This document shows positions 1-64,000 of a stretch of DNA of 64,000 nt, piece after piece. The notes beneath the pieces were generated by a model. That model worked only from the letters and a program-made list of their open reading frames with translations. It was not told the DNA's origin and searched no databases. How positions within the stretch are numbered: position 1 is the stretch's first letter; each line of letters starts with the position of its first letter. The stretch is taken from NCBI GenBank assembly GCA_049976445.1, contig JBMFIF010000002.1:5115-69114 (forward strand), in the 5' to 3' direction. The position numbers and the translations under genes were made by a program. This DNA is from Thermoprotei archaeon (GTDB taxonomy: Archaea > Thermoproteota > Thermoprotei > Gearchaeales > WAQG01).

Positions 1-46
1 TGAGAAGTGATCCATTATTTAAAGGATAATAAAAGTGTAGGGTTTT

Positions 47-322
47 TTATTTTGTTTTTTGTGTTTTTTGTGCTGTGAGTGTTTTGTGTTTTGTGAGGTA
101 CCAGTATCTTAGGGCTATTGTTTTTCTGTTGTTTGTTGTTTTTGTTGGTTCTATGATTACTTTTCTTGGTATTTCTGTCGAGAGTCTTGTCCTGCATCTT
201 GGGCATCGACCGTTAATACTGTACCTCTTAATCACATCAACGGGACTGATAGCCTCCTCAGTATCATAATACAAAAGATAACCACAAGCCCTACACACAA
301 CACTCATCGGCATCCAACACAC
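47..322 (-). CDS. small zinc-ribbon protein, function unknown
   Basis: Two CxxC pairs (CRACG ... CPRCR) about 30 residues apart. The K/T-rich C-terminal tail is read through an (A)nCAC low-complexity tract, so the true 3' end is uncertain. Several Met codons near the N-terminus leave the start uncertain too. Confidence 0.35.
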   Translation of the reverse strand: MCWMPMSVVCRACGYLLYYDTEEAISPVDVIKRYSINGRCPRCRTRLSTEIPRKVIIEPTKTTNNRKTIALRYWYLTKHKTLTAQKTQKTK

Positions 323-496
323 CTTGAGGTATTATAAAAATTTCCAAAAAACTACTTATACTTAATCGCATGAAATAATATGATTTTTGATGATAGAAGT
401 TTTGCAGATTCGGTCTACTCTAATAAAATTTTGATGTGAATTAAGTTGAATTTATTCAAATAATATTTAGTTATTTGCTAAATTTTTTTGTAGTAA

Positions 497-1420
497 TTAT
501 ACTAGTCTAGGGCAAACGATGTATAATGGGCATGAAGAACAATATTTAACTTTATCACGGCACCAATATTTTCCAACAAGTTCTAATGCGGAGAGTATTT
601 TTGGGTTTTCAGGGAAAAGTTTGTCGCTTATTTTTTTAACTATTGTTGATATTTTCTCTTTATCCTGTATTTTTGCGTCTTCTTGTGTTATGAAGCCAAG
701 TTCTGTTAATGGTCTTAGTAGGGAATTGGTGATTGGTATTCTGATTTCATTGTGAACGTTCTCCCATAGCCCGTAGACCATTGTTATCTGCCAGATTGTC
801 ATGTCTGCAAATTCTGAATCGCAACTGGGTAGTGTGCTTAATGCTTGGCGAAGTATGTTGAGTGCATCTTTTTGATTTTTGGGTTTTCCATTTGAAATGA
901 TATTATTTATTATTTGCTTTTTTTCATTATATTCTAGATCTGTGTATTGGTTGATATCATCTTTTATTGTATTTACGAGATTCCATGAAAAGTCTATTAA
1001 ATCTTCGACATTACTATTTATTATCCATTTGGCAATTATGCTTAGTGTTTTGGATACTTTTTTAATCTGAGTTTCGTTCATGTTTTTTGCTTGTTTAATT
1101 GTTGAGAATGCTAAAAATACGTGTTCCTCATCTGTATATGATTCGATTGATGATGCAATATCGCCTATCTTATTCATTAATTTCCATGCAATGTGAAGTG
1201 TTTTATTTTTCATGATGTTATTTTGATGGTCTAGAAGGTTCACGAGCATTATTCCGAAGATTAAAGATTCTTTTGATAAGGAAATTTTATTAATACCTAT
1301 TTTACTCATTCGTTTCTCTATTCTATCGTTATTCTTCTCGTTCAACTCATATAATCTTTCTCTGAGATAACTGATGGTTCCATTTTTGATGTTAATCATT
1401 CCTTTGTCTGTTAGAAACAT
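497..1420 (-). CDS. divergent HhH-GPD / endonuclease III-like protein with Fe-S cluster loop, probably non-catalytic
   Basis: The C-terminus CRDKVKYCSSCPLYIVC fits the Cx6Cx2Cx5C [4Fe-4S] cluster loop of EndoIII/MutY. LSTLPSCDSEFADM looks like a degenerate helix-hairpin-helix (L..LPGIG.WTA). IPITNSLLRPLTELG aligns with the P-V/I-D..R..LG segment but has no Asp at the catalytic position. Confidence 0.4.
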   Translation of the reverse strand: MFLTDKGMINIKNGTISYLRERLYELNEKNNDRIEKRMSKIGINKISLSKESLIFGIMLVNLLDHQNNIMKNKTLHIAWKLMNKIGDIASSIESYTDEEHVFLAFSTIKQAKNMNETQIKKVSKTLSIIAKWIINSNVEDLIDFSWNLVNTIKDDINQYTDLEYNEKKQIINNIISNGKPKNQKDALNILRQALSTLPSCDSEFADMTIWQITMVYGLWENVHNEIRIPITNSLLRPLTELGFITQEDAKIQDKEKISTIVKKISDKLFPENPKILSALELVGKYWCRDKVKYCSSCPLYIVCPRLV

Positions 1421-1495
1421 AATTAAATCTAAATATAAACCTTCCTGATAATCTAGGATTTTAATCTCAGATTTTGGAAAGTATGAAAGTATAAT

Positions 1496-2638
1496 TTAGA
1501 GTGCTTTATGTTGTTCAAACCATTTTTGATAGCGCTCTATCATATCTTTAGTTATGCTTGGCTTTCTGTTTTTGATCACAATTTTAAAATCTTCCATCGT
1601 AATGCTTCTAGGCTCATTTCTGTTATTATGTTCAAAGAATTCTTCGATAACCTTTATGTGAGCATCTCTACACACATCTAGAATATCGCTAGCTGAGTAA
1701 CCCTCAGTCATTTTAGCTAACTCCTCAAGATCTATGGAAGGGTCTAGTTTAAGTTTTGATGTATAGAATTTAAATAACTCAATCCTAGACTTAAAATCTG
1801 GAGGAGGTACTAGTATTCTTTTTTGGAATCGTCTTATAAAAGCTTCATCTAACATCCAAGGTTTATTAGTAGTTCCGATAACAAATATGAGCCGATCTCT
1901 ATCTTTTTCCATTAATCCATCCATTTCTTTGAGTAGTTGTGTGCGCATTCTAGTCTCACCACCAACTTCCTGAAAATGTATTGATGCTAACGCGTCGACC
2001 TCATCTATAAGAATTATTACTGGCTTGTTCTGTGATTCTAGTCTCCTTGCTTCTTTGAATACTCTAGCAATATTTTTTTCTGATTCGCCAAGCCATTTTG
2101 ACATAACATTAGAACTATCAATAAGCATTACTATAGCGTTAATTTCATTTGCAACAGCTGCCATTAACATAGTCTTACCACAACCAGGTGGACCAAAGAG
2201 AAGAATACCCCTTGGCCAACCCAACGGAAAAAGATCACGTCTCTTTATTGGATACACTATTGAATGAATTATTGCTCTCTTTGCATCTTCAAGACCGATT
2301 ATATCCTCCCATCTAATATTCGGCCTGCTCCCCAAGATATACTCTGCATCAATGTTAGATCTTTCCTTTTCACTACTATAATAATAGTTACCAATTTCTT
2401 CTGGTTGATCTTCTAATAATTTTTCAAGCTCTTCGACTTTATTTCTATACATCATTATGTAACGTGCATAGTTCCTATTCATTATGCTATCTGGATATAA
2501 CTCAATTAATTTCGATAGTGCATCTATAGCTCTTCTATAATATCTAATTGCTTCACTATATTGTTTGTTATTTTCATATTGGATAGCTTTAGTGGCATTT
2601 TCCCGTGCATAATCTAACAGTTCTTTACTCGCATACAT
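1496..2638 (-). CDS. cdvC: CdvC / Vps4 AAA+ ATPase
   Basis: N-terminal MIT-like three-helix region (YARENATKAIQYENNKQYSEAIRYYRRAID...). Single AAA cassette with Walker A GPPGCGKT and Walker B VIILIDEVD. Sits directly downstream of ESCRT-III genes. Confidence 0.9.
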   Translation of the reverse strand: MYASKELLDYARENATKAIQYENNKQYSEAIRYYRRAIDALSKLIELYPDSIMNRNYARYIMMYRNKVEELEKLLEDQPEEIGNYYYSSEKERSNIDAEYILGSRPNIRWEDIIGLEDAKRAIIHSIVYPIKRRDLFPLGWPRGILLFGPPGCGKTMLMAAVANEINAIVMLIDSSNVMSKWLGESEKNIARVFKEARRLESQNKPVIILIDEVDALASIHFQEVGGETRMRTQLLKEMDGLMEKDRDRLIFVIGTTNKPWMLDEAFIRRFQKRILVPPPDFKSRIELFKFYTSKLKLDPSIDLEELAKMTEGYSASDILDVCRDAHIKVIEEFFEHNNRNEPRSITMEDFKIVIKNRKPSITKDMIERYQKWFEQHKAL

Positions 2639-2662
2639 TTGCTATCTACTCCTTCAGGTGAT

Positions 2663-3511
2663 TTACTCAGGTTTCAACTTACCGGCACGACTTAAACTGT
2701 CTATTGCCCTCCTTACATCATCAGGAGAAACGCCTAAATATCTAGCACAGTCCATTACATTAAGCTCACCATTATGTTCTAAAACCCACAAATAAACTTT
2801 ATCTTCCAGAGAGAGAAGTTTCTCAGTTCTCACGTTTATAACTTTATTTTGGGTACTTGAACTTTTATCAGACCTTGAAAGCGGGCCCTCTCCTATACTA
2901 ATAGACTCAGCAACCTTTTGAACTTTATCGGTAATCTTCTCTTTAGAAGCTGTAGGAGGTTCAGGTAATAAAGACCTTTCTTTTATCATAGTACCTGCAA
3001 CTGCAGCGGCTTCTTTCAGGATCTTATTCAGATCTGCATCACTTGTATCTAAGGGTAATGTTTCAAATGTATCTGGATATTTTGCACCTAACTGTTCAAG
3101 TACAGCGTTTGATAAGACATTAAGATCGTTTTCAAGTTCTGGTGCGATTTGTGGTATTACAGTACGAACATCGCTTATAAGACCTTGTAATGAGGAAAGT
3201 AGACTAGCAGCATCACCTAACTCAATAATTGTCTCAAGTCGTAACAGTAGTTGCTCTAATGAAATACTTGCACTTTCAACAGATTTAACTAGCTTCCTTA
3301 ATTCAGCTACCTCATTAGCATATATTGTAGCATATTGAGCATTTCCTGATGCTTGAGCTGTTACAACCTTGTCAAACATCTCTTTCTCTTTTTTCCTCAA
3401 CCTGTATTTGGCTAATTCTAAACGTGAAACATAACTTCTAAGTTTTATTATAGTATCATTAATTATATCTTTAAGATCACGCCTTCTTTTTAAAAAATTT
3501 ATTCTAACCAT
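2663..3511 (-). CDS. cdvB: CdvB, an ESCRT-III (Snf7-like) protein with C-terminal winged helix
   Basis: Coiled-coil Snf7-like core. Proline-rich LLPEPPTAS segment resembles the MIM2 motif that binds the Vps4 MIT domain. C-terminal wH-like LWVLEHNGELNVMDCARYLGVSPDDVRRAIDSLSRAGKL. AGGAG SD upstream of the ATG. Confidence 0.75.
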   Translation of the reverse strand: MVRINFLKRRRDLKDIINDTIIKLRSYVSRLELAKYRLRKKEKEMFDKVVTAQASGNAQYATIYANEVAELRKLVKSVESASISLEQLLLRLETIIELGDAASLLSSLQGLISDVRTVIPQIAPELENDLNVLSNAVLEQLGAKYPDTFETLPLDTSDADLNKILKEAAAVAGTMIKERSLLPEPPTASKEKITDKVQKVAESISIGEGPLSRSDKSSSTQNKVINVRTEKLLSLEDKVYLWVLEHNGELNVMDCARYLGVSPDDVRRAIDSLSRAGKLKPE

Positions 3512-3525
3512 GATGAATCAGCTCC

Positions 3526-3544
3526 TTCCCCATAATTAGGGGAA
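3526..3544 (-). promoter_or_regulatory. short hairpin abutting the cdvB Shine-Dalgarno site
   Basis: ttcccc-ataatta-ggggaa is a 6-bp stem. On the minus strand its 3' arm runs directly into AAGGAG, 10 nt upstream of the cdvB ATG. Confidence 0.3.
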
Positions 3545-3635
3545 ATAAACGAAGAAAAAGTGAGAAAAAATGATTGTTAATAAAAAAGAAAAAATGATAT
3601 GAAAATAAAAAATTATTTAGGCTATTTATATCATC

Positions 3636-3666
3636 CGCCGCTGAGGCATGTTCATAGCCTGCGGCG
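3636..3666 (-). promoter_or_regulatory. GC-rich stem-loop between the ESCRT-III paralog and cdvB (terminator, attenuator or processing site candidate)
   Basis: cgccgc-tg-aggc / loop atgttcata / gcct-gcggcg gives 6+4 bp with a 2-nt bulge. It is conspicuously GC-rich against an AT-rich background. Confidence 0.35.
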
Positions 3667-3686
3667 TCCATATTATGCACCTAGTT

Positions 3687-4325
3687 TTATGTAGTTGAGG
3701 GGCCTTTCTCTTTTTCTGGACTTGGAAGCTCTGAAAACTCTTTGCTTCTACTTTCAGCAACAGCCTGTGCTTCTTTGAGTATTTTTTCAGCTTCTTCACT
3801 CTGTGGACCGAAGGCTCCAAAGTGAACGCCTGAGATCTCTCCAGCTTCAGTGAGTACAGATGTTAGTGCTTCGCCTATGTCGCCTAGTTCTCTCTCAGCT
3901 TCAGGTAATATGCCTATTAATTGTCTCTTAACAGCGTTCACAACACCTATTGCAGGTTCGATTGCAGCAACAACATCACCTATCTCTTTAATCGTACCAA
4001 GTCTTAATATTACGGATTCTAGTGCTATCTTACTCTGAAGTACTACTTTGGCAACTTTTCTTACTCCAGCTACTTCGTTAGCATACATGTATGCACGATC
4101 AGAATCATTCTTTATGTACGCGTTAACCAATTGCTCGAAAAGTCTGCGATCTCGCTCTTGTAAACGGTGATAAAGTTGGTCGAGTTTCATAGTTTGAGTT
4201 TCAAGTTTTCTTGTAACTTGGTCGATTTTATTCTTTAACGGTGGTGATGGATATACTGCATCCCTTATTCTTCCCGAAAGGGGCTCTTTCGGCTCCCTTT
4301 CCCATCTTCTTGCGAAGTTTGCCAT
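3687..4325 (-). CDS. ESCRT-III (CdvB paralog) without winged helix
   Basis: Helical pattern is collinear with the neighbouring CdvB (YANEVAGVRKVAKVV vs YANEVAELRKLVKSV; ILRLGTIKEIGD vs LLRLETIIELGD). Short Pro-rich C-terminal tail ELPSPEKEKGP. Confidence 0.65.
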   Translation of the reverse strand: MANFARRWEREPKEPLSGRIRDAVYPSPPLKNKIDQVTRKLETQTMKLDQLYHRLQERDRRLFEQLVNAYIKNDSDRAYMYANEVAGVRKVAKVVLQSKIALESVILRLGTIKEIGDVVAAIEPAIGVVNAVKRQLIGILPEAERELGDIGEALTSVLTEAGEISGVHFGAFGPQSEEAEKILKEAQAVAESRSKEFSELPSPEKEKGPSTT

Positions 4326-4565
4326 TTATTTATCACCAAATCTATGATAACAAAATACTAAAATAAAAGAGAAGTATTTTGCATACCTCAAAGCATAAAT
4401 GAAAATATGCTATAAAATGTTCATTAAATAACAGCAAAACATTTCATGTATGGGTTATAAAATGGGAATGAAGCATTATGATAAGCAATAAATTAGTTTA
4501 GAATTATTCGTACGTTAAACACTACAAAATCTCGTGTACTTTAAAAAGACACTCATTAGCTTATT

Positions 4566-5957
4566 TTATCCTAACATAAGTTTAATGCTTCTGAGGAAAT
4601 CTGAAAAGCATTCGCGAGCAATGTTTGTTATTGATAAATCTTTTTTACTGATGTTTTTGGATAATCGTTCTATTCTATATGATACAGGTGGATGTGCATC
4701 AAACCATTTTAACCACGAATAGGCTCTAGTAGAGTAATCTTGTTCATACTTGAGTCTTCTATATCCTATCCTCTTTAATGCCTCTATGAGGGAATCAGCG
4801 CTATTTGTATAAAATGCTCCTACTAGGTCAGCTCTTTCCTCAAAAAATTTTGCGATGAAAAATACTGTTGTGAAGGAGAGCATTAGGTATAAGTAAGCTA
4901 ATATGATTGGTATGTTTAATGTTATGAGAATTCTTATGATGTATTCAATAGAGAATAATGTTGATACTATTATAGGATCGTAATTGACTATGTGACTAAA
5001 TTCGTGAGCAATGACAGCCTTGATCTCATTTTCTTTTAATGTCATCAGTAGACCAATCGTTATTGCTATGGTAGCATATCTTTTTGAGATACCTGTTGCT
5101 GCAGCGTTTGATATTGTTGTATTTATTAGAGTGATTTTAGGCATGTTGATACGAAAGTTTTTTCTTACTTCATCAACTAGTCCGTATACATCTATACTAG
5201 TTATCTTAACATTCAGAACGTTTATGCCATATTTGTTTAGTATGTTTGTTACTGTCAGGTTGTCTATGGAGTTGTTTATTTTTATTGTTTGTTCGTAGAT
5301 TTCTTTTTTAATTTGTGCTTTATTTTTAGATATTATGTTAATGCTTTTTATGTATTCATTTTCTGGTATCCAGCATTCGACTATGTATGCGTGTCGATTA
5401 TCTTGAGTGATTTTGTAGTCACTAATTTTTAGCATTATCTTATCTGAGAATAGCAAGATTACATATTGACTTAGAACTAATAATATTGGTAAATAATATC
5501 CTAAAAAGTAAAAGCCGATTGTAGCTATTAGAATTAATATACCAATCATAGCGATTGGGTTTCCTAAAAGAAGTTTTAGTATAATATTTTCTGTTCTCGA
5601 TTTTTCTGTTAAGTAATACTTATCTGTGAAAAGGAAAGCGACGGATTTTGCAGGTTGTTGTAATGTGAGAGCTGGATAGAGTAAGCCTTTTATTATCTCA
5701 TACGCCTTGTTAGCAATTTTAATATCCCCGTTTGACCAGATTACTACCATTGGTTCTTCTTCAGGGACTATTATTGCTCGTGCATTTATTTGTTGTAAGG
5801 ATATCTCTATTGCACTGTAATTCTGGAAAGTTGTTTCTGTAAAAGGTATGTTTTTTTCTTCAATTTTTTTCTTTACATCATTTTTGTTTAAGGATTCTGG
5901 TAATCGATATATGAATGGTATGTTGCTATCTTCTGGACTAGCCAGCATCAAAGTCAC
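4566..5957 (-). CDS. membrane-bound M48-family zinc metalloprotease (HtpX-like) with N-terminal soluble domain
   Basis: HEFSH (HExxH) motif between predicted TM segments. C-terminal AHPPVSYRIERL is typical of HtpX/M48. Confidence 0.7.
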   Translation of the reverse strand: MTLMLASPEDSNIPFIYRLPESLNKNDVKKKIEEKNIPFTETTFQNYSAIEISLQQINARAIIVPEEEPMVVIWSNGDIKIANKAYEIIKGLLYPALTLQQPAKSVAFLFTDKYYLTEKSRTENIILKLLLGNPIAMIGILILIATIGFYFLGYYLPILLVLSQYVILLFSDKIMLKISDYKITQDNRHAYIVECWIPENEYIKSINIISKNKAQIKKEIYEQTIKINNSIDNLTVTNILNKYGINVLNVKITSIDVYGLVDEVRKNFRINMPKITLINTTISNAAATGISKRYATIAITIGLLMTLKENEIKAVIAHEFSHIVNYDPIIVSTLFSIEYIIRILITLNIPIILAYLYLMLSFTTVFFIAKFFEERADLVGAFYTNSADSLIEALKRIGYRRLKYEQDYSTRAYSWLKWFDAHPPVSYRIERLSKNISKKDLSITNIARECFSDFLRSIKLMLG

Positions 5958-6228
5958 CTAAGTAGTTTAGGCTTCTTGAAATGCTAAATTGACCATAAAT
6001 TGTTAATAATTGTGATTGTATGTATGAGATTAGTTCATTAAAGTTTTCTATGAGTTGTTTCTCTGCATTATCAGCTGAGGTTTCACTCCGAACTATATGA
6101 TAATACGCTTTCAAACTTAAGTATCGTGCTGATCTGCTGTTTATTTTTAATCCCATCATGCGTGCCTCGTGTCTTATGAGCTTCTCAATATCTTTAATAA
6201 AATAATGCCAAAATGTCATTTTTCCCAC
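5938..6228 (-). CDS. hypothetical small protein
   Basis: 96-aa ORF tightly packed between asnS (3-nt gap) and the M48 protease (20-nt overlap). No recognisable motif. Confidence 0.3.
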   Translation of the reverse strand: MGKMTFWHYFIKDIEKLIRHEARMMGLKINSRSARYLSLKAYYHIVRSETSADNAEKQLIENFNELISYIQSQLLTIYGQFSISRSLNYLGDFDAG

Positions 6229-6231
6229 TCT

Positions 6232-7563
6232 TCAGGGGTATATTCGTGTCGGTGTTCTTGGGAACATAATAGCATCTCTAACATGTGGAAGACCAGCTAT
6301 CCATTTTATAAATCTTTCTATTCCAAGGCCAAATCCAGCATGTGGAACAGATCCATACCTGCGAAGATCAATGTACCACTCATAATCTTCTGGTTTAAGA
6401 TCAAAATCCTTAATTCTCCTAAGGAGTAGATCTAGGTCATGTATTCTTTGACCACCACTAGTTATTTCTCCTAATCCAGGGGCGTAGAAATCTGATGAAA
6501 GAGTAACATCTGGCCTTTGAGGATCAGGCATATGATAAAATGACCTAGTAGAGACTGGGAATTTCGTTACAAAAAACGGTGTATCAAAACTGTTTGCTAA
6601 AACTTTTTCAGCTTCAGCACCAAAATCTTCACCCCACTTCATAGAAATCCCTTTAGAAGAAAGTAGGTCCAAGGCTTCATCGTAAGTAATTCTTGGATAT
6701 GGTGGTTCAGAAATCTTTATGCTATCTCTTCCTAAAACTGTTAGCTCACGCTTTCTCTCTTCAATAACCTTCTTCGCAGCATGATATACAAGCTCCTCCT
6801 CTACACGCATTATATCATCATGATCAGCAAAAGCTACCTCAGCCTCTAAATGCCAAAATTCAGTAAGATGTTTAGGTGTTCTGGATTTCTCGGCTCTGAA
6901 TGACGGTTCTAACGAATAAACTTTTTCGAACGCAAAAATAGCAGCTTCTAGATAAAACTGCGAACTCTGTGTTAGATAAGCTGTTTTACCAAAATATCTC
7001 ACAGGAAATAACGTTGCACCACCTTCAACAGCTGCAGTAATAAATATAGGAGCCTGTACTTCTACAAATCCATTTGCATCAAGCCACTCTCTAAAACCCT
7101 TTATAGCCGTTTCTCGTATTCTTAAAACAGCAATGATCTTAGGTCTCCGAAGCTGTAAATGCCTATGATCAAGCAAAAACTTCTTACCAACACCCTTCCT
7201 TATAGGAAAATCATGAGAAACACCAATAATCTCAACAGACTTAGCACTAATCTCAACACCACCAGGAGCCCTAGGATCTTTCCTTAACGTACCAATAACT
7301 TTCAAAGATGCCTCCCTATCCAATTGCGCAATCATATTATAAACATCTTCGCCTACAATATTCTTTCTAACAGCAACCTGTATAGACCCAGTACTATCCC
7401 TTAAATTAATAAAAGTTAGACCACCATGAACCCTTAAATTTTCAGCCCAACCTAATAACTCAACCTCTGAACCTTCATCCTTAGAAACGATATCCGATAC
7501 AAACATCCTCTTACCTAATGCAATCCTTCTTACATTATTTGCCACACTTAACCACTCCACCAC
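6232..7563 (-). CDS. asnS: asparaginyl-tRNA synthetase (class IIb)
   Basis: Motif 2 FRAEKSRTPKHLTEFWHLEAEVAF and motif 3 GFGLGIERFIKWIAG. The C-terminal FPRTPTRIYP is AsnRS-like rather than AspRS-like. N-terminal OB-fold region present. Confidence 0.75.
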   Translation of the reverse strand: MVEWLSVANNVRRIALGKRMFVSDIVSKDEGSEVELLGWAENLRVHGGLTFINLRDSTGSIQVAVRKNIVGEDVYNMIAQLDREASLKVIGTLRKDPRAPGGVEISAKSVEIIGVSHDFPIRKGVGKKFLLDHRHLQLRRPKIIAVLRIRETAIKGFREWLDANGFVEVQAPIFITAAVEGGATLFPVRYFGKTAYLTQSSQFYLEAAIFAFEKVYSLEPSFRAEKSRTPKHLTEFWHLEAEVAFADHDDIMRVEEELVYHAAKKVIEERKRELTVLGRDSIKISEPPYPRITYDEALDLLSSKGISMKWGEDFGAEAEKVLANSFDTPFFVTKFPVSTRSFYHMPDPQRPDVTLSSDFYAPGLGEITSGGQRIHDLDLLLRRIKDFDLKPEDYEWYIDLRRYGSVPHAGFGLGIERFIKWIAGLPHVRDAIMFPRTPTRIYP

Positions 7564-7756
7564 TTCAGCTCATTCCTATCTGATACAAACAAAAATATTT
7601 ATCGCTTTCAAAACATCTTCACAAAAAATAAAATAGTAAGTCATTCATAAAAATTTGTACGCTTTGCTAAATAATTCGGAATTACTTCTTAAAGTTATTA
7701 TATCATTCAAGAATAGTAAAGTATTTATAAATGTTGTGCTATGAAAATGTTGCATT

Positions 7757-8431
7757 ATGATGAAAAGTATTAAAAGTCTGTTACATAGTAGAGAGCATGA
7801 TATTTTACGAATGGTAGTGGAACAAACTACGATTGTGCGTGATTCTATCTTTTTACTTGAGGATTTATTTCAGAAATTAAAGAATGGAGATTGGGGATAT
7901 GCGATAGAAAAAAGTTTAGAAATTGCTAGGGAAGAGCATAAGACTGATGTCAAGCGGGAAGAGATAGCTACTAAAATCTTTAAAGAAGCCTATATGCCAG
8001 ATTTCAGAGAAGCAATATTAATGCTAATTGAGAAAATAGATGAAGTAATAGATTCAATAAAGGATACTTCCAGAATTATAACGCAGAGAAAATTTGATGA
8101 AAAAATATTGAATGTTTTAGAGCCGGAGTTCACTGCTTATGTTAAATTATGCGTGAAAGCTGTTGAAACGATGTATTTTTCAATAAGCAAGCTTATTATT
8201 AACATTGATGAATCTATAAAACTTATAAATGAGATTAAATCGTTAGAGGTTCAAGTTGATGAGATGAAAATGTTATTGATAAAGCGCATATATAACATAG
8301 ATGAGAAAACAATCAGCATATTAACACTACTTCAAATTAAGGATGTTATTCTCTTTATGGATAATATTGTTGATAATGCTGAGGATGTCGGTGATGTTCT
8401 TCAACTCTTATACTTTACTATAAAAAGTTAA
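7757..8431 (+). CDS. DUF47 / PhoU-like phosphate transport regulator
   Basis: About 220-aa all-helical protein with the acidic repeats typical of the DUF47 family that normally accompanies PiT transporters. Its 3' end overlaps the convergent PiT gene by 14 nt. Confidence 0.55.
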   Translation: MMKSIKSLLHSREHDILRMVVEQTTIVRDSIFLLEDLFQKLKNGDWGYAIEKSLEIAREEHKTDVKREEIATKIFKEAYMPDFREAILMLIEKIDEVIDSIKDTSRIITQRKFDEKILNVLEPEFTAYVKLCVKAVETMYFSISKLIINIDESIKLINEIKSLEVQVDEMKMLLIKRIYNIDEKTISILTLLQIKDVILFMDNIVDNAEDVGDVLQLLYFTIKS

Positions 8432-9356
8432 GTATCAAATACACGAATAAGGAAATAGTTGTTCCAATAATTGGTGCTATGATCCAGTTCTTAAACATTT
8501 TCATAGAGCTGCCAACACGTAGGCTTCCCTTGGCAAGGTTTATACCGATTAGACTTCCTGTTATTGTTTGAGTTACTGATATTGGTATACCTATTGCTGT
8601 GAAAAATTGTATTATGATATTGGACGAAAGGAGAGCTGAGACAGTTGCTATACGACCTAATCTGCTGAGACGAAAACCAACTTCAATAAATATTCTTTTG
8701 CTCATTATAAGTAATCCTAGTGCACCAGCGATACCATTGATTAATAAAAGTTCAGTATAACCAATCTGTATTGAAGAAACCCTAATAATAGATATAATAA
8801 AACCAATCACATTCGCACCAACCAAATACGAATTATATAAACTCATAAACACGATTAGAAATTTTATCTTAAAACTTAAACCTACATCAGGCTTTAAAAA
8901 TGAATACCTATAAAAGATATTATAAAAAAACGCTGACAAAAATACTGATACTACAACACTAACTATCCATGATATAACAGTAAACAAAAAATAATTCCAA
9001 TTGATCATAAATATTCCTGCTGCTGCAAACCCCGCTATAGAAACTATCACCAATTGAGATACTGAAGTAGGAACACCAATTGCACTCAATAATATAAGAG
9101 TGACTATTGATGAAATCATTATGGATAAGAGCTCATCAGGTTTGCCATTAACTATCAACGTACTACCATAATTAATCATTAACGTTGCGTTTATTATAAC
9201 ACCAGCAAGAATCCCTAAAGCACAAAAAAACACAGCAGTCTTTCTCTTTAAAATGCCTGAACCCATAAGAACAGCCGGATTAATAGCAGAATTGTTTCCA
9301 CCACTTGTTAAGCTTAAAATAATACCCGCAGATAAAATTATAATCTCTTTAATAAT
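8418..9356 (-). CDS. PiT-family inorganic phosphate transporter (start extended to ATT at 9356)
   Basis: Polytopic membrane protein. The C-terminal PiT repeat is GIPISVTQTITGSLIGINLAKG. The N-terminal PiT signature region (SGGNNSAINPAVLMGSG, compare GANDVAN.I...VGSG) lies upstream of the first ATG (9266). Between that ATG and the in-frame TGA at 9363-9365 there is no ATG, GTG or TTG. GAGGTGA at 9363-9369 is followed after 6 nt by ATT. Confidence 0.6.
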   Translation of the reverse strand: MIKEIIILSAGIILSLTSGGNNSAINPAVLMGSGILKRKTAVFFCALGILAGVIINATLMINYGSTLIVNGKPDELLSIMISSIVTLILLSAIGVPTSVSQLVIVSIAGFAAAGIFMINWNYFLFTVISWIVSVVVSVFLSAFFYNIFYRYSFLKPDVGLSFKIKFLIVFMSLYNSYLVGANVIGFIISIIRVSSIQIGYTELLLINGIAGALGLLIMSKRIFIEVGFRLSRLGRIATVSALLSSNIIIQFFTAIGIPISVTQTITGSLIGINLAKGSLRVGSSMKMFKNWIIAPIIGTTISLFVYLILNFL

Positions 9357-9367
9357 TCCTATTCACC

Positions 9368-10051
9368 TCAAATAAAAGGAACTCCATACAATATTGACAT
9401 CAACGCCCTAACTATTATAATCCTCACACCAATCCATGCTGAAATTAACATAAATGTGGCAGCCAGTCTATTAGCACTTAAAATCTCACTTGCAGCATAA
9501 GATTGAAGAACAATACACCAAGTTATCGGTACAACATCAGCAATAAAAACATCTAATATATAATAAACACTATTAGACTGTGCCCATTTAATTAATGCCT
9601 CTTGAAATTGAATAGATAATGGAATACCAGCCTCATAATTGTACTGTATCCTTGGGAGAAAAAGTATTATAATTCCAGAAATTAACCGTCCAAGACCAAG
9701 TAATAACAGCAAATAAAACGAGAACAGCACGAATATCTTATAATACTCGTGCTTTACAGAAACAAGAACAAGAAGCATAGTCGAGAACAATATTAATCCA
9801 GACCCCTCAATAAGATATATAATAAATTCAGAAGAATAATACTGAAAAGTATTACCAAAAATCCCATTAATTTCTATGATCTTCGACGCAGAAGCATACG
9901 ACTTAAACATGGAAAAGAATAGAAATATCATGAAAGCCATCATCGGGCTTAGTAGATCCGGTGCTACTCGTTCTTCCTCCATTAATGCGCGTGGATTATA
10001 AACAATCCTCGCCAACCGCCTTATCATTCGTTTAACGATAATTAATGACAT
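9368..10051 (-). CDS. multi-pass membrane protein (Yip1-like topology)
   Basis: Basic N-terminus followed by about five hydrophobic segments. No catalytic motif recognised. Confidence 0.35.
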   Translation of the reverse strand: MSLIIVKRMIRRLARIVYNPRALMEEERVAPDLLSPMMAFMIFLFFSMFKSYASASKIIEINGIFGNTFQYYSSEFIIYLIEGSGLILFSTMLLVLVSVKHEYYKIFVLFSFYLLLLLGLGRLISGIIILFLPRIQYNYEAGIPLSIQFQEALIKWAQSNSVYYILDVFIADVVPITWCIVLQSYAASEILSANRLAATFMLISAWIGVRIIIVRALMSILYGVPFI

Positions 10052-10226
10052 ACATTCTCTTTAATTGTAATTATCGAAGTATAAATAAATTTATTCAACA
10101 AAAATAATACTCCTTTGGTAGCGTTAAGAAAGTAAGCTTAAACATCAAGAATAAATATGTCATTCTCTTTCTTCTTCTAAGGTAAACTTTATTTTGCAGA
10201 GTAAGATAAAAATAAGTGGTTAGTGA

Positions 10227-12443
<2,217 letters not shown>

Positions 12444-12468
12444 AAGTATTCTATTTCATTTTATTTAG

Positions 12469-12690
12469 AAATTATGTGCTTTGTTGCATAATTCGTGCAT
12501 GATTTTGTGGAGCGTTTCACACATTCCCCCAAATTTCATGATACTTACTGATGTGGTTTTATGTATGCTAGTTAGGAGTACTCATTAAAATTGTGAGAAA
12601 ACATCATCAAACTCTCAACACACAAGAATCCTATACATAAAAAACACATCAAAAACACATCAGAATTATGCAACAAAGCAAAATTATAAA
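12469..12690. mobile_element. MITE-like non-coding element with terminal inverted repeats
   Basis: Left end aattatgtgctttgttgcataattc (12470-12494) and right end gaattatgcaacaaagcaaaatt (12663-12685) are inverted copies. The interior carries aaaaacacatca x2. A related right end occurs at 60.62-60.66 kb. Confidence 0.4.
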
Positions 12691-12818
12691 AAGAATTTCG
12701 TAGAACTTAGTTTGTGAAAATATTCTTAGATAGCAAAATTTTAATATGCTTATCCTGACCTTATTATCATTTTATTATATCTTAAAAATATTTAAGTAGC
12801 GCACCATATTAGTTATCG

Positions 12819-14201
12819 TTGGTGAGGATATTGGATGTTTATGGTAAGAAGCGAAAACGGGTTGTGATAATGGGTGCTGCAGGTCGAGATTTTCATAATT
12901 ATAATATTCTTTATCGTAATAATACAGATTACGAAGTTGTTGCGTTTACTGCAACACAGATACCGGGCATTGCTGGTCGTAAATATCCACCTGAATTAGC
13001 TGGCCCACTTTATCCTCAAGGAATACCTATTATGAGCGAAAATGAATTATCTCAAATAATAAAAAAGTATAATGTTGACGAAGCTGTATTTTCGTACAGT
13101 GATGTGCTTTATAATGACATAATGCATAAATCTTCAATAGTGTTGAGTTCCGGAGCGAACTTTAAGCTGATAGCTCCAGAAAAAACCATGATAAAGTCGA
13201 ATAAACCTGTTATAGCAGTTACTGCTTCGCGTACTGGTGCTGGAAAAAGTACAGTGTCTCGTAAGCTTGTCTCGCTGTTTAAGGAAGAAGGAATACGTAT
13301 TGTAGTTGTGAGACATCCTATGCCTTATGGAGACCTTTTAAATAGTGTTGTTATAAGACTTGAAAAGCTTGAAGATTTAGATAGATTAAATCTAACAATA
13401 GAAGAGAGGGAGGAGTTTGAACATTACATGAAAATGGGTATTGTAGCATATGAAGGTGTTGATTATGAAAAAATACTTAAGAACGCTGAAAGCGAGGCTG
13501 ACATAATTATTTGGGATGGAGGAAATAATGATACACCATTTTATAAGCCAGATCTTTACATAACAGTGGTCGACCCTACCAGACCAGGGCATGAAACGGG
13601 CTCGTATCCTGGAGAAATAAATGTTATGATGGCTGATTTAATAGTAATCAGTAAGATTAATACTGCAAAACCTGATGATGTAGATACTGTAGAGAAAAAT
13701 GTGCGTAAGCTTAATCCTAAGGCTACTATAGTTAAAGCAAAATTTGAAATTTCGGTTGACAACCCTCAAATGATAAAAGGTAAGAAAGTTGTAGTTGTTG
13801 AGGATGGGCCTTCTGTAACGCATGGTCACATGCCCTTTGGAGCTGGTTACATTGCTGCAAAACAATATGGGGCTTCAGAAATTGTTGATCCTAAACCATA
13901 TGCACAAGGCATATTTAAAGAAATCTATGAAATGTATAAACATACAGCCAATGTAGTACCAACAATAGGTTATGGTGCAGAACAAATGAAACAGTTACAA
14001 GAATTCATTAATAAAATACCTGGGGATACAGTAATATTGGGGTCGCCATCAGATATAAGCCGATATCTCAAGTTAAATAAGCCTGTTGTTCATGTAAAAT
14101 ATGAGATGGTTGATGTAGGAGAACCAAACTTCAGCTCTATAATAAAACAATGGATAGCTAAAAAAATTAAGAAAGCAAAATTGATAGCTTCTCAGTCATG
14201 A
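12819..14201 (+). CDS. COG2403-type predicted P-loop GTPase-like protein
   Basis: N-terminal VVIMGAAGRDFHNYN and P-loop ASRTGAGKST. Size and pattern match the conserved archaeal predicted-GTPase family. TTG start as given by the ORF track. Confidence 0.5.
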   Translation: MVRILDVYGKKRKRVVIMGAAGRDFHNYNILYRNNTDYEVVAFTATQIPGIAGRKYPPELAGPLYPQGIPIMSENELSQIIKKYNVDEAVFSYSDVLYNDIMHKSSIVLSSGANFKLIAPEKTMIKSNKPVIAVTASRTGAGKSTVSRKLVSLFKEEGIRIVVVRHPMPYGDLLNSVVIRLEKLEDLDRLNLTIEEREEFEHYMKMGIVAYEGVDYEKILKNAESEADIIIWDGGNNDTPFYKPDLYITVVDPTRPGHETGSYPGEINVMMADLIVISKINTAKPDDVDTVEKNVRKLNPKATIVKAKFEISVDNPQMIKGKKVVVVEDGPSVTHGHMPFGAGYIAAKQYGASEIVDPKPYAQGIFKEIYEMYKHTANVVPTIGYGAEQMKQLQEFINKIPGDTVILGSPSDISRYLKLNKPVVHVKYEMVDVGEPNFSSIIKQWIAKKIKKAKLIASQS

Positions 14202-14240
14202 AAATCTCTTTTCGATTGTAATAATTTTTAGTAATTGCTC

Positions 14241-14564
14241 TTAAATTTTTGGTTTGTAAATAGGATTCCTATCATCATGTGCTATAAGCTCTACAGCACC
14301 CTCACTTTCGAGTCTTTTAAGTAACCTTTTTGCCTCCCCCATTTTCACACTAAATTGGCTGGAGATCACCCATGGAGACAAATATTTAAAATTCTTTAAC
14401 TCCGCTTTTACCCTGCCCATCAATGATGTGTCAACGATTGCTGTAGTAGTTTTGCTCTCTTTCTTTGTTTCTTTGACTTCTTTAGCTTTTTTCTCCTTCT
14501 TCATCTGTTCTTTTAGCTGTTCTTTCTCAAGTTGTTTTATACTTTTCTTTCCTTTACCTCCCAT
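14241..14564 (-). CDS. rps25e: ribosomal protein S25e
   Basis: Lys/Glu-rich N-terminus followed by a winged-helix C-terminus (SPWVISSQFSVKMGEAKRLLKRLESEGAVELI). Length of about 107 aa fits. Confidence 0.65.
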   Translation of the reverse strand: MGGKGKKSIKQLEKEQLKEQMKKEKKAKEVKETKKESKTTTAIVDTSLMGRVKAELKNFKYLSPWVISSQFSVKMGEAKRLLKRLESEGAVELIAHDDRNPIYKPKI

Positions 14565-14589
14565 ATTACTCCCTTAATTATTTAGACGA

Positions 14590-14994
14590 TCACGTAAATA
14601 AGCTTATTTCTTCATCAGAAAGAGGCGACCATGTACTCTTCATCTCTGAATTTATTACATAATCTCGTATCTCGTTCATTTTAATAAAAACCCACTTGCG
14701 TGCTTTAGTAAACCGTACAGCACCTACAGCTTCTCTTATAGGATAGTAAGAAAAATATTCTAACCAATCATAAAGCCTCTTAACCTGTTCTCTAGGTATT
14801 TTAACGTTATTGTTTTTGGTGGTCTTAACCTCAAAGAATACTATTCTGTTATTTTTTGTGGCGAAACCATCAACGATGGAAGCTGGTATTCTACGTCCTT
14901 TCCAACCAAATTTTGAAAGATATAAAAACAGATCGCGTTCTCCACGCTTACCCTTATATTTTCCGCTTACTTTCTTTAGGCTCCGTTTTTTCAT
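14590..14994 (-). CDS. hjc: Holliday junction resolvase Hjc/Hje-like (PD-(D/E)xK)
   Basis: KGKRGERDLFLYLSKFGWKGRRIPAS ... D ... FFEVKTT matches the Hjc pattern (G..ER.L...L...G..V.R...S ... D ... E.K). About 134 aa. Confidence 0.6.
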   Translation of the reverse strand: MKKRSLKKVSGKYKGKRGERDLFLYLSKFGWKGRRIPASIVDGFATKNNRIVFFEVKTTKNNNVKIPREQVKRLYDWLEYFSYYPIREAVGAVRFTKARKWVFIKMNEIRDYVINSEMKSTWSPLSDEEISLFT

Positions 14995-15075
14995 GTCAGC
15001 ACTATGTTTAAATAATGCTTAAACTTAAATATTCTTTGTCTTTCAAAGATAAACTAGGTTTAGGTTGGATGCTCT

Positions 15076-18000
15076 ATGGGCAGGATAAATCAACTACCCC
15101 AAAAATATACGCCAGTTAATTATGAGCTAGAGATCTTTGACTTTTGGGATAAAAATAACGTCTATCACAAAGTTGTGGAATCAAGAAAAAATAGACCGAA
15201 ATTTTACTTTCTTGATGGTCCTCCATATGTAACAAACCCTATACATGTGGGAACTGCATGGAACAAAATAATTAAAGATGCATTCCTCAGGTTTTACAGA
15301 ATGAGAGGCTACATGGTTTGGGATAGACCTGGTTATGATATGCACGGATTACCAATAGAAGTTCAAGTCGAAAAAAACCTAGGATTAAAAACTAAGCGCG
15401 ATATTTTAAAACTCGGCGTAGAAAAGTTCGTTAACGAATGCAGGGAATGGGCTTTAAAAAATCTGAAAATACAAGAAAGACAGTTCAAGGAACTGGGAGT
15501 TTGGATGGACTGGGAACACCCTTACAGAACAATAGAAAATGAGTACATAGAAGCAGCATGGCTTTTTATAAAACGAAGTTCAGAAAAAGGATTACTTGAA
15601 CATGGTGAAAAAGTTGTCTTCTGGTGTCCAAGATGCCAAACAGTACTTTCTGGATATGAAGTAACAGAAGAATATAGAGAGGTGAAAGATCCATCAATTT
15701 ACGTAAAATTTAAAGCAAAAGAAATAAACGCAAATCTTCTCATATGGACAACTACGCCGTGGACATTACCTGGTAACGTAGCAGTAATGGTTCACCCAAA
15801 AGAAACTTATGTGAAAGCAAAAGATAAAAAAACTGGAGAAATCCTAATCGTCGCAAAGAAAAGACTTGAACCCATCGAAAAAGAAACTGGGGTAACTTTA
15901 GAAATAATTGATGAATTCCCAGGTTCAAGACTCGAAGGCATTACATATGAACACCCACTTAGAGATCTTATTCCAATACAATCAGACCTAATCCATAAAG
16001 TTGTATTAAGTGAAGAATATGTAAGTATGGAGGAAGGAACTGGCTTAGTTCACTCTGCACCTGGTCATGGTAGAGAAGACTTTGAGGTCGGTATGAGATA
16101 TAAACTCCCCGCACTAAGTCCTGTTGACGATGCTGGAATATTCACACTCGATGCTGGACGTTATTCTGGAATGTACGTTAAAGACGCTGACAAAATAATA
16201 ATCGAGGATTTAAAAAATAAAGGAGCATTATTATATGCTGGCGAAATAATCCACAGGTATCCGCATTGTTGGCGATGTAAAACACCATTGATACAAAGAT
16301 TATCTAAACAGTGGTTTATTACTGTGAGCAAAATTAAGGATGAATTGGTCAAGTTATCAGATCAACCAATATGGGTACCACAATGGGCCCTTGAAACTAG
16401 GTTTAAACCATGGTTACGGAATGCACATGATTGGGCCATATCAAGACAAAGATATTGGGGAATCCCGTTACCAATATGGAAATGTGAATCGTGCGAACAT
16501 AACATAGTAATAGGTTCGCTCGATGAACTAAAGAATTTAGCTATGTCAATACCGAATGAACCAATGGACTTACATAGACCATGGGTTGATAAGGTTACAC
16601 TAAGATGTCCAAAATGCGGTGGTCCAGCAAGAAGAGTACCTGATGTTATCGACGTATGGATAGATTCGGGAGTAGCTCCATGGGCTAGTTTAAAGTATCC
16701 ATCAAAAAAGGAGGATTGGGAATACTTAAAACCAGTCGATTTAGTAATAGAAGGACAAGATCAAATTAGAGGATGGTTTTATTCTCTCTTCACATCTGGA
16801 TATATTACGTGGAACATACCAATCTATCGTAAAGTAATAATGCACGGTTTTGGTCTTGATGAGACAGGTAGAGCAATGCACAAAAGCTTAGGTAATGTAA
16901 TCAATCCTGATGACGTGATTCCAAAGTATGGCCGCGATGCATTAAGATTATTCGAATTATCAAACGTGATATGGGAGGACCTAAGGTTTTCAATGAATGG
17001 TGTAAAAGAAGCATTCAGAACATTAGGCATAATATGGAACACATTCTATTTTGCATCATTATATATGAATCTTGATAAATTTGACCCCATAACGAACAAT
17101 ATAGATCGTTTAGGAAAATATCTACGTAATGAAGATAAATGGTTATTATCAAGATATCAGAAAATCATAAAATATATGACAGAAAGCATGGAAGAAGGTA
17201 GAATACATGACGCTGTCAGGACGATAATAAACTTTCTAGTGGAAGATGTCAGCCGATGGTATGTGAAATTAATAAGAAGAAGAGTTTGGATAGAACCTAA
17301 TGATCCTGATAAACTTGCTGCTTATACAACACTATACACAGTATTGGAAGGATCATTAAGATTACTCGCACCTTATGTGCCGTTTATAACGGAGAAGATT
17401 TATCAATCGATGTTCCGTAATGCACAATCACCACTTAGCGTCCATATGCTAGACTGGCCCTCTCCTCGTGAAGACTTAATAAACGAGAAACTTGAAAGGT
17501 TGATGGATATAGCAAAACAAATCGTAACAGCATCAAGCATGGCAAGACAAACAAAGGGTATGAAATTAAGAAAACCAGTTCAAAGAGTTATAATAGTTTC
17601 TAAACAGAGTGAAGTCTTAGACACCATAGAAACTTATGAGAATATGTTAAAAACACAGATGAATACCAAAAACATCCTCCTGGCACAGAGTGAAGAAGTT
17701 GAGAAAAAATTAAAGACAATAGAAGTCAAACTTAATCTTTCAAAAGCTGGGCCTATACTTAGAGAAAATGTAAATTCAGTAATCGAAGCATTAAAGAATA
17801 TGAACGGGTGGGAAGTATTAGATGTTATAAACAAAAACGGATTCATAGAACTTAGTACTAAAAAAGGTGTAATTAAGCTTGACAAAGAAATGCTCATCTT
17901 TGAGGAAAAAGTTTCTGGTGACTTTGCAGTAGGACAATTCGATGGAGGATGGGTATATGTTGATTTAAGAATACCAAAAGAGCTTGAAGCGGAAGCTTTA

Positions 18001-18294
18001 GCAAGAGAGATAGTAAGGAGAGTACAAACAATGCGAAAACAGCTCAATCTACCAGTAGACGCTTTCATTAAGGTTCACATAGCAGTTCCAAGCCAAGATG
18101 AAACAGAATTACTTCGTAAAACAAGAAAATACATAGCAAGTGAAGTTCGAGCACGAAACCTCAGAATCTCCTTAAGAAAGCCAAGTAAAAAAATGAATCT
18201 AGTACAAGAATGGGAAATAGAAAACGATACGTATATCATTGGAATTTCACTTATAATAGAAAATCCTGCACTCCAAAACAAAGTTGAAGGATAA
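15076..18294 (+). CDS. ileS: isoleucyl-tRNA synthetase
   Basis: Class Ia signature PPYVTNPIHVGTAWNK (HIGH region) and KMSKS-equivalent AMHKSLGN. CP1 editing domain present. Zn-ribbon cysteines (CPRCQ, CWRCK, CESCEH, CPKCGG). 1072 aa. Confidence 0.93.
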   Translation: MGRINQLPQKYTPVNYELEIFDFWDKNNVYHKVVESRKNRPKFYFLDGPPYVTNPIHVGTAWNKIIKDAFLRFYRMRGYMVWDRPGYDMHGLPIEVQVEKNLGLKTKRDILKLGVEKFVNECREWALKNLKIQERQFKELGVWMDWEHPYRTIENEYIEAAWLFIKRSSEKGLLEHGEKVVFWCPRCQTVLSGYEVTEEYREVKDPSIYVKFKAKEINANLLIWTTTPWTLPGNVAVMVHPKETYVKAKDKKTGEILIVAKKRLEPIEKETGVTLEIIDEFPGSRLEGITYEHPLRDLIPIQSDLIHKVVLSEEYVSMEEGTGLVHSAPGHGREDFEVGMRYKLPALSPVDDAGIFTLDAGRYSGMYVKDADKIIIEDLKNKGALLYAGEIIHRYPHCWRCKTPLIQRLSKQWFITVSKIKDELVKLSDQPIWVPQWALETRFKPWLRNAHDWAISRQRYWGIPLPIWKCESCEHNIVIGSLDELKNLAMSIPNEPMDLHRPWVDKVTLRCPKCGGPARRVPDVIDVWIDSGVAPWASLKYPSKKEDWEYLKPVDLVIEGQDQIRGWFYSLFTSGYITWNIPIYRKVIMHGFGLDETGRAMHKSLGNVINPDDVIPKYGRDALRLFELSNVIWEDLRFSMNGVKEAFRTLGIIWNTFYFASLYMNLDKFDPITNNIDRLGKYLRNEDKWLLSRYQKIIKYMTESMEEGRIHDAVRTIINFLVEDVSRWYVKLIRRRVWIEPNDPDKLAAYTTLYTVLEGSLRLLAPYVPFITEKIYQSMFRNAQSPLSVHMLDWPSPREDLINEKLERLMDIAKQIVTASSMARQTKGMKLRKPVQRVIIVSKQSEVLDTIETYENMLKTQMNTKNILLAQSEEVEKKLKTIEVKLNLSKAGPILRENVNSVIEALKNMNGWEVLDVINKNGFIELSTKKGVIKLDKEMLIFEEKVSGDFAVGQFDGGWVYVDLRIPKELEAEALAREIVRRVQTMRKQLNLPVDAFIKVHIAVPSQDETELLRKTRKYIASEVRARNLRISLRKPSKKMNLVQEWEIENDTYIIGISLIIENPALQNKVEG

Positions 18295-18306
18295 TTTTTT
18301 ATTTTT
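18295..18306 (+). terminator. oligo-T tract after ileS (archaeal-type terminator candidate)
   Basis: ttttttattttt immediately follows the ileS TAA. It merges into a tttttataaaaa TATA-like box about 20 nt upstream of the next ATG (18328), which suggests a leaderless transcript. Confidence 0.35.
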
Positions 18307-18327
18307 ATAAAAACATATTCAAGACAA

Positions 18328-18951
18328 ATGCTAAATGATTTAATAAGAAAAATACTTTGGGACCTAGCGCTAAAAAGAACTTTAAACAAAAATGACCTAG
18401 AAACATTAGGAATAACTGATGAAAACAACCCGGCATTAATAATAAGCACAGCATTAAGAAACGGATTCCAACTTAACGAAATATTAGAAATATTAACATG
18501 GCAAAATTTTGAACTTATAGTAGCTGGAGTTTATGAACTAAATAATTTCACTACAATAAGAAACTTTCACTTCATGTCGCAAAATAAAAGAAATGAAATT
18601 GATATTATAGCAATCAGAGACAAATATGTTCACGTGATAGAGTGCAAGCATTGGATAAGAACTAGAATATCAAGCAATATATCACGTATTGTGAATAACC
18701 ATTTATCAAAAACACTACTCTTCAAAAACATTGCAGAAAAAATTTTAGCGCCATTAACCATAAACAAATCAATGATGATATTAATACCAGTAATAGTCAT
18801 ACCACCAAAAAGTGTGCCAGAAAACGTTTCAGGTATTCCAATTGTAACATTGTACCAATTACAAGATTTCATAAACAAATTTGAGGATTATATAGATGAA
18901 ATCGAACATATACCAATAAAAATTACAAAAGATGAGAGCCTTGTCCTTTAG
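18328..18951 (+). CDS. restriction-endonuclease-fold protein (Mrr-cat / NERD-like)
   Basis: LTWQNFELIVAGVYE ... EIDIIAIRDKYVHVIECKHW reproduces the W..FE.L ... D-(x)n-E-x-K core of Mrr-type PD-(D/E)xK nucleases. Confidence 0.5.
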   Translation: MLNDLIRKILWDLALKRTLNKNDLETLGITDENNPALIISTALRNGFQLNEILEILTWQNFELIVAGVYELNNFTTIRNFHFMSQNKRNEIDIIAIRDKYVHVIECKHWIRTRISSNISRIVNNHLSKTLLFKNIAEKILAPLTINKSMMILIPVIVIPPKSVPENVSGIPIVTLYQLQDFINKFEDYIDEIEHIPIKITKDESLVL

Positions 18952-18985
18952 GGCAATGAAGTATTGTAAAAATGAACGAATAACT

Positions 18986-19738
18986 TTATTCACGTTTTGA
19001 CCATTGCAATAGCAAATTCTGTATAAAAACTTGAGAATCCTTTTTAGTGAAGTCTATACTATACCTTGCTAACTTAATTCTAACAGCATGCACGATACTT
19101 CCTGTTAACTGATTTACTCCTTCTTTAACATACTGCTCTCTAATTACAACAGTTCCAAATTTTTCCCAACTATCGATCGAATTAATGTCAATACCTAAAG
19201 TATATAATTTAGAAACGATTTCTGGTCCCTTAACATTAGTTAAATCTTCATGGATGTATGCTTGTGCATATGAGTTCAAAAAATTTCTATATGAATGTGC
19301 TGATCTCCATATTAAATAATTTATTATATCGTTTATACCATCAACCTTAACAATACGTCCATCAAAACCGATAGATCTTTTAGTAAGATCTTCTATTTTG
19401 TTAGCAAAGATTGATGCTGTATACGATGCTGTTATGGTAAGCAATTTCTCAACTCTACCATTAAAAGGAACATTGCCCAAGTATAAGTAATTTATTTCGT
19501 CAGAGAATGTATAAGCAAGAACTACATTAAAACCAATATTTCTCATGAAATCCTCAACCACTTGTATCATCAGTTCGTGAAAGCGTTTATCGAATGGTTT
19601 TTTAAGATTAAGATCTTTAGCCAATTTATGAAAATTATTACCATCAACTCTTATTATAAATGGTGCATCTACACGTAATCCACTAAATATTTCTTTAGAC
19701 CTAAAATATTGTTCTAAATAATTAAAATCAATTGTCAC
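18986..19738 (-). CDS. Thg1-like protein (tRNA-His guanylyltransferase / 3'-5' nucleotidyltransferase family)
   Basis: IIRVDGNNFHKL, KPFDKRFHELM, YTFSDEINYLY and FNGRVEKLLTITASYTASIF match Thg1/TLP signature blocks. Confidence 0.8.
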   Translation of the reverse strand: MTIDFNYLEQYFRSKEIFSGLRVDAPFIIRVDGNNFHKLAKDLNLKKPFDKRFHELMIQVVEDFMRNIGFNVVLAYTFSDEINYLYLGNVPFNGRVEKLLTITASYTASIFANKIEDLTKRSIGFDGRIVKVDGINDIINYLIWRSAHSYRNFLNSYAQAYIHEDLTNVKGPEIVSKLYTLGIDINSIDSWEKFGTVVIREQYVKEGVNQLTGSIVHAVRIKLARYSIDFTKKDSQVFIQNLLLQWSKRE

Positions 19739-19806
19739 AAAAATATTTACTCACTTCATCGATATTAATTTATTATAGTAGGTAGTAATATTGTTGTGAT
19801 TAGCTA

Positions 19807-20748
19807 ATGTATCAGGTGAAAATAATTAGTATCAATGAAAAGGATGAGATGGTCCAGAATTATCCGTCCAGAATACTTTATGAAGAAAAAGCTGATATAT
19901 ATGGTGTAGCTGTAAAACTTCTTACTGATTTAGATTGGGTTGACGAAAATTGGAGACGCAACTTCTATGCAATGTCAGATAGAATACGAAGTCATGCAAG
20001 ACTTTATGTCACGTTTAACAAGGAATATCCAGAGAATAGTGTATATTATGACCCTTTCACAAAGACAGCTTTCCTTTTTAACTTTGACTATTATGGTTGG
20101 ATTAAATCAATAGCATTAAGTTTAGCAGGTGATGTGTTGGAAGATGAACATGGAATATATTCAATACATGGCGCGTGTGTTGATGTAGATGGTTTAGGAG
20201 TAGTAATACTTGGGGCTTCTGGTGCAGGTAAGACAACACACACTTATGGTTTAATGAGAAGGGAAAAAGTTAGAGTAATAGCCGACGATTGGTTCTTCGT
20301 AAGAGGTGAAGAAAACCTTTTAGCATTCAGTAGTGAGAAGAATTTCTATATAAGAGCTGATATTGCCTCAATATGGCCTGAATATAAAATGCTAGTTGAA
20401 AAAGCTCAATTTGATAATAAAGGAAGAGCAATAGTGGATCTTCGATGGGTTGTCGGTAAGTATCGAATCCTACCTTTCACAACACTTAAGAAAACAATCA
20501 TCCTAATTAGAGATCAAAATGAACCAAGAATAATCATAAGGCCTTCATCAGATGATGCATTACAGCTATTAAAAGCTCAAGGATACGGTAATCCTCATTT
20601 CTTAGTTAACGATGAGAGAAAACAACGTATAAGAGAAGCATTTTTCAGAAAATTACTCAACATGACTGACGTATACATAGTCAATACAAGAAAAACTCCA
20701 GAGGAAACACAATCAGAGATAGCTAAAATTCTCAATTTAACCATCTAA
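19807..20748 (+). CDS. HprK C-terminal / PEPCK-like P-loop kinase-fold protein, function unknown
   Basis: IHGACVDVDGLGVVILGASGAGKTTHTYGLM ... VIADDWFFV resembles the HprK (LHG..V.V.G.GVLI.G.SG.GKS) and ATP-PEPCK (GLSGTGKTT ... IGDDEHGW) nucleotide-binding core. Confidence 0.45.
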   Translation: MYQVKIISINEKDEMVQNYPSRILYEEKADIYGVAVKLLTDLDWVDENWRRNFYAMSDRIRSHARLYVTFNKEYPENSVYYDPFTKTAFLFNFDYYGWIKSIALSLAGDVLEDEHGIYSIHGACVDVDGLGVVILGASGAGKTTHTYGLMRREKVRVIADDWFFVRGEENLLAFSSEKNFYIRADIASIWPEYKMLVEKAQFDNKGRAIVDLRWVVGKYRILPFTTLKKTIILIRDQNEPRIIIRPSSDDALQLLKAQGYGNPHFLVNDERKQRIREAFFRKLLNMTDVYIVNTRKTPEETQSEIAKILNLTI

Positions 20749-21738
20749 AGGACTCGCTTTTATATTAAGCTTCCTATTAATGTATCCTGCTAACTCAGAA
20801 GAGAAACCATATAATGTATAAACCATCTTTGGCCTAGACTCCTCAACATACTTCAGCAATCCCTTAAAATCAGAATGAGAACTTAACGGAAAATACTGTA
20901 AACCATTGTTAGAATTATGATAGTTCAAAGACCAACCAGTACATACTGACCCAACTGCCTTACCAATACTTTTTGAATTTATCATACTAACAATTTTAGA
21001 CACTTCTGATGTCGCAGCAATGATGAGCTCGCCACCATCAAAGACAGACTTTATTTTGTGTTCAATCAGCTCATAATCAAGTTTAAACTTATGTTTATCG
21101 AACACTTTATTAATATTATAAATTCTTTCGGTAACAACCACTCTGCCAAATTCTTTATTAAAAAGATATGTAAGTTCCTGAGCTTTACCTAATGGATACA
21201 CACCAATAACAACTGTACGTCCATCCTTAATATTAGCAGCAACCCATGATAATATTTTTTCATAAATAAAAGAACGTGGAGGAAAAATATAATCCGGACG
21301 ACCATATGTACTCTCAATTATTAATACATCAAGATCTTTCATTATGTATGCAGGATCATCAACGATAGAACCGTAAATATTAAAATCACCAGTATAACCG
21401 ATTCTTAAATTATAAAACTCCAATAAAAATTCTAACGAACCTAAAACATGACCAGCATTATAAGCCTCTACGATAATATCATCATAACTCTTAAAATCGT
21501 TTGGCCGAATAGTACTAACACCTCGGCGCATCTTCCTAACCCTTTGGAAGACTATATCCATAGTAGGAGGAGATAACAATAATACAGAATTGTCATTACC
21601 GTTAACACCTTTAACATGGTCAGAATGAGCATGTGAGATTAAAATCAAGTCACCACTAAACCCTTGCATCGAATCAAAAACAATCCGTTTGCCGCTTAAC
21701 TCCAATAACAACTTTCCATTGTACTCAAGCCTATACAC
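20737..21738 (-). CDS. short metallo-beta-lactamase / beta-CASP nuclease (COG1236-like)
   Basis: MBL motifs ISHAHSDH, GHVLGS, YTGDF, IESTYG and a beta-CASP-type C-terminal SSHSD. 333 aa. Confidence 0.7.
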   Translation of the reverse strand: MYRLEYNGKLLLELSGKRIVFDSMQGFSGDLILISHAHSDHVKGVNGNDNSVLLLSPPTMDIVFQRVRKMRRGVSTIRPNDFKSYDDIIVEAYNAGHVLGSLEFLLEFYNLRIGYTGDFNIYGSIVDDPAYIMKDLDVLIIESTYGRPDYIFPPRSFIYEKILSWVAANIKDGRTVVIGVYPLGKAQELTYLFNKEFGRVVVTERIYNINKVFDKHKFKLDYELIEHKIKSVFDGGELIIAATSEVSKIVSMINSKSIGKAVGSVCTGWSLNYHNSNNGLQYFPLSSHSDFKGLLKYVEESRPKMVYTLYGFSSELAGYINRKLNIKASPLDG

Positions 21739-21937
21739 GCGTTATATCCTCCCTTAACAAATATTTAGCATAATAATCTAAAAAACTTATCGAAGAATTA
21801 ACTTTCATTATAGACTCTAGAAATGAAAAATGAGAGAACAATAAACATTTAAAGATTAGATCATCGCACATTTTTGCTAATTATTAAATACACTAGAATA
21901 TATAACCTCATCAGACGAATAAAACTTGGTGTAAAAA

Positions 21938-22240
21938 ATGATAGATACATATCTGATAAACATGGTGTTTTGGATAACAGTATTCGCTGTAGCAGGAGCA
22001 ATCCTACAGATGAAAACAAAGGCATTCGGAATAACAATAGGCTTAGGTGGTGTAATGTACACACTCTTATCAGCAGTACAAGACGCAGTAAACGCAGGCC
22101 CAACAATACTCGACTACTTCCCATTCCCAGCAGCCGAAGCATTAATAATACCCTCATGGTTCATCTCAATATTACTATTCGTAGTCTCAATGGTAGTAAG
22201 CTTTACAGTAGAACGATCAGTACACCAACCAACATTCTAA
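21938..22240 (+). CDS. small membrane protein (3 predicted TM segments)
   Basis: Of four overlapping ORFs at this locus, this is the only one with a coherent hydrophobic/TM pattern. No family recognised. Confidence 0.35.
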   Translation: MIDTYLINMVFWITVFAVAGAILQMKTKAFGITIGLGGVMYTLLSAVQDAVNAGPTILDYFPFPAAEALIIPSWFISILLFVVSMVVSFTVERSVHQPTF

Positions 22241-22399
22241 CAGCGTACTAAAATTTTTTGTAAAAACTTTTTGTTTTCTAATATCAGGTATTTAAAATTA
22301 ATTTTACTAATATTGTATCACATTTTAATAACAATTTAAATATACTGCTACGTTAAATATTTATTTCACCATTTTTTTATATACCTTGAGGGTAATGTA

Positions 22400-22957
22400 A
22401 TGCTAGTTGAGTTTAAGTTTCATGGAAGAGGCGGTCAAGGTGCCGTGACCGCCGCAGATCTTCTCGTAAAAGCTGCTTATTTGGAAGGCAAATGGGGGCA
22501 ATCATACCCATTCTTTGGTGCTGAACGCAGAGGCGCACCCGTAACCGCATATGCAAGAATTTCAGATAAACCATTAAAAGTTCATTACCAAATTTATGAA
22601 CCTGACGTAGTAGTTGTCTTAGACCCTTCAATACCCAAACTAGTAAACGTAACAAGTGGACTCAAGCAAAACGGCATCATAATAATAAACACTGGAGGAA
22701 GAGAAATAGAATCATTAAAAATAGAACGTGGAACAGTATATACCGTGAACGCAACGGCTATAGCAATAAAACTAAACTTAGTCGTTGCCGGATGGCCAAT
22801 AGTAAATACAGGAATATTAGGCGCCGTAGCAAAAGCAACCAACATAATAAAAATTGAATCACTAGTGAAAGCAATTAAAGACACCTGGAAAGGAAACGCA
22901 GGAGAATCAAACGCTAAAGCAGCACTAATAGCATATGAGGAGGTAACAAAACTATGA
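22400..22957 (+). CDS. porG: pyruvate/2-oxoacid:ferredoxin oxidoreductase gamma subunit
   Basis: FHGRGGQGAVTAADLL N-terminus typical of the gamma subunit. First gene of a gamma-delta-alpha-beta operon. Confidence 0.85.
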   Translation: MLVEFKFHGRGGQGAVTAADLLVKAAYLEGKWGQSYPFFGAERRGAPVTAYARISDKPLKVHYQIYEPDVVVVLDPSIPKLVNVTSGLKQNGIIIINTGGREIESLKIERGTVYTVNATAIAIKLNLVVAGWPIVNTGILGAVAKATNIIKIESLVKAIKDTWKGNAGESNAKAALIAYEEVTKL

Positions 22958-23217
22958 GCATTAAAATACCATTGACACCAATCTCACACCCCACTGTAGG
23001 TGCATCAGGTAAGACTGGCTCATGGAGAACAACAAAACCCATCATTAATTATGATAAATGTAAAGATTGTCTTATATGCTGGATGTACTGCCCCGAAAGC
23101 TCCATAATAAGAACTGAGAAAGATAAAGTATTGATAGAATATGAATACTGTAAAGGTTGTGGAATATGTGCTAATGTCTGTCCATTTAAAGCTATTGATA
23201 TGGTTGAGGAGGAGTGA
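22954..23217 (+). CDS. porD: pyruvate/2-oxoacid:ferredoxin oxidoreductase delta subunit (2x[4Fe-4S] ferredoxin)
   Basis: Two CxxCxxCxxxCP motifs (CKDCLICWMYCP, CKGCGICANVCP). GAGGAGGT SD upstream. 4-nt overlap with porG. Confidence 0.85.
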   Translation: MSIKIPLTPISHPTVGASGKTGSWRTTKPIINYDKCKDCLICWMYCPESSIIRTEKDKVLIEYEYCKGCGICANVCPFKAIDMVEEE

Positions 23218-23220
23218 AAG

Positions 23221-24408
23221 ATGGCACAAACATTAGTCATAAATGGTAATCATGCAGCAGCCTATGGTGCAAAAGTTTCAAAAGTTCAGTTCATATCAGC
23301 ATACCCTATAACACCACAAACTGTTATAGTAGAACGATTAGCGCAAATGGTAGAAAGTGGTGAATTAAACGCAAAATTTATCAGAGTTGAGTCAGAACAC
23401 AGCGCACTCGCAGCATGCATAGGTGCCGCCTCAGCAGGACTTAGAACATTCACAGCAACATCCTCACATGGATTAGCATACATGCATGAAATGATCATTT
23501 GGGCTGCTGGTGCACGATTACCAATAGTAATGCCAGTAGTAACACGAGCTTTCGCACCACCATGGAGTATCTGGGATGAACACACAGACATACTATTAGA
23601 AAGAGATACCGGATGGATAGTATTTATGGCTGAAAACAATCAAGAAGTCTTCGATACAATAATACAAGCTTACAAGATTGCAGAAAACGAAAACGTTCTC
23701 TTACCAGTTATGATAGGAATGGATGCATTCATACTCTCACACACAACAACACCAGTCGAGATACCAGACCAAGAACTTATAGATAACTTCCTCACGCAAG
23801 AGAGCAAAAGACCATTTATCCTAGACCCAAACAACCCGATAACACATGGAAGCCTTACATACCCAGAATGGTATATGGAATTCAGATACCTTCTTTATAA
23901 AGCAATGATAAATGCAAAATCAGTAATAAAAGATACTTCAAACCAATGGGCAAAACTTACCGGAAAATACCATGGAGATCTGATAGATTGTTACAAGTGC
24001 GCAGATGCCGATGTAAACATAATAACAATAGGAGCACCATCCGGTGATGCAAAAGAGGCTGCTGACATACTTAGATCAGAAGGATATAGAACAGGTGTGA
24101 TAAGATTACGCGTGATAAGACCATTTCCATCAGAAGAACTTAGGCAAGCAGCACATAATTCAAAAGTTCTCATAGTAGTAGATAGAAACTTATCACCAGG
24201 AATAGGCGGAATACTATTAAACGAAGTAAAAGCAGCACTACAAACGATGAAAAAACAACCCTTAGTACATGGGTTCATAGCAGGATTAGGAGGACGCGAT
24301 ATAACACTCCAAAACTTTATATCAATGTTCAAGAGAGGTTACGAAATACTAGAAAAAGGTGAAGAGCCAGGTACAGAATGGATCAACCTTAGAAAGGAGG
24401 TGCTCTAA
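23221..24408 (+). CDS. porA: pyruvate/2-oxoacid:ferredoxin oxidoreductase alpha subunit
   Basis: GNHAAAYGA ... ISAYPITPQT N-terminal signature. About 395 aa. GAGGAGG SD upstream. Confidence 0.85.
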   Translation: MAQTLVINGNHAAAYGAKVSKVQFISAYPITPQTVIVERLAQMVESGELNAKFIRVESEHSALAACIGAASAGLRTFTATSSHGLAYMHEMIIWAAGARLPIVMPVVTRAFAPPWSIWDEHTDILLERDTGWIVFMAENNQEVFDTIIQAYKIAENENVLLPVMIGMDAFILSHTTTPVEIPDQELIDNFLTQESKRPFILDPNNPITHGSLTYPEWYMEFRYLLYKAMINAKSVIKDTSNQWAKLTGKYHGDLIDCYKCADADVNIITIGAPSGDAKEAADILRSEGYRTGVIRLRVIRPFPSEELRQAAHNSKVLIVVDRNLSPGIGGILLNEVKAALQTMKKQPLVHGFIAGLGGRDITLQNFISMFKRGYEILEKGEEPGTEWINLRKEVL

Positions 24409-25308
24409 ATTACATCAATAAGAGAAATTCCTAGAGAAGAATACCTATTACCAGGCACAGCAGCATGCCCAGGATGTGGTTTTACAATAGGATTAAGAAT
24501 GGCACTAAAAGCATTAGGACCAAAAGTAATAATGGTTGTACCAGCAGGATGCACCTCAATAATACAAAGCCCATATCCATACGTTTCTATAGGAGTACCA
24601 CTATTAAACATCGCATTTGCTGCAGCAGCATCAACAGCATCAGGAATAGCAGCAGCACTAGAATACAAAGGGGATAAGGAAACCACAGTCCTAGTATGGG
24701 CAGGAGATGGAGGAACAGCAGACATAGGAATACAAGCGCTCAGCGGAGCAGCAGAAAGGGGCGATAATTTCATTTACATATGCTATGACAATGAAGCATA
24801 CATGAATACTGGAATACAAAGAAGCGGAGCAACACCATTCGGAGCATGGACAACAACCACATGGACTGGCAAAAAAGAATTCAAAAAAGACATCCCCATG
24901 ATTATGGCAGCACATAAAATACCTTACATTGCAACAGCATCAATAGCATACCCAATAGACTTCTACGATAAACTAAAGAAAGCCAAAACATACAAAGGAT
25001 TAAAATACTTACACATACACGCACCATGTCCACCAGGCTGGAAAATCCCAACAGACAAAACAGTAGAAATAGCAAAACTCGCAGTAGAAACAGGATTATG
25101 GGTACTCTACGAAATAGAAAACGGAGAGTTTAGACTCACAGGCCCTAGCAAAATACTCATAGACAAAAACAGAAGAAAATCAATAGAACAATACATCAAA
25201 ATACAAGGAAGATTCTCACACATGACAGACGAAGATATAAAAACACTCCAAGAATGGATAGATAAACAATGGGAACAATATACAGAAATGCTTAAACAAC
25301 GAAAATAA
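24409..25308 (+). CDS. porB: pyruvate/2-oxoacid:ferredoxin oxidoreductase beta subunit (TPP-binding); start placed at ATT 24409
   Basis: TPP motif GDGGTADIG. The conserved N-terminal LPGTAACPGCG (Fe-S ligand cysteines) lies between the porA TAA (24406-24408) and the first ATG (24499). That stretch has no ATG, GTG or TTG. GGAGGTG at 24396-24402 is followed after 6 nt by ATT. Confidence 0.8.
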   Translation: MTSIREIPREEYLLPGTAACPGCGFTIGLRMALKALGPKVIMVVPAGCTSIIQSPYPYVSIGVPLLNIAFAAAASTASGIAAALEYKGDKETTVLVWAGDGGTADIGIQALSGAAERGDNFIYICYDNEAYMNTGIQRSGATPFGAWTTTTWTGKKEFKKDIPMIMAAHKIPYIATASIAYPIDFYDKLKKAKTYKGLKYLHIHAPCPPGWKIPTDKTVEIAKLAVETGLWVLYEIENGEFRLTGPSKILIDKNRRKSIEQYIKIQGRFSHMTDEDIKTLQEWIDKQWEQYTEMLKQRK

Positions 25309-25379
25309 ACAAATAACTGACAAAACAATACAGAAACATCACAATGAGTTATCTAAATATATAGCCCATGCATTAACGA

Positions 25380-25571
25380 GCTGGCTTCATCTGCTGGTTC
25401 AGGGAGTGTCACGATTTCCTCGTCACATAGAGAATGCAACACTGAAAAACATGCTAAACGTTGGAACCTTGAACCGTAAGGTGTGCTTTCAACAAACGGA
25501 TTGGAGAACGACCAATGAAGCCTAACCGAAGAAAAAGCTGGAAGCTCTCAACTTAAGTCGAGGAGAGGACG
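25380..25571 (+). pseudogene. 3' remnant of an IS200/IS605-family tnpB gene plus right-end sequence
   Basis: Translates, with an internal stop, to ...RHIENATLKNMLNVGTLNRKVCFQQ...NEA*PKKKLEALNLSRGED. This resembles the TnpB C-terminus (DRD.NAA.NIL..GT.G...NACG...EA..L.RGEDV). It forms a GC-rich patch in AT-rich intergenic DNA. Confidence 0.5.
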
Positions 25572-25952
25572 TTACATACTAAGACTTAATAATGTTAATT
25601 CATCAATTGTTTGATTAAACAATGCCTCATAAAGACCAGCGACCCTCTCTAAAATAATAATACCTTTAGTTAACACGTTATACCTAAACTTTACTTGCAA
25701 CTCATCTATTGGAACAACATCAAAAGGAATTCTTAAAAACTCTTCTAATCTAGCAGAAAGTAATGCATAATATTTAAACTCCTTATTCATAGAATAAATG
25801 GCAATATCAACATCCCTAAAACTTTTTAACTCCACAAAACTACCAAATATGATTGCTAGAAGCACATCTTTTTCACTCTCAAAAAACTCTCTAATGGAAT
25901 TCATGACAGTTTTCTTATCAATCCTATAATACTTAAATCTTGAAAGCATCAC
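25572..25952 (-). CDS. minimal nucleotidyltransferase (MNT) antitoxin-type protein
   Basis: GSFVELKSFRDVDIAIY is the GS-x(n)-DxD NTase motif. Overlaps the upstream HEPN gene by 20 nt. Confidence 0.8.
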   Translation of the reverse strand: MMLSRFKYYRIDKKTVMNSIREFFESEKDVLLAIIFGSFVELKSFRDVDIAIYSMNKEFKYYALLSARLEEFLRIPFDVVPIDELQVKFRYNVLTKGIIILERVAGLYEALFNQTIDELTLLSLSM

Positions 25953-26355
25953 TAATCCTCCTAATAAAATTCATAACATTAACAAAATCACTTCTAATAT
26001 TCTCATATATCTTCTCGTCAATAATAATCCAATATCTATGAACAAGTAAATTTCGCAACTTAAACATGCTCACAAAATCCTTATACTCTTCATCAATCAA
26101 AAGACCCTTATCTCTTAAAATATTTAAGGCATGAATTGAAGATTCAGGTTCAACATTATAAAATCTCCTAACAATGTGAAGAGCTAAAGCACTCAAAGCT
26201 TCAGCAATCACAATGATATGATATCTAACTGCATACCTCTCAGTAAGACTTATTTCTTCAAACGACTTACTAACATAATCACTAATAATATTTATAGATT
26301 CCATAATATCTTTAATAAGTTTCTTAATAAAATCTCTATTAACATCCACTCTCAA
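25933..26355 (-). CDS. HEPN (DUF86) toxin-type protein
   Basis: RNLLVHRYW is the R-x4-H HEPN motif. About 140 aa. Paired with the MNT gene. Confidence 0.8.
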   Translation of the reverse strand: MRVDVNRDFIKKLIKDIMESINIISDYVSKSFEEISLTERYAVRYHIIVIAEALSALALHIVRRFYNVEPESSIHALNILRDKGLLIDEEYKDFVSMFKLRNLLVHRYWIIIDEKIYENIRSDFVNVMNFIRRISDAFKI

Positions 26356-26433
26356 TTCACTCCAAGAAAACTAAGAAACCACAATTTAAAAAGATATTCA
26401 ACAAACTCTCATAAAAACCAAAATAAATAAAAA

Positions 26434-26529
26434 TTAACGGGAATAAGCAAGACGCTCATACAAAAAAGAAGAAAACCAACAGAGCAATACATAAAGATAC
26501 AAGGCGTGTTCTCAAGCATGACTAATGAT
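26434..26529 (+). pseudogene. ghost fragment homologous to the 3' end of porB
   Basis: Translates to LTGISKTLIQKRRKPTEQYIKIQGVFSSMTND, compared with real porB LTGPSKILIDKNRRKSIEQYIKIQGRFSHMTDE (25145-25243). Hand alignment gives roughly 70 percent nucleotide identity over about 96 nt with one codon gap. Confidence 0.55.
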
Positions 26530-26672
26530 AAAAGAAGGACAAACTTCACCCTTCAGGGTGGAGTAAATTTAAATACTCAGACACACTATACTCTACAGTA
26601 GCACCCATAAAGGGGTGTAACCCTCAAGACCTCGGGGAACCCTCGCACCTTCAGGGCGGGGAAGAGGTCAGA
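26526..26672 (+). repeat. tandem/nested IS200/IS605 right-end-like relics (tnpB-tail motif)
   Basis: tgataaaagaaggacaaacttcacccttcagggtgg (26526-26561) and ccttcagggcggggaagaggtcaga (26648-26672) are separated by about 86 nt. Joined, they equal the single copy at 35195-35243 on the opposite strand. Confidence 0.5.
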
Positions 26673-26983
26673 CAAAAATTTAACTATCAATAAAATAATT
26701 AACAATTTTTGAAATATAATATTATTTTGTTATCCTGAATATCCTGCTGTGAGTATAAATAAGTATGTGCTGTTTGTATTAGTTATTATGACTAATGTAT
26801 GATTGCTATTGACCTGTTGTGGTCCTACATCGGCATAAAGTGTTATTAATGTTTTTGGTGTTACGGATTGGGAGTCTTGTCGAATATTATAATATCTGTA
26901 CGGTGGAAATATTATATCGTTTGTGGGTATGTTTGGTATATTTTGGGATGCGTTAGAAGTGTAAATTCTAGTTCTCATGATAA

Positions 26984-28093
26984 CTAAATGAGTTCGTTAA
27001 TTTTAGTAGTAAGTCTTTTATATTCATCTTCAATTTTAAGTGCTAGTTCATCTGGGTTTAATTTCATCTTTATTTGTGCTATTAATGCTGTTCCGCCTGC
27101 TCCTACTCCTTCCTTCACATAACCATTTTCGTACGCTTTAAGTCCATAAAATTTTGATTTCGAAAAATTTAGTGTTGTGGCAATTATTGGTATTTTTTCG
27201 ATTTGGCTTACTAAACCTATAATATCGGAACTCCTGTCTTCTATAATCCATTTAGTGGTTCCAATTGCTACCTTGTCTAAATTAATATTCTTATGTTTCA
27301 ATAGTGCTAGCACTGAAGACATTTGAGTTCCACCGGCTAATAATACATGAGAGTTTATTTTTACTATGCCCTCAGTTAATCCTGCCATAGCTATCATCAC
27401 AGGATCACCAACTTTGCTCGCAGCAAGTAAAGGATTTTCTTTAGCTTGCTTGATACTTAGGTTAGCATTTTTTAAGCTCTCCTCAGCTATCCTTATTTTT
27501 AGATCATGCGGGTTATTAGCATCTGCACTACTTATTTTGTATCTAGCGTCATAACCAAGGGCTAAGAGAAAAGTTAGAGTGGTTGTAGTGCCACCTGGTA
27601 TACTTTCACCGATGAGAACAGTATCAGCTAATAATCCCAACTCTTTACCAAAAAGTTTAGCATTTTCATATATTGTGATCGCATCATCATATTTCATGGC
27701 GTTTCCAGTCCTTATATCATTACCGACAACACCACCTACATCTATGAAAGGAACTTTAGGTTTTACATAACAACCAGCGTTTACTACAAAGAAGGGTATG
27801 TTGAGTAGTTGTAATACTGTCCTAGTTATTATTGCGGGTGTTGGAATACCATCAGGCGTTGTTGGTATTACGTTGAAACTGATAACCTTACCATAAAAAA
27901 GATACTCTATATCACCAGTCGGAGTATATAGTGTTGCTTCGGGGTTAGCCCCAGCTATACTAAGACCAGGAATTTTTGATGTTAATGTTGATCCTATTAC
28001 ATAGACAGCTAGCAGGTTAGATTTTTCTATACGTTTAGTGAATTGTTCTCCTTTTTCAGGCATGTACGCATACATAATACTCATACAAACCAC
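26984..28093 (-). CDS. cobT: archaeal CobT-like protein (UPF0284; nicotinate-nucleotide:dimethylbenzimidazole phosphoribosyltransferase analogue)
   Basis: GSTLTSKIPGLSIAGANPEATLYTPTGDIEYL and ESIPGGTTT match the archaeal CobT-type family pattern. Located in the cobamide cluster. Confidence 0.6.
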   Translation of the reverse strand: MVCMSIMYAYMPEKGEQFTKRIEKSNLLAVYVIGSTLTSKIPGLSIAGANPEATLYTPTGDIEYLFYGKVISFNVIPTTPDGIPTPAIITRTVLQLLNIPFFVVNAGCYVKPKVPFIDVGGVVGNDIRTGNAMKYDDAITIYENAKLFGKELGLLADTVLIGESIPGGTTTTLTFLLALGYDARYKISSADANNPHDLKIRIAEESLKNANLSIKQAKENPLLAASKVGDPVMIAMAGLTEGIVKINSHVLLAGGTQMSSVLALLKHKNINLDKVAIGTTKWIIEDRSSDIIGLVSQIEKIPIIATTLNFSKSKFYGLKAYENGYVKEGVGAGGTALIAQIKMKLNPDELALKIEDEYKRLTTKINELI

Positions 28094-29035
28094 CTAAACA
28101 GGATATGCTCCACATGTTCTACAATATTTTGAATCCGCTGGCACTCCAGCACCACAAAATGAGCATCTTTTTTCATTAGATTTGGGTTTAGGTATATTAC
28201 CGATAATCTCTTTGAACAATTTATAATAATATGCCTGTTCATAATCTCTTAGAATTATTTCTTTGCCCAATTTTTCGAACTCTTCTTTATTAATCATTTT
28301 ACTAATTATCTGTGTGAGGGTTGTGGAACCACTGCCAATTTCGATGGGATCTTTAGTTCTCCATACAATTTCGTCAGGTAGTAATCCTTCTATTGCTTTT
28401 CTGACAATCCATTTTCCATAAATACTGTTTCTTTCTTCATGAACCTTAAATTCAGGAGGAATGCTCAATGCAAAATCCACGAATTCACGATCAATATAAG
28501 GTTGTTCAATCTTTAACCCTAGGCTTTCACCTAGAGGAACAGCTGAAAAGAACCAACGTTCTGATAATTCTTTAATATATTTTTCAAGTTCTTGTGGTTT
28601 CATTTTATACATGTATGAGTAGCCGGCAAACAATTCATCACCACCATCACCTGTTACTATTGATTTGAGACCTAGCTGTTTCGCATAGGATAGTGCTATA
28701 TAAATTGTAATACTATTACGTATTTCCATCGGATCAAAAGTCCTAAGCACGTGAATGACATTTCTAACAGCCTCAAGGGCTTCATCCAATTTGAATATTT
28801 TTATCTTATGATCAAACCCTAAAAATTCTGTTACACGCTTAGAATAATAAAGATCAGGCCCAGGATTTTGTTCAAAAATTGCAGTAATAGCAACCGGTTT
28901 TAGGTTTTTCATTAAAAAGGCTAAAACACTGGTGTCAAGACCCCCAGAAAGAAGTATTGCTTCTCCTTGATGTCTTTTGACTGAAGCTTCCAGCTTATTA
29001 AGAAGTTCTTTTGTTAAAATATTCACTGTAATCAT
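28094..29035 (-). CDS. asparagine synthetase-like ATP pyrophosphatase domain protein (no glutaminase domain) with C-terminal zinc ribbon
   Basis: PP-loop LLSGGLDTS and an AsnB C-domain-like core (GDGGDELFAGY). C-terminal CSFCGAGVPADSKYCRTCG. Confidence 0.6.
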   Translation of the reverse strand: MITVNILTKELLNKLEASVKRHQGEAILLSGGLDTSVLAFLMKNLKPVAITAIFEQNPGPDLYYSKRVTEFLGFDHKIKIFKLDEALEAVRNVIHVLRTFDPMEIRNSITIYIALSYAKQLGLKSIVTGDGGDELFAGYSYMYKMKPQELEKYIKELSERWFFSAVPLGESLGLKIEQPYIDREFVDFALSIPPEFKVHEERNSIYGKWIVRKAIEGLLPDEIVWRTKDPIEIGSGSTTLTQIISKMINKEEFEKLGKEIILRDYEQAYYYKLFKEIIGNIPKPKSNEKRCSFCGAGVPADSKYCRTCGAYPV

Positions 29036-29036
29036 A

Positions 29037-29051
29037 TGGTTGGATTATCCA
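29037..29051. promoter_or_regulatory. candidate operator copy 1 (TGGATTATCCA palindrome) at the asnB-like promoter/start
   Basis: The exact 15-mer tggttggattatcca lies between a TATA-like tttaaata (minus strand, about 29059-29066) and the ATG at 29035. Confidence 0.4.
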
Positions 29052-29123
29052 ATCAAGTATTTAAACTTTTTGTATCCTCATGAAGATTAAACAATATGTC
29101 AGAAACGTTAGCTTTAAATTCTT

Positions 29124-29138
29124 TGGTTGGATTATCCA
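29124..29138. promoter_or_regulatory. candidate operator copy 2 (TGGATTATCCA palindrome) at the btuF-like promoter/start
   Basis: Identical 15-mer tggttggattatcca, downstream of the TATA-like ctttaaatt (about 29111-29119). It overlaps the annotated TTG start at 29127; the in-frame GTG at 29145 is an alternative leaderless start. Confidence 0.4.
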
Positions 29139-30383
29139 GACTTGGTGAATAACTTGAGTGATAGGAATACTCGTTACTTATTAAGTCTAATAATTATAAT
29201 AGTGATAGTACTGGGAGTTACTATACCTCTTTATATGGAAATTAATTCTTTAAGAGATGAAATTTCTAGATTACGTAATGATATATCAGCACTTAGTTTA
29301 AGTTCTAAGCAACTTACCTCACAGTTTAATAGTAGTCTCACACAATTAAATGCAGCTTATAAGAGCCTTGAAGATAGGTATAATAAATTATTTCAACAGT
29401 ATTCATCATTGTCTGAAAGTATTAAGTATCCTTTTACAATTACTGATGCTCTTGGAAGAACTGTAACGATAGTTTCAAGGCCAGTTCGAGTTATAAGTAC
29501 GGCACCTAGTGTGACAGAAATGCTTTTTGCTATAAATGCAGAAAAACTTATTGTAGGTGTTGATAAGTATTCAGATTATCCGCCTACAGTAAAAGATTTA
29601 GTTAAAAATAGTACAATTAAGCTGGTTGGTGGTTTTTCGACTGTTGATGTGGAGGCTATTGTAGCACTAAAGCCTGATATTGTATTTATGACACCGGGCG
29701 TGCAAACACCTTTCGTATATAGGTTAGCAGAACTTGGACTAACCGTCGTCGCTTTAAAGGAAGATAGTATATCGGATGTGTTTGATTCGATAATGCTCGT
29801 AGGGAGAATTCTTGATAAGATTGATGGGGCATTAAACGTTGTCGCATCTATGAAGTCTAAAATCACTTATGCGTTCTCAAAGGTTGAGAATTATATTAAA
29901 TCTGTTAATATTACAAGGGTTAAAGTGTATTGGGAAGTATGGCCTGAACCAATATATACCGTTGGTTCACAAAATTTTATAAATGATATAATTACACTAG
30001 CAGGAGGGGTTAATATTTTTGGTGATATAAAATCAGGCTATCCAGTCGTAAGTTCTGAGGAAGTTATAAACAAAACTCCTGATGTTATAATAACAACTGA
30101 TCATGGTGGGGTTTATGGATCGCCACAGGATGTATTAAATATGATCAGGAATAGAACTGGATGGAATGTAATACCAGCTATAAAAAGTAATAGAGTTTAT
30201 GTGTTAACGGGCCAGTTTGGGTCTATGTTTATAAGGCCTGGTCCAAGAGTTGCAGATGCAATTCTTCAACTTGCCGTAATATTATATCCTGAGGCATTTG
30301 GTATGAGTAAAATCATGATACCGAACATAATAAGCACATCGTTTAACGTTACAACATATATTAGTTTGTTAATTGTTTCATAA
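29127..30383 (+). CDS. BtuF/FhuD-type (class III) substrate-binding protein, membrane-anchored, with N-terminal coiled coil
   Basis: N-terminal TM segment, a heptad-like Ser/Leu-rich stretch, then a periplasmic-binding-protein core (RVISTAPSVTEMLFAI, ALKPDIVFM, TPDVIITT). Followed by FecCD permease and ATPase genes. Confidence 0.7.
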   Translation: MDYPDLVNNLSDRNTRYLLSLIIIIVIVLGVTIPLYMEINSLRDEISRLRNDISALSLSSKQLTSQFNSSLTQLNAAYKSLEDRYNKLFQQYSSLSESIKYPFTITDALGRTVTIVSRPVRVISTAPSVTEMLFAINAEKLIVGVDKYSDYPPTVKDLVKNSTIKLVGGFSTVDVEAIVALKPDIVFMTPGVQTPFVYRLAELGLTVVALKEDSISDVFDSIMLVGRILDKIDGALNVVASMKSKITYAFSKVENYIKSVNITRVKVYWEVWPEPIYTVGSQNFINDIITLAGGVNIFGDIKSGYPVVSSEEVINKTPDVIITTDHGGVYGSPQDVLNMIRNRTGWNVIPAIKSNRVYVLTGQFGSMFIRPGPRVADAILQLAVILYPEAFGMSKIMIPNIISTSFNVTTYISLLIVS

Positions 30384-31410
30384 TACAATGAGCAGTAATT
30401 ATATACAAAGGAGATATTCCCGCCTTATTTTTTCTGTTATTGTTCTAATCATGTTAGTAGGAGTTTTAAGTATATTATCCATTAGTGTTGGTTCTGCGTT
30501 TATAAATCTGCCGGAATCTTTAAAAGCTTTGGTTGATTCTGATAACGTTGATGTATATACAAGAATTATAATATGGGAGATTAGAGTTCCTAGGACATTA
30601 AGCGCTATTTTTATAGGAATGTTGATGGCTTTAGCTGGGCTTTTTATGCAGACTGTTACTCTGAATCCTCTTGCTGATCCTTATTTAACAGGTATGGCTT
30701 CTGGTGCACTGTTAGGTGTTAGTATAACTATTGTGCTTTCACCTTTAATCGTTAGTCCTTATGTTATAGTTATCTCAGCGTTCTTTGGAGCCTTGTGCGC
30801 CATGATATTAACACTTCTAATTGCAAGTAAATTTCGCTTAGATCCAATAGGACTCATACTGGGAGGTGTTGCAGTCTCTATGATTTTTTACTCATTTTCT
30901 GCGATACTTCAGTTTATTGGAGGTGAAAAGATGGTTATGATAATTATATGGAGTCTTGGAAGCTTGAGTACTGCATCATGGTCAAGAACATGGTTTACTG
31001 GCATTACTGCAATAATTCTTATACCCCTTTCTATAATTATGTACAAATCGTTGAATGCTTTATTACTTGGTGATGAGAATGCACAAAGTATTGGTGTAAG
31101 TCCGAAGTTAACACGATCATTTTCCTTGCTAATATCCTCAATTGCCACGGCAATCTCAGTGTCAATGTTTGGTGTGATAGGCTTTGTTGGATTAGTAGCA
31201 CCTCATTTAGCACGTCTCGCATTAAGGAGCGGTGATCATTTAATAGTCATACCAGTCACATGTCTTGTTGGATCCGCTATCATGCTTTTAAGTGATGTGA
31301 TAGCTAGAATAATAGGTTCTCCTGGAGAATTTCCGTTAACTCCTATAATGAGTTTAATTGGTGCTCCGCTACTTATTTATTTAATGAGTAGGAGGTTTAA
31401 AAATGGTTAA
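30373..31410 (+). CDS. btuC: FecCD/BtuC-family ABC permease
   Basis: About 10-TM protein with a typical FecCD pattern (RVPRTLSAIFIGMLMALAGLFMQTVTLNPLADPYLTG ... GAPLLIYLM). Confidence 0.85.
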   Translation: MFHNTMSSNYIQRRYSRLIFSVIVLIMLVGVLSILSISVGSAFINLPESLKALVDSDNVDVYTRIIIWEIRVPRTLSAIFIGMLMALAGLFMQTVTLNPLADPYLTGMASGALLGVSITIVLSPLIVSPYVIVISAFFGALCAMILTLLIASKFRLDPIGLILGGVAVSMIFYSFSAILQFIGGEKMVMIIIWSLGSLSTASWSRTWFTGITAIILIPLSIIMYKSLNALLLGDENAQSIGVSPKLTRSFSLLISSIATAISVSMFGVIGFVGLVAPHLARLALRSGDHLIVIPVTCLVGSAIMLLSDVIARIIGSPGEFPLTPIMSLIGAPLLIYLMSRRFKNG

Positions 31411-32179
31411 ACTAATCATAGATAATCTTTCTGTTAATTATGGTTCAATAAAAGCATTAGAAGATATTAGTATAAAACTTGACAAAGGCATGATGGTATC
31501 AATAATAGGACCTAACGGTTCTGGAAAGACAACACTTCTCAGATCTATAGCAAGAATAGTAAAACCAGTAAAAGGTGTAATCTATATTGATGGAAAAAAT
31601 ACTAACGAACTATCATTAAAAGATCTAGCTCATCATGTATCATACACATCTACATTGAAAGTAAAAGAGGGTTTTGAACTCACAGTGGGCGATATAGTTT
31701 TTATGGGTAGATATCCAAGAACTGGATTTATGATGAGTCATACTGATGAAAGAATTGTGAACGATGTATTAAATAAGTTTCGCATTACTCATTTAATGAA
31801 TAGAAAAATAGATGAGCTTAGCGATGGTGAACGGCAAAAAACCTTTTTAGCAAGAGCCTTAGCTCAAGAATCAGAAATAATACTTGTAGATGAACCATTA
31901 GCGCATCTTGATCTAAAAGCACAACTTGAAGTCTTAAAAATACTTAAAAATGAAGCAAACGATGGAAAGCTTGTAATAATGACCTCACACGAGATAGACT
32001 TACCGATTAAATACAGTGATGTATTAATAGTAATGAAAAAAGGAGAAATATTAGCAGCAGGAAAACCTAATGAAATACTAACAGAAAAAATAATAGAAAA
32101 TGCTTATGGTGTTAAATGTCGTATAATCAAAGATAAAGAATATTCACTTATAGTACTTCTTGACACACTCAGTGATTAG
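31403..32179 (+). CDS. btuD: ABC ATPase (BtuD/FepC type)
   Basis: Walker A GPNGSGKTT, signature LSDGERQ, Walker B IILVDEP. AGGAGGT SD 6 nt upstream of the ATG. Confidence 0.85.
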   Translation: MVKLIIDNLSVNYGSIKALEDISIKLDKGMMVSIIGPNGSGKTTLLRSIARIVKPVKGVIYIDGKNTNELSLKDLAHHVSYTSTLKVKEGFELTVGDIVFMGRYPRTGFMMSHTDERIVNDVLNKFRITHLMNRKIDELSDGERQKTFLARALAQESEIILVDEPLAHLDLKAQLEVLKILKNEANDGKLVIMTSHEIDLPIKYSDVLIVMKKGEILAAGKPNEILTEKIIENAYGVKCRIIKDKEYSLIVLLDTLSD

Positions 32180-32181
32180 TA

Positions 32182-33282
32182 ATGAAGGAATTAAAACAAC
32201 CAGTACACGGTGGTAGAGTATGGGATGCAGCAGAAAAACTCAACATAAACGTTGAAAAGATTATAGATTTTAGTACAAATACAAATCCATTAGGACCTCC
32301 AAAACAATTAATAACAACATTAATAAAAAATATTAACACTGTTGCTTATTATCCAGATCCTGACTATAGAACATTAAGGATGGAATTGGCAAGGTTTTAT
32401 AACATTAATGAAGAGAATATTATAGTTGGTAATGGTGCAACTGAACTTATACATCTATTTGCACAAACATTCATCTCAGAAAATGACAGAGTAATAATAC
32501 CAATACCCACGTTTGAAGAATACCAATATGCATCACAGAAAGTTAGCGCAAGAATTATTTATATAAAGTCAAAAAACAATATGCACATAAACATAGACAA
32601 AATAATATCAAAAATGAACAATACAAAGGTCATATTTGTATGTAATCCAAATAACCCAACAGGAATATTAGAAAAACAAGAAGATATACTCAATCTAATA
32701 AAAGAGGCTAATAAGAGAAACGTACTAGTTTTTCTTGATGAAAGCTTTATGGATCTAGTAGTTACAAAAAAGCCGTACACGTTAATAAGATCAGTAAACA
32801 TGTTTGATAATCTTTTTATAATAAGATCACTAACAAAAATCTTCAGCATACCCGGATTAAGGATAGGTTTTGGTGTATCTTCAAAGTACTTAATAAAAGA
32901 ACTTAATAAACATAAAATACCATGGAATGTCTCAACACTTATTGAAAAAACTATTCCAGAAGCACTAAAATATGCAAGACAATATCTAAAAACATCAAGA
33001 AAAATAATCAAACAAGAAAGAAACTATATGATAAGTGAACTATCGAAAATTGATGGTATTAAAGTAATAAGCGGTGATGCTAATTTTCTCTTCATAGATA
33101 TAAGTGAAACTGGACTCACATCATCAGAATTAGCAGATCAATTAATAAAACATCGTATACTAATACGAGATTGTAGCACTTTTACAGGACTGAACAACTC
33201 GTACATAAGAATAGCAATAAAGAAACACCGAGAAAACATACTACTAATAAATGCTCTGAAAACAATAGTGATAAGAAAATGA
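32182..33282 (+). CDS. cobD: L-threonine-O-3-phosphate decarboxylase (CobD; class I/II aminotransferase fold)
   Basis: N-terminal VHGGRVW, HisC-like PLP fold (SLTKIFSIPGLRIGF carries the PLP Lys). Context directly upstream of cbiB. Confidence 0.7.
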   Translation: MKELKQPVHGGRVWDAAEKLNINVEKIIDFSTNTNPLGPPKQLITTLIKNINTVAYYPDPDYRTLRMELARFYNINEENIIVGNGATELIHLFAQTFISENDRVIIPIPTFEEYQYASQKVSARIIYIKSKNNMHINIDKIISKMNNTKVIFVCNPNNPTGILEKQEDILNLIKEANKRNVLVFLDESFMDLVVTKKPYTLIRSVNMFDNLFIIRSLTKIFSIPGLRIGFGVSSKYLIKELNKHKIPWNVSTLIEKTIPEALKYARQYLKTSRKIIKQERNYMISELSKIDGIKVISGDANFLFIDISETGLTSSELADQLIKHRILIRDCSTFTGLNNSYIRIAIKKHRENILLINALKTIVIRK

Positions 33283-34235
33283 ACTCCTTCCACACAAGTA
33301 TAATAATTTTAGTATTAGCAGTACTCATAGATATATTATTTGGAGAACCTCCACTCAAAGTTCATCCAGTAGTTTGGGTTGGTAGATTAATTAAATATTT
33401 GGAACGTTACTGTCATGGAGGAAGCACTCAACTAGAGAAAATTAAAGGTACGATGATGGCTATATCAGTAATTATAATATCCATCACAATAACATACATC
33501 GCTTTAAAAATAGTACAGTCTTATCTCGGTTTATATGGATACATAATAATAGCATCTATAATATTCAAAACAACTTTTTCAATACGATCCATGAAAGATC
33601 ACATAAAACCAATAGCTATCTCGTACGAGAAAAATAATAAAGAAAAGGCCAAAGTATTATTGTCACGAGTCGTAAGAAGAAATCCCTGGCAACTCACTGA
33701 TGAACAAATAATCTCAGCTGCAATAGAGACGACAGCAGAAGGCATAGTAGATGGTATAACATCAGCATTGTTCTATTACAGTATACTTGGAATACCAGGT
33801 GCAATAATGCAACGAGTTATAAACACATTGGACTCAATGGTTGGGTATAAAGATGAATATTATAAGAATGTAGGATGGTTCTCAGCAAAATTAGATACAA
33901 TAATAAACTTTATACCAGCTCGTCTCACAGCAATTACTATAGTACTGGCATCATTAATTTTAAAAAAAGATTATAAATTAAGCTTTAAAATAGCATTAAC
34001 AGACCATAAAAATACTGAAAGTCTTAATGCGGGATGGCCAATGTCAGCAATGGCAGGCGCTCTAAGAATACAACTAGAAAAACCCGGACATTACAAACTT
34101 GGGATTCCAATGCAAAAACTAAAGCCAGAACTCATATACGATGCATTAAACATAATGTATACATCAACAACACTTTTCATAATAACAATAATAATTCCTA
34201 TACTTATTCTCTTTAATATCTACCTATTTTTATAA
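33279..34235 (+). CDS. cbiB: adenosylcobinamide-phosphate synthase CbiB
   Basis: DILFGEPPLKVHPVVWVGRLI N-terminal signature and polytopic membrane topology. Confidence 0.8.
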   Translation: MNSFHTSIIILVLAVLIDILFGEPPLKVHPVVWVGRLIKYLERYCHGGSTQLEKIKGTMMAISVIIISITITYIALKIVQSYLGLYGYIIIASIIFKTTFSIRSMKDHIKPIAISYEKNNKEKAKVLLSRVVRRNPWQLTDEQIISAAIETTAEGIVDGITSALFYYSILGIPGAIMQRVINTLDSMVGYKDEYYKNVGWFSAKLDTIINFIPARLTAITIVLASLILKKDYKLSFKIALTDHKNTESLNAGWPMSAMAGALRIQLEKPGHYKLGIPMQKLKPELIYDALNIMYTSTTLFIITIIIPILILFNIYLFL

Positions 34236-34342
34236 TTAAAAAACTTACCAGAAAGCACGTGTTCACAAAATGAAATGATCTGATTTTTCGTTATCATTTA
34301 GTTATTTGCGTTAATTTTAAAATATAAGTTTTATAAATTATT

Positions 34343-35158
34343 TTGATAAAAATGTGGTATTTAGATACTCTAGACCGTAAACCTTTAGGTAGAACAAGAG
34401 AAACTGTACCTGCGATCGGTATTGGAACATGGGCTGTAAGGGACTTTAATAAAGCCGAAACAGCTTTAGTTAAAGCAGTAGAGCTTGGGCTTAATATGAT
34501 AGATACTGCAGAAATGTACCACACAGAAGAACTTGTAGGTAAAGTTATCAAAAAGGTTGGTAAAGAGAACGTTTTCATAACAACTAAACTTTTACCTGAA
34601 CACTTTTCAGATGTTGACAATGCATTAAATGCAGCTAAATTAAGCCTTTCAAGATTAGGAATTAATATTGTCGATTTAATTCTAATACACTGGCCTAGAA
34701 CCTTCACACCCATCGAAAAACAAGTCAGAATACTAGAGGCAATAGCCAACGCAGGGTATTCCAGATACATAGGTGTGAGTAATTTTAATGTTAACCAGCT
34801 TTCAAAAGCAACACAATCAACCAAAAAACATGAAATAGTAGTAAACCAAGTAAAATATAGCGTGTTAGATCGAACAATAGAGGATAACTTATTATTATAT
34901 GCTATAGAGCATGGTATAACAATACAAGCATACACACCATTAGAGAAAGGTAAGGTTTCAAACAATAAAATTTTATCTGAAATAGGTAAAAAATACAATA
35001 AGACACCAACACAAGTAGCATTAAATTATCTTATCTCTAACCCCATGGTGACTGCAATACCAAAAACAGAAAAAATCGAAAGAGTATTAGAATTTAAAGG
35101 ATCATTAGGATGGAGACTTATGAAAGAGGACATAGAATTCATTAAGAGCAAAATTTAA
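34343..35158 (+). CDS. aldo/keto reductase
   Basis: AKR blocks IGIGTW, IDTAEMYHTEELVG, LILIHWP, IGVSNF. About 271 aa. Confidence 0.8.
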   Translation: MIKMWYLDTLDRKPLGRTRETVPAIGIGTWAVRDFNKAETALVKAVELGLNMIDTAEMYHTEELVGKVIKKVGKENVFITTKLLPEHFSDVDNALNAAKLSLSRLGINIVDLILIHWPRTFTPIEKQVRILEAIANAGYSRYIGVSNFNVNQLSKATQSTKKHEIVVNQVKYSVLDRTIEDNLLLYAIEHGITIQAYTPLEKGKVSNNKILSEIGKKYNKTPTQVALNYLISNPMVTAIPKTEKIERVLEFKGSLGWRLMKEDIEFIKSKI

Positions 35159-35194
35159 CCCTAAAAACCTTTAGCTTATCCAGCTATCCTTTCT

Positions 35195-35243
35195 CTGACC
35201 TCTTCCCCACCCTGAAGGGCGAAGTTTGTCCTTCTTTTATCAA
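35195..35243 (-). repeat. IS200/IS605 right-end-like relic, inverted copy of the 26.5-kb relic
   Basis: The reverse complement reads tgataaaagaaggacaaacttcgcccttcagggtggggaagaggtcaga. This matches 26526-26561 plus 26648-26672 almost base for base. Confidence 0.5.
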
Positions 35244-35298
35244 CGAAGAGTGAAGCTTAAATAAATTTTTCAAATAGAAGAATCGTAAGTGAACAAAA

Positions 35299-36411
35299 AT
35301 GAATAACACTCAAAACGTAAAAATCTATTTTAAAGATAATACACTCATCATCGAATCAGCATCAGAAATGGAAGTACTGAGTAGTGCTGTATTCAATGGT
35401 GGAAGACAAAAAGCACAATATATAATAAACTATAAGGTTTCTAAAACCTTTGATGATCCAAAACCAGCACTATACCTAAAAAATGTAATAGAAAAACTAG
35501 GATTACCTCACGATTCAACAATAGGATTAATGACAGCTGCTGATGTTCACAATGCTTCAATAATTAATGAAGGACCAGTTACAGCAATAATTACTGCAGG
35601 CCTTTCAAATACAGCAACCGCCGGTGATGATATAGCAGTACAAAACATCGGAACGATTAATATGATTATTATAGTAAATGGATTACTAAACGAAAACGCT
35701 TTTGTAGATGCAATAATAACTGCCACAGAAGCAAAAACAGTAGCACTTGATCAATTAGATATTATAAGTAGAGTATCAAGAAAAAGAGCAACAGGAACAA
35801 CAACTGATTCTATAGTAATAGCATGCACACAACAAGGTGAAAGATATGAATATGCAGGCACAGCGACAAAAATAGGTAATATGATAGCTAAAAGTGTCAT
35901 AAAAGGTGTTTTAGAAGCCATAAAACTCCAGGAAAATATAACATCATCTAGACCAATATTAAAAAGATTAGAAGAAAGAGGAATTACACTAAAGGATCTC
36001 GTAGAAACGGGTATGGAACTTTATATACATCACCCAAGCATGGGAACAATAGAGAACGCAAGAAAAACATTAGAAGAAATATTGATAGAATCAATGAATG
36101 ATATAAATGTTGCATCATTAATTATTGCCGGAATAAGGATAGAGGAGGAAGGAAGAAAGGGTTTAATACCTGGTCTTACAAGAGAAGAATTTGAAAAAGA
36201 TCCTGTAAATCTAGTGGCTGATGAGTTAATAGGAATGGCTATAGCTGATTACATAGCAGGTTCAAGAGGTATTTTTGAATATGTCAGGTTTGATAGAATA
36301 AAACCAGGCATTATCAGAAATCTAGGGCCCTTCATGGATGACATAATCGGAGCATTAATAGGTGGAGCGTCATCACTCATGTATACAAAATTACTTAAAA
36401 AACAGAAGTGA
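35299..36411 (+). CDS. cbiZ: adenosylcobinamide amidohydrolase CbiZ fused to a C-terminal CobZ/PgpA-like domain (CbiS-like architecture)
   Basis: CbiZ blocks LSSAVFNGG, IGLMTAADV, GTINMIIIV and AIITATEAKTVAL lie in residues 1 to about 210. An extra C-terminal domain of about 150 aa (GLIPGLTREEFEKDPVNLVADELIGMAIADYIAG) follows, as in the archaeal fusion with alpha-ribazole-phosphate phosphatase. Confidence 0.6.
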   Translation: MNNTQNVKIYFKDNTLIIESASEMEVLSSAVFNGGRQKAQYIINYKVSKTFDDPKPALYLKNVIEKLGLPHDSTIGLMTAADVHNASIINEGPVTAIITAGLSNTATAGDDIAVQNIGTINMIIIVNGLLNENAFVDAIITATEAKTVALDQLDIISRVSRKRATGTTTDSIVIACTQQGERYEYAGTATKIGNMIAKSVIKGVLEAIKLQENITSSRPILKRLEERGITLKDLVETGMELYIHHPSMGTIENARKTLEEILIESMNDINVASLIIAGIRIEEEGRKGLIPGLTREEFEKDPVNLVADELIGMAIADYIAGSRGIFEYVRFDRIKPGIIRNLGPFMDDIIGALIGGASSLMYTKLLKKQK

Positions 36412-37151
36412 TCAAGTTGATAAAACAATTAAAAGCCCTCTTATCATTTCTTACAATAATACCAGTAAAAGAGGAACACGATCTAAAAACAATTGCAGAA
36501 GGTATACACCTCTTTCCATTGATAGGATTTTTCACCGGAATCCTAACAGGATTTATAGCATACCTTATCTCAAGAGTATACCTAAGTCTTTTAACGGGAA
36601 TAATAGCAGTATCATTCCTGGAATTTATAACAGGACTTCACCATTTTGACGCATTGTTAGATTTTGGTGATGGTATTATGGCTAAAACAACACCAGAAAA
36701 GAAAATAGAAATTATGCATGATAAACAAACAGGAAGCGGCGGATTCTGGTTAGGTATTACAATAATTGGAATAAAAATATTTTCAATATCACAATTACAT
36801 GGATTACAACTCTTTACAGCAATAATTCTTTCAGAAATCTCCGCAAAACTTTCAATGGTAATAGGAATGTGGCTAGGCAACCCAGCTTACCCCTCTAGTA
36901 CAGCAGTACCGTTCATAGAAGAAGCACATAAAAACCCTAAAAAACCATTAATAGCTCTTATATTCTCATTATTCATAGCATTACTCTTCATGACAGAAGG
37001 AATATTAATGATAATTACAAGCATAATAGTGGCAGTAATCATTGAACATCTATCACAAAAACATTTTAAAGGTATAACTGGCGATGTATTGGGATCCATG
37101 GATGAAATAACATCAGCTCTCTCATTATTAGTATTAGTGAGCATAATATGA
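36408..37151 (+). CDS. cobS: cobalamin-5'-phosphate (adenosylcobinamide-GDP ribazoletransferase) synthase CobS
   Basis: LSFLTIIPV N-terminal motif, HHFDALLDFGD, membrane topology. 4-nt overlaps with both neighbours. Confidence 0.75.
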   Translation: MIKLIKQLKALLSFLTIIPVKEEHDLKTIAEGIHLFPLIGFFTGILTGFIAYLISRVYLSLLTGIIAVSFLEFITGLHHFDALLDFGDGIMAKTTPEKKIEIMHDKQTGSGGFWLGITIIGIKIFSISQLHGLQLFTAIILSEISAKLSMVIGMWLGNPAYPSSTAVPFIEEAHKNPKKPLIALIFSLFIALLFMTEGILMIITSIIVAVIIEHLSQKHFKGITGDVLGSMDEITSALSLLVLVSII

Positions 37152-37768
37152 TAAAAATTAAAGCTCTAATCATGGCAGGAGGAAAAGCAACCAGAATGAA
37201 TAACATAGAAAAACCCCTCATAAAAATATGCGGAACCACAATGATAGAAAGAATACTCAATGCACTAAAGAACACTAAGTGCATAGAAGATGTATATATA
37301 ACAACAAGTAAAAATACGAAAAACACAGAAATCCTACTTAAAACCTTAGGATATAAAACAATAACAACTTCAGGAGAAGATTATGTAGAAGACTTAAAAA
37401 ACACAATTATAAAACTAAACATAAAAGATCCCATATTAGTATTACCATCCGATCTACCATTAATAACACCAAATACAATAGAACAATTAATCAATATTTA
37501 CATACAAAACAACTCTCCACCAACAACGACGTTTTACATACCATTGCAACTACTAAAAACAAAAATACGAACAAACTACATAGAACAAATAAATAATATA
37601 AAAGTAATACCATCTGGCATTAGTATAATAAAAGGATCATACATTACGCAAAATGTAATACCGCAAATAAACATAATAGTCGAAAACACAGAATTAAGCG
37701 TTAACGTGAATACGTTATTAGATATAAAAATTGCACAATCAATTTTATGCAAAAGAAATAATAAGTAG
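37148..37768 (+). CDS. cobY: adenosylcobinamide-phosphate guanylyltransferase CobY (MobA-like NTP transferase)
   Basis: ALIMAGGKATRM nucleotide-binding N-terminus. About 200 aa. Position after cobS. Confidence 0.6.
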   Translation: MIKIKALIMAGGKATRMNNIEKPLIKICGTTMIERILNALKNTKCIEDVYITTSKNTKNTEILLKTLGYKTITTSGEDYVEDLKNTIIKLNIKDPILVLPSDLPLITPNTIEQLINIYIQNNSPPTTTFYIPLQLLKTKIRTNYIEQINNIKVIPSGISIIKGSYITQNVIPQINIIVENTELSVNVNTLLDIKIAQSILCKRNNK

Positions 37769-37802
37769 TTAAATCAAAGATAAATTTGACATATTATTTA
37801 TT

Positions 37803-37902
37803 TTATACTCAAGAAGATACTAATGAAATTAAAGAAACATTACTAAAAATTAATACCATGGTCAATGAACCGAAAAATAGCTCGATGATACTTAAAACAA
37901 TA
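37803..37902 (+). repeat. direct repeat DR-A, copy 1 (about 100 nt)
   Basis: ttatactcaagaagatactaatgaaattaaag...aatagctcgatgatacttaaaacaata aligns with 40488-40590 (about 80 percent by eye). It includes an ATG plus 16 codons ending in a stop here. Confidence 0.6.
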
Positions 37903-37924
37903 TTCTAGGATGTTCATTGCAGAA

Positions 37925-37990
37925 ACAGTGTACCACTATTCGTTATCCCTACCCCTCCATGAGGGATTACGGTTCCATCCTTCAGTACTA
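37925..37990 (-). repeat. IS200/IS605 right-end-like relic
   Basis: The minus strand reads ggaaccgtaatccctcatggaggggtagggataacgaatag. It has the same GAAxC...C.T.A.GG.G..G tail pattern as the other relics. Confidence 0.4.
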
Positions 37991-38278
37991 TGTTTAAGAC
38001 TCCAACGATATCTGAATTCATTACTTAATTACAGTTTGGACAATAAATAATCCTTTATGCAATGCTCTTTAGTCCAAAAATTTCAATCGGTTTTGATTAT
38101 TTTCTCAGTAAATTATAAAATAAGTTCAATTTCAAGATAACTCATATATAGGTCAGTAATTATAGTAAAAATTTAAACACTAAACTTTTCACTAATAAAC
38201 AACTAGATAATTATTGTCTTGAAAAACATTTAGAAAACATTTAAATGCAGTTTCTTACACAATACTACGGGAAAGTTC

Positions 38279-38530
38279 GTGGAGAAATCAATTGAAGAGT
38301 TTGAGAAAGAAATCGAGAAAGTAAGTAGATACAAGATTAAAGCCATGATTGCATTACTTAAGCTCAGAGAAGAATATGGTGCGGAATATTTAAAAAAGAA
38401 ACGTGGAGCTATACGAAATAAGGATGAACTTCGTAAACTTGCTGAAGCCTGTAAATTAAACTGGAAATTTATGGAAGAGGTGGGAATAATACGACGCATC
38501 AACAACAAGGAAATAATAATAGCAATATGA
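38279..38530 (+). CDS. small helical protein, upstream partner of the NTase-fold gene
   Basis: 83-aa ORF with a GTG start and a 4-nt overlap (ATGA) with the next gene. No motif recognised. Confidence 0.4.
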   Translation: MEKSIEEFEKEIEKVSRYKIKAMIALLKLREEYGAEYLKKKRGAIRNKDELRKLAEACKLNWKFMEEVGIIRRINNKEIIIAI

Positions 38531-39120
38531 TCTCAGAATTTAGAAATCAATTTAAATTGTTTAGTGAAAAACTATTATTCATCAAAGATACTACTATGAG
38601 ATTTCTTATGTTATTGGCATTCATTAATACTTTTTTAGAAAAACATGCCTTAGGCAAAATAATAATCTCTAGAGGTTTTGCTGCTGAATTTTATAGCGGG
38701 GGTGGGTACAAAACTTTAGATGTTGATGTGATAGTTGAAGGAAAAACTGAAACCGTAAACCTGTTAAAAGAACTTTTAAAATCAATTGGCTATATTGAAT
38801 CTGGCAGATTTTATGTAGCAACACTATCAAGTTTAGTTGATAAAGCGCTCGACATAGTCGGAGTAGTTTATGACAAACCTAAACCACCCATAAAAATAAA
38901 AACAAACGAATACCATGTTTACATGATACCACCTGAAGAAGCAATAATTTATGCTTTAGCAGCAGCTAAATACTGGCTCTCAGTTTCAGATTTTGAAAGA
39001 GCTGTCTTAGTTTATGTAGTACAAAAAGAAAACCTTGATATCGAATACCTTAAAAAACGAGCTAGAGAAGAAAATGTTACAGAGTATCTAACCAAAATTA
39101 TAGAAATCGCAGAAAAATAA
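38527..39120 (+). CDS. nucleotidyltransferase-fold-like protein (possible AbiEii/DUF6036-type toxin)
   Basis: ISRGFAAEFYSGGGYKTLDVDVIVEG fits a hG-x(n)-DxD polymerase-beta-type NTase pattern. The two-gene overlapping module sits in an accessory islet. Confidence 0.4.
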   Translation: MISEFRNQFKLFSEKLLFIKDTTMRFLMLLAFINTFLEKHALGKIIISRGFAAEFYSGGGYKTLDVDVIVEGKTETVNLLKELLKSIGYIESGRFYVATLSSLVDKALDIVGVVYDKPKPPIKIKTNEYHVYMIPPEEAIIYALAAAKYWLSVSDFERAVLVYVVQKENLDIEYLKKRAREENVTEYLTKIIEIAEK

Positions 39121-39206
39121 TCCTATCTATATCACCTGTGGGTCTTATAATTGTGTAATTTCTTATAAAAATTAACAAAAAAGAGAAGATCGAAAAACTA
39201 TGAAAA

Positions 39207-39390
39207 GTGAAGAATAAAGAATATAATGACCTATCTCCTAAAGATCGGAATATAGCTATGGTTTTTCAAAATTATGCTCTCTATCCTCATATGAGTGTTT
39301 ATGATAATATTGCATTTCCTTTAAAAATGAAAAATTTTCTAAACTTGAAATTGATAAGAAGGTTAAGTATGTTGCTGAACTATTCAGGGC
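39207..39390 (+). pseudogene. fragment of a MalK/UgpC-type sugar ABC transporter ATPase
   Basis: [35 protein letters not shown] is the Q-loop region only. Walker A is missing upstream. A frameshift at the aaaaatttt run is needed to read [16 protein letters not shown]. Homology ends at an IS right-end-like relic. Confidence 0.7.
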
Positions 39391-39442
39391 GGAGAGCTCT
39401 CCGACGAGTTTCGTGCTCATGGAGGTCAACGGCCTACACCCC

Positions 39443-39470
39443 AGTCAGTTCTGTAAACACAGAACTGACT
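39443..39470. repeat. perfect 12-bp stem-loop at the end of an IS right-end-like relic
   Basis: agtcagttctgt-aaac-acagaactgact. It is preceded by ttcagggcggagagc and ccgacgagtttcgtgctcatggaggtcaacgg (tnpB-tail pattern). Confidence 0.55.
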
Positions 39471-39559
39471 AATATGTTATATAAGGAGGTCAGAATTCAT
39501 TATTACCAGCTATTTTATTTTTTATAGAAAAAAGCAAGGAATGTTTATTCTTAATGAGA

Positions 39560-40354
39560 TTATTTCCTAGTTACATAGAAGCTGGTTCCATCTGTAGTTA
39601 ATGGTGATGGTTGGGCTAACACTTTTCCATTGTTACTTACCATTATTACATATTCGTGTGGTAGGTCTCCTATTCGAGCAGTTATGCCACCGATGGTAGC
39701 ATAGTTTGTGTTCTGAATGTTTGTATAATCATAACCGTAATATGCTGTTCCAAAATTAGCGAGTATAGTTAAGCTTCCAGCTATTGCTGGCCTTTCTTCT
39801 ATCCATTCTGCAGATAGCATGGATGAAGTGTAGTTAACAAGTATTGAAAAGTGTTCGTTTTGTGTTAAATCATTTAGTGTTATGTTCCATTCTTGTGTTG
39901 TAGTATTTATTATTCTTACCATGAATATCATGGCAAACATATAGTCTCCTGGTTTCACAACATAACCTGATATTCTGGTTTCCGAAGCTGGCAGTAATTC
40001 ATACCATGCATAATAGAAAGTTTGGCTTTGCCATGAATCGGATTCGGTACCTGTTTGGATTAAAGAATTATCTCCTGAAAAGAAACCACCTATACCAATC
40101 CACTGAGATGAGTAAACAGGCTTTTTGCTTGGTTGGACTGTTTGAACTATCCATGAACCATTAACTGCAGTAACGGAGGGTGTGGGATTAGTAAAGCTTG
40201 ATGCTACAACATATCCTGCCCAATTTAAAGAATATACTTGATTTTTCGGAACATTATGCGATGCTGTTACATCTGTAGTTGGTGAGAAGCTCGGTATTAA
40301 AAGTAGTAATATTACTATGCTTATTATGTTCACGTAACGATTTTTATAGCTCAT
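39560..40354 (-). CDS. secreted G1-family (eqolisin/scytalidoglutamic) glutamic peptidase
   Basis: Signal/TM N-terminus, then NWAGYV, QWIGIGG, LIQTGTE (catalytic Gln context), YAWYELLP and AEWIEE (catalytic Glu context). Confidence 0.7.
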   Translation of the reverse strand: MSYKNRYVNIISIVILLLLIPSFSPTTDVTASHNVPKNQVYSLNWAGYVVASSFTNPTPSVTAVNGSWIVQTVQPSKKPVYSSQWIGIGGFFSGDNSLIQTGTESDSWQSQTFYYAWYELLPASETRISGYVVKPGDYMFAMIFMVRIINTTTQEWNITLNDLTQNEHFSILVNYTSSMLSAEWIEERPAIAGSLTILANFGTAYYGYDYTNIQNTNYATIGGITARIGDLPHEYVIMVSNNGKVLAQPSPLTTDGTSFYVTRK

Positions 40355-40487
40355 GATTTATTTTAGTTTTACAAGTTAATAAGCTTACTTGTTAATTGGT
40401 TAATAGTGAAGTTACAAAAGAATGAAGTCCTAAGCTTTAAAGGGCGAGAAGATCATATATTAAACTCTGGAAATTTGTAATTTGATA

Positions 40488-40590
40488 TTATACTCAGGAA
40501 GATATTAATAAAATTAAAGATAACTCACTATCAAAAATTGGTATGATAGTTAATGAGCTGGCGAATAGTTCGATGATACTTAAAACAATA
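40488..40590 (+). repeat. direct repeat DR-A, copy 2 (about 103 nt), forming the 5' end of the permease ORF
   Basis: See 37803-37902. An IS right-end-like relic (gaagtcctaagctttaaagggcgagaagatcat, about 40425-40457) lies just upstream. Confidence 0.6.
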
Positions 40591-41436
40591 GAGGAGAATT
40601 ATGATAGTTTCATAGAAACTGTTCTGAGCGATGTGAGCAGTGAGATTAGTAGGTTGTCTATTCATTTCGTTGGATTACAAAATTTTGCAACACTCTTTAC
40701 TGATTCTAGATTTCCATATTCAATTTTTAAAACAATTCTCTTCGTGTTAACCAGCGTACCTTTAAAGGTTATTTTTGGAATTATAATAGCATTTCTTTTT
40801 TCAAGTCCACTAATTTACGGTAGAAAAATTATGCGAGCAATGTTATTAATTCCATGGGCTCTACCAGTACTCCTCTCAGTAACAACATGGAGAATGCTAT
40901 TTGCCCCCGATGGCCCATTAGCCTTGATTCTCAGTCAGATGTTAAATTATAAATTCAGCATCTATACTCATGAATGGGATGCATTTTTTGTGTATAATAT
41001 TGTAGAGATGTGGTTAGCATACCCATTCATAATGACTATAACAATGGGTGCAATAGCAAGTGTACCTAAAGAATTTATAGAGGCATCATATATGGATGGG
41101 ATAAGCGTTTTCTCTCGGTTTAGAAAAATCATGTTACCTTTAACAATTAAACCTATACTCTTTGCAACAATACTTACTAGTGGCGCATCGTTACAGGCGT
41201 TTATGGTACCGTTACTTATAAACGATGGTGGACCAACAACTATGATAAAGTTACCAGGATTTACTTCAACCCTTGGAAATGCAAACGAATTAATGATCCT
41301 TTATGGATACAATAGAGCCTGGCTAGATCAACAATATGGTCTTTCGACAGCTACATTTCTCGTAGTCGTCGCTATTCTATTCATATATGCATTAATATGG
41401 TTTTACTTCATCTATAGAAGAGGTACCACAAAATGA
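40543..41436 (+). CDS. sugar ABC transporter permease (MalF/UgpA type), apparently 5'-truncated with a chimeric N-terminus
   Basis: FVGLQNFATLFTD and the EAA loop EASYMDGISVFSRFRKIMLP are present. The usual first TM segment before FVGL.NF is replaced by a 40-aa hydrophilic sequence encoded by repeat DR-A. Confidence 0.7.
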   Translation: MIVNELANSSMILKTIEENYDSFIETVLSDVSSEISRLSIHFVGLQNFATLFTDSRFPYSIFKTILFVLTSVPLKVIFGIIIAFLFSSPLIYGRKIMRAMLLIPWALPVLLSVTTWRMLFAPDGPLALILSQMLNYKFSIYTHEWDAFFVYNIVEMWLAYPFIMTITMGAIASVPKEFIEASYMDGISVFSRFRKIMLPLTIKPILFATILTSGASLQAFMVPLLINDGGPTTMIKLPGFTSTLGNANELMILYGYNRAWLDQQYGLSTATFLVVVAILFIYALIWFYFIYRRGTTK

Positions 41437-42287
41437 AAGTATTCAAATTTAGGTATTATATTATCAAACTGACATTAACATTAGTTGCAATACTAATAGT
41501 CTTTATGATTCTTTATCCATTGATGTATGATATCATGACTTCAATAGTAAGTGGACAAACATTAGTGACAAGCATTAATGATATGACAAAACGTGGTCTA
41601 TCAGTATCGCATTATTTATCAGCCATAACTGATCCACATTTCATTAACGCAACAATAATAAGTATTATGGTAGCATTAGTGAATATCATATTATCACTAC
41701 TAATAATAACACCAGCAGCCTATGCATTTTCAAGGTTTGAGTTTTTCGGAAAGAACACATTACTAATACTTTATCTAATACTTAGTCAAATAGGTGGAGG
41801 GTTTGGAATTGCAAGCGTAATAGCATTGTACGTATTTTTATTAAAACTTAATGCATTAGGGTTACCTGTAATAGGTAATCCATTAGTCTTACCAATCATA
41901 TACACATCCACAGCAGTGCCATTCCAGACGTGGTTAATCAAAAACTATTTTGACTCATTACCTAAAAGTTTAGATGAAGCTGCATTTATAGATGGTGTTA
42001 GATGGAATGATATAATATTCAGAGTGATCTTGCCAGCATCAAAACCAGCTATTATAATCATAGCATTATTTGCATTCATGGGGGCATGGGGAGAATTCAT
42101 AATAGCCAATTTTCTAAGAATTGAGACATTAGCGGCATACATTTATGAAACAGCCACAGGACAAACAATATATTGGAGTGACTTCGCTGCAAGAACACTA
42201 CTTTTCGCAATACCAATAATCATAATGTACGTGTTGACACAAAAATACATAGGAGAAGCAATGAAGTACGGAGCTGGAAAACTCTAA
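41433..42287 (+). CDS. sugar ABC transporter permease (MalG/UgpE type)
   Basis: Six TM segments and the EAA loop EAAFIDGVRWNDIIFRVILPASKP. 4-nt overlap with the preceding permease. Confidence 0.8.
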   Translation: MKVFKFRYYIIKLTLTLVAILIVFMILYPLMYDIMTSIVSGQTLVTSINDMTKRGLSVSHYLSAITDPHFINATIISIMVALVNIILSLLIITPAAYAFSRFEFFGKNTLLILYLILSQIGGGFGIASVIALYVFLLKLNALGLPVIGNPLVLPIIYTSTAVPFQTWLIKNYFDSLPKSLDEAAFIDGVRWNDIIFRVILPASKPAIIIIALFAFMGAWGEFIIANFLRIETLAAYIYETATGQTIYWSDFAARTLLFAIPIIIMYVLTQKYIGEAMKYGAGKL

Positions 42288-42389
42288 ATACTTATAACTA
42301 AAATTAAAATCTTATTCTTTATACTAAGTAAGAGTTACCTGTGTTTATGTTTATATTTATTTGTGTTTTTGTGTTATGTGGTGCTAGAA

Positions 42390-43319
42390 ATGGTTAGAAT
42401 TTTGGTTACTGATCAAGTTCATGAAAGTGGTTTAAAATTGCTCAAAGAAAATAATTTTGATGTCGATGTTTTACTGGGAATTGATGAGGGTAATCTTGCG
42501 AGAATTGTTGGTAATTATGATGGATTGATCGTAAGAGGGAGGACTAAAGTTACTGAAAGAGTTTTAGAAAATTCTGGTAAACTTAAAATCATAGTACGAG
42601 CAGGTGTAGGACTTGATAATATAGATTTAAATGTTGCAAAGAAAAAGGGTATTTTTGTATATAATACACCTGGTGCGCCTTCTGTCGCTGTCGCGGAATT
42701 AACTGTTGGTTTAATTGTATGTGTTTTGAGAGGTATTGGTAAGGGTTATTATGATCTCAGGCATGGTAAATGGAGTAAAAATGAACTCATGGGTCGTGAG
42801 ATTCGTGGTAAGGTTGTGAGTATTATAGGGTTTGGGAGGATCGGTTATGAAGTTGCTAAACGTCTTAAAGCGTTTGATGCAAAAATTGTAGTCTATGATG
42901 TAGATAGGAATAGAGAAATTCTTGCAAGAAGTCTTGGTGTTGATTTTGCTAATAGTTTAGAAGAAGCTCTTTCAGTTGGTGATATAGTTACACTTCATGT
43001 GCCTTTATTGCCTGAGACTAGACATTTAATTAATGCTGAGAAAATAAAAATTATGAAACGCGGGGCTTATTTAATCAACGTAGCACGTGGTGAAGTTATT
43101 GATGAAAAAGCTCTACTTGATGCACTAAAGAACGGTCAGTTATCTGGCGTAGCATTGGATGTTTTTTCAGTTGAGCCTCCTAAAGAACCTTGGGAGCTTG
43201 AATTACTTTCTCTTCCAAACGTGATCGCAACGCCACACATAGGAGCTCAAACAATTGAAACTCAAGAGGCTGAATCATTAGAAGCTGCAAAAATCATTAT
43301 AGATTTCTTTAAAAAATAA
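42390..43319 (+). CDS. D-isomer-specific 2-hydroxyacid dehydrogenase (short D-3-phosphoglycerate dehydrogenase / glyoxylate reductase type)
   Basis: MVRILVTDQ start (ATG at 42390 inside the longer ORF). NAD-binding GFGRIGYEVA. Catalytic-region blocks NVARGEVID and ATPHIGAQT. Confidence 0.8.
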   Translation: MVRILVTDQVHESGLKLLKENNFDVDVLLGIDEGNLARIVGNYDGLIVRGRTKVTERVLENSGKLKIIVRAGVGLDNIDLNVAKKKGIFVYNTPGAPSVAVAELTVGLIVCVLRGIGKGYYDLRHGKWSKNELMGREIRGKVVSIIGFGRIGYEVAKRLKAFDAKIVVYDVDRNREILARSLGVDFANSLEEALSVGDIVTLHVPLLPETRHLINAEKIKIMKRGAYLINVARGEVIDEKALLDALKNGQLSGVALDVFSVEPPKEPWELELLSLPNVIATPHIGAQTIETQEAESLEAAKIIIDFFKK

Positions 43320-43432
43320 TTTTTTATTAAATTTTGCAAAATTAAAGTGGTTATTGGTTTGCATATACATGATTGTTATTTTATCGTTTGTAAAAATATA
43401 TTAATCAATTAATTTATTTTCAGTATGCTGAA

Positions 43433-44152
43433 ATGAGTGTTGTAGAGCTAAAGAATGTGACAAAGGTTTATAGGTTGCCTGGCGCACCAGAGGTTTGGGC
43501 ATTAAGGAATATAAACTTGAAAGTAAGGAGAGGGGAATTTCTATCTATAATGGGACCTTCAGGTCATGGGAAAACTACATTGCTTCAGATTATAGGTCTG
43601 CTTGATAAACCAACATCTGGAACTGTTATTATAAATGGTGTTGAAGTTAATGGTCTTAGTGATAATGAGCTTGCAAGGTTTAGAAATAAAGTATTAGGAT
43701 TTGTTTTTCAACAGTATAATTTGATTAATAGAATGAGTGTCCTAGAAAATATAGAGATACCATTAATAATAAGAGGGATTCCTAGGAGTAAAAGAATTGA
43801 GATTGTGAAAGAAGCATTAATGATGGTTGGCGGGGATCTTACATGGCTTACTAAAAAGCCTTCTCAATTATCAGGTGGTCAACAACAGAGAGTAGCAATA
43901 GCAAGAGCTATCGTGGGTAATCCAGAAATAATATTAGCGGATGAACCGACTGGTAATCTCGATTCAGAATCTTCTAAGATAATAATGGAAACATTTGTGA
44001 AACTTAATAAAACTGGTAAAACAATAATCATGGTCACGCATAATCCTGAAATTGCCATGTGTAGCGAAAGGATAGTATTAATTAGAGATGGTATCATAGT
44101 TGGTGAAGAAAGATCAGACCCTAGTAAAAGCATTCTTTATGTTAAACGTTAA
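43433..44152 (+). CDS. ABC ATPase, MacB/LolD/FtsE-like
   Basis: Walker A GPSGHGKTT, signature LSGGQQQRVAIARA, Walker B IILADEPTGNLD. Confidence 0.85.
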   Translation: MSVVELKNVTKVYRLPGAPEVWALRNINLKVRRGEFLSIMGPSGHGKTTLLQIIGLLDKPTSGTVIINGVEVNGLSDNELARFRNKVLGFVFQQYNLINRMSVLENIEIPLIIRGIPRSKRIEIVKEALMMVGGDLTWLTKKPSQLSGGQQQRVAIARAIVGNPEIILADEPTGNLDSESSKIIMETFVKLNKTGKTIIMVTHNPEIAMCSERIVLIRDGIIVGEERSDPSKSILYVKR

Positions 44153-44220
44153 CCTCCTATATTTTGTGAAGATAAACTAAAAACTTAAATTTATCTGAGA
44201 ATTATTAATTTGAGTAAAAA

Positions 44221-47200
44221 ATGAAAAATCGATTTATTGCTGCATTTTTGATGATTTTTATTTTATTGGAGATTCCGCTGTATCTTCAATCTGTGTTTGC
44301 TTCAGGTAATTTTACGTTAGTATCTACATTATGGGGTTCTCAATCTAACCCTCAAAAGGTTTATCCTGGAAGTAGTAATGTAAGATTTATTGTTCTAATT
44401 AGGAATGATTATTCAAATTTAGTCAGTGTTGTTGGGTATCTCAGCTTACCTTATGGATTTTCTGGTACGAATGGTGGAAATGTTTTAAGTGCTGTCGGTT
44501 ACATATCAACAAATAACACTATAAGATATAATATAAATAAGGGGGAAATCTTTGAACTTGATTATTTCTTAAATATAGCTGGCTTTTTAGCTCCGGGCAC
44601 TTATTACGGTAATTTGACCTTGAATTTTACTAACTCTACATTTTCAAACGGTAATTTTACTATGAATGTGCCAATGACAGTTAGTAGTTTTCCAACATTT
44701 AATTTTCAAATTATTAGTGTATACTGGTCAACAACTGGAGGTACTATAGTTAACGCTGTACCTGGCACAAGAAACGTTGAACTTAACGTTATTCTTAAAA
44801 ATATTGGCACTGACAATATCAATAGTATATCGGCTCAACTAATTCTAAACAAGCCATTTAATCCTAATAAAGTTATGAGTAGTGCACAGCAAGTAAATAA
44901 AGGCAGCACGTTTACGCTAACGTTTACAGGTATTTCAATTGATTTTGCCAGCGCACCTGGTAACTATATGGAACAGTTAATGATTAACTCTACTTTTATT
45001 GGATACGGAGGAGCTACTAGCACATACACAAATATGATTAATTTATCATTAGTAATAGGGAACTATTCAAATGCAGGAATACAAATTGTTAGTGTTCAGT
45101 GGAATGGTGGTGAAAAGGTTTATTCCGGATCTAGGAAAGTTTCATTAGATGTAGTAATACAAAACATGGGAAGCTACACAATAAGTAATATGTTATCACG
45201 TATAATTCTTCCTAGTGGTTTCACCAATGCATATGGTTCAAACATAATTAATACAACATCTACTGCTGTCCTAAATTACGGAAATAGTATTACATTAAAC
45301 TTTAGTCCAATATACATAGGTGACTCTACAAAACCTGGTATTTATTATGTTAGACTTGTTATTATGTCAGTTGTTTCAATAGATAACACAAATCTGATAG
45401 CAAAGGATAATTTTACCATACCGATTTATGTTAATGATTTAATAACACCAATTGATCTGGTAAGTGTAGATTGGTCTTATAATGGAAATCCAGCACCTGC
45501 TTTACCAGGATCGCAATATGTAATACTGTCAATCACTTTTGTAAATAGAGGAGAAGATACATATTCAGGTTTTCAACCGAGGTTAATACTACCCCGAGGT
45601 TTTACGGTCTTTGGAACTAGTGCAGATCCTGGTCCTATTACGCCAGGTTCAATATTTACGGTTAGATCTTATGTGAATGTTAGTGATACCGTATTACCAG
45701 GGAATTATATTGCGAATTTAACTTTAAGGTTTAGTGTAAATCCATCAGGTATAAATACTGTTGGATCGATGAACTTCTCAATACCACTTTACATAATGGA
45801 TCCTAAAGGTTTTGATACCAAAATATCCATAGTAAATGCTTATTGGGGCACTGGTACCCCTAATCCAGTTTATCCAGGATCTAAAAATGTACCTTTAACT
45901 GTTGAGATTGTTAATGTTGGACTTTATACAGCACAAGCTGTTCAAATAGGTATTTCTGCTCCTGAAACTTTCACACCAATAATTAATTCAACTAGCGTCA
46001 CATCTACATTACCTTCAGGTTCCTTTGCCTCTGCTGTCTTGTATTTTGATATATCACCACATACTACTCCAGGATCTTATGTGTTCTTAGTGAACGTGAA
46101 ATATTTTATAAGTGTTTATGGTGCAACAATATATAGATATGTTAAATTTGTTTTTGTATTGTATGTATCTCAACCAACTTCAGGGCCTCCATATATTAAT
46201 GTAGTTAATTCGGGTTGGCTTAATAATTATCCTGTATATCCTGGGACTCAGAATGCTACATTCAGTTTAACTATAAACAATGAGGCGCCATTTCCGATTG
46301 CTGGGATTCATTTAAAACTTGTTTTACCTAGAGGATTTACACCTGGAGTCAATGGAGTAGAATCATACATAGGAGGCCCAATACAGCAATGGCAAACAGC
46401 GTCTGCAAGTTTTAGTATAAATGTTAATGCGAGCACATTACCTGGATTATATACTGCATCCTTAAAAATTGATTATATTTTATTGAGTGGAGGAAATAAC
46501 TTAAAGAATAGCGAAGAGAAAGAGATAGTACTACGTGTAAACTCGTTAAAAGGTTTTGAATATATTACATATAATTGGGTCGGATATGCTCCGAACCCGG
46601 GTAATGTAGGAGCTACTTTGATTGTTCTTGTCAGAAATACAGAGGTGCCAACTATGAAGGGAATCGTTGCAGAGATTCAGTTACCAAAAGGTTTTAACTC
46701 TACAATAACTGGGACAAGAGTTTTTAATGTAACACCTTATATATTTACTTCTATAAATCAGGTTCAGAATTTATTACAACGCACACCTGTTTCTAGCTTA
46801 CAATTTATGGTTCCTCAACAAGCAACACAAGCAAATCTCGGAGATTTCCTGGCAATACCTATATCAGTATCTATTAACAAAAATGTAACCCCAGGCTATT
46901 ATCCGATAATAATAAAGCTTAATTTTTTAGATCAATGGAATGTTGTTAGGAACGTTATAGTTAATGGAGACTTCTGGCTACCAGGTTCATCAAACATTAT
47001 TCAAGTTGTAGAAGGAAAATCTAAGTTATTAGTTGGTAATAGGACTGCAGAAATCAATATATATCTTAGGAATAATGGTTCATCGTCAGTTTACAACGTG
47101 TATGTTGCAATAACTAACATGGAAGCACCAATCTCGATATCGTCAACTGTGAAATATATACCTATAATTGGGCCCAATTCTGAAGTGCCCGTATCATGGG

Positions 47201-47799
47201 TTGTATCCGTAAGCCCTTCAATCAGTTATTTGGGGTCAGTACCGATAGTACTTTCAATTACTTTTGTAGATCCTGCAGGCTTCAGGCATAATATTACTCA
47301 GACAGCAATTCTTTTCATAGAAGGTCTTGCTGAAATAAAGTTCGTTGATGTAACCGTGGAGCCAAAACCTATCTATTTAGGTTCCACAATAACAATATCG
47401 GCAACATTAATCAACTTAGGAACTTATAAGGCCGGAAACGTTGAGGCATGGTTAGAGGGTAATGACATAATTACACTTTCTAATTCATATACGTTTGTGG
47501 GTGATATAGATGTTGGTTCGCAAATACCGATAAGTTTATCAGCTAATATAAGCAACAAAGCTGTAAATAAAACAATCGTGTATATAGTAATTAAATTTAA
47601 GAATGTTTTTAATGAAATAACGACTGAACGGTATCCGATAGTTCTGAACATTACATATAAACCTCCACAGACGCAAACACAAGCGCAGAGTCTTATTTTA
47701 CCAAATGTATACGAACTTTTAATAATTGTAGCTACTGTTATATTCCTATCAGTAAGTGGATATATGATCTATCTCTTGTATAAGAAAACAAAGCATTAA
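44221..47799 (+). CDS. 1192-aa secreted, C-terminally membrane-anchored repeat protein (CARDB / COG1361 S-layer-domain-like repeats)
   Basis: Signal peptide. About nine repeats of roughly 120-130 aa share the pattern [IV]xW......P.PG..NV.L.V.+.N.G......+...L.LP.GF. Many N-x-S/T sequons. Terminal TM LLIIVATVIFLSVSGYMIYLLY followed by KKTKH. Confidence 0.7.
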   Translation: MKNRFIAAFLMIFILLEIPLYLQSVFASGNFTLVSTLWGSQSNPQKVYPGSSNVRFIVLIRNDYSNLVSVVGYLSLPYGFSGTNGGNVLSAVGYISTNNTIRYNINKGEIFELDYFLNIAGFLAPGTYYGNLTLNFTNSTFSNGNFTMNVPMTVSSFPTFNFQIISVYWSTTGGTIVNAVPGTRNVELNVILKNIGTDNINSISAQLILNKPFNPNKVMSSAQQVNKGSTFTLTFTGISIDFASAPGNYMEQLMINSTFIGYGGATSTYTNMINLSLVIGNYSNAGIQIVSVQWNGGEKVYSGSRKVSLDVVIQNMGSYTISNMLSRIILPSGFTNAYGSNIINTTSTAVLNYGNSITLNFSPIYIGDSTKPGIYYVRLVIMSVVSIDNTNLIAKDNFTIPIYVNDLITPIDLVSVDWSYNGNPAPALPGSQYVILSITFVNRGEDTYSGFQPRLILPRGFTVFGTSADPGPITPGSIFTVRSYVNVSDTVLPGNYIANLTLRFSVNPSGINTVGSMNFSIPLYIMDPKGFDTKISIVNAYWGTGTPNPVYPGSKNVPLTVEIVNVGLYTAQAVQIGISAPETFTPIINSTSVTSTLPSGSFASAVLYFDISPHTTPGSYVFLVNVKYFISVYGATIYRYVKFVFVLYVSQPTSGPPYINVVNSGWLNNYPVYPGTQNATFSLTINNEAPFPIAGIHLKLVLPRGFTPGVNGVESYIGGPIQQWQTASASFSINVNASTLPGLYTASLKIDYILLSGGNNLKNSEEKEIVLRVNSLKGFEYITYNWVGYAPNPGNVGATLIVLVRNTEVPTMKGIVAEIQLPKGFNSTITGTRVFNVTPYIFTSINQVQNLLQRTPVSSLQFMVPQQATQANLGDFLAIPISVSINKNVTPGYYPIIIKLNFLDQWNVVRNVIVNGDFWLPGSSNIIQVVEGKSKLLVGNRTAEINIYLRNNGSSSVYNVYVAITNMEAPISISSTVKYIPIIGPNSEVPVSWVVSVSPSISYLGSVPIVLSITFVDPAGFRHNITQTAILFIEGLAEIKFVDVTVEPKPIYLGSTITISATLINLGTYKAGNVEAWLEGNDIITLSNSYTFVGDIDVGSQIPISLSANISNKAVNKTIVYIVIKFKNVFNEITTERYPIVLNITYKPPQTQTQAQSLILPNVYELLIIVATVIFLSVSGYMIYLLYKKTKH

Positions 47800-47809
47800 G
47801 TGATTATTT

Positions 47810-49027
47810 ATGATAAGGGTTAGTGATATTTTTAGATTCGCTTTCTCGATACTAACTGAAAAGAAATTAAGAGCTATTTTAACTATTATAGGAATAGCAA
47901 TAGGCCCTGCTGCTATGGTCACGATAATAGGTACAACCCAAGGATACTCGTTAACTATAGTAAATAGTCTCACTTCATTAGGCCAGAACATTATTGTAGC
48001 TTTTCCTGAGAAAGGTTATAGTTTTACTGATAATACAGTTAACACTCTTAAATCATTAAGCTATGTGAAAACAGCAATACCATTTTATACTTCACAAGGT
48101 ATAATAAAAAGATCTGACGGATCACAACTTACTGTTTCAATTTATGCCACTAACCTAGATGAATTGTTTAAAGCCGTTTCTAGTTTAGAACTTGAAAGTG
48201 GTATTATTCCTAATCCTACATCATACACATCAGGCATATTAGGTCATGATATAGTATATAAGGATAATAATAAGTTGATCAATGTGGGCGATTCCGTAGG
48301 AATAAAGATTGTCATTGCAAAAGGTAATAATTTAGAAGTAAAAAATATCAATGTAAGGATTTCTGGTATATTAAGTAAATACGGCAGTGCATTAGTCCTT
48401 AACCCTGATTCAACACTATTTTTGCCTCTTCAAGCCGGTCGCTCATTACTATCGATGAACAACTACAGTGGAATATTGGTCGTTGCAGTAGATAGTTCGC
48501 ATGTGGTGAATATAGTCGATGAAATCAAAAATAAATATCAAGATTTAGTAACCACATTTGCATTCCAACAGATTGCTAATATAATTAGTTCAGTCGTAGA
48601 TACATTAAACTTTCTGCTTTTTGCTTTATCTTCATCAGCATTTAGTGTAGCAGTTACTGGAACAATGGCTACCATGTTCACATCTGTGATAGAAAGAAGC
48701 AAAGAGATAGGCGTGCTTAAAGCAATGGGATATTCGAATGCGCTTGTTCTATTGTTAATCACAACTGAGGCACTTTTAATGAGTTTATTAGGGGGCATAA
48801 TGGGAGTAATAATTGGAGCTATTGGAGCTAACATCCTTTCTTCGGCAGGTTCGTTTGTAATTAGGGGAGTAAGCGAATCAATAACAATAAAAGCAGGGCC
48901 TTTAATAACTATTGATCTAATATTAAGGTCTATAGGTATGGCTATAGTTGTTGGTATAATAGGGGGTTTCATACCAGCTTATAGAGCATCTAAGATACAA
49001 CCAGCTATTGCACTTAGATACGAGTAA
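47810..49027 (+). CDS. MacB/FtsX-family ABC permease with large extracytoplasmic domain
   Basis: An N-terminal TM, an external domain of about 230 aa, then three TMs of the FtsX domain (SKEIGVLKAMGYSN linker motif). Confidence 0.8.
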   Translation: MIRVSDIFRFAFSILTEKKLRAILTIIGIAIGPAAMVTIIGTTQGYSLTIVNSLTSLGQNIIVAFPEKGYSFTDNTVNTLKSLSYVKTAIPFYTSQGIIKRSDGSQLTVSIYATNLDELFKAVSSLELESGIIPNPTSYTSGILGHDIVYKDNNKLINVGDSVGIKIVIAKGNNLEVKNINVRISGILSKYGSALVLNPDSTLFLPLQAGRSLLSMNNYSGILVVAVDSSHVVNIVDEIKNKYQDLVTTFAFQQIANIISSVVDTLNFLLFALSSSAFSVAVTGTMATMFTSVIERSKEIGVLKAMGYSNALVLLLITTEALLMSLLGGIMGVIIGAIGANILSSAGSFVIRGVSESITIKAGPLITIDLILRSIGMAIVVGIIGGFIPAYRASKIQPAIALRYE

Positions 49028-49038
49028 TAGTTTAATTT

Positions 49039-50127
49039 TTAAGTATCTTTCTCCATGCTTTTTATTTTCTTTAATATGTAACGGTCTATTATTGCTGTTA
49101 GACCGTATTTACTGAATGCTTCAAGTTCAGCTTTTAGGCCTATCTTCTTAAATGCTCTAAGTTGTTCTGCCCATATGCCATCGCTATATCTAGGGTCTCT
49201 TTCTAATGTTATTAAACGTTGTACATCGATAGTGTTTAGTTTAAGTGCAGGTAAGTCGTATTTTTTAATATCTGTTGCCCATATGCCCACCCACTTGGCA
49301 TTAGGTGTTGCTAGAAATGGTATATGAGCTGCTTGTGCTGATCCTGATGTGATGACCCTTGCGATGTGCATTCCCCATGGATCCGCATCGGTAAGAATGT
49401 ATACCGGTAGTCCTAATTCTTCATGTAATCTTCTTATGACAATTCTGGTAAATCTTGGTGCTTGGCCTCCGGTATCTATAAGGATTGCATTTAGTTTGTT
49501 GTAAAGCCCTTCTTCTATGAATCTTCTAAACATTGCTCCTTTTTCTACAGCTATAACCATTCTTGCGTTTGTTTCGATGAATTTTGCTGTTGCAATAGAA
49601 AGTCCTATGTTTTTGCCATCAGGATCTGACATTAAGTTTACCTTTAATCCTGCGTGGCTTTCAGGTGTTGTATATTCAATGGTCAAATCACCAAATATCG
49701 AGCTTTTCTCTTCAGGTAGAATGTTAAATGTTTCGCGTGGTACACCTAGTATGCTTTCTAGCTCAACAACTACATTATCTGATTCATCTTGTTCATCAAA
49801 CTTGATTGCTTCGTCGTTGAATGAATGATAGTATAGATCTCTGAGACTGCACGATTTGCCCTTATCTACTAGATTTGTTTTTGCAAAAGCTGCAACCCAC
49901 ATTAATCTTGCGAATGCCTTTGATTGTTTTATGTTTGAACTGCTCCTTATTGACATTTTTTCTCCTAATTTTACTACTCCTTTTTCTGGGTCATATATGA
50001 TGTTTGAAACGCTTCTTACAGGCAGTTTTATTTTTGGATATAAACCAGATTCTAACTGTTTATATACTTCAAGACCAAGAAGTCTTAATCGTTCCGATAT
50101 ATTCATTCTATCGTTATTCATACTCAT
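49039..50127 (-). CDS. top6A: DNA topoisomerase VI subunit A (Spo11 family)
   Basis: 5Y-CAP region with SLRDLYYHS. Toprim motifs VEKGAMF (Glu) and ILTDADPWG (DxD). Confidence 0.9.
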   Translation of the reverse strand: MSMNNDRMNISERLRLLGLEVYKQLESGLYPKIKLPVRSVSNIIYDPEKGVVKLGEKMSIRSSSNIKQSKAFARLMWVAAFAKTNLVDKGKSCSLRDLYYHSFNDEAIKFDEQDESDNVVVELESILGVPRETFNILPEEKSSIFGDLTIEYTTPESHAGLKVNLMSDPDGKNIGLSIATAKFIETNARMVIAVEKGAMFRRFIEEGLYNKLNAILIDTGGQAPRFTRIVIRRLHEELGLPVYILTDADPWGMHIARVITSGSAQAAHIPFLATPNAKWVGIWATDIKKYDLPALKLNTIDVQRLITLERDPRYSDGIWAEQLRAFKKIGLKAELEAFSKYGLTAIIDRYILKKIKSMEKDT

Positions 50128-51683
50128 TGTTTTGCTACCTCCTCTATTTGAGTTTCAGTAAGTACTGGTTCAGGTAATCCTGTAAGTTCAGAAGAATACT
50201 TGGCAATGAGCTTTAAATATTTACTTAAAACATTGAGTCGTGTACGATTTATCTCTTCAAAGCGTTTCTTATTTAGATATGCAGATAAGTGTCTTGCATT
50301 TTCTCTTAATCCAAGCTCTATTTCTCTTGCTACCTCAGGCTGTTCTGCGATGTACTCTTTTCCTACAGTCTTATAAGGTATTTTTGTGGAACAAATGTGG
50401 ACAAAGAATGCGATGGGTTCATTGTAGATTTTAATCTTGTAATTGTTCCAGTCAATCCTTTTAATAACTTTCATTGAGACATCACTGTATACATCATAAA
50501 GGAGTGGAATTTTATTAGCAAACCTGTAAAGATTTACCTCACCTTCGCCTGCAGGTTGTATTTTTCCTCCATAAGCAATTGCAGTTTCAACAATAAATGG
50601 ATGACCTTCATAAGATGATGGAGGTCTTTGAACAGCATGCACAAATTCTGCACCTGTAGATTCTTTAATGCCAATTTTTAATAGGTCTTCACCTATGGGT
50701 GAAAGACCAGATGCATCAGGAGGTAAAAATTCGCTAAAGTTTTTCATTGCCGCAGAAAGCTTTACTATCATATCCTGGTTTAATTTTTCAACACGCAGAT
50801 CTGGCTGAAAACCTACATACTCTAGGAATTTTTCTGCTTTCTTAGGACCCACACGCTGAAAATTCTCTATTAAAAATTCTTTTAGAGTCATACCTTTAGA
50901 TTTCGTTATCAACCTTTTTAATAACTCTACATCTACACCATGCGGATGTGGTAAGATTTCATGTGGTTTCTTTGGCATATTTTCTGTCTTTCTTTCAAAC
51001 GTATACATCACACCATCTGGATCAATAAACCTGATCGATGCGTAAGGTAGTATCATAGATGTTTGCCACAAATACTCTATTATACGATTTTTTGCTTTAT
51101 AATAATCTCCTATAAAAGAAAAGCTTATCATTGTTCCATGCCAATCATCCGTGTTCTCAAGTATTTTTCTTTTAAGTTGTAAAGGTTTATTTCTGGTTAT
51201 GTCTATCATTAATTCATAGTAATAAATAAACCGAGATCCTAATGTTGCGGATGCGACTTCAACTGTAGTATTAGTGGTAATTTGCCCATAAAGTATAGCC
51301 ATTTTGCCGCCTAGGCCAAATAATCCTCTGGCTTGTCTTAACCTGTATTTAGAACCATAAAAAACTTGCCCAAACGCTGAAGGAATATGCTCTTGAGGAA
51401 CTCCACCACCATTATCTATAACACGTATTTTAAGTAATTCTCCATTCTCCGTCATTTTGCTAGTAAGCACTCCGTTAGTGTCATCAACTTTTATCATGCG
51501 TATTTCAACATCAGGAGGTATTCCATTATTCTCACATGAATCTAAAGAATTCTCGACAAGTTCCCTGAGTATTGTATATGTAGCTCTGGCAGAATTGTCA
51601 AAGCCCGCTATTTCCTTGTTTCTATAGAAAAAATCAGCAGGAGAAATGGATTCATACTTTTCTTCTATCAAATCAAGCTTCAC
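50124..51683 (-). CDS. top6B: DNA topoisomerase VI subunit B (GHKL ATPase)
   Basis: Bergerat-fold N box LRELVENSLDS and G1 box VIDNGGGV. 4-nt overlap with top6A. Confidence 0.9.
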   Translation of the reverse strand: MKLDLIEEKYESISPADFFYRNKEIAGFDNSARATYTILRELVENSLDSCENNGIPPDVEIRMIKVDDTNGVLTSKMTENGELLKIRVIDNGGGVPQEHIPSAFGQVFYGSKYRLRQARGLFGLGGKMAILYGQITTNTTVEVASATLGSRFIYYYELMIDITRNKPLQLKRKILENTDDWHGTMISFSFIGDYYKAKNRIIEYLWQTSMILPYASIRFIDPDGVMYTFERKTENMPKKPHEILPHPHGVDVELLKRLITKSKGMTLKEFLIENFQRVGPKKAEKFLEYVGFQPDLRVEKLNQDMIVKLSAAMKNFSEFLPPDASGLSPIGEDLLKIGIKESTGAEFVHAVQRPPSSYEGHPFIVETAIAYGGKIQPAGEGEVNLYRFANKIPLLYDVYSDVSMKVIKRIDWNNYKIKIYNEPIAFFVHICSTKIPYKTVGKEYIAEQPEVAREIELGLRENARHLSAYLNKKRFEEINRTRLNVLSKYLKLIAKYSSELTGLPEPVLTETQIEEVAKQ

Positions 51684-52236
51684 CTCCTAAACTTTTTAAT
51701 GATCTTATTTTCTGAGCTGACTTAAAGCGTTCTAAGAATCTATAAACTGCAGTATGCGGCGAACCATCAATCAACATTTCTATAGCCCTTTTAGCTGCTT
51801 GAAGTTGCTCAAAATTACCTATTATGACTACCTCATTATTGCTAATACTAATACTTGCACCAGTAAACTCGATTATTGTGGATTTAGTCTTACCACCAGC
51901 TCCGATAATTCTCCCCTTCACTCTAGTAATGTCATTAGACGATGATAAATAGTCCTTAAGATTTATTATTTCCATAAAAGTATCAGGGTCTCGTAACCTT
52001 AATGTATCGTTTGGATCAAATCCGTATCCGTAGGCTTGGATCATTTCTCTTGCTCTTATTATATCGCTCTGTCTAGAATCTTTATCAACATCAATAGTAA
52101 TTTCACCAGTCTCTCTCTTTACAGTAATTTTGGTTCCAGTAACTTTTTCTACCTCACGAATAAACCAAGAATCTTTACCTAGTATAGATTTAAGACGAGT
52201 CTCAGGAATACTAATAACAATCCTTGAAGGATACAT
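51673..52236 (-). CDS. double KH-domain RNA-binding protein (Dim2/Pno1-like)
   Basis: Two KH units (ILGKDSW..., IIGAGGKTKSTI with GxxG). Start chosen at MYPSRIV (52236) within the longer ORF. Overlaps the top6B start by 11 nt. Confidence 0.6.
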   Translation of the reverse strand: MYPSRIVISIPETRLKSILGKDSWFIREVEKVTGTKITVKRETGEITIDVDKDSRQSDIIRAREMIQAYGYGFDPNDTLRLRDPDTFMEIINLKDYLSSSNDITRVKGRIIGAGGKTKSTIIEFTGASISISNNEVVIIGNFEQLQAAKRAIEMLIDGSPHTAVYRFLERFKSAQKIRSLKSLGGEA

Positions 52237-52336
52237 ACTGCTCACTGCCAATCCAAAATAAATTATACTTAATCTTATTTTTATCTTGTTACCACAACTG
52301 TTTAAAGGTACAGTCAATGAATATAAATGAAATATT

Positions 52337-52906
52337 TTATCTTGAATCGCTTAATAATTCTTCTATTAAATGTTTTAATACGCTTAATTCTCCTTTTTCA
52401 ACAAGCTTTAAAGCTTCGGATGTACTATTATTTACAATATCGTTCACATTGTAACCAGACGACAAATATCTTCTACCTTGCAATACCGTGGATACATGAT
52501 CGGCCAGTTTTACTAATTGTGCCTCAATACTCTTTCTTTCTAAATATTCTGCAAAAAATTTCTTTATAATATCCATTTCATCCTTAAACATATCAGAGAG
52601 AATCATCATTTCTATGTTTTCCTTCATGCTCATTGGAAAGTACTTACCTAATGATTTAGGAATGTCTCCAGTGATTGCCTCAGCCCAATCATGAATTATA
52701 CTCATAGAAAGCGCCTTTGATAAATCAACTTGAACACCAGAATATATAACTCTTTGAGAAAACATGAGTACAAGACTTGAAACCTCAAAAATGTGTTCTG
52801 CAACAGTTTCACATAATTGCAATGGAACACCACGTTGAATCCATCCAATCCTAGGAATATTCTTCAAAACACCTATGAACTCAACAAAATCATGAAACTT
52901 TGACAT
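52337..52906 (-). CDS. HD-domain phosphohydrolase (YfbR-like 5'-nucleotidase family)
   Basis: ETVAEHIFEV (His) and IIHDWAEAITGDIP (HD...D) motifs. Confidence 0.7.
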   Translation of the reverse strand: MSKFHDFVEFIGVLKNIPRIGWIQRGVPLQLCETVAEHIFEVSSLVLMFSQRVIYSGVQVDLSKALSMSIIHDWAEAITGDIPKSLGKYFPMSMKENIEMMILSDMFKDEMDIIKKFFAEYLERKSIEAQLVKLADHVSTVLQGRRYLSSGYNVNDIVNNSTSEALKLVEKGELSVLKHLIEELLSDSR

Positions 52907-52989
52907 ATGAATACCTATTTAATCTTCGCATAAATATTTTACCATCAAATATGCAAAGCTAATCTCGTTATACGCTATGGGCATGATGG

Positions 52990-53035
52990 GGTTGTGAAGC
53001 ATGAAGCTCCCCAATTTTAGTTGGGAGTAGTTCAC
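52990..53035 (+). repeat. short IS200/IS605 right-end-like relic
   Basis: gaagctccccaattttagttgggagtagttcac contains the hairpin ctcccc..ttgggag. It shares the tail pattern of the other relics. Confidence 0.4.
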
Positions 53036-53083
53036 TTTAGAGTTAAGTTTATTTTTAATGGAGGTTTTAGTAAATAGATTAGA

Positions 53084-54721
53084 ATGATTGATGTAAGATA
53101 TTTAATTAATCAAATGAGCCTTGAAGAAAAAATTGGTAACCTGTTTATGTTTGGTTTTGACAGTACTGATGACAGTAGAGCTGTTACAGAAAGATTAAAA
53201 ATTATTATCGACCAGTATCATGTTGGAGGAATAATTTATTTTTCTAGAAATTTAAAGAGTGCTAAACAAGCTGCTGAACTTTCTAAATCAATACAATCGT
53301 TATCAAGGCGTAACAATTATGTGTTGCCCGTTATCATAGCAACGGATCAAGAAGGTGGTAATGTAGTCAGACTAAGAGATGGCACAATATTTCCTGGTAA
53401 TATGAGTCTTGGTGCTATAGGTTCTAAAAAGATTACTTATGAGGTAGGTCGTATTATTGGTAAGGAATTGATCTCAGTAGGAATAAACATGAACTTGGCA
53501 CCAGTTTTAGATGTGAACACAAATCCTGTAAATCCTGTGATAGGTATTAGATCGTTTGGTGGTGATCCTGAGATGGTCGCATCGTTAGGTGGAGCATACA
53601 TTGAAGGTCTTCATTCTGAAGGTGTACTAGCCGTAGCAAAACATTTTCCAGGACATGGTGACTCATCGTTGGATTCTCATTTGGATCTTCCAATAATAAA
53701 TAAAGATCTTGACGAATTAATGAAGATTCATATAAAACCATTCATGGATGCAATTAGTATGTTTAATGTTGATGCAATAATGACTGCACATGTAGTATAT
53801 CCAGCTCTCGACAAAGAAAATCCTGCAACGCTTTCTAGAAAAATATTAAGAGAATTTTTGCGCGAAAAATTAGGATTCAATGGGGTTATAATGACAGATG
53901 ATATGGAGATGAGAGCAATAAGTGATAGATATGCACCTGGTGATGCTTCTATTAAGGCATTAAAGGCTGGTGCAGACCTCATACTTTTCTCTCATACATA
54001 TTCTAAACAAATTGAGGCTTATAATACTGTTCTTAAGGCAGTAGAAAATGAGTATATTACAAATGATGAGTTAGATGAGAAGGTTAGAAGGATTCTTCAG
54101 CTTAAACTTCGCGTTATAGATCATATGAGTAAAATAGATCCATCGATTGTCGGTAAGAAGGAACATCGTGACTTTGAATTAGAAGTCGCTAGAAAGGCTG
54201 TAACATTGTTAAAAAATAATAATAGAGTATTACCAATTAAAGGTGAACGAGAGGTTATAATTGTTGAACCAAAAATAGGTATTTCATCACAAGTTGAAGA
54301 AAAATATCAACCATTATATTTATCTGAAATACTTAAGAATTATCTTAAAATAAAGAGTGTAGTAGTTAATAAGGATTTAAACGATGATTATTACAGTAAG
54401 TTTTCCAAACTCTTAGAAAGTAATAGTGCTGCTGTATTTTTAATCGTAATTTCGTCTAAAGATGGTGTTGAATTCTTTAATAAAATAGTGCAGAATAATA
54501 ACTATAATAATGATACTGTAGTGGTTCTTTTTAAGAATCCTTTTCTCATAAATTATTTAAATACTAATCGCAGTGATTCAATAATAATAGGATACGCTTA
54601 TACACAGTGTATGATTATTGCAATTAGTGAGCTTATCATAGGAAAAATTAAGCCTAATGGTAAATTGCCAGTTAACTTAAATGAAGAGTATAAAATTGGT
54701 TATGGTATGAGAGATTTTTAG
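53084..54721 (+). CDS. glycoside hydrolase family 3 (NagZ-like beta-N-acetylhexosaminidase / beta-glucosidase)
   Basis: KHFPGHGDSSLDSHLDLP and GVIMTDDMEM (nucleophile Asp region). No signal peptide is evident. Confidence 0.8.
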   Translation: MIDVRYLINQMSLEEKIGNLFMFGFDSTDDSRAVTERLKIIIDQYHVGGIIYFSRNLKSAKQAAELSKSIQSLSRRNNYVLPVIIATDQEGGNVVRLRDGTIFPGNMSLGAIGSKKITYEVGRIIGKELISVGINMNLAPVLDVNTNPVNPVIGIRSFGGDPEMVASLGGAYIEGLHSEGVLAVAKHFPGHGDSSLDSHLDLPIINKDLDELMKIHIKPFMDAISMFNVDAIMTAHVVYPALDKENPATLSRKILREFLREKLGFNGVIMTDDMEMRAISDRYAPGDASIKALKAGADLILFSHTYSKQIEAYNTVLKAVENEYITNDELDEKVRRILQLKLRVIDHMSKIDPSIVGKKEHRDFELEVARKAVTLLKNNNRVLPIKGEREVIIVEPKIGISSQVEEKYQPLYLSEILKNYLKIKSVVVNKDLNDDYYSKFSKLLESNSAAVFLIVISSKDGVEFFNKIVQNNNYNNDTVVVLFKNPFLINYLNTNRSDSIIIGYAYTQCMIIAISELIIGKIKPNGKLPVNLNEEYKIGYGMRDF

Positions 54722-54729
54722 GTGATCTA

Positions 54730-55842
54730 ATGGAGTTGTATTATGGAACACCTGAAGAAGCCGGATTAAATAAGGTACGATTAGATAAGATTCATGAGTT
54801 TATGAAAAAATACGTTAATGATGCCTTTCCAGGTGCTGTAATACTTATTGCGCGTAAAAGTGTAATTGCATTTCATGAAGCATATGGCAGCTCACAGATT
54901 ATACCAGTAAAAAGAGAAATGACAAGGGAGACAATATTTGATCTAGCATCTCTTACTAAACCTCTAGCAACATCAATAATAACTATGAGACTAGTTGAAG
55001 ATGGTCTTATAAATCTAAGACAAAAAATTTCAACAATATTTGATGAAATAGGGAAAGATGAAATAAAGCGCGAAATTACATTATGGCATTTGCTCACTCA
55101 CACATCTGGGTTACCTGCATGGGAACCTTTTTACAAAGGCTTTAAAGACAAAAAAGAAATAATTAAAGCTGCACTTAGCGCATTTCCTTCAAGCAAACCC
55201 GGTGAGAAATATACATATAGTGATCTAGGCTATATTATTTTAACTGGTATTGCAGAAGAAGTTTCTGGTAAAACATTTGACAAATTATTCGAAGAATATG
55301 TAGCATCACCATTAAGCCTTAAAGATACAATGTTTAATCCACCGGATTATTTAAAATCCCGCATAGCAGCTACAGAATTATGCGAATGGAGAGGAGAAGT
55401 TTTAGTTGGTTCTGTTCATGATGAGAATGCATATGCAATGGGTGGTGTAAGCGGTCATGCTGGACTTTTCTCAACAGCATTGGATATCGCTAAGATAGCA
55501 CAAATGATGCTTAACGGTGGAATCTATGGATCAAAAGAAATCTTATCTAGATCTTCCGTTCAGATTATGATAAAAAATCATGTTAAAAATTTAGGTGCTG
55601 GTTATGGTTTAGGGTGGATGATAAATAATGCCCCCAATGGAACATCAGCTGGAGATCTGTTTTCTAAAGAATCTTTTGGACATACTGGCTTTACAGGAAC
55701 ATCTCTTTGGGTTGATCCGGAAAAGGAGTTAATAGCAGTTTTACTTACTAATAGAATACATCCCTCAAGACAAAATACAAAACTTATAGAACTAAGACCA
55801 AAAATACATAACCTGATAGCATCAACTTTAACAAGATATTAA
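54730..55842 (+). CDS. beta-lactamase-fold serine hydrolase (class C / esterase / D-aminopeptidase-like)
   Basis: SxxK (SLTKP), YSDLGY (Y-x-N equivalent) and HTGFTG (KTG equivalent). AGGTGA SD precedes the ATG, 8 nt after the GH3 stop. Confidence 0.75.
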   Translation: MELYYGTPEEAGLNKVRLDKIHEFMKKYVNDAFPGAVILIARKSVIAFHEAYGSSQIIPVKREMTRETIFDLASLTKPLATSIITMRLVEDGLINLRQKISTIFDEIGKDEIKREITLWHLLTHTSGLPAWEPFYKGFKDKKEIIKAALSAFPSSKPGEKYTYSDLGYIILTGIAEEVSGKTFDKLFEEYVASPLSLKDTMFNPPDYLKSRIAATELCEWRGEVLVGSVHDENAYAMGGVSGHAGLFSTALDIAKIAQMMLNGGIYGSKEILSRSSVQIMIKNHVKNLGAGYGLGWMINNAPNGTSAGDLFSKESFGHTGFTGTSLWVDPEKELIAVLLTNRIHPSRQNTKLIELRPKIHNLIASTLTRY

Positions 55843-55865
55843 TTTCTGAAATTCACATACTTTCT

Positions 55866-56150
55866 GTTGGTAGTTGAATCATTTTAGGATAAATTTTATA
55901 CTGTTTTAAGAAATGATGGGTATGAATTGGTTCATACTAATCTGGTTCCACTACCGTTCTAGAGGGAAAAGAAATCAAATGCATAAGAGGACCCTACAAT
56001 CATATCAGGAGGAAGCTCCAGAAGAAGGGACTCCTAAAAAAGGATAGAGGAGGCATGAGCCCTCTTGAACTGGCAAATGAGGTTGGAGGATAAAGCCCCC
56101 AGCTGAACATCAGAAGCTCAGCCTTTTAGGAGTAGCTCATATAATCGACA
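55866..56150 (+). mobile_element. non-autonomous IS200/IS605-derived element: repeat DR-B copy 1 plus tnpB-tail relics
   Basis: 55866-55953 matches 60517-60605 and contains the hairpin gtatgaa-ttgg-ttcatac. 56000-56140 contains ...gaactggcaaatgaggttggaggataaagcccccagctgaacatcagaagctcagccttttaggagtagctc (tnpB-tail pattern). Confidence 0.45.
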
Positions 56151-56204
56151 TTATTGTGTATAATGAATCTCAGTACTTAAGCTCACCAATTTTTCTATAA
56201 TTAT

Positions 56205-56576
56205 TTAATGTTGTTCATTATTGAGAAGGAATTCAATGTATTCTTTTATTACTGTAGCATTATTTCTTTCTTTGTCTTTGGTTGCATAAAGTAATGTTAT
56301 GCTATTTTTTTGTTTTATTATCTCGATTAATTTTTGTAATGAAGGATTATTTTCTAATTCTTTAATATACCTTTTTTTAAATTCATTCCATTTAGCGGGA
56401 TCATGAGAAAACCATTTCCTTAAATCATTTGAAGGTGCAATATCTCTAAGCCATAAATCTATTTTTGATTTCTTTTTGCTTAATCCTCTAGGCCATAGTC
56501 TATCTACTAAAATTCTGTAACCATCATCTTCAGATGGTTCTTCGTAAATTCTTTTTATTTTAATCATTTTTCTCAT
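56205..56576 (-). CDS. DUF488 (YeaO-like) protein
   Basis: IKRIYEEPSEDDGYRILVDRLWPRGLSKKK...WLRDIAPSNDLRKWFSHDPAKWNEF matches the DUF488 signature. Confidence 0.7.
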   Translation of the reverse strand: MRKMIKIKRIYEEPSEDDGYRILVDRLWPRGLSKKKSKIDLWLRDIAPSNDLRKWFSHDPAKWNEFKKRYIKELENNPSLQKLIEIIKQKNSITLLYATKDKERNNATVIKEYIEFLLNNEQH

Positions 56577-56711
56577 TAAAAAAGTGAATTCTCATCTAAA
56601 TATTTTTGACGGGCATTAAATAAAAATCATCATTAACCATTATTTGAGTGTTAAATCAGATAATATTAAAATTGATTAGTTAGATAAGTGAGTTTTGAGA
56701 TTTTTATTAGA

Positions 56712-57284
56712 TTATTGTACTTTAAATAAAACATCTATGATCTTTTGTATATATTCATAAGGTTGCTCTACGCGTTCAGCAAAATCCATAGAAATAACAT
56801 AATAAAATAAATTTCCAAGGAATATTTTTAAATAAAACTCATCGATCATTTTTCCAGTTAGGTTCTGTATTTTTTCTTTTAATTTGGTATAGTTTGAGTG
56901 ATGAATTTTTTTGAAGGTTTCTTTAATTTCACTGTATCTATTTGCTATTCCTATGGAATAAAGGAAAAGTTTTCTTTCAATGGGGTCATTGTATTTTAGA
57001 ATATATTTTAATGCTAGATCATTAAGCATTTCTTTAACATCATTATAATGTTTTTCTATTACATTGTTTAATACTTCAACTGGTGAAACACTGATAGCAA
57101 TCTCTTTGATTAATTGCTCTTTGCTTGTAAAATATGTATAAAATGTGCCTTTGGAGAGTTTAACTTTTTCCATTATTTCATCTACTGTAGTCAAGTCAAA
57201 ACCTTTTTCAGCGAATATTTGACGTGCAGCCATGATGATTAATTTCTTTTTTTCGTTATTGCTATTCCTCATAATCCTACACAT
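56712..57284 (-). CDS. TetR-family transcriptional regulator
   Basis: N-terminal HTH AARQIFAEKGFDLTTVDEIMEKVKLSKGTFYTYFTSKEQL followed by a helical ligand-binding domain. Confidence 0.8.
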   Translation of the reverse strand: MCRIMRNSNNEKKKLIIMAARQIFAEKGFDLTTVDEIMEKVKLSKGTFYTYFTSKEQLIKEIAISVSPVEVLNNVIEKHYNDVKEMLNDLALKYILKYNDPIERKLFLYSIGIANRYSEIKETFKKIHHSNYTKLKEKIQNLTGKMIDEFYLKIFLGNLFYYVISMDFAERVEQPYEYIQKIIDVLFKVQ

Positions 57285-57312
57285 AATTTAGTTCTGCATA
57301 GTTATATACTTT

Positions 57313-57332
57313 TTGGCTAACTAGTCAGTCAA
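57313..57332. promoter_or_regulatory. 20-bp imperfect palindrome, candidate TetR operator
   Basis: ttggctaactagtcagtcaa matches its own reverse complement at 16 of 20 positions. It lies in the 88-nt divergent region between the TetR gene and the radical SAM operon. Confidence 0.4.
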
Positions 57333-57372
57333 AAATATAAGTATCTTTAAAGAAATATATAAGTGAGAAATT

Positions 57373-58896
57373 ATGGGTAATACTAATGGTTCGAATTCAA
57401 TGGTTAATGCTATAGAATCATTTAAGGGTATTGTAGATAATCCATTGAGTAAGTATTTATTAAGATATTTAACTGGTTATTGTGAGAAGGATCATGAGAA
57501 TCGGTTAGAGGTTGCTCTTGAACTTTACTTAGGAATTAGGAAAGATGCTTGTTTTTCTTGTCGATCAGCTTCTAAGGTTGTTAGTTACATTGTTAAAAAA
57601 GGTGCAAAGAGTTTTGGAGTTAGTGAGGATCAATTAAAAAGTACTATGAAAGATTCGTATTGGAGAAGAGGTCTTATTAGTGTACTTAAAGGTATAGCAT
57701 TTTTTGGTGTTCGCAAGCCGTTTGTACCAGGGGCTCCGTTTCAAGTCGTATGGAATATAACCAAAGCGTGTAATATGAACTGTTTGCATTGTTATGAAAG
57801 CGCTGGCATAAAGGGTAATGATGAACTCACTTCTGAACAAATTCATCAGGGAATAGATATACTTGCTGATGCTGGCGTAACTATCTTAGCGTTTTCTGGA
57901 GGTGAGCCAACAATACATCCTAATATAGTAGAATTCATTAGTCATGCTCACAATAGGGGAATGTACGTAGCTATTGCTACTAATGGTTATGTTTTAGCCA
58001 ATAAGTATGTTATAAGAAAATTAAAGAGTGCAGGTTTAGGATATGTACAGATTAGTCTAGATGGTCTGAATCCAAACACTCATGACTCATTTAGAAGGGT
58101 GAAGGGTGCTTGGGAACATGCTGTTCGTGCAATAAAAAATAGTATTGAGGAAGGATTATTTGTTGAAGTAGCTACTACTGTTACAAAATACAATATTAAT
58201 GAAATACCTGAAATGATTAAGTTTGTCAGAAATCTTAAAGCTAATTGGTTTATGTTATATAATTTTGTCCCTACAGGGCGTGGGAAAGAGATTATAGAAA
58301 GTGATCTTTCACCGAGAGAACGTTTTGATCTTTTAAAATTAGCCTATTCAGAAACAGGTGATGGTGGTTTGCAAGTGCTTTCCACAGCTCCTCAGTATGC
58401 TGCTGTTGCGCAAATGTTTAATAAGAATGGTAAGAATATAATACCAACTCATTTCTATAATCCTGAATATAATGATCCAAAAATACGTCAGTTAGCAGAA
58501 TTTATTGGTGGTTGTGGTGCTGGGAGGTTTTATATATCGATCGAGCCAAATGGAGACATATATCCATGCGTATTCTTTCCACATGTAGATGAAGTAAAAA
58601 TCGGTAATTTGTTAAAAGATGATTTCGAAAAACTTTGGAGGGAACATGAGTTATTATGGAAATTACGAAATAAGGATATTTTAGAAGGATTCTGTGGTAA
58701 ATGTGCGTTTAGATATACATGTGGGGGGTGTCGAGCTCGTGCATATAATTATTTTGGCAACGTATTAGCACCTGACCCAGGATGCATTTTTAATTCTAAA
58801 GAATGGAATAAATTAAGGTCTGAATTGCTTATTAAATATCATGCAGAGGAAACACCAGCAGGTAATATTCTCATAAGAATAAATGATACACCATGA
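57373..58896 (+). CDS. radical SAM enzyme with C-terminal SPASM-type auxiliary cluster domain and about 110-aa Cys-containing N-terminal extension
   Basis: CNMNCLHCY (Cx3Cx2C), SGGEPT. SPASM cysteines CGAG...GDIYPC and [17 protein letters not shown]. The N-terminal region holds C..(22)..CFSC. Confidence 0.8.
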
Positions 58897-60341
58897 CGCG
58901 CATTATTCTCATAAATCCTATAGATAGAACTCAGATCACTAATAGGCTTGGACTAAAAGCACCACCACTAAATTTAATGTACCTTGCGTCTGCGCTTGAA
59001 AAAGCTGGATTCTATGTTAAAATTATAGATGCTAATCTTTATAATATACTACCGCATCAAATAGCAAGAGTAATAAAAGGGTTTAGACCTGATATTATTG
59101 GTTTAACAGCTGCAACCGCTACCATAAAAACTGCTTTACATTATGTATCAGAAATCAAAAAGGCTATATCAAACGTATTTACCATAATAGGTGGACCTCA
59201 TGTTACTTTTCTTCCAACAGAAACATTGAATATGTCAAAAGATTTAGATGCGGTAGTTATAGGTGAAGGTGAAGAAACCATCGTCAAGATAGCAGAATCT
59301 TATGAAAAAAGTAATCCGGAATGGCTTTCTAACATAAGAGGAGTGGCTTATAGGATAAAAAATCATGATTCAAGTAAAATAAAAATCACACCCCCAAGGC
59401 CTTTTATTAAAAACTTAGATTTAATACCATTCCCGGCTCGTCATTTAGTACCGTTTAACGAATATAAGCTGTACAACAAGGATACACCCATAGGTAGTAT
59501 GATTACAAGTAGGGGTTGCGTTTTTGCATGTAATTATTGTTCATCCTCGCACCTGATGGGAAGAATGTTTCGAGCACGCAGTTCAAAAAATGTAGTTGAT
59601 GAAATCGAAGAATTAGTATACAAATACAATGTTGATACAATCGAATTTATTGATGATATTTTCACTCTAAACAAAAAACGTGCATTAGAGATTGCTAAGG
59701 AAATACGCTCTAGAAAAATTGATATAAACTTTGTTGCATCATCTAGAGTTGATACTATAAACCGTGAATTATTAACAGAATTAAAAAAAGCTGGGCTTTC
59801 AACAATGTATTATGGTGTAGAATCAGGTTCAGAACGCGTTTTAAAATTAATGAATAAAAGAATCACGTTATCACAAGCGGAAAAAGCCATAAATGAAACT
59901 AAAAACATTGGTGTTAGTACACTAGCATCATTCATACTAGGTTATCCAGGTGAAACTCTTAATGAGATGTGGGCCACTATAAAATTCTCTATAAAACTTA
60001 ACCCAGATTATGCACAATTCTCCATACTCACACCATATCCTGGGACACCAATATACTATGAACTTAAACAAAAAGGATTAATCGCTACAGAAGATTGGGA
60101 TAAATACACAGTATTAGACCCAGTTATAGAATATGAAAAATTAGGATTAAGCAAACACATAGTCTCAAAAATGCTCAGAGAAGCATATTTAAGATTTTAT
60201 CTAAGACCAAGATACTTATTAAAACGAATAACAATGTTAAAGGCTCTAATATATACAATGATCAATACTTATATCTTACCTATTTTTCAACACAAAGACT
60301 CATTAGGTTGGTATAAGGACCTAAGCACTCATCACGATTGA
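58893..60341 (+). CDS. B12-binding-domain radical SAM enzyme (class B, COG1032-like)
   Basis: N-terminal Rossmann-like B12-binding region (IILINP ... [23 protein letters not shown] ... GEGEETI) then [11 protein letters not shown] (Cx3Cx2C). 4-nt overlap with the upstream radical SAM gene. Confidence 0.8.
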
Positions 60342-60516
60342 AGACAGAAGATTTTCACTCCTAAAATGCTCACCAATCTGTTGTCACTCCTTTAAACCTT
60401 CATTATAGAAAACTGTTCAAAAATATTACTGATAGAAATTTAATGCTTTTTTACATAATTTTTGTCCCTTAATCTTCATAAAGTGATGATGAATCTTTCA
60501 TCGTTGAGCTTATTTA

Positions 60517-60665
60517 TTGGGTAGTCGAATCATTTTAGGATAAATTTTATACTATCTTAAGAAAAGATGAGTATGGATTGGTTCATACTAACCTGACTCC
60601 ACCACATATTTATCAAGTAGCATTTTTCAAACTACAACACACACAATTATGTAGCAAAGCAAAAC
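60517..60665 (+). mobile_element. repeat DR-B copy 2 fused to a MITE-type right end
   Basis: 60517-60605 matches 55866-55953 (hairpin gtatgga-ttgg-ttcatac with a G-U-compatible change). 60625-60662 caaactacaacacacacaattatgtagcaaagcaaaac resembles the right end of the 12.5-kb MITE. Confidence 0.45.
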
Positions 60666-60738
60666 TTAATTAATCTTTATAAATTGTTTACGATATCTAT
60701 TTATTCATAAAATGATAAATTCTCTTGAGGTGTTTTAA

Positions 60739-62775
60739 TTGAAAATATTACCGTGGATCATTATAGTGATGATCTTAAACTTAATGTTCGTAATGCAAGC
60801 ACCTATTCACGCACAAACGTTACCTCCAAACAGAGCAATAATATTCCCAACACCATTATCACCTGCGGTTGTTTTAGTTGGATCAACATTTAATGTTACA
60901 ATAAATGCGCCTCAAAGTGCATTAAATTGGACAGCCCAAGGATATGGTATTAAACTAGTAAATAATACATTAATATCTTTAAACACGACATTTTACATTA
61001 CCAACACTTATTATAATTCATCAAATAGCCTGTGGATCTTAAGTTTAAACGTACCTGATACTACGATACCCGGACTTTATACGCTTCAGGTTATCTTTCG
61101 TCTCGGTAATTCGATTTTAAAATATGTTCAGGAAAAAAGTGTATGGATTCTTGATAAATGGCCTGATAGGTTACGTATTGCTCAATTTACCGATGTTCAT
61201 ATAGGTGTTCCTGAGGCGATAAGTCTCTTTACTACTGGGATTATTAGTGCTCAACTATTTAATTCAACTGTAGTATTCATAACTGGAGATGATGGTGATA
61301 CTGCGGCTGAATGGCAAGAACTAACTTTTAGGCAGCTTTCATTACTTGCACCCACACTACCAACTTTTGCCATACCTGGAAATCACGATGCTAGAACAAC
61401 AGCCTATGATGATTATGTAGGGCCTCGTCAATACTTCACAAACTTAGGAAAATTCCTTGTAATAGGAATAGATACAGGTGAAAATGGAGCTATATCTTAT
61501 AACACACTACGATGGATGCAACAAGTACTAATGTTATATGGCGATAATAAAGTCAAAATACTCCTTATGCATCATCCCTTATTCAGTACCAAAGTACAAG
61601 GTTATCTCAGCACATCATTATCAAACGTTTCAACATCAATGCTATATTATAGCTGGGCTGCTAACCCTGACATCGCCAAGGCTCTTCTCAAGACTATAGA
61701 AGACTTTAACATCACATTAATCTTAGCTGGCCATGTGCACACAGACAGAATTGTTGTAGTAAATTCAACAGTAACAAAATCACTACACTGGTTTATAACC
61801 ACTACAACAACAGGAGAAGGAAGGCCTGAATATAATGGTTTTAGAATAATTGACATAGATAAAGAAGGCCATGTTAACATACCTTTCATGCCTCCATGGG
61901 GAAAAATCGAACAATATCCGAATAGTATTCCTATAGATAAAACATGGTCACAAGGATACTTAGATGCAAGACTCATATATAATAATAAAAAAATAGTAGT
62001 AACAGTTAACATTACTAATGCTCTAACTTACGTTAATTTAAATTCTGTAATAATACTTAACTCAAACAGTAGTGTTACGTTATCAAACTATAAAACATAT
62101 ACTAACTCTTATGGATCAAGCGCTTCAGCAACATTATTAAGCAGTACAAGTATTGCAGGATTAAACTATTATGCAGTAAAAATAAACGTTCCATCAAGAA
62201 GTGGTATAAGAATAACATTAGCACCATATGATGATACTGATGTACCAACAGGAAAAATAGTATACACATTACCACTTCAACCAGAACCTAATGCCCCAAT
62301 ATCGGTATACATACAAGCATCCGATACAGGCTGGGGTATCTTGAGAGTATATGCAGAATATTTATATCAAAATAAAGAAACTGTTATCGAATCAACATAT
62401 GAACAACCATACTATAAGATAACATTACCAGGATTTCCACCTGGAACAGTTATTAATATTACAATAAAAATTACTGATGTTGCAGGTCATGCTACAACAT
62501 TGACCCTGCCCATAAACTTCGGCATCATATCTACTACATCTACTACGACGTTAACCCTAACTACTACGACCACAACATCAACTACATCAAAAACCACTAC
62601 AACAATCACAACGACCACTACAACTATAACCACCACGAGTACACCATTATTAACAACCACTACAGAGACCTTAATAACGACCAGCCCAGTTAGTATTATT
62701 AATCCATTAACCGTTATAATAATAGCCATAGTAATAGGAGTGATACTATTTGTTATAATTGTCAGACGTAAATAA
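60739..62775 (+). CDS. secreted calcineurin-like metallophosphoesterase with Thr-rich stalk and C-terminal membrane anchor
   Basis: Signal peptide. MPE motifs FTDVHIG, TGDDGD, PGNHD, MHHP, GHVH. About 55-aa Thr/Ser-rich linker then TM IIIAIVIGVILFVIIV-RRK. TTG start. Confidence 0.7.
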   Translation: MKILPWIIIVMILNLMFVMQAPIHAQTLPPNRAIIFPTPLSPAVVLVGSTFNVTINAPQSALNWTAQGYGIKLVNNTLISLNTTFYITNTYYNSSNSLWILSLNVPDTTIPGLYTLQVIFRLGNSILKYVQEKSVWILDKWPDRLRIAQFTDVHIGVPEAISLFTTGIISAQLFNSTVVFITGDDGDTAAEWQELTFRQLSLLAPTLPTFAIPGNHDARTTAYDDYVGPRQYFTNLGKFLVIGIDTGENGAISYNTLRWMQQVLMLYGDNKVKILLMHHPLFSTKVQGYLSTSLSNVSTSMLYYSWAANPDIAKALLKTIEDFNITLILAGHVHTDRIVVVNSTVTKSLHWFITTTTTGEGRPEYNGFRIIDIDKEGHVNIPFMPPWGKIEQYPNSIPIDKTWSQGYLDARLIYNNKKIVVTVNITNALTYVNLNSVIILNSNSSVTLSNYKTYTNSYGSSASATLLSSTSIAGLNYYAVKINVPSRSGIRITLAPYDDTDVPTGKIVYTLPLQPEPNAPISVYIQASDTGWGILRVYAEYLYQNKETVIESTYEQPYYKITLPGFPPGTVINITIKITDVAGHATTLTLPINFGIISTTSTTTLTLTTTTTTSTTSKTTTTITTTTTTITTTSTPLLTTTTETLITTSPVSIINPLTVIIIAIVIGVILFVIIVRRK

Positions 62776-62804
62776 TTATTCTAATTTTTATTTGAAGCGT
62801 TTAC

Positions 62805-63758
62805 TTAAATTATTTTACTAAGAATCATTCCAATAATATAAAAAATACCGAAGAGTAAAGTAAATTTAGATGTTTGTGGTGCAGCAGTATTTGGAATTTG
62901 TTTTGAAAAGCGTTTTATAAGGCTTATTAATTTTGGAAGTGTTAAGAAGATTATAAGTGATGGAATTCCCAAAATGTTAATGATAATGAACAATATAACT
63001 AAAATGAGCGGTGATGTTACTAATATATAGTATAATTTTAATGCATTTTGTTTTCCAATAAGGATTGGTAGTGTCTTTATATTTGAAGATTTATCATATT
63101 CATAATCTCTTATTCCATCAATTAATAATACAGCTGCTACGAGTAATCCTATTGGGAATGAGATTAAAATTGGTTTGAAGGAGATTATTCCGGTTTGTGC
63201 ATAATAAGAACCTAAGAATATTAATGGTCCCCATACTATAAACACGGCTAGCTCTCCTAATCCTTTATACTTGTATTTTAATGGTGGACCAGTGTATTCT
63301 AACGATATTAATGCACCGATCAAGCCTAAAAATAAGATTAAAGGTCTTCTTAAGAGGTATAAAGAAAATCCTGCTAAGACTGCTACAAAAAAGTATCCTA
63401 TTGATATTTTAAGCGTGTGGTGCGGTTTAAAGATGCCTGATATTATAGGATGTGGTCTGTATCTTGTGGTTGGGGCATCGGGCTTATCTACCCCATAAAG
63501 AGTATCAAAATAGTCGTTTATTACATTCGTATAAGCGTGCAGTGAAATAGCACCTATTAAAGTAATTAGATAAATAATTGGATTAAAGATGTTAAGTTCA
63601 TAATAAGCATAAGCAATTCCTGATGTTACGGATGCGATTGTCATAAGGAAACTCCAAGGCCTAGTTATATACACTACATTTATAATAAATTTCCAAAGAT
63701 TATTAAAAGAACTTGGCATTATCATCACTTCTTTACAACAATATAGGAAAAATGACAA
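62805..63758 (-). CDS. UbiA-family (MenA-like) aromatic prenyltransferase
   Basis: NVINDYFDTLYGVD (N/DxxxD with G.D, as in MenA) and DGIRDYEYD second Asp-rich motif. 8-9 TM segments. The true start may be the internal MIMPSS or MPSS. Confidence 0.7.
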   Translation of the reverse strand: MSFFLYCCKEVMIMPSSFNNLWKFIINVVYITRPWSFLMTIASVTSGIAYAYYELNIFNPIIYLITLIGAISLHAYTNVINDYFDTLYGVDKPDAPTTRYRPHPIISGIFKPHHTLKISIGYFFVAVLAGFSLYLLRRPLILFLGLIGALISLEYTGPPLKYKYKGLGELAVFIVWGPLIFLGSYYAQTGIISFKPILISFPIGLLVAAVLLIDGIRDYEYDKSSNIKTLPILIGKQNALKLYYILVTSPLILVILFIIINILGIPSLIIFLTLPKLISLIKRFSKQIPNTAAPQTSKFTLLFGIFYIIGMILSKII

Positions 63759-64000
63759 TAACTAACTCTAGCCAAATGATATGCGTAATCATTGATGGTA
63801 TAATACCAAATTGATAAGCTACGTATCCTGTGACTAATCCTACTATTAACGCTGCTATTACTAATATATAATTAAAAGTGGCTATGTGAACCATCGAATA
63901 GTAAATCGATGATAAAATCCATGGATATTGTACATTATTAATGAATATGCCTTGGATAAATCCTCTCCAATAGATTTCTTCCATTATGCCTATTATTATT
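63733..64000 (-). CDS. CPBP (CAAX-type) intramembrane protease, partial (N-terminus beyond window end)
   Basis: EEIYWRGF (EExxxR motif 1), VHIATF (motif 2 His), THIIWLE (motif 3 His). The reading frame stays open to the window edge. Confidence 0.55.
   Translation of the reverse strand, partial: IIIGIMEEIYWRGFIQGIFINNVQYPWILSSIYYSMVHIATFNYILVIAALIVGLVTGYVAYQFGIIPSMITHIIWLELVIVIFPILL

Follow-up and report, generated by a model that had tools for sequence, protein, structure and literature searches.

A Divergent [4Fe-4S]-Loop Protein of the EndoIII/MutY Glycosylase Fold, with Glu and Thr at the Catalytic Lys and Asp Positions, Is Encoded beside cdvC in Thermoprotei

The protein named X in this study, the 300-residue product of positions 497-1399 on the minus strand of the window (the whole 64-kb stretch of DNA that was analysed), is a divergent variant of the cluster-bearing glycosylase fold of EndoIII and MutY, in which Glu and Thr replace the Lys and Asp of the active site. 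The chances seem to us about even that X is functional, is transcribed on its own and belongs to an EndoIII/MutY-fold family not described before, whose members combine an HhH-GPD part with a [4Fe-4S] loop. Judging from the sequence, we put the chance that X is still catalytic through Glu196, acting on DNA lesions, slightly short of even. A link of X to cell division is unsupported.

The longest ORF at this locus spans positions 497-1420 on the minus strand and encodes 307 amino acids (aa). The initial annotation had described it as lying on the same strand as cdvC and 75 nt downstream of it; the ORF and its orientation were as described, but the distance changed once the start codon was revised. 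We found that M8 (ATG at 1397-1399) is the start in all five close homologues (MINIKN...). No relative has the first ATG, at 1420, which is located between a TATA-like box and the predicted transcription start. Therefore, X was taken to be a protein of 300 aa separated from cdvC by a gap of 96 nt, and its residues are numbered from M8. The coding sequence and the surplus codons are positioned as follows:

497-1399, minus strand: coding sequence of X, 300 aa, starting at M8 of the longest ORF, with the stop codon at 497-499.
1400-1420, minus strand: seven surplus codons (MFLTDKG), probably untranslated, past the TATA-like box and ahead of the conserved start.

The end of the ORF reads CRDKVKYCSSCPLYIVCPRLV, and the C-terminus of X consists of CRDKVKYCSSCPLYIVC followed by PRLV, in the pattern Cx6Cx2Cx5C. 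A motif search, together with alignment to the loops of EndoIII, MutY and ROS1, defined the following feature:

512-562, minus strand: Fe-S cluster loop, C280-x6-C287-x2-C290-x5-C296.

When the 64-kb window was translated in six frames, the Cx6Cx2Cx5C pattern was present a single time, as compared with 0.02 occurrences expected from shuffles, and its four Cys are invariant in 25 of 25 family members, which are 17-83% identical. These data bear out the C-terminal Fe-S loop proposed in the initial annotation. The cluster loop of X contains the basic residues R281, K283 and K285, and this basic character is kept across the family. In EndoIII and MutY, it is through the basic Fe-S cluster loop that the DNA backbone is bound.

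The homology of X to HhH-GPD proteins was visible at the profile level only. The single sequence of X gave nothing significant against Pfam, NCBIfam and PDB (phmmer), the best real signal being MutY with an E of ~0.6, and a profile of six close homologues had no match in PDB. Likewise, the Pfam HhH-GPD model (PF00730), the search that the initial annotation had proposed, matched neither X nor 18 distant relatives at E<=1. A family profile of 22-25 sequences, searched against PDB sequences, found EndoIII chains with E of 1.7e-4 to 9e-4 (~2e-4 for 8a5g/4uob and 5e-4 to 1e-3 for 1orn/1p59), ROS1 with ~1e-3 and MutY with 0.01. The alignment by hhalign to E. coli Nth, the register of which agrees with the 2abk match, had an E of 7.7e-6 and spanned the HhH element through the cluster loop. 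The HMMER alignment to Geobacillus EndoIII reached back to the 'GLYxxKA' helix.

An AlphaFold (AF2) model computed from 25 sequences had a pLDDT of 90 and a pTM of 0.88; it superseded a poor model from six sequences (pLDDT 67), the structure matches of which were still glycosylases only. The 25-sequence model is all-alpha and has two domains, with the HhH element lying at their interface, and the top 34 Foldseek matches were all EndoIII, MutY or MIG. The structural comparisons gave the following values, and the HhH-like element was placed as shown in the last line:

DrEndoIII-3 (8a5g): 14.1; 210 of 238.
E. coli EndoIII (2abk): 13.5; 192 of 211.
NTHL1: 12.3; 196.
MutY: 11.9; 194-195.
MIG: 11.2; 199.
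776-874, minus strand: HhH-like element, residues 176-208 (model helices 176-188 and 195-208), aligned to EndoIII LPGVGRKTAN.

Taken together, the profile searches, hhalign and Foldseek support the earlier view of X as an EndoIII/MutY-type HhH-GPD protein with an Fe-S loop, and we regard it as very probable that X belongs to an EndoIII-fold Fe-S family. The N-terminal 200 residues, which had been described as unlike anything recognisable, turned out to consist of the remainder of the EndoIII fold together with ~90 residues that EndoIII does not have, a long N-terminal helix being among them. X shares with EndoIII (D. radiodurans EndoIII-3, 8a5g/4uob; E. coli EndoIII, 2abk) the C-terminal Cx6Cx2Cx5C with basic residues, the LP......A[ND] frame of the HhH, an 'LYxxKA'-like helix and an Arg five residues past the catalytic position. 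In contrast, the identity to EndoIII is just 10-16%, the GhG hairpin is replaced, and Lys120 and Asp138 are changed to Glu and Thr, respectively. X resembles MutY and MIG in its fold, in its cluster loop and in the lack of a Lys nucleophile; however, MutY and MIG retain the catalytic Asp, and X has no counterpart of the MutY C-terminal domain. In structure, X is nearer to EndoIII/MutY than to MagIII, the sole solved member of the MagIII/MpgII/Mja-UDG group among the matches.

A word-indexed homologue search returned six proteins that are 65-100% identical to X, one of which carries the label of a 'Thermoprotei archaeon' MAG. When 1.84 billion cluster representatives were searched with the profile of these close homologues, 19 proteins scored E<=1e-3; 18 of them were new and only 17-30% identical to X. 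A further word-indexed search with a 22-sequence alignment contributed one extra protein only. The few family members that have an organism name come from uncultured Thermoprotei, one locus being in a 'Candidatus Geoarchaeota' MAG, and every member is labelled 'hypothetical'. Scanning with motifs of the clade in which Thr replaces the catalytic Asp (the Thr clade; alignment A3) identified, with two such motifs, one locus among 185,579 GTDB species representatives, identified three loci in metagenomes, all of the window clade, and found no viral loci. No family member reached the Pfam or NCBIfam thresholds, and the sub-threshold matches were to EndIII_4Fe-2S and DUF2400. The latter, an uncharacterised family (PF09674), was matched repeatedly by members that retain the catalytic Asp (Asp-type members), with E of 0.004-0.18 over the region of the catalytic position; its gathering score was never reached, X itself was unmatched, and a literature search on the function of DUF2400 returned nothing useful. 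The family is rare, absent from Pfam and NCBIfam, and previously undescribed.

Two relatives are fused to an alpha/alpha-toroid domain resembling prenyltransferases and SQHop cyclases, which is unusual for DNA repair, and the pI of family members ranges from 5.7 to 9.8, giving no clear signal on DNA binding. These two traits, along with the family-wide absence of the hairpin glycines, would fit a protein of the HhH-GPD fold that, in the manner of Qng1/DUF2419, hydrolyses or binds nucleosides of RNA or free nucleotides. We consider such a role very improbable, since the best matches of X are cluster-bearing DNA glycosylases, the basic Fe-S loop is conserved here, and the family contains Lys+Asp, Tyr+Asp and Arg+Asp pairs at the active site. 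Lys+Asp is typical of EndoIII, and Tyr+Asp is typical of MIG.

Two independent alignments, by hhalign and by HMMER, gave the same register, in which LPSCDS-E-FAD of X faces LPGVGR-K-TAN of EndoIII and IPI-T-NSLLR faces IAV-D-THIFR. The motifs PSCDSEF and IPITNS are present as quoted in the initial annotation; the Thr of IPITNS corresponds to EndoIII Asp138 and the Glu of PSCDSEF to Lys120. Both alignments thus confirm the earlier reading that Thr replaces the catalytic Asp, and X has Glu196 instead of the Lys nucleophile (K120) of EndoIII. The codons concerned are as follows:

812-814, minus strand: Glu196 codon, at the position of EndoIII Lys120; Glu in 7 of 9 Thr-clade sequences and in 0 of 16 others.
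728-730, minus strand: Thr224 codon, aligned with D138, the catalytic Asp of EndoIII; Thr in 9 sequences.
713-715, minus strand: Arg229 codon, five residues past 224 and equivalent to EndoIII R143; invariant in alignment A3.

Among the 25 sequences, the catalytic column contains Thr in 9, Asp in 15 and Glu in 1. The nine members of the Thr clade, namely six of the window clade together with P0007, P0008 and P0009, form a single group in a neighbour-joining tree, suggesting that the change from Asp to Thr probably happened once. Thr at the catalytic position is invariant across this clade, which has diverged to 27% identity, and Arg229 is conserved throughout. Glu at the Lys120 position is shifted one residue earlier in P0009 and is missing from P0008. 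In the Lys120 column, Arg, Gln, Lys, Tyr and Ala are found among the Asp-type members, four of which (P0016, P0017, P0021 and P0023) keep the Lys and Asp pair of EndoIII. The hairpin of X is LPSCDS and not the canonical h-P-G-h-G (LPGVG in EndoIII), in agreement with the replacement of the hairpin glycines reported earlier. However, the second hairpin Gly is missing in almost the entire family, including the members that retain Asp; therefore, the loss of GhG is a family-wide trait and no mark of inactivation in X.

The initial annotation had taken X for a pseudo-glycosylase. In this reading, X would be a catalytically dead reader whose EndoIII scaffold and Fe-S loop bind DNA with no N-glycosidic cleavage, serving as a lesion-binding, structure-binding or redox-sensing DNA-binding protein. 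The changes of Asp to Thr and of Lys to Glu, as well as the lost GhG hairpin, are consistent with this. X also evolves faster than most of its neighbours, its identity being 65% as compared with 70-94% for five neighbours in one relative (L002), and 28% as compared with 57% for CdvC in another (L012). In addition, DrEndoIII3, the best structural and sequence match of X, has so far shown no detectable EndoIII activity (PMC10523315). We nevertheless regard a dead reader, the chief rival of our preferred reading, as rather unlikely. The invariance of Thr over deep divergence, combined with the gain of Glu, suggests remodelling and not decay, and the hairpin is lost family-wide, even in members with both Lys and Asp. 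E. coli TAG (3-methyladenine DNA glycosylase I), which belongs to the HhH superfamily and lacks the catalytic Asp, retains activity towards a labile cationic base; it is a zinc-binding protein without an Fe-S loop and was not among the matches of X.

A published precedent against a dead enzyme comes from Saccharolobus islandicus: its cluster-bearing protein Sis-HhH-GPD (SiRe_0278), in which Glu134 takes the place of Lys120 and Ser152 that of the Asp, is an active bifunctional glycosylase acting on 1-methyladenine and MMS damage in vitro and in vivo (PMC11754123). The E134A substitution abolishes its activity, S152A does not, and R157 contributes; its cluster Cys are C203/210/213/219, and it has a recognisable HhH-GPD motif and groups with MagIII, MpgII and Mja-UDG (PMC11754123). 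Set against this published description, X is likewise an HhH-GPD protein of crenarchaeal origin; the four Cys of its loop are spaced as in Sis-HhH-GPD, and it too has Glu in place of Lys120 and a hydroxyl residue in place of the Asp (Thr in X, Ser in Sis-HhH-GPD). By residue count, Arg229 of X corresponds to R149 of MutY and to R157 of Sis-HhH-GPD, while X as a whole is ~80 residues longer than the latter. The precedent of Sis-HhH-GPD, the invariant Thr and the clade-specific Glu together suggest that a remodelled active site is at least as likely as a dead enzyme. The label of pseudo-glycosylase is therefore weakened, given that Thr is invariant to 27% identity, that Glu occupies the Lys120 position in 7 of 9 clade members, and that a Glu/Ser version is active in Saccharolobus (PMC11754123).

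The cluster binding, DNA binding and catalysis that we infer for X may be pictured in the following way. The cluster loop and the HhH-like element would hold the DNA backbone, and a damaged base would be flipped into a pocket that lies between the domains. If X is still catalytic, the reaction would be carried out by Glu196 and not by an Asp, by analogy with E134 of Sis-HhH-GPD, and the most likely substrates would be labile bases, such as alkylated ones. The position of X beside cdvC would represent inherited synteny, with no operon.

The surroundings of X contain the following genes, which are transcribed from the minus strand in the order cdvB1/B2-like, cdvB, cdvC, X and zinc ribbon; cdvA was searched for in the 64-kb window and was not found:

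3687-4325, minus strand: cdvB1/B2-like ESCRT-III paralogue, 212 aa (NCBIfam, E 5e-56).
2663-3511, minus strand: cdvB, ESCRT-III with a C-terminal winged helix (Pfam/NCBIfam).
1496-2638, minus strand: cdvC, Vps4-like AAA ATPase, upstream neighbour of X (Pfam MIT, AAA, AAA_lid_3 and Vps4_C; NCBIfam cell_div_CdvC, E 6e-151).
1431-1445 (TATA at 1432-1439), minus strand: BRE/TATA-like element GGAAGGTTTATATTT, invariant in five relatives; putative promoter of X.
47-322, minus strand: conserved ~90-aa protein with a C4 zinc ribbon, encoded 174 nt downstream of X and syntenic in all lineages.

The BRE/TATA-like element, which has a single occurrence in the window, precedes the conserved ATG by 32 nt. 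Across the window clade, the spacer between cdvC and X measures 62-96 nt, and a GGAA[AG]GTTTATATTT box is found in all five relatives, ~32-36 nt upstream of the conserved ATG; outside this box, the spacer DNA diverges or is partly deleted among the relatives. The TATA-like boxes of other first genes in the window lie at a similar position, 30-41 nt upstream of the start codon. In contrast, cdvB and cdvC are separated by a gap of 24 nt with a GGAG Shine-Dalgarno sequence. The invariant box, its position and the contrast with the cdvB-cdvC junction suggest an independent promoter, and it seems likely from these sequence features that X forms its own transcription unit, with its own BRE/TATA promoter and a short leader. 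Some read-through transcription from cdvC into X may occur, because cdvC is not followed by a clear oligo-T terminator. The co-transcription with the division genes that had been suggested earlier is disfavoured by the 96-nt spacer with its invariant box and by the convergent orientation of X and cdvC in two distant lineages.

The adjacency of X to cdvC, noted in the initial annotation, is conserved in relatives. The gene order M48 protease - cdvB' - cdvB - cdvC - X - Zn ribbon - IF-2B(-) is constant in the window clade and is part of a wider conserved block, aspS-M48-cdvB'-(cdvA)-cdvB-cdvC-X-Zn ribbon-IF-2B. In the Thr clade, X adjoins cdvC in three of three lineages with readable contigs, down to 27-29% identity, the other two being Geoarchaeota P0007 (28% identical; loci L012-L014) and the lineage of P0009 (L016). 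In both of these, X is convergent with cdvC: the stop codons of the two genes overlap by 4 nt in L012, and the gap is 23 nt in L016. The Zn-ribbon and IF-2B genes keep their orientation in L012-L014, where X alone is inverted in place. None of the five Asp-type loci examined is adjacent to cdvB or cdvC.

Such a distribution could be read as the mark of a DNA sensor that is coupled to the Cdv machinery and works with CdvB/CdvC, for example by sensing DNA where the cell divides: in three lineages, every locus of the Thr clade with readable flanks adjoins cdvC, and the five Asp-type loci examined lie away from cdvB/cdvC. A weak lead in the same direction came from two Asp-type members that are followed by a gene for a 255-269-aa protein with a PRC barrel and a coiled coil, an architecture like that of CdvA. 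The identification of this protein as CdvA was not substantiated, as hhalign gave an E of 0.1-0.17 and there was no NCBIfam CdvA hit. We consider a Cdv-coupled sensor very improbable. X probably has its own conserved promoter and is convergent with cdvC in two lineages, and the adjacency is of little value for judging function because the unrelated aspS, M48 protease, Zn-ribbon and IF-2B genes are equally conserved in the same block. Furthermore, with 19 clusters among 1.84 billion representatives and one GTDB locus, the family is absent from nearly all Cdv-using archaea, and we found no paper in the literature that ties CdvB/CdvC to a glycosylase neighbour. The accessory role in Cdv-mediated division put forward in the initial annotation is thus unsupported in view of the block synteny, the convergent orientation and the rarity of the family. 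There is very little chance, either, for the fuller version of this idea, namely that, in at least three deep lineages of Thermoprotei, an EndoIII-derived Fe-S protein that had lost its Asp was fixed next to cdvC, where it would assist ESCRT division by sensing DNA, with its Asp-type relatives tied to the CdvA-like PRC-barrel and coiled-coil protein. If it were true, X would be a division accessory that, for example, signals trapped or damaged DNA at the division plane.

We prefer the reading of X as a functional family member that is transcribed independently. The family adds an unannotated and deeply divergent branch, with no Pfam or NCBIfam model, to the cluster-bearing glycosylases of the EndoIII/MutY type. 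The conserved neighbourhood of X, which reflects block synteny and not an operon, also serves as a caution against reading function from its adjacency to cdv genes. The family contains a natural switch of the active site, from Asp combined with Lys, Arg, Gln or Tyr to the Thr/Glu arrangement, which has a counterpart in the Saccharolobus glycosylase for alkylation repair, described recently and likewise lacking the Asp, and it offers a test case for HhH-GPD catalysis without the 'invariant' Asp. Because Crenarchaea have no known homologue of AlkA or AlkB (PMC11754123, NAR 2025), X-type proteins are candidates for the alkylation repair that is missing from uncultured Thermoprotei.

The cdv cluster of the window (2663-4325 together with cdvC) comprises a cdvB-like gene, cdvB and cdvC, and is without cdvA. 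The spacer between cdvB and cdvC is only 24 nt long (window 2639-2662) and contains a Shine-Dalgarno-like sequence, GAAGGAG, as compared with a gap of 175 nt between the cdvB-like gene and cdvB; cdvB and cdvC probably form a single operon. In the cdv clusters of the Geoarchaeota (L012:10897-11526) and of the P0009 lineage (L016:3065-3703), cdvA sits between cdvB and the cdvB-like gene. When the CdvAs of these two lineages were used as tblastn queries, no match was found within the 64 kb. On the other side of X, the EndoIII-like Fe-S protein gene, lies a small gene, assigned to no family, whose position is kept in all lineages, with 32-78% identity:

window 47-322, (-) strand: small protein, a C4 zinc ribbon whose tail is rich in Lys and Thr, encoded 174 nt downstream of X

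The other window genes checked were ordinary chromosomal genes (IleRS, AspRS, Topo VI B, PFOR, GH3 and two radical-SAM proteins). The G+C content is 33.8%, and no Rfam family reached the gathering score across window 1-64000, so that neither tRNA nor rRNA was detected in the 64 kb.

Among the relatives of X that keep the catalytic Asp, P0010 and P0012 are followed by a gene with a CdvA-like architecture, namely a PRC-barrel (E 0.001) and a CdvA coiled-coil (E 0.016), both matched below threshold:

L018:4158-4925 and L019:8083-8892, same strand, directly downstream of P0010 and P0012: 255-269-aa protein

Its assignment as CdvA was not substantiated, as profile comparison with true CdvAs was not significant (E 0.1-0.17), and a search for homologues gave none with a name.

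A 499-aa ORF upstream of P0014 (L021:5498-6997; P0014 at 7001-7963) is its tandem paralogue, the C-terminal half belonging to the X family (tblastn E 9e-15). Two family members, P0017 (592 aa) and P0023 (552 aa), carry a fused N-terminal alpha/alpha-toroid domain (SQHop_cyclase/prenyltransferase-like repeats). Both retain the catalytic Asp and the Lys at the position of the E. coli EndoIII nucleophile (K120), and their cluster-loop Cys spacing is changed to Cx5Cx7Cx5C and Cx5Cx10Cx5C.

The P0020/P0025 lineage has an overlap between the X-family gene and a gene upstream of it:

L007/L011, 7463-8041 and 2359-2964: winged-helix (TrmB/ArsR-like) gene

HSP20 and an Lhr-type helicase follow the X-family gene in this lineage, which suggests that the Asp-type members may act in repair or under stress.

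Follow-up and report, generated by a model that had tools for sequence, protein, structure and literature searches.

The gene for a PiT-like transporter (PHO4, PF01384) on the minus strand of the window, the whole analysed DNA stretch of 64,000 nucleotides, appears to be intact and to be translated from an AUU codon. The likeliest start is ATT 9356-9354, possibly ATT 9353-9351; a probability of about 0.6 was assigned to this reading. The conservation of the codons among relatives, purifying selection upstream of the first ATG, the spacing to a Shine-Dalgarno (SD) motif and a parallel case at porB make initiation at ATT the best reading of the junction. The features are compiled in Table 1.

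Table 1. Features of the PiT-like gene, its neighbourhood and the porB start region in the window.
Feature	Position	Strand	Remarks
PiT-like (PHO4, PF01384) coding sequence, proposed	8418..9356	-	312 codons plus stop
[quoted passage not shown]
30 codons 5' of the first ATG	9267..9356	-	TM1 and first signature; purifying selection
ATT ATT pair	9351..9356	-	proposed start ATT 9356-9354; alternative ATT 9353-9351
ATA	9360..9362	-	GenBank start, 314-aa product (MGB9728386.1 and others)
First canonical start, ATG (Met33 in the 314-aa numbering)	9264..9266	-	JGI start, 282-aa product
Upstream co-directional ORF	9368..10051	-	227-aa membrane protein; stop TGA 9370-9368
PhoU_div (DUF47, TIGR00153-like) gene	7757..8431	+	convergent, adjoins the PiT-like gene
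First signature, G-G-N-N-S	9288..9302	-	N24 (9293-9291) replaces TmPiT D22
Second signature, G-A-N-V-I	8805..8819	-	V185 (8810-8808) replaces TmPiT D258
porB start region	24396..24411	+	GGAGGTG 24396-24402, CTCTAA, ATT 24409-24411

The PiT-like gene originates from an uncultured hot-spring archaeon. Its 3' end is overlapped by 14 nt by the 3' end of the PhoU_div gene. In all relatives whose flank was covered, the 227-aa ORF lay directly 5' of the PiT-like gene; it matched no Pfam or NCBIfam family. Direct reading of the minus strand gave a TGA (9365-9363) in frame with the PiT-like gene, the upstream ORF ending at TGA 9370-9368. Between this in-frame TGA and ATG 9266 are 32 sense codons, none of them ATG, GTG or TTG: ATA(9362) GGA ATT(9356) ATT(9353) AAA GAG ATT ATA ATT TTA TCT GCG GGT ATT ATT TTA, continued by AGC TTA ACA AGT GGT GGA AAC AAT TCT GCT ATT AAT CCG GCT GTT CTT before ATG(9266). 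The first-pass annotation had reported 30 codons free of canonical starts and closed by this TGA, with GAGGTGA at 9363-9369 followed after 6 nt by ATT ATT, and the reading bore this out: the distance from the motif to the first ATT is exactly 6 nt, with the sequence ATAGGA. With the codon usage of the ORF itself, a run of 32 codons lacking a canonical start is expected by chance with P ~0.095; as this is not rare, the significance of the junction rests on homology and conservation. The GTG 9366-9364 inside GAGGTGA, out of frame in the window, is in the reading frame in L002-L014, which are more distant relatives.

The junction was identical in three independent assemblies (JGI 3300039096, GCA_023270135.1 and ERZ1669249; loci L015, L022 and L023), from different samples; none offered an ATG, GTG or TTG. 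The agreement of independent assemblies excludes an assembly error. Together with two further loci (L020, L021) that were identical at the porB junction, these loci ruled out sequencing or assembly errors for both genes.

The stretch of 30 codons before the first ATG could be aligned to TM1 and the G-x-N-D signature in TmPiT (6L85) and in NCBIfam and other homologues, in accordance with the initial claim that a start at ATG 9266 would remove the first transmembrane segment and the signature. The segment was present in all seven orthologues, so the relatives keep it and do not begin at the methionine of 9266. Among the 50 % representatives, homologues start at query positions 4-15. Between the window and L001, both lacking a canonical start, dN/dS was 0.14 in the 30 codons and 0.16 in the rest of the gene; ten synonymous and six non-synonymous changes in the segment deviated from neutrality (P = 0.0015). 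In the comparison of the window with L104, all three changes in the segment were synonymous. Purifying selection between two lineages without a canonical start indicates that the upstream segment is still translated, and by these comparisons the N-terminal segment of the PiT-like protein is needed and conserved. Translation from ATG 9266, with the 30 codons as an untranslated relic, was therefore considered unlikely on the selection evidence, even though this ATG is the sole canonical start and is used in the JGI/IMG annotation (P0012). It lacks a preceding SD motif, the TM1 that it would discard holds substrate- and sodium-binding residues in TmPiT, and the homologues all begin 5' of the first signature.

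For the choice of the codon, the ATT ATT pair was the conserved element, retained in the window, L104, L001 and L002, while the six nucleotides before it varied (ATAGGA in the window, ACGGGA in L104, GCAGAA in L001 and (G)TAAAG in L002, with a 1-nt indel). The boundary of conservation at ATT ATT comprises these 6 nt alone (Fisher P = 0.09). The genome does use SD motifs: at the 5' ends of ORFs in the window, a GGTG 5-9 nt ahead of a canonical start was counted ten times, compared to 0-3 times for permuted motifs, and six of the ten cases had a spacing of 6 nt (mode 6, range 5-9). The anti-SD sequence was assumed from other archaea, the 3' end of the 16S rRNA lying outside the window; an Rfam scan of the window gave no match, hence no rRNA or tRNA and no recoding signal. 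From the GGTG core, ATT 9356 is 7 nt away, ATT 9353 10 nt and ATA 9362 1 nt. Other in-frame near-cognate codons are, besides ATA 9362, ATT 9344, ATA 9341 and ATT 9338.

Initiation further inside, at ATT 9344, ATA 9341 or ATT 9338, would preserve most of TM1. It would fit the N-termini of homologues, which align as stated above, and L002 carries an ATG where the window has ATT 9344. The GGTG core is 19-25 nt away from the three inner codons, beyond the 5-9 nt of the window, and the residues I-I-K-E 5' of ATT 9344 are conserved; an inner start was thus rated improbable. The ATA start chosen by GenBank, right after the in-frame TGA (314 aa, MGIIKE...), is found in the NCBI products MGB9728386.1, MGC9164241.1 and MGC8948198.1, and the codon aligns one to one with the ATG of L004, L005 and L006. 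It is too close to GGTG in comparison with the canonical SD-led starts of the window and it is variable, being ACG in L104 (91 % identical) and GCA in L001. On spacing and non-conservation, ATA 9362 was judged quite unlikely as the start, and the choice of GenBank is probably wrong. For another MAG of the same population NCBI has the start not at ATA 9362 but at an ATT, Ile15, yielding 300 aa; the annotated start thus differs between near-identical MAGs. The original statement that the N-terminus is translatable only from an ATT was too strict, since ATA 9362 and ATA 9341 are near-cognate codons as well and GenBank uses the former; ATT as the best reading was upheld, and the proposed comparison with relatives recovered the shared ATT ATT of the window, L104, L001 and L002.

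A second case in the window supports initiation at ATT. At porB, an ATT is located behind GGAGGTG, 6 nt from the GGTG core, and the intervening CTCTAA holds the porA stop TAA (24406-24408). Four relatives have an ATG at the exact codon where the window has ATT 24409, so porB is the cleaner ATT case of the two. Its junction was confirmed in two independent assemblies (L020, L021). The predicted tryptic peptide EEYLLPGTAACPGCGFTIGLR lies wholly 5' of the first ATG. The first reading had ascribed the same geometry to both genes; the cross-reference was justified, the identical spacing was not, as the GGTG core is 7 nt away at the PiT-like gene and 6 nt at porB. The distance to the upstream stop also differs, with 11 nt at the PiT-like gene and 0 nt at porB. 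The window was screened for ORFs whose first canonical start follows the in-frame stop by 12 codons or more. Coding evidence was seen in these two genes only; the other gaps were, by eye, overlaps or AT-rich intergenic regions. An ATT at 19825 behind AGGTGA was rejected as a candidate, being inside an ORF for which an ATG is available at 19807.

A lost canonical start combined with an in-frame stop at the 5' end is how the decay of a gene into a pseudogene typically begins. An early pseudogene with a destroyed start is nevertheless very improbable and was ruled out by dN/dS: the ORF is free of lesions (312-314 codons) in the window, L104 and L001 across a dS of ~0.5, with dN/dS of 0.14-0.16, and neither relaxed selection nor additional lesions were found. 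The state without a canonical start was maintained in these three diverged lineages, and porB, encoding a component of a core enzyme, has the same kind of start. Recoding, either by a +1 frameshift after initiation at GTG 9366 or by read-through of TGA 9365 from the in-frame TTG 9371, was rated the least probable of the readings. Both codons are conserved in the window, L104 and L001, and the GTG is in frame in more distant relatives, but neither has an SD motif ahead, and TTG AGG TGA is conserved because it encodes the C-terminus and stop of the upstream gene and the SD. The GTG frame (GTG AAT AGG AAT TAT TAA) has no slippery site and no homopolymer run for transcriptional slippage; no slippery heptamer or long homopolymer was read in 9375-9345, and a fusion of the upstream ORF to the PiT frame would need two shifts. 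Thus sequence reading gave no signal for fusion, frameshift or read-through.

The affiliation to the PiT fold was clear, with a Pfam PHO4 match of 87.2 bits (gathering cut-off 33.7, E = 1.3e-24) and a match of the clade profile to TmPiT 6L85 at E = 2.4e-11. The protein shares with PiT symporters (TmPiT 6L85, human SLC20/PiT2, E. coli PitA) the two-repeat architecture and the hairpin motifs P-x-S-x-T/S as PTSVS and PISVT; these hairpin-tip motifs (VPTSVSQ and IPISVTQT) aligned with S105-T107 and S345-T347 of TmPiT. A neighbouring PhoU_div/DUF47 gene is a further common trait. The usual place of the DUF47 gene is upstream and co-directional, whereas here it is convergent. Differences to TmPiT concern the binding site. 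An aspartate of the G-x-N-D-x motif was found neither in TM1 nor in TM6, D22 and D258 being replaced by N24 and V185, which are invariant in seven orthologues; the Asn in the first signature (GGNNSA) had been pointed out in the first-pass annotation and is real. The second signature is four residues shorter than in TmPiT. At the position of D327 (E575 of hPiT2, Na(fore)), the HMMER alignment, which is the sole basis for this position, placed a hydrophobic residue within GRIATVSALLS. By alignment, then, the PiT-like protein has none of the three acidic residues with which TmPiT binds Na and Pi. With the exchange D28N or D506N, human PiT2 no longer takes up Pi (PMC7413737).

Among the 119 nearest representatives, the first-signature position is occupied by D 56 times and by N 46 times; at the second position, N (58) prevails over T (28), D (14) and V (4). 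Judged from these counts, the loss of Asp is widespread in a subfamily of short PiT-like proteins, clade-wide and not specific to this gene. Short PiT-like proteins of about 300-320 aa from archaea and bacteria match the window protein in length and motif pattern; to our knowledge, none has a tested function. The PiT-like protein is a member of this large uncharacterised group with the PiT fold and without acidic Na/Pi-binding residues. The best NCBIfam match was the model of the CysP sulfate permease, with 49.7 bits far from the cut-off of 400. The label 'inorganic phosphate transporter' is unproven; a role in phosphate transport is suggested by context, the adjacent PhoU_div/DUF47 gene. The clade of the window is isolated: one 50 % cluster matched at E = 1e-168 and the next match was at 8e-43. 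A scan of the GTDB species representatives with a PiT profile had no match, a scan of JGI metagenomes gave three loci, and a CDC48 scan of the same representatives reached 65-70 % identity at best.

Initiation at ATT would proceed as follows. The PiT-like gene is probably the second cistron of a two-gene transcript. GAGGUGA would pair with the 3' end of the 16S rRNA and retain either a 30S subunit or a ribosome fresh from termination at the upstream TGA. The pairing would set AUU in the P site, where the initiator Met-tRNA would bind with a mismatch in the third position, giving a product of 312 aa with the N-terminus M-I-K-E-I-I-I-L. Coupling to the upstream termination may contribute, the distance of 11 nt being suitable. 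At the junction, a canonical start is present in more distant relatives, either the GTG within TGAGGTG or an ATG located two codons further on. The common ancestor of the window, L104 and L001 may have gained one nucleotide after the GTG, an insertion that shifted the GTG into another frame and gave rise to the in-frame TGA. The gene would have survived because initiation was already at the downstream ATT or was able to shift to it, and the old stop-plus-start sequence would now act as SD.

An SD-led AUU start of a conserved protein has precedents in bacteria, classically infC for IF3 (PMC4705826), and there the AUU is conserved among relatives as at the PiT-like gene. In contrast to infC, the organism is an archaeon with aIF1 and aIF2 instead of IF3, and the starts would have replaced earlier ones, following a 1-nt insertion at the PiT-like gene and a point change at porB, rather than being an ancient regulatory device. 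The PiT-like product is unconnected to initiation fidelity, so there is no sign of the autoregulation. Archaea are described in the literature consulted as starting at AUG, GUG and UUG, and profiling of H. volcanii identified about 30 % of the putative alternative initiation sites as near-cognate. In the literature searched, no description of an AUU start in an archaeon was found. According to a secondary citation (Hasenoehrl 2009, in PMC4705826), aIF1 of Sulfolobus solfataricus discriminates against AUU in vitro; going by this citation, a relative of that group should initiate poorly at AUU. Archaeal termination-reinitiation (Huber et al. 2019, PMC6728339; PMC10666635) likewise concerns the distal gene of a co-directional pair, with the SD within the end of the upstream gene as at the PiT-like gene and porB. 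It works in H. volcanii within a stop-start distance of about 10-14 nt (PMC10666635), and the distances at the PiT-like gene and at porB are within or near this range. In the cases on record, where overlaps of 4 nt or 1 nt predominate, the start codons are AUG, GUG or UUG, whereas here the codon is AUU; no description of AUU in archaeal reinitiation was found in the literature searched.

Public annotations disagree, the PiT-like gene being deposited at four lengths (314, 300, 297 and 282 aa) and porB at three (299, 293 and 269 aa). Gene callers restricted to ATG, GTG and TTG remove a functional helix from the PiT-like protein and the Cys-rich N-terminus from porB. The PiT junction would present an example of how a gene outlives a frameshift in its start region, with a stop-plus-start turned into a ribosome-binding site, and one AUU start would have been kept since the lineages of the window and L001 split (dS ~0.5). 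If true, the two AUU starts are concrete templates for tests of near-cognate initiation and reinitiation in archaea. That this deep, poorly sampled lineage of Thermoproteota has a relaxed start-codon stringency, with AUU as a regular start behind a strong GAGGUG site or beside an upstream stop, is a doubtful generalisation. If it held, about 2 of roughly 60 genes in the window would use AUU, one of them for a part of a core enzyme. The lineage would then be the first in archaea described with AUU starts in general use, which would imply an altered check by aIF1 or the initiator tRNA, or a reinitiation that bypasses aIF1.

The PiT-like gene probably starts at ATT 9356 or ATT 9353, a reading to which we assign a probability of about 0.6. 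Direct reading of the minus strand bore out the coordinates and description of this gene in the first-pass annotation. The open reading frame was affiliated to the PHO4/PiT family (Pfam, 87 bits). Its in-frame TGA is followed by ATA (9362) GGA ATT (9356) ATT (9353) AAA GAG, the stretch ends with CTT ATG (9266), and ATG, GTG and TTG are absent from all 32 sense codons in between. The chance probability of such an absence is about 0.095, not rare alone; the case for the upstream segment rests on homology and conservation. A sequencing or assembly error was ruled out by the identical junction in three other assemblies from different samples, ERZ1669249 (L015), JGI 3300039096 (L022) and GCA_023270135.1 (L023), with 99.2-99.97 % overall identity to the window.

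Features of the window, start junctions of the PiT-like gene in the window (WIN) and in numbered homologous loci, and deposited gene products
Feature	Position	Strand	Details
Upstream 227-aa membrane ORF	10051-9368	minus	stop TGA 9370-9368
GAGGTGA (SD-like)	9369-9363	minus	overlapped by stop of upstream ORF; last three bases are TGA in PiT frame
PhoU_div/DUF47 gene	7757-8431		convergent to PiT-like gene
Shared 3' ends, PiT-like and PhoU_div/DUF47 genes	8418-8431
TmPiT D22 site (first signature)	9288-9302	minus	N24
TmPiT D258 site (second signature)	8805-8819	minus	V185; signature 4 residues shorter
TmPiT D327 site	about 8640-8670	minus	hydrophobic residue
CDC48/VAT ATPase	10233-12443	plus	loci L024-L103
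313-aa ORF, 5' region	19807-19830	plus	ATG 19807; in-frame ATT 19825
porB junction	24396-24411	plus	GGAGGTG CTCTAA ATT; TAA is porA stop
porB	24396-25308	plus	ATT start immediately after porA stop, behind GGAGGTG
Two small overlapping ORFs	25572-26355	minus	downstream of porB
ORF with GTG in motif	50124-51683	minus	motif region 51669-51690
WIN junction			TGAGGTGA ATA GGA ATT ATT AAA GAG
L104 junction			TGAGGTGA ACG GGA ATT ATT AAG GAG
L001 junction			TGAGGTGA GCA GAA ATT ATT AGA GAG
L002 junction			TGAGGTG GTA AAG ATT ATT AAA GAG
L003 junction			TGAGGTG GTA TTA ATC AGC ATT GAA GAA
L004-6 junction			TGAGGTG GTA ATG ATT AAT ATT/GTT GAG GAA
L007-14 junction			TGAGGTG ATA AAA ATT AAT GTT GAG GAA
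PiT product, 314 aa			start ATA 9362
PiT product, 300 aa			start ATT at Ile15
PiT product, 297 aa			start TTG in L104
PiT product, 282 aa			start ATG 9266
porB product, 299 aa			start ATT 24409
porB product, 293 aa			start ATT at codon 7
porB product, 269 aa			start first ATG (24499)

The junctions of all loci were aligned by anchoring on the GGNNSA motif. This comparison with PiT orthologues, proposed by the first-pass annotation, revealed ATT ATT conserved in L104, L001 and L002, which form with the window the four closest lineages. Just before this pair, two codons vary among lineages and L002 differs by 1 nt in length, a pattern that would be expected of an untranslated spacer rather than of coding sequence under selection. 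For the 314-aa product, GenBank chose translation from ATA 9362; this codon is not kept in relatives (ACG in L104, GCA in L001) and lies only 1 nt from GGTG, compared to 7 nt for ATT 9356 and 10 nt for ATT 9353. In the window, GGTG occurred 5-9 nt upstream of canonical starts at ten ORF 5' ends, versus 0-3 for permuted motifs, with a spacing of 6 nt in six of the ten cases. The full hexamer GAGGTG was present at only four ORF 5' ends, of which two have TTG as start and two are the ATT cases, PiT and porB.

Initiation at Met 9266, the first ATG, would yield a product without TM1, the segment that in the Thermotoga transporter TmPiT holds Na- and Pi-binding residues (PMC7413737), and is at odds with the conservation of the upstream codons. 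These 30 codons are coding and carry the conserved PiT N-terminus: they align with TM1 of the solved TmPiT structure (6L85) and with its first G-x-N-D signature, an NCBIfam PiT-type model matches from residue 14, the segment is present in seven of seven orthologues, and homologues retrieved from 1.84 billion representatives started at query positions 4-15. L001 (GCA_038881895.1, 84 % amino acid identity) shares the in-frame TGA and is without a canonical start before TM1. Within the 30 codons, window and L001 differ by 10 synonymous and 6 non-synonymous changes (dN/dS 0.14; P = 0.0015 against neutral expectation), and dN/dS is 0.16 in the remainder of the gene. Towards L104 (GCA_964615525.1, 91 % nucleotide identity) all three changes in the segment are synonymous. 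Further rivals to an ATT start are codons further in, recoding or a pseudogene; the whole gene has been under selection since the split of window and L001 (dS about 0.5).

The cross-reference to porB stands, and porB is the cleaner example of an ATT start. Four relatives, among them L019, which belongs to the L001 genome, have ATG at exactly the ATT codon behind GGAGGTG, the ATT was confirmed in two independent JGI assemblies, and the 30 codons from it encode the conserved PGTAACPGCG N-terminus. Initiation at AUU 9356 would be directed by the SD and possibly aided by ribosomes terminating 11 nt upstream, a distance of 0 nt at porB; distances of this order permit termination-reinitiation in H. 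volcanii (PMC10666635). Two points count against an AUU start: the S. solfataricus factor aIF1 rejected AUU in vitro (PMC4705826), and the reviews consulted list no archaeal starts other than AUG, GUG and UUG (PMC7531240). Profiling of H. volcanii gave about 30 % near-cognate codons among putative alternative initiation sites, which were not followed up there (PMC7261190).

In L002-L014 the GTG within TGAGGTG is in frame and is taken as start by gene callers, and L004-6 possess an additional ATG two codons after it. The ORF 50124-51683 presents the same ambiguity, its nominal GTG start lying within GGAGGTG; TTG 51671, which lies directly behind the upstream stop and 9 nt past this motif, is more likely the true start. 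According to dS values, window and L001 are sisters and L002 lies outside. One nucleotide was probably gained after the GTG in the ancestor of the window, L104 and L001; this gain would have cost the gene its canonical start and given rise to the in-frame TGA. Selection persisted after this start loss, so initiation would have been at ATT already or able to move there. The old stop-plus-start sequence, a perfect SD match, would now position the ribosome.

The replacement of the signature Asp noted in the first-pass annotation was confirmed, and the loss extends to the positions of D22, D258 and D327. In TmPiT, D22 and D258 each bind Pi and Na, and uptake by human PiT2 is abolished by D28N and D506N (PMC7413737). 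N24 and V185 are invariant across the clade. Such replacements are also common in the 119 nearest short PiT-like representatives, of which 56 have D and 46 have N at the first site, and 58 have N, 28 T, 14 D and 4 V at the second; the replacements are thus a subfamily trait. Acidic-residue loss was common in a large set of PiT-like proteins of roughly 310 aa. The protein keeps the P-x-S-x-T/S hairpin motifs, and its gene still has a PhoU_div neighbour; inorganic phosphate transporter is a putative label. DUF47 is more often than not located before PiT on the same strand. Here the convergent genes share 14 nt at their 3' ends (4-24 nt in relatives). The 227-aa ORF, a multi-pass membrane protein without Pfam or NCBIfam family, is the immediate 5' neighbour of the PiT-like gene wherever a relative has sequence for that flank, and may encode an unrecognised partner subunit. 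In the 313-aa ORF, AGGTGA occurs six codons after the ATG, then 5 nt and the in-frame ATT; ATG 19807 is therefore a tentative start. The small ORFs downstream of porB match Polbeta nucleotidyltransferase and HepT-like families (Pfam) in the identical JGI locus L020, and thus are likely an MNT/HepT toxin-antitoxin pair.

Among 185,579 GTDB species representatives, the best match to the CDC48/VAT ATPase was only 65-70 % identical and the PiT profile had no match; its lineage thus has no close representative genome in this collection. The PiT-like gene is already in GenBank and JGI with inconsistent starts, thus a non-canonical start is already implied in the databases, the codon varying by record. 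AUU starts are already known in bacteria; the point of interest is the presence of two such putative starts within only 64 kb of DNA from a deep lineage of Thermoproteota.

Follow-up and report, generated by a model that had tools for sequence, protein, structure and literature searches.

AUU as the probable initiation codon of porB in an archaeal porGDAB operon

Translation of porB, an essential-looking metabolic gene of an uncultured hot-spring archaeon, probably begins at an AUU codon at position 24409, which is the best-supported reading of the comparative data. All positions refer to the window, the whole 64-kb stretch of DNA that was analysed. The original prediction, made from the letters of the window, had named AUU initiation as the likeliest explanation of the 5′ end of porB, and it is borne out here: relatives carry ATG at the same codon, six assemblies agree on the ATT, the segment behind it encodes the CxGC cluster ligands, and purifying selection has acted on the gene.

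The porB gene belongs to an operon, as porG, porD, and porA lie immediately upstream of it and relatives have an identical gene order. The genes of the operon are arranged as follows.

22400..22957, + strand: porG, encoding the gamma subunit, first gene of the porGDAB operon (Pfam PF01558 POR, E 6e-39)
22954..23217, + strand: porD, encoding the delta subunit, 2x[4Fe-4S] ferredoxin-like (Pfam Fer4 families and ORF coordinates)
23221..24408, + strand: porA, encoding the alpha subunit of 395 aa, with the stop codon TAA at 24406-24408 (Pfam POR_N, PFOR_II, and Transketolase_C)
24409..25308, + strand: full-length porB, encoding the beta subunit, 299 codons plus stop (Pfam TPP_enzyme_C, homologous protein P0001, and PDB homologues)

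According to the ORF coordinates, porG and porD overlap by 4 nt (ATGA). The four por genes of the window contain no frameshift or internal stop. There are no paralogous por genes within the 64-kb window, in which the sole extra match is a 38-aa relic of porB. Judged by its predicted products, the operon is a functionally ordinary four-subunit porGDAB encoding a pyruvate (2-oxoacid):ferredoxin oxidoreductase. Its gene order and domain set are the same as in archaeal porGDAB operons; PorB is roughly half identical to the beta subunits 9bt4_C and 5c4i_C, with the four ligand cysteines aligned. Only the start codon of porB differs from the known four-subunit systems. The 3′ end of porB has undergone a past rearrangement in the window's species, and the replacement of this end left the reading frame intact.

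The junction of porA and porB reads ...AGGAGGTGCTC TAA ATT ACA TCA..., or, over a longer stretch, ...AGAAAGGAGGTGCTC TAA ATT ACA TCA ATA AGA.... The porA stop codon adjoins the ATT with 0 nt between them. The sites that bear on the choice of start codon are the following.

24396..24402, + strand: Shine-Dalgarno sequence GGAGGTG within the 3′ end of porA, read from the sequence and kept in all related lineages
24409..24411, + strand: ATT, the proposed initiation codon of porB, present in the window and in five same-species assemblies, ATG in relatives
24427..24429, + strand: second in-frame ATT, start of the 293-aa model in NCBI records, 24 nt from the Shine-Dalgarno sequence
24466..24477, + strand: codons for Cys20-Pro-Gly-Cys23 (CxGC motif), upstream of the first ATG, identified by alignment to CAGC in 5c4i_C and 9bt4_C
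24499..24501, + strand: ATG encoding Met31, the first canonical start, from which Prodigal-type callers derive a 269-aa product lacking Cys20 and Cys23 (ORF coordinates and JGI calls)

The sequence is as originally described: the porA TAA is followed directly by the ATT, and the next 30 codons are free of ATG, GTG, and TTG. The stop-to-stop frame of porB spans 299 codons, and the first of these canonical starts is at codon 31 (24499), so that no canonical start exists between the upstream in-frame stop and the conserved, indispensable N-terminus. The claim that GGAGGTG ends 6 nt before the ATT is likewise correct (spacer CTCTAA). This places a ribosome-binding site at a functional distance, since the canonical genes led by Shine-Dalgarno sequences in the window have spacings of 5–9 nt. 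The spacing had been called the same as that at btuD and at a PiT phosphate-transporter gene in the window; it is similar, but not identical (5 nt at btuD and 7 nt at the PiT gene, by the anchor used here). Further in-frame near-cognate codons are ATA 24418 and ATT 24427, positioned 15 and 24 nt from the Shine-Dalgarno sequence. The in-frame GTG at 24400 was considered as a start followed by a frameshift and rejected, because CTC TAA comes next and no other frame encodes the PorB N-terminus.

The start-less segment had been taken to be the conserved PorB N-terminus with its cluster cysteines, and the homology searches agree. In phmmer searches of the PDB, PorB aligns from residue 1 onward to the oxalate oxidoreductase beta subunit 5c4i_C (E 6e-75, query 1-287) and from residue 10 onward to the PFOR beta subunit 9bt4_C (E 4e-73, query 10-273). 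Residues 1–9 are conserved as far as 5c4i_C (ItSIre.P.EEY). The closest database proteins are 295–308 aa long and start at the same position as PorB initiated at 24409; the 299-aa protein P0001 is 94% identical to PorB over 100% of its length. The C-terminal TPP-binding domain PF02775 was detected above the gathering score (E 1.5e-18). Cys20, Cys23, Cys48, and Cys207 align with the cluster-ligand cysteines of 5c4i_C and 9bt4_C. In this family the CxGC motif provides ligands to the proximal [4Fe-4S] cluster, as described with the structure of S. tokodaii OFOR (PMC5020499). The motif together with the two further cysteines is complete only in a product initiated upstream of Met31; initiation at Met31 would leave out two of the four ligands, because Cys20 and Cys23 are encoded upstream of it. 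A contig scan with PorB provided porB loci from other species, the matches listed being relatives of at most 62% identity. Among these matches, a canonical start lies 15–30 codons upstream of the first cysteine in 75 of 75 loci. By homology, the 30 codons without a start encode genuine, indispensable PorB sequence.

An ATG is positioned at exactly the codon equivalent to 24409 in three related lineages, represented by eight contigs.

Related lineage 1: the P0001 clade (L001-L004, L091, and L092), ATG start, about 84% nucleotide identity
Related lineage 2: GCA_038881895.1 (L093), ATG start
Related lineage 3: an ENA contig (L094), ATG start

The three lineages share the same GGAGGTG, and TAA or TGA immediately precedes their ATG. 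A metagenome pattern scan across the junction matched only two contigs, both from an ATG-bearing sister lineage. As read from this comparison, ATT is a derived change, G to T at 24411, in the window's species. No compensatory change near the porB start is visible in the comparison with the related lineages. The ancestral ATG at the same codon and the Shine-Dalgarno spacing pin the start to 24409.

Because ATT is one base from ATG, a mistake in sequencing or assembly at this codon could in principle explain the difference from relatives. When PorA and the truncated PorB were looked up as exact sequences, five additional contigs of this species came to light. Three belong to NCBI MAGs under the label 'Thermoprotei archaeon' (GCA_049700375.1, GCA_049973215.1, and GCA_049970455.1) and two to JGI metagenomes (3300039096 and 3300019821). 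The PorA protein is identical in four other contigs. The five assemblies, from different samples and projects, share 99.85–99.93% identity with the window, and every one of them differs from it at a scattered set of SNPs of its own, so that together with the window they represent six independent haplotypes. All six read TAA ATT. The ATT at 24409 is thus verified by independent sequences and is not a sequencing error; the probability left to such an error is negligible. The original prediction had counted a canonical start at this codon in relatives as a refutation, a sign of either a sequencing error or a recent mutation here. The canonical start was found in the three lineages, and the error part of that claim fails on the six assemblies. 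As sequencing error is excluded and a recent mutation is left, the ATG of the relatives explains the origin of the AUU rather than contradicting it.

The main rival to AUU initiation is a recent loss of function, which is nevertheless unlikely. The change to ATT would then have largely silenced porB, as a young null or strongly hypomorphic allele, or left only the 269-aa product from Met31, with decay beginning and no other lesions accumulated yet. That all relatives use ATG fits this explanation, and so does the rearrangement history at the 3′ end of porB. The behavior of archaeal ribosomes in vitro also speaks for it: in S. solfataricus, aIF1 discriminates against AUU, and in its presence a model mRNA with this start codon is rejected by the 30S complex (PMC4705826; PMC6237735). 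Efficient use of AUU in a crenarchaeon is therefore not the default expectation. Furthermore, a switch from AUG to AUU was found for only 1 in 61,358 reconstructed AUG starts (PMC5622118). This rarity suggests that such switches are normally deleterious and almost never retained.

The sequences of porA and porB provide most of the evidence against loss of function. Changes unique to the window branch in the two genes, counted without the start codon, comprise 20 synonymous and 10 non-synonymous substitutions and reject neutrality (binomial p = 2.5e-6). The ratio of non-synonymous to synonymous changes is slightly higher on the window branch than on the L094 branch (10:20 versus 6:32), which fits early decay, but the difference is not significant (Fisher p = 0.15). 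Pairwise dN/dS values of porB involving the window's gene are 0.06–0.09, versus 0.035–0.064 among ATG-bearing lineages. In codons 2–30 there are 0 non-synonymous and 3–4 synonymous differences from L094 and L093, numbers too small to demonstrate that constraint persisted once the start codon had changed. The sole porB SNP within the species, among the six assemblies, is synonymous. The purifying selection detected on porA and porB of the window lineage argues for continued function, although it gives no date for the change to ATT within the branch, and a very recent silencing would escape it. Other observations also speak against loss of function: all six independent haplotypes carry the ATT, none of the four por genes has acquired a frameshift or stop, the strong Shine-Dalgarno sequence is intact, and an open reading frame was retained through the replacement of the 3′ end.

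Public annotations of porB disagree about its start. The three NCBI records of the species include one 299-aa model from the equivalent of 24409 and two 293-aa models from the equivalent of 24427, whereas JGI and other Prodigal-type calls truncate porB to 269 aa. The expectation that standard gene callers would miss the start thus holds for Prodigal-type pipelines, which cut 30 residues from PorB and remove two iron-sulfur ligands, but not for the NCBI annotations. The ATT start of porB is already in public NCBI annotation, placed inconsistently. The two shorter records (MGB9728401.1 and MGC9164256.1) could reflect genuine initiation at a downstream near-cognate codon, ATA 24418 or ATT 24427, which would yield PorB without its first 3–6 residues and with all cysteine ligands kept; residues 1–6 matter less than the CxGC motif. 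Such a downstream start is improbable, more so than loss of function. Their distances from the Shine-Dalgarno sequence, 15 and 24 nt, fall outside the range of 5–9 nt seen at canonical genes, which makes ATT 24427 the less likely start. In addition, the ancestral start is exactly at 24409, and residues 1–9 are conserved down to 5c4i_C. The third NCBI record of the species starts at 24409, which suggests that the call at 24427 reflects how the gene was annotated and is not in itself evidence. The comparative evidence fixes the start at 24409.

The porA and porB genes are in the same frame and separated by a single stop codon, and readthrough of the porA UAA was proposed as the alternative to AUU initiation, with an alpha-beta fusion supplying the beta function. 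The shared frame is real, but it carries no extra meaning, since it is automatic at a spacing of 0 nt. Readthrough has very little probability and gained no support. UAA is generally the least leaky stop codon. In the relatives a stop codon (TAA or TGA) is retained and porB has an ATG of its own behind it, and in-frame porA-porB fusions were found at 0 of the 75 other porB loci among the matches listed. RNA folding of the junction detected no stable structure around or after the stop (z = 0.44); neither the ATT nor the ATG allele differs from shuffled sequence. Ten loci among the matches listed have long open frames upstream of porB (171–477 codons open upstream of the first cysteine), in genomes of 58–71% GC. 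They were rejected as natural fusions, as they contain no PorA similarity in frame.

The following course of events would account for initiation at AUU 24409. The ancestral ATG of porB became ATT by the G-to-T change at 24411. The initiator Met-tRNA would pair with AUU despite the mismatch at the third position, and the strong GGAGGUG 6 nt upstream would place ribosomes at the codon. A model mRNA with a strong Shine-Dalgarno sequence used for P. abyssi has the layout GGAGGUG-N6-AUG, the same as that of porB (PMC6237735). Ribosomes terminating at the abutting UAA of porA may restart on the AUU by termination-reinitiation, a form of translational coupling across 0 nt. The product would be full-length PorB with the N-terminus (M)TSIREIPR, and its rate of synthesis would probably be below that of an AUG start. 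We infer that ribosomes do start at this AUU, and that the strength of the Shine-Dalgarno sequence and the coupling make it efficient enough.

Coupling could help the weak start codon of porB, on the analogy of characterized gene pairs. In archaea, termination-reinitiation needs an overlap or a very short intergenic distance, and genes for subunits of heteromeric complexes are overrepresented among the pairs that use it (PMC10666635). At the porA-porB junction the distance between TAA and ATT is 0 nt and both genes encode subunits of one complex, which makes coupling plausible. Pairs that use termination-reinitiation in Haloferax volcanii and E. coli resemble porA-porB in consisting of co-directed genes for complex subunits, with almost no intergenic distance and a Shine-Dalgarno sequence inside the upstream gene (PMC6728339; PMC10666635). 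However, the studied pairs have canonical starts and commonly show overlaps of 4 nt or 1 nt, whereas the putative coupling of porA and porB would involve a restart on a near-cognate codon at 0 nt.

A near-cognate start is a known though uncommon phenomenon, and the porB start reveals no new mechanism or system. In E. coli, pcnB is a functional gene with AUU as its only plausible start, positioned behind a Shine-Dalgarno sequence. The infC gene of E. coli, encoding IF3, is likewise similar to porB in that its only plausible start is an AUU behind a Shine-Dalgarno sequence, decoded by the initiator tRNA (PMC4705826). The infC AUU is conserved and serves the autoregulation of IF3; in contrast, the AUU of porB is a lineage-specific replacement of ATG and shows no sign of a regulatory role. 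An AUU conserved across related species, as expected of an infC-type regulatory start, is not what the comparison revealed, since all three related lineages have ATG. The factors that police start codons also differ: aIF1 in archaea, including the host of porB, and IF3 in the case of infC. An archaeal parallel is the atubA tubulin of Asgard archaea (PMC13394414), a gene from a MAG whose deposited model is too short and in which an inferred upstream ATT at a plausible distance from the ribosome-binding site restores the conserved N-terminus. It encodes a different protein in a different phylum; the porB case adds the ATG in three sister lineages and the six haplotypes.

The window was screened for similar genes by examining all frames with at least 11 start-less codons, searching for Shine-Dalgarno motifs followed by near-cognate codons and running Pfam on the candidates. 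Only porB and one further gene qualified, and no other genes without a canonical start were found in the window.

8418-9362, − strand: gene of a PiT phosphate transporter (Pfam PHO4)

The PiT gene has no canonical start before its conserved N-terminus EIIIL...TSGGNNSA. Its 5′ end contains an in-frame TGA, followed by ATA GGA ATT ATT, with GAGGTGA 6–7 nt before the first ATT. In more distant PiT homologues, a Met start precedes the same helix by a few residues. GCA_038881895.1 (L096) retains the arrangement GAGGTGA-N6-ATT ATT, and L095 retains it with a deletion of 1 nt. The NCBI models of the gene begin at the ATA in the window's species and at a TTG further downstream in L096. The PiT gene would be a second case of this kind in the window, and it offers a supporting precedent for the AUU start of porB.

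It is possible, though doubtful, that this Thermoprotei lineage tolerates AUU initiation behind a strong Shine-Dalgarno sequence as a regular feature. The recent AUU of porB, a PiT start common to at least 2–3 species, and the occurrence of both among about 60 genes of the window suggest such tolerance without proving it. The porB gene represents a clean, polarised, natural switch from ATG to ATT retained in an archaeal gene of central metabolism. Together with the PiT gene, it provides two candidates for studying the stringency of archaeal start selection in vivo, and the pair could show whether Shine-Dalgarno strength and termination-reinitiation rescue a near-cognate start. If the tolerance is real, it would imply relaxed start discrimination of the aIF1 type or efficient near-cognate reinitiation in a crenarchaeon, and it would contradict the picture obtained from Sulfolobus in vitro.

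The identical sequence of porB, the beta subunit gene of the porGDAB operon, has been annotated with two different ATT start codons in NCBI records from the window's species, resulting in predicted proteins of 293 and 299 amino acids. In a third NCBI record and in JGI records, porB is shortened to 269 amino acids or is a partial gene of 182 amino acids.

Gene models of porB with ATT start codons in records of the same species
L005, 4207-5088: start equivalent to window position 24427, 293 amino acids
L006, 4189-5088: start equivalent to window position 24409, 299 amino acids

The intact porB of the window is a mosaic. Its first (5') 360 nt are closest to those of L094, an ENA contig of a related lineage, whereas the remainder of the gene has its nearest match in the L001 clade, a group of relatives with approximately 84% nucleotide identity. 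A relic of a porB 3' end is located downstream of the intact gene.

Features downstream of the intact porB
25572-26355, minus strand: HepT/MNT-like toxin-antitoxin pair, between the intact porB and the relic
26431-26541, plus strand: relic of a porB 3' end, 38 amino acids, at a distance of about 1.1 kb from the intact porB
26984-28093, minus strand: open reading frame of 369 amino acids, conserved in the species, with no Pfam match at E ≤ 1e-5
29118-37768, plus strand: cobalamin uptake and salvage cluster

In DNA sequence, the relic shares 85% identity with porB of L094, compared with only 79% with the intact porB of the window. The closer similarity of the relic to L094, the mosaic structure of the intact gene, and the intervening toxin-antitoxin pair suggest that the original 3' end of porB was replaced and displaced by insertion or recombination. 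The cobalamin cluster contains btuFCD-like genes encoding a periplasmic binding protein, FecCD permease, and ABC ATPase, which are followed by those for an aminotransferase, CobD/CbiB, aldo-keto reductase, CbiZ-PgpA, CobS, and a MobA-like nucleotidyltransferase.

An ATT start codon is also likely in another gene of the window.

8418-9362, minus strand: PiT/PHO4 phosphate-transporter gene, start region 9350-9370

No ATG, GTG, or TTG precedes the part of the PiT gene that encodes the conserved N-terminal helix and the TSGGNNSA motif, and the sequence GAGGTGA is positioned 6-7 nt 5' of the probable start, ATT 9356. The NCBI gene model begins at ATA 9362 in the window, and at a TTG further downstream in L096, the assembly of a related species. 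The arrangement of the start region is common to the window, L096, and L095, a Logan contig of a related lineage. However, the start region of L095 (positions ~1500-1530) has a 1-nt deletion relative to both the window and L096, as a result of which the PiT reading frame takes in an upstream ATG as well as the GTG within GAGGTG. The L095 lineage may therefore use a canonical PiT start, whereas its relatives would depend on ATT.

Follow-up and report, generated by a model that had tools for sequence, protein, structure and literature searches.

GC-rich patches in a Thermoprotei archaeon as probable remnants of several TnpB-carrying IS200/IS605-type transposons

The closest described systems are the PATEs of haloarchaea (Haloquadratum walsbyi; Halobacterium salinarum VNG_R0052), which carry no ORF, possess near-terminal palindromes identical to those of IS605/IS1341-type transposons, and lack terminal inverted repeats (PMC3119063; PMC4615843). 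They insert beside a target of 4–5 nt, and the target is not duplicated. Repeat-mediated loss of the core between similar palindromes leaves terminal-only PATEs of 52 bp, which have been found as strain-specific insertions of ~50 bp (PMC3119063). PATEs in which the left end (LE) and the right end (RE) are fused have been found to be transcribed, and HgcC has an RE-like UUCA tetraloop (PMC4615843). For PATE-derived omega-RNAs, TnpB would be required in trans (PMC10055086). In TnpB systems such as ISDra2, the omega-RNA/right-end RNA has a scaffold that overlaps the RE as well as the 3′ end of tnpB, and the flank provides the guide (PMC8612924; PMC10055086). An analogy between PATEs and the bacterial REP/REPIN sequences (RAYT, Y1) has also been drawn (PMC4615843).

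Here, a 64-kb stretch of DNA (64,000 nt, hereafter the window) from a Thermoprotei archaeon was analyzed. The host DNA was AT-rich, with 33% GC. An initial annotation had read nine short GC-rich patches in the window as a single family of right-end (tnpB-tail) relics of IS200/IS605 elements. When intergenic 30-nt intervals of at least 53% GC were collected over the whole 64 kb, 10 patches exceeded the threshold, and 9 of them fell at the annotated loci (25.4, 26.5 [two patches], 35.2, 37.9, 39.4, 53.0, and 56.0 [two patches] kb), the exception being 3629–3686; the patch proposed at 40.4 kb was under the threshold. The two hairpins quoted as examples were located in the sequence, CACCC-TTCA-GGGTG at 26.5 kb (Table 1) and CTCCCC..TTGGGAG at 53007–53027. 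The shared pattern did not hold up. With up to three mismatches, GAA.C....C.TT.A.GG.GG.GA.G. was found at one of the nine sites (35202–35227) and at three unrelated places, and a generic descriptor (GAAG, a hairpin, and a TTNA loop) occurred once against 0.82 expected in shuffles, which is background level.

Instead of one family, the loci comprised at least three unrelated sequence families. The patches very probably derive from several distinct transposons of the IS200/IS605 type (IS1341-like) that carried TnpB, and family A represents PATEs that would be moved by a Y1 transposase (TnpA) acting in trans. An origin from TnpB 3′ ends or right ends was clear at 26.5, 35.2, and 53.0 kb and probable at 56.1 kb; it failed at 39.4 kb and was unsupported at 25.5 and 40.4 kb. 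No match reached the Rfam gathering score anywhere in the window, and a permissive Rfam scan gave HgcC at 26.5 kb only. The patches were not tRNA-linked integration sites, because no tRNAs were found in the window. The RNA folds of the patches other than that at 26.5 kb were no better than those of shuffled sequences.

Table 1. Positions, strands, and identity of the features in the window
Feature	Position	Strand	Remarks
GC-rich patch	25535–25571	+	Imperfect TTAA-loop hairpin
TGAT target/TAM-like motif	26526–26529	+	Directly 5′ of the PATE left end
142-nt PATE, family A	26530–26671	+	LE joined to the 3′-terminal 76 nt of the RE; parent a TnpB-only IS200/IS605 element, tnpB deleted
LE subterminal hairpin CACCC-TTCA-GGGTG	26547–26560	+	From the sequence; homologous hairpin in the LE of intact elements
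TATA-box-like AAATTTAAATA, putative promoter	26565–26575	+	Inherited from the LE
RE module, 76 nt	26596–26671	+	Omega-RNA 3′ scaffold-like; ends ...GGTCAG
3′ flank, position of the putative TnpB guide	26672–26687	+	Directly 3′ of the RE
Predicted target of the 26596–26687 RNA			TGAT+ACAAAAATTTAACTAT; element-free allele
Terminal-only PATE, 44 nt, family A	35195–35238	-	5′ part of the LE, one shared hairpin, and 3′ tail of the RE
TTGAT target/TAM-like motif	35239–35243	-	Abuts the left end of the 44-nt element
Probable TnpB C-terminal pseudogene fragment	37917–38060	-	Zn-finger CPNC, stop codon, DIVGVLNIVLK
Sugar-type ABC transporter ATPase pseudogene, frameshifted	39207–39441	+	NCBIfam
Weak family B RE resemblance	40425–40457	+	Broken stem
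Family B TnpB RE terminal hairpin GAAGCTCCCCAATTTTAGTTGGGAGTAGTTCAC	52994–53035	+	nhmmer, external profile
Probable decayed family B RE relic	56065–56140	+	Ends GAAGCTCAGCCTTTTAGGAGTAGCTCAT

Family A comprised two copies, at 26.5 and 35.2 kb; a covariance model run with its filters off detected no others. The patches at 26541–26561 and 26636–26672, which had been listed as separate relics, proved to be the two ends of one element, the 142-nt PATE. This element scored 90.7 bits with the covariance model (E = 5e-19), and its RNA fold reached z = -2.7 against shuffles. The stretches 26526–26561 and 26648–26676 matched 35190–35242 (minus strand) at 93–97%. The tail label was correct in that the 24-nt core of family A lies at the 3′ end of TnpB genes, but each copy is a miniature element complete with a left and a right transposon end.

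The RE module of the 142-nt PATE comprised a hairpin (GCACCC/GGGGTG), a long-range stem (GACCTC/GAGGTC), and a terminal UUCA hairpin. With copies in Caldisphaera, Desulfurococcaceae, and Marsarchaeota it shared 89–93% identity, and some of these copies were joined to intact tnpB. In the alignment of this module 98.6% of the cells were paired, and compensatory changes (AU<->UA) were observed at two pairs of hairpin 1. The RE hairpin at 26642–26661 matched the ends of intact ~1.5-kb TnpB elements, and conservation among the copies ended at GGTCAG. The terminal hairpin of the PATE carried an extra A (bulge), unlike all 45 other copies. The TATA-like box was located ~28–30 nt upstream of the RE module; in intact elements a conserved TTTAAA precedes the tnpB ATG by ~30 nt. 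The omega-RNA scaffold had lost its upstream part, and the 76 nt that were kept may be too little for TnpB.

Intact elements were found in other genomes. Among the matches listed, the exact 24-mer of the RE occurred at more than 240 loci in many archaeal phyla, and an ORF matching the TnpB HMM adjoined 36 of the 247 24-mer sites listed; Pfam OrfB_IS605 and Cas12f1-like_TNB were both present in five of these ORFs. Comparison with the 3′ ends of intact tnpB genes showed that the 24-nt core matched in Pfam-confirmed TnpB genes of many archaea. Some external TnpB genes end in '...LQGGEEV...', which matches the relic translation and agrees, for those genes, with the TnpB-like ending that had been read from the translated patches. 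In the intact ~1.5-kb elements, the LE begins directly after (T)TGAT as AAAGCGAACGACAAACCTCGCCC-TTCA-GGG... and the RE terminates as ...GGGGAGGAGGTCAG, and the PATE in the window reproduces both. TGAT likewise stood 5′ of the LE in the intact elements, and in other genomes it preceded 12 or more terminal-only copies. Elsewhere the family fell into discrete size classes of ~1495, ~297 (at least 15 copies), 234–240, and 151 nt, and the independent deletion derivatives all kept at least the same 76–80-nt RE module. The absence of intact tnpA and tnpB was confirmed within the window, and the ~9 kb of contig that flank this region in a sister strain likewise contained neither gene (Y1_Tnp, TnpB). 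The trans-acting enzyme is assumed to be encoded elsewhere in the genome.

The site listed at 35195–35230 was borne out as a family A repeat, a terminal-only PATE that retained only ~25 nt of the scaffold (the last hairpin). The same 44-nt architecture was present at 12 or more other loci, each time after a TGAT-like motif. Four genomes were compared without a root, the window's strain being the fourth and slightly different from the other three. The 44-nt element was present in the window's strain and absent from the three other genomes, which were ~99.9% identical. At the empty site ...CGTTGAT is directly followed by AGAAAGG, and the filled site has an exact 44-nt insert at this junction, without target duplication. 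This was the only large indel across ~60 kb compared; another candidate, at 60411–60447 in one sister assembly, was a run of Ns in a scaffold gap. The gene content was identical across the four near-identical genomes in the compared region. The alignment of these four unrooted genomes indicated either a gain or a seamless loss of the 44-nt copy within a population differing by ~0.1%.

Family B was found at 53.0 and 56.1 kb. The patch listed at 53005–53035 was recovered by nhmmer (E = 9e-8) with a profile built from outside sequences, namely sites in IMG/VR. At 14 of these sites the neighbor is an ORF of 330 aa or more, and the TnpB HMM matched 12 of the tested ORFs of 200 aa or more. Two matches to the motif were obtained in the window versus 0.03 expected. 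The assignment of 53003–53035 as a TnpB RE hairpin is clear. The patch listed at 56090–56140 (nhmmer E = 0.009–0.017) lies in a stretch, 56065–56140, that is probably a decayed RE relic of the same family and was hypervariable among strains. It shared 84% identity over 56 nt with a copy from Archaeoglobales, which is ORF-less and belongs to a MAG (L008). Exact scans of IMG/VR for the 56.1 and 53.0 kb sequences gave no matches, and blastn-short of the remaining relics against 1.56 Mb of archaeal loci gave no meaningful matches.

The 142- and 44-nt elements share the described features of PATEs. They contain no ORF and are too short for a transposase, their near-terminal palindromes are homologous to the LE and RE of the IS605/IS1341 type, terminal inverted repeats are absent, and they are inserted 3′ of a short target without target-site duplication. 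The strain-specific 44-nt copy resembles the terminal-only PATEs. The elements differ from the haloarchaeal ones in their thermophilic, AT-rich, CdvC-encoding host, in size (142 and 44 nt versus 52 nt), and in a parent that is a TGAT-targeting, HgcC-like TnpB family; their transcription is a prediction. The target/TAM of ISDra2 is a TTGAT-type motif, and a motif of this type also lies 5′ of the LE in the window. A scaffold-like RE and a flank in the putative guide position are further points of resemblance to ISDra2; unlike in that system, there is no TnpB in cis, the scaffold amounts to ~76 nt in the PATE and ~25 nt in the 44-mer, and both the RNA and its cleavage activity are putative. REP/REPIN sequences are comparable as dispersed, intergenic single-hairpin repeats (~35–45 nt) that stem from IS200/IS605-like ends and depend on Y1 in trans. 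In contrast to REP/REPIN, no RAYT-like gene was identified here, two copies are present in the window, and the sequence is that of TnpB element ends.

The 26.5 kb copy was aligned with HgcC (RF00062) over the full length of the model (positions 1–130), poorly in the 5′ half, and scored 25.4 bits, half the gathering score of 50; for the 401-nt stretch searched, E was 5.5e-4. Its 3′ 60 nt were nearly identical to the consensus GGAACCC.CGC.CCUU.AGGGCGGGGA.GAGGUCAG, the UUCA tetraloop included. By this alignment, the copy is related to HgcC and is not a member by the Rfam criterion. Of sot0042 (RF02656, a sotRNA), only the last 23 positions matched the copy, with 14.6 bits versus 88.

These comparisons show that most GC-rich islands of this AT-rich archaeal genome are debris of transposons rather than unknown RNA genes, and they carry PATEs, the terminal-only kind included, beyond the haloarchaea into a thermophilic lineage and an HgcC-like TnpB family. 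The literature already covers PATEs and their terminal-only form, the transcription of these elements (HgcC/sotRNA), and the proposal that they provide TnpB with guides in trans. The gain is incremental because the minimal-substrate and trans-guide ideas are already in the literature; the strain polymorphism of the 44-nt element is the one useful addition. Its clean natural pair of empty and filled sites could be used to gauge the smallest substrate of an IS200/IS605 transposase, and the 142-nt PATE could be used to ask whether TnpB can work in trans with a guide RNA from a gene-less element.

The 142-nt copy unites the left end, with its subterminal hairpin and TATA-like box, and an RE that would correspond to the structured, HgcC-related 3′ part of an omega/right-end RNA. 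The 44-nt copy very probably arose by recombination of the near-identical LE and RE hairpins, which leaves the 5′ tail of the LE, one hairpin, and the 3′ tail of the RE. Both copies lie directly 3′ of (T)TGAT without target duplication, which is the signature of 'peel-and-paste' movement by a Y1 transposase (TnpA), presumably supplied in trans. Transcription of the 142-nt copy probably starts at the putative promoter inherited with the LE and runs across the RE into the flank, and a TnpB encoded elsewhere could use the predicted omega-RNA-like transcript to cut element-free alleles (TGAT plus flank). The initial annotation had suggested orphan omega-RNAs that work with TnpB in trans. This idea is already published for PATEs (PMC10055086), and it fails for the 44-nt copy, which is too short for a guide-RNA role. 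Almost the whole RNA scaffold is missing from this copy, which therefore cannot be an omega-RNA gene. As to matches of the downstream 16–20 nt with other genomic or viral sequences, the flank 26672–26687 had no second match within the window, and the TAM-plus-flank 20-mers (TGAT plus flank) of both family A copies gave no matches in IMG/VR. A bolder version, in which the 44-nt unit is itself mobile and represents a minimal natural archaeal Y1 substrate active within the last ~0.1% divergence, and the 142-nt PATE is, separately, a self-contained guide-RNA gene, with an LE promoter ~30 nt before the RE scaffold, that programs a TnpB encoded elsewhere against element-free alleles, or has been co-opted for host regulation, is speculative and rather unlikely.

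Islands of high GC content within an AT-rich genome classically mark ncRNA genes, and the patches could be independent structured ncRNA genes of the host, comparable to the HgcC-like GC islands of AT-rich hyperthermophiles, with a cellular role unrelated to transposition. The 26.5 kb copy aligns with HgcC from end to end and folds better than shuffles, and over-expressed PATE RNA improved growth in Halobacterium (PMC4615843). However, family A corresponds in sequence to both ends of a transposon that is intact elsewhere, the 44-nt copy is dispensable because it is missing from three near-identical strains, and the remaining patches fold at shuffle level in a window that reached no Rfam gathering score, which makes host genes very unlikely. 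Slightly less probable still is that the nine patches look alike only through an artefact of composition, in which GC-rich stretches are conspicuous in 33% GC DNA and a loose motif with many free positions can be fitted to them. The literal motif at one of nine sites, the generic descriptor at background, one site that is an ABC pseudogene, and two unsupported sites all agree with this; it is refuted at 26.5, 35.2, and 53.0 kb, where family A and the 53.0 kb hairpin are homologous to external TnpB ends (E from 1e-7 to 1e-24), and stands for 25.5, 39.4, and 40.4 kb only.

Families A and B might also be inert decay products that are neither transcribed nor act as guides, and the 44-nt polymorphism might have arisen by slippage or repeat-mediated deletion without a transposase. 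No tnpA or tnpB is present in the window or the sister flanks, degeneration is plain in the relics of family B and at 37.9 kb, an imperfect repeat (AAAAGAAGGA / AGAAAGGA) lies on both sides of the 44-nt element, and PATE deletion via repeats is documented (PMC3119063). Yet the edges of the indel coincide to the base with the junctions of TTGAT with the LE and of the RE with the flank, as in the intact elements and 12 or more independent copies of 44 nt. The exact microhomology available for slippage is only 1 nt, and the same RE module of at least 76–80 nt persists in all independent deletion derivatives. Inert decay thus appeared improbable, at about one chance in five in our judgment, and Y1-mediated movement of family A with TnpA in trans is preferred.

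The remaining patches were of other kinds. At 39385–39470, the proposed TnpB tail was refuted: the stretch is part of an ABC-ATPase pseudogene plus a hairpin, with NCBIfam matches to GlcV, UgpC, and MalK (E ~ 1e-22, profile positions 64–140), and the GC-rich patch is the conserved core of this pseudogene. No profile or model matched 40425–40457, the fold of which was no better than shuffles, and Pfam, NCBIfam, phmmer, and the plasmid collection gave no TnpB match for it either. As a TnpB relic, 25537–25571 gave nhmmer E = 0.3–1.2 and no Pfam or NCBIfam match; its translated frame had no TnpB match in Pfam, NCBIfam, or tblastn and blastn against plasmids, and an exhaustive phmmer search of 1.84 billion proteins returned only two spurious matches, one a tandem-repeat artefact and the other to a C2-repeat protein of eukaryotes. 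The evidence at 37950–37990 (minus strand) was weak, with Pfam Cas12f1-like_TNB (PF07282) at 20 bits versus a cut-off of 26.3 (E = 7.6e-4), NCBIfam guided_TnpB (NF040570) at 13.8 bits (E = 0.026, profile positions 362–387 of 389), and our own TnpB HMM at E = 0.076. Both the Pfam and the NCBIfam match lay at the extreme C-terminus of the profiles, and an RE-like hairpin (CCCTC-ATG-GAGGG) was found at the fragment, which is probably a decayed TnpB C-terminal pseudogene. One of the relics at 53.0, 56.1, and 37.9 kb abuts a truncated ABC-permease gene.

The window had a GC content of 33%, and ten intergenic patches, defined by 30-mers with ≥53% GC, were found in its 64 kb. Nine of the ten fell at the loci that the initial annotation had read as one family of IS200/IS605 right-end (tnpB-tail) relics, and the two hairpins quoted there were both present. 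The only true repeats among the patches, however, were 26526-26561 and 26648-26676 vs. 35190-35242 (minus strand; 93-97% identity), and the listed sites do not form a single family of eight or more loci. The written consensus was no real motif: at up to three mismatches, it hit a single site of the list besides three unrelated positions; a generic descriptor (GAAG plus a TTNA-loop hairpin) stayed at background level (1 observed vs. 0.82 expected). Of the nine listed loci, four had a TnpB right-end origin, and two more probably did. The sole GC-rich intergenic patch elsewhere (67% GC) lay between two minus-strand genes, contained a possible hairpin (CGCCGC..AGGC...GCCT..GCGGCG) and had no Rfam match.

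Features of the window and their coordinates
Feature	Position	Strand	Remark
GC-rich patch outside the listed loci	3629-3686
HepT-like RNase/MNT nucleotidyltransferase toxin-antitoxin pair	25572-26355	-	flanked by the 25.5 kb patch and the 142-nt copy
TGAT	26526-26529	+	directly before the left end
Family A copy, 142 nt	26530-26671	+
Family A copy, 44 nt	35195-35238	-
ABC-permease 5' region, truncated copy	37797-37902
Two ORFs without Pfam match	38279-39120
ABC ATPase pseudogene	39207-39441		homology ends at 39441
12-bp inverted repeat	39442-39470		directly after the ATPase homology
ABC-permease 5' region	40482-40590		gene at 40543..
Family B motif, 53.0 kb	53003-53035
SNP cluster, glycoside hydrolase family 3 gene	53200-53632
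86-nt direct repeat	55869-55954; 60520-60605		two intergenic regions
Divergent intergenic tract	55903-56155		holds a probable family B relic
Family B motif, 56.1 kb	56113-56140

The two copies of family A can be assigned by homology to both ends of a TnpB transposon. When the 24-mer CCTTCAGGGYGGGGANGAGGTCAG from the right-end hairpin was used as an exact query of genome and metagenome collections, at least ~240 loci in many archaeal phyla were found in total, and the hosts among the matches listed included Caldisphaera, Desulfurococcales, Thermococci, Archaeoglobi, Nitrososphaeria, Marsarchaeota, Vulcanisaeta, Acidianus, Methanomethylicota, and Nanoarchaeota. An ORF matching our TnpB HMM, which was built from 19 intact archaeal TnpBs, adjoined 36 of 247 sites (~15%) among the matches listed, and most of these listed sites had no long ORF. 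Five tested ORFs carried both OrfB_IS605 and Cas12f1-like_TNB (Pfam); several of the TnpB ORFs terminated in "...ALQGGEEV...", and the window copies translated alike. Alignment of intact copies gave a parent element of ~1.5 kb, whose left end (LE) reads (T)TGAT followed by AAAGCGAACGACAAACCTCGCCC-TTC(T)A-GGGGCGG and a TTTAAA box ~30 nt before the tnpB ATG, and whose right end (RE) finishes with GTAGCACCCGTAAAAGGGGTGTAACCCT.AGACCTCGGGGAACCCTCGCCCTTCAGGGCGGGGAGGAGGTCAG. In a permissive Rfam scan, HgcC (RF00062) aligned full length to 26558-26684 with a nearly identical 3' 60 nt; the score (25.4 bits; cut-off, 50) places family A below the Rfam threshold, yet it is clearly related. No match in the window exceeded a gathering score.

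The 142-nt copy reproduced both ends of the intact element and is, on its architecture, a palindrome-associated transposable element (PATE). Its LE contains the hairpin CACCC-TTCA-GGGTG and AAATTTAAATA, and ~20 nt of junction sequence separate it from the RE module. This module, made up of the terminal 76 nt of the RE, was 89-93% identical to external copies. Elsewhere, family A occurred in discrete size classes of ~1495, ~297, 234-240, and 151 nt, with at least 15 copies in the ~297-nt class, and each class retained at minimum the RE module. This module folds into a hairpin (GCACCC/GGGGTG), a long-range stem (GACCTC/GAGGTC), and a UUCA hairpin (z = -2.7). Among 46 copies, 98.6% of the cells could pair and compensatory changes were found at two pairs of the first hairpin, while the other helices did not vary, in part as a result of having been fixed by the search pattern. 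In the window, an unfiltered covariance-model search found no further family A copy. Since the copies shared the testable defining features of PATEs, they are regarded on sequence grounds as further members of this already known kind. Several of the few strain differences in 21 kb lay inside the 142-nt copy (26568-26569, 26628-26630, 26634, and 26637). The JGI contig accounted for a 3-nt deletion and an indel of 1 nt, and contig JBMFJU010000004.1 for two SNPs; this suggested that the repeat changes faster than its surroundings.

The window was ~99.9% identical to contigs of GCA_049973215.1, GCA_049700375.1, and JGI 3300039096 and matched none exactly; it therefore represents a fourth strain. 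Gene content in this region was identical among the four strains, and over ~60 kb the 44-nt insert was the only real structural difference, a second apparent one being a run of Ns. On the minus strand the empty site reads ...CGTTGAT followed by AGAAAGGATAGC, and the filled site reads ...CGTTGAT, the insert AAAAGAAGGACAAACTTCGCCCTTCAGGGTGGGGAAGAGGTCAG, and AGAAAGG. In the insert, a single hairpin stands between the 5' tail of the LE and the 3' tail of the RE, and the whole is located exactly 3' of TTGAT without target duplication. IS200/IS605 elements are inserted by a Y1 transposase 3' of a short target, likewise without duplication. The identical 44-nt architecture was found at no fewer than 12 other loci, each time after a TGAT-like motif. 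The commonest form among the matches listed was a solo of 36-43 nt without an ORF, TGAAAGCCTCGCCCTTCAGGGCGGGGAGGAGGTCAG directly after TTACAAC (at least 47 copies); its GAAAGCCTCGCCCTTC core is contained in the RACE primers for the Halobacterium PATE RNA VNG_R0052 (PMC4615843). Terminal-only PATEs of 52 bp have been attributed to core deletion between two similar palindromes, and these PATEs are found as strain-specific insertions (PMC3119063). For a thermophilic archaeal population, the present case adds a clean pair of empty and filled sites of a 44-nt element, which may stem from either insertion or excision. In addition, a degenerate terminal-only copy with a broken stem (AAAAAGTTTTGAACTACTGTTCAGGGCAGGGAGGAGGTCAG) was observed at ~16370-16415 (minus strand) of a sister contig, ~5 kb beyond the window start and ~100 nt from the contig end.

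The idea of an orphan omega-RNA (TnpB guide RNA) has previously been published for PATEs. PATE RNAs are expressed, HgcC has the RE tetraloop in common (PMC4615843), and PATE omega-RNAs would require TnpB in trans (PMC10055086). In the 142-nt copy, the TATA-like box of the LE (26565-26575) could direct transcription from near 26592-26598, where the RE module begins, and the transcript would run through GGTCAG into the flank ACAAAAATTTAACTAT, which would serve as the guide. A TnpB encoded elsewhere might then cleave TGAT-plus-flank alleles lacking the element. The 44-nt copy would be too short a scaffold for such a role. Precomputed Pfam annotations of the called genes across the window included neither Y1 transposase nor OrfB/TnpB, and our HMM search found no TnpB ORF there.

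The sites at 53.0 and 56.1 kb (family B) were recovered with a different motif, GAAGCY N8-24 GNAGYTCAY, derived from an intact TnpB end (L235) and the relic in an Archaeoglobales MAG copy without an ORF (L008). It matched the window twice, against 0.03 expected. A tighter motif, GAAGCTCC N8-20 GGAGTAGYTCAY, gave 50 sites in IMG/VR, nearly all with compensated stems; ORFs of ≥330 aa preceded 14 of them, and 12 of the tested ORFs of ≥200 aa matched the TnpB HMM. The profile of these sites hit 52994-53035 (E = 9e-8) and 56110-56139 (E = 0.009-0.017), and the 56.1 kb site was 84% identical to the L008 relic over 56 nt.

The remaining listed sites differed in support. The minus-strand translation at 37.9 kb (IIYCPNCN*VMNSDIVGVLNIVLKDG) matched Pfam Cas12f1-like_TNB over its final 23 positions, under the cut-off (E = 7.6e-4), and NCBIfam guided_TnpB at its end (E = 0.026); the right end of this site abuts the truncated permease copy. 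The 25.5 kb patch reached E = 0.3-1.2 at best with the IMG/VR-site profile and had no protein-level support, exhaustive phmmer included; the 40.4 kb patch was undetected by every search applied. The sequence at 39385-39441 was rejected as a TnpB relic: it belongs to a frameshifted pseudogene of a sugar-type ABC ATPase (E ~1e-22), of which it forms the conserved core, and is followed by the perfect inverted repeat AGTCAGTTCTGT-AAAC-ACAGAACTGACT, unique in the window. None of the listed patches outside family A folded better than shuffles.

The permease duplication (upstream region and first ~16 codons, ~80% identity) and the ATPase pseudogene look like a wrecked second ABC transporter operon, interrupted by the two ORFs without Pfam match. 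Genes of the window included topoisomerase VI, CdvC/Vps4, Hjc, and ribosomal protein S25e (precomputed Pfam annotations), which marks its source as archaeal, and no tRNA gene was found in the window. The 86-nt direct repeat (88% identity) had no Rfam match, and its hairpin (GTATGAA-TTGG-TTCATAC) was preserved despite an A->G (G-U) change; the repeat might represent the left end of the 56 kb relic. Over the 253 nt of the divergent intergenic tract, 13 positions and one indel set the window apart from the sister strains (~5.5% vs. ~0.1% elsewhere), and one assembly (L248) was a recombinant of the two haplotypes, which suggested a recombination tract or else gene conversion involving other copies. 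Six SNPs relative to the sister strains, clustered within ~430 nt of the glycoside hydrolase gene, may mark a recombination tract.
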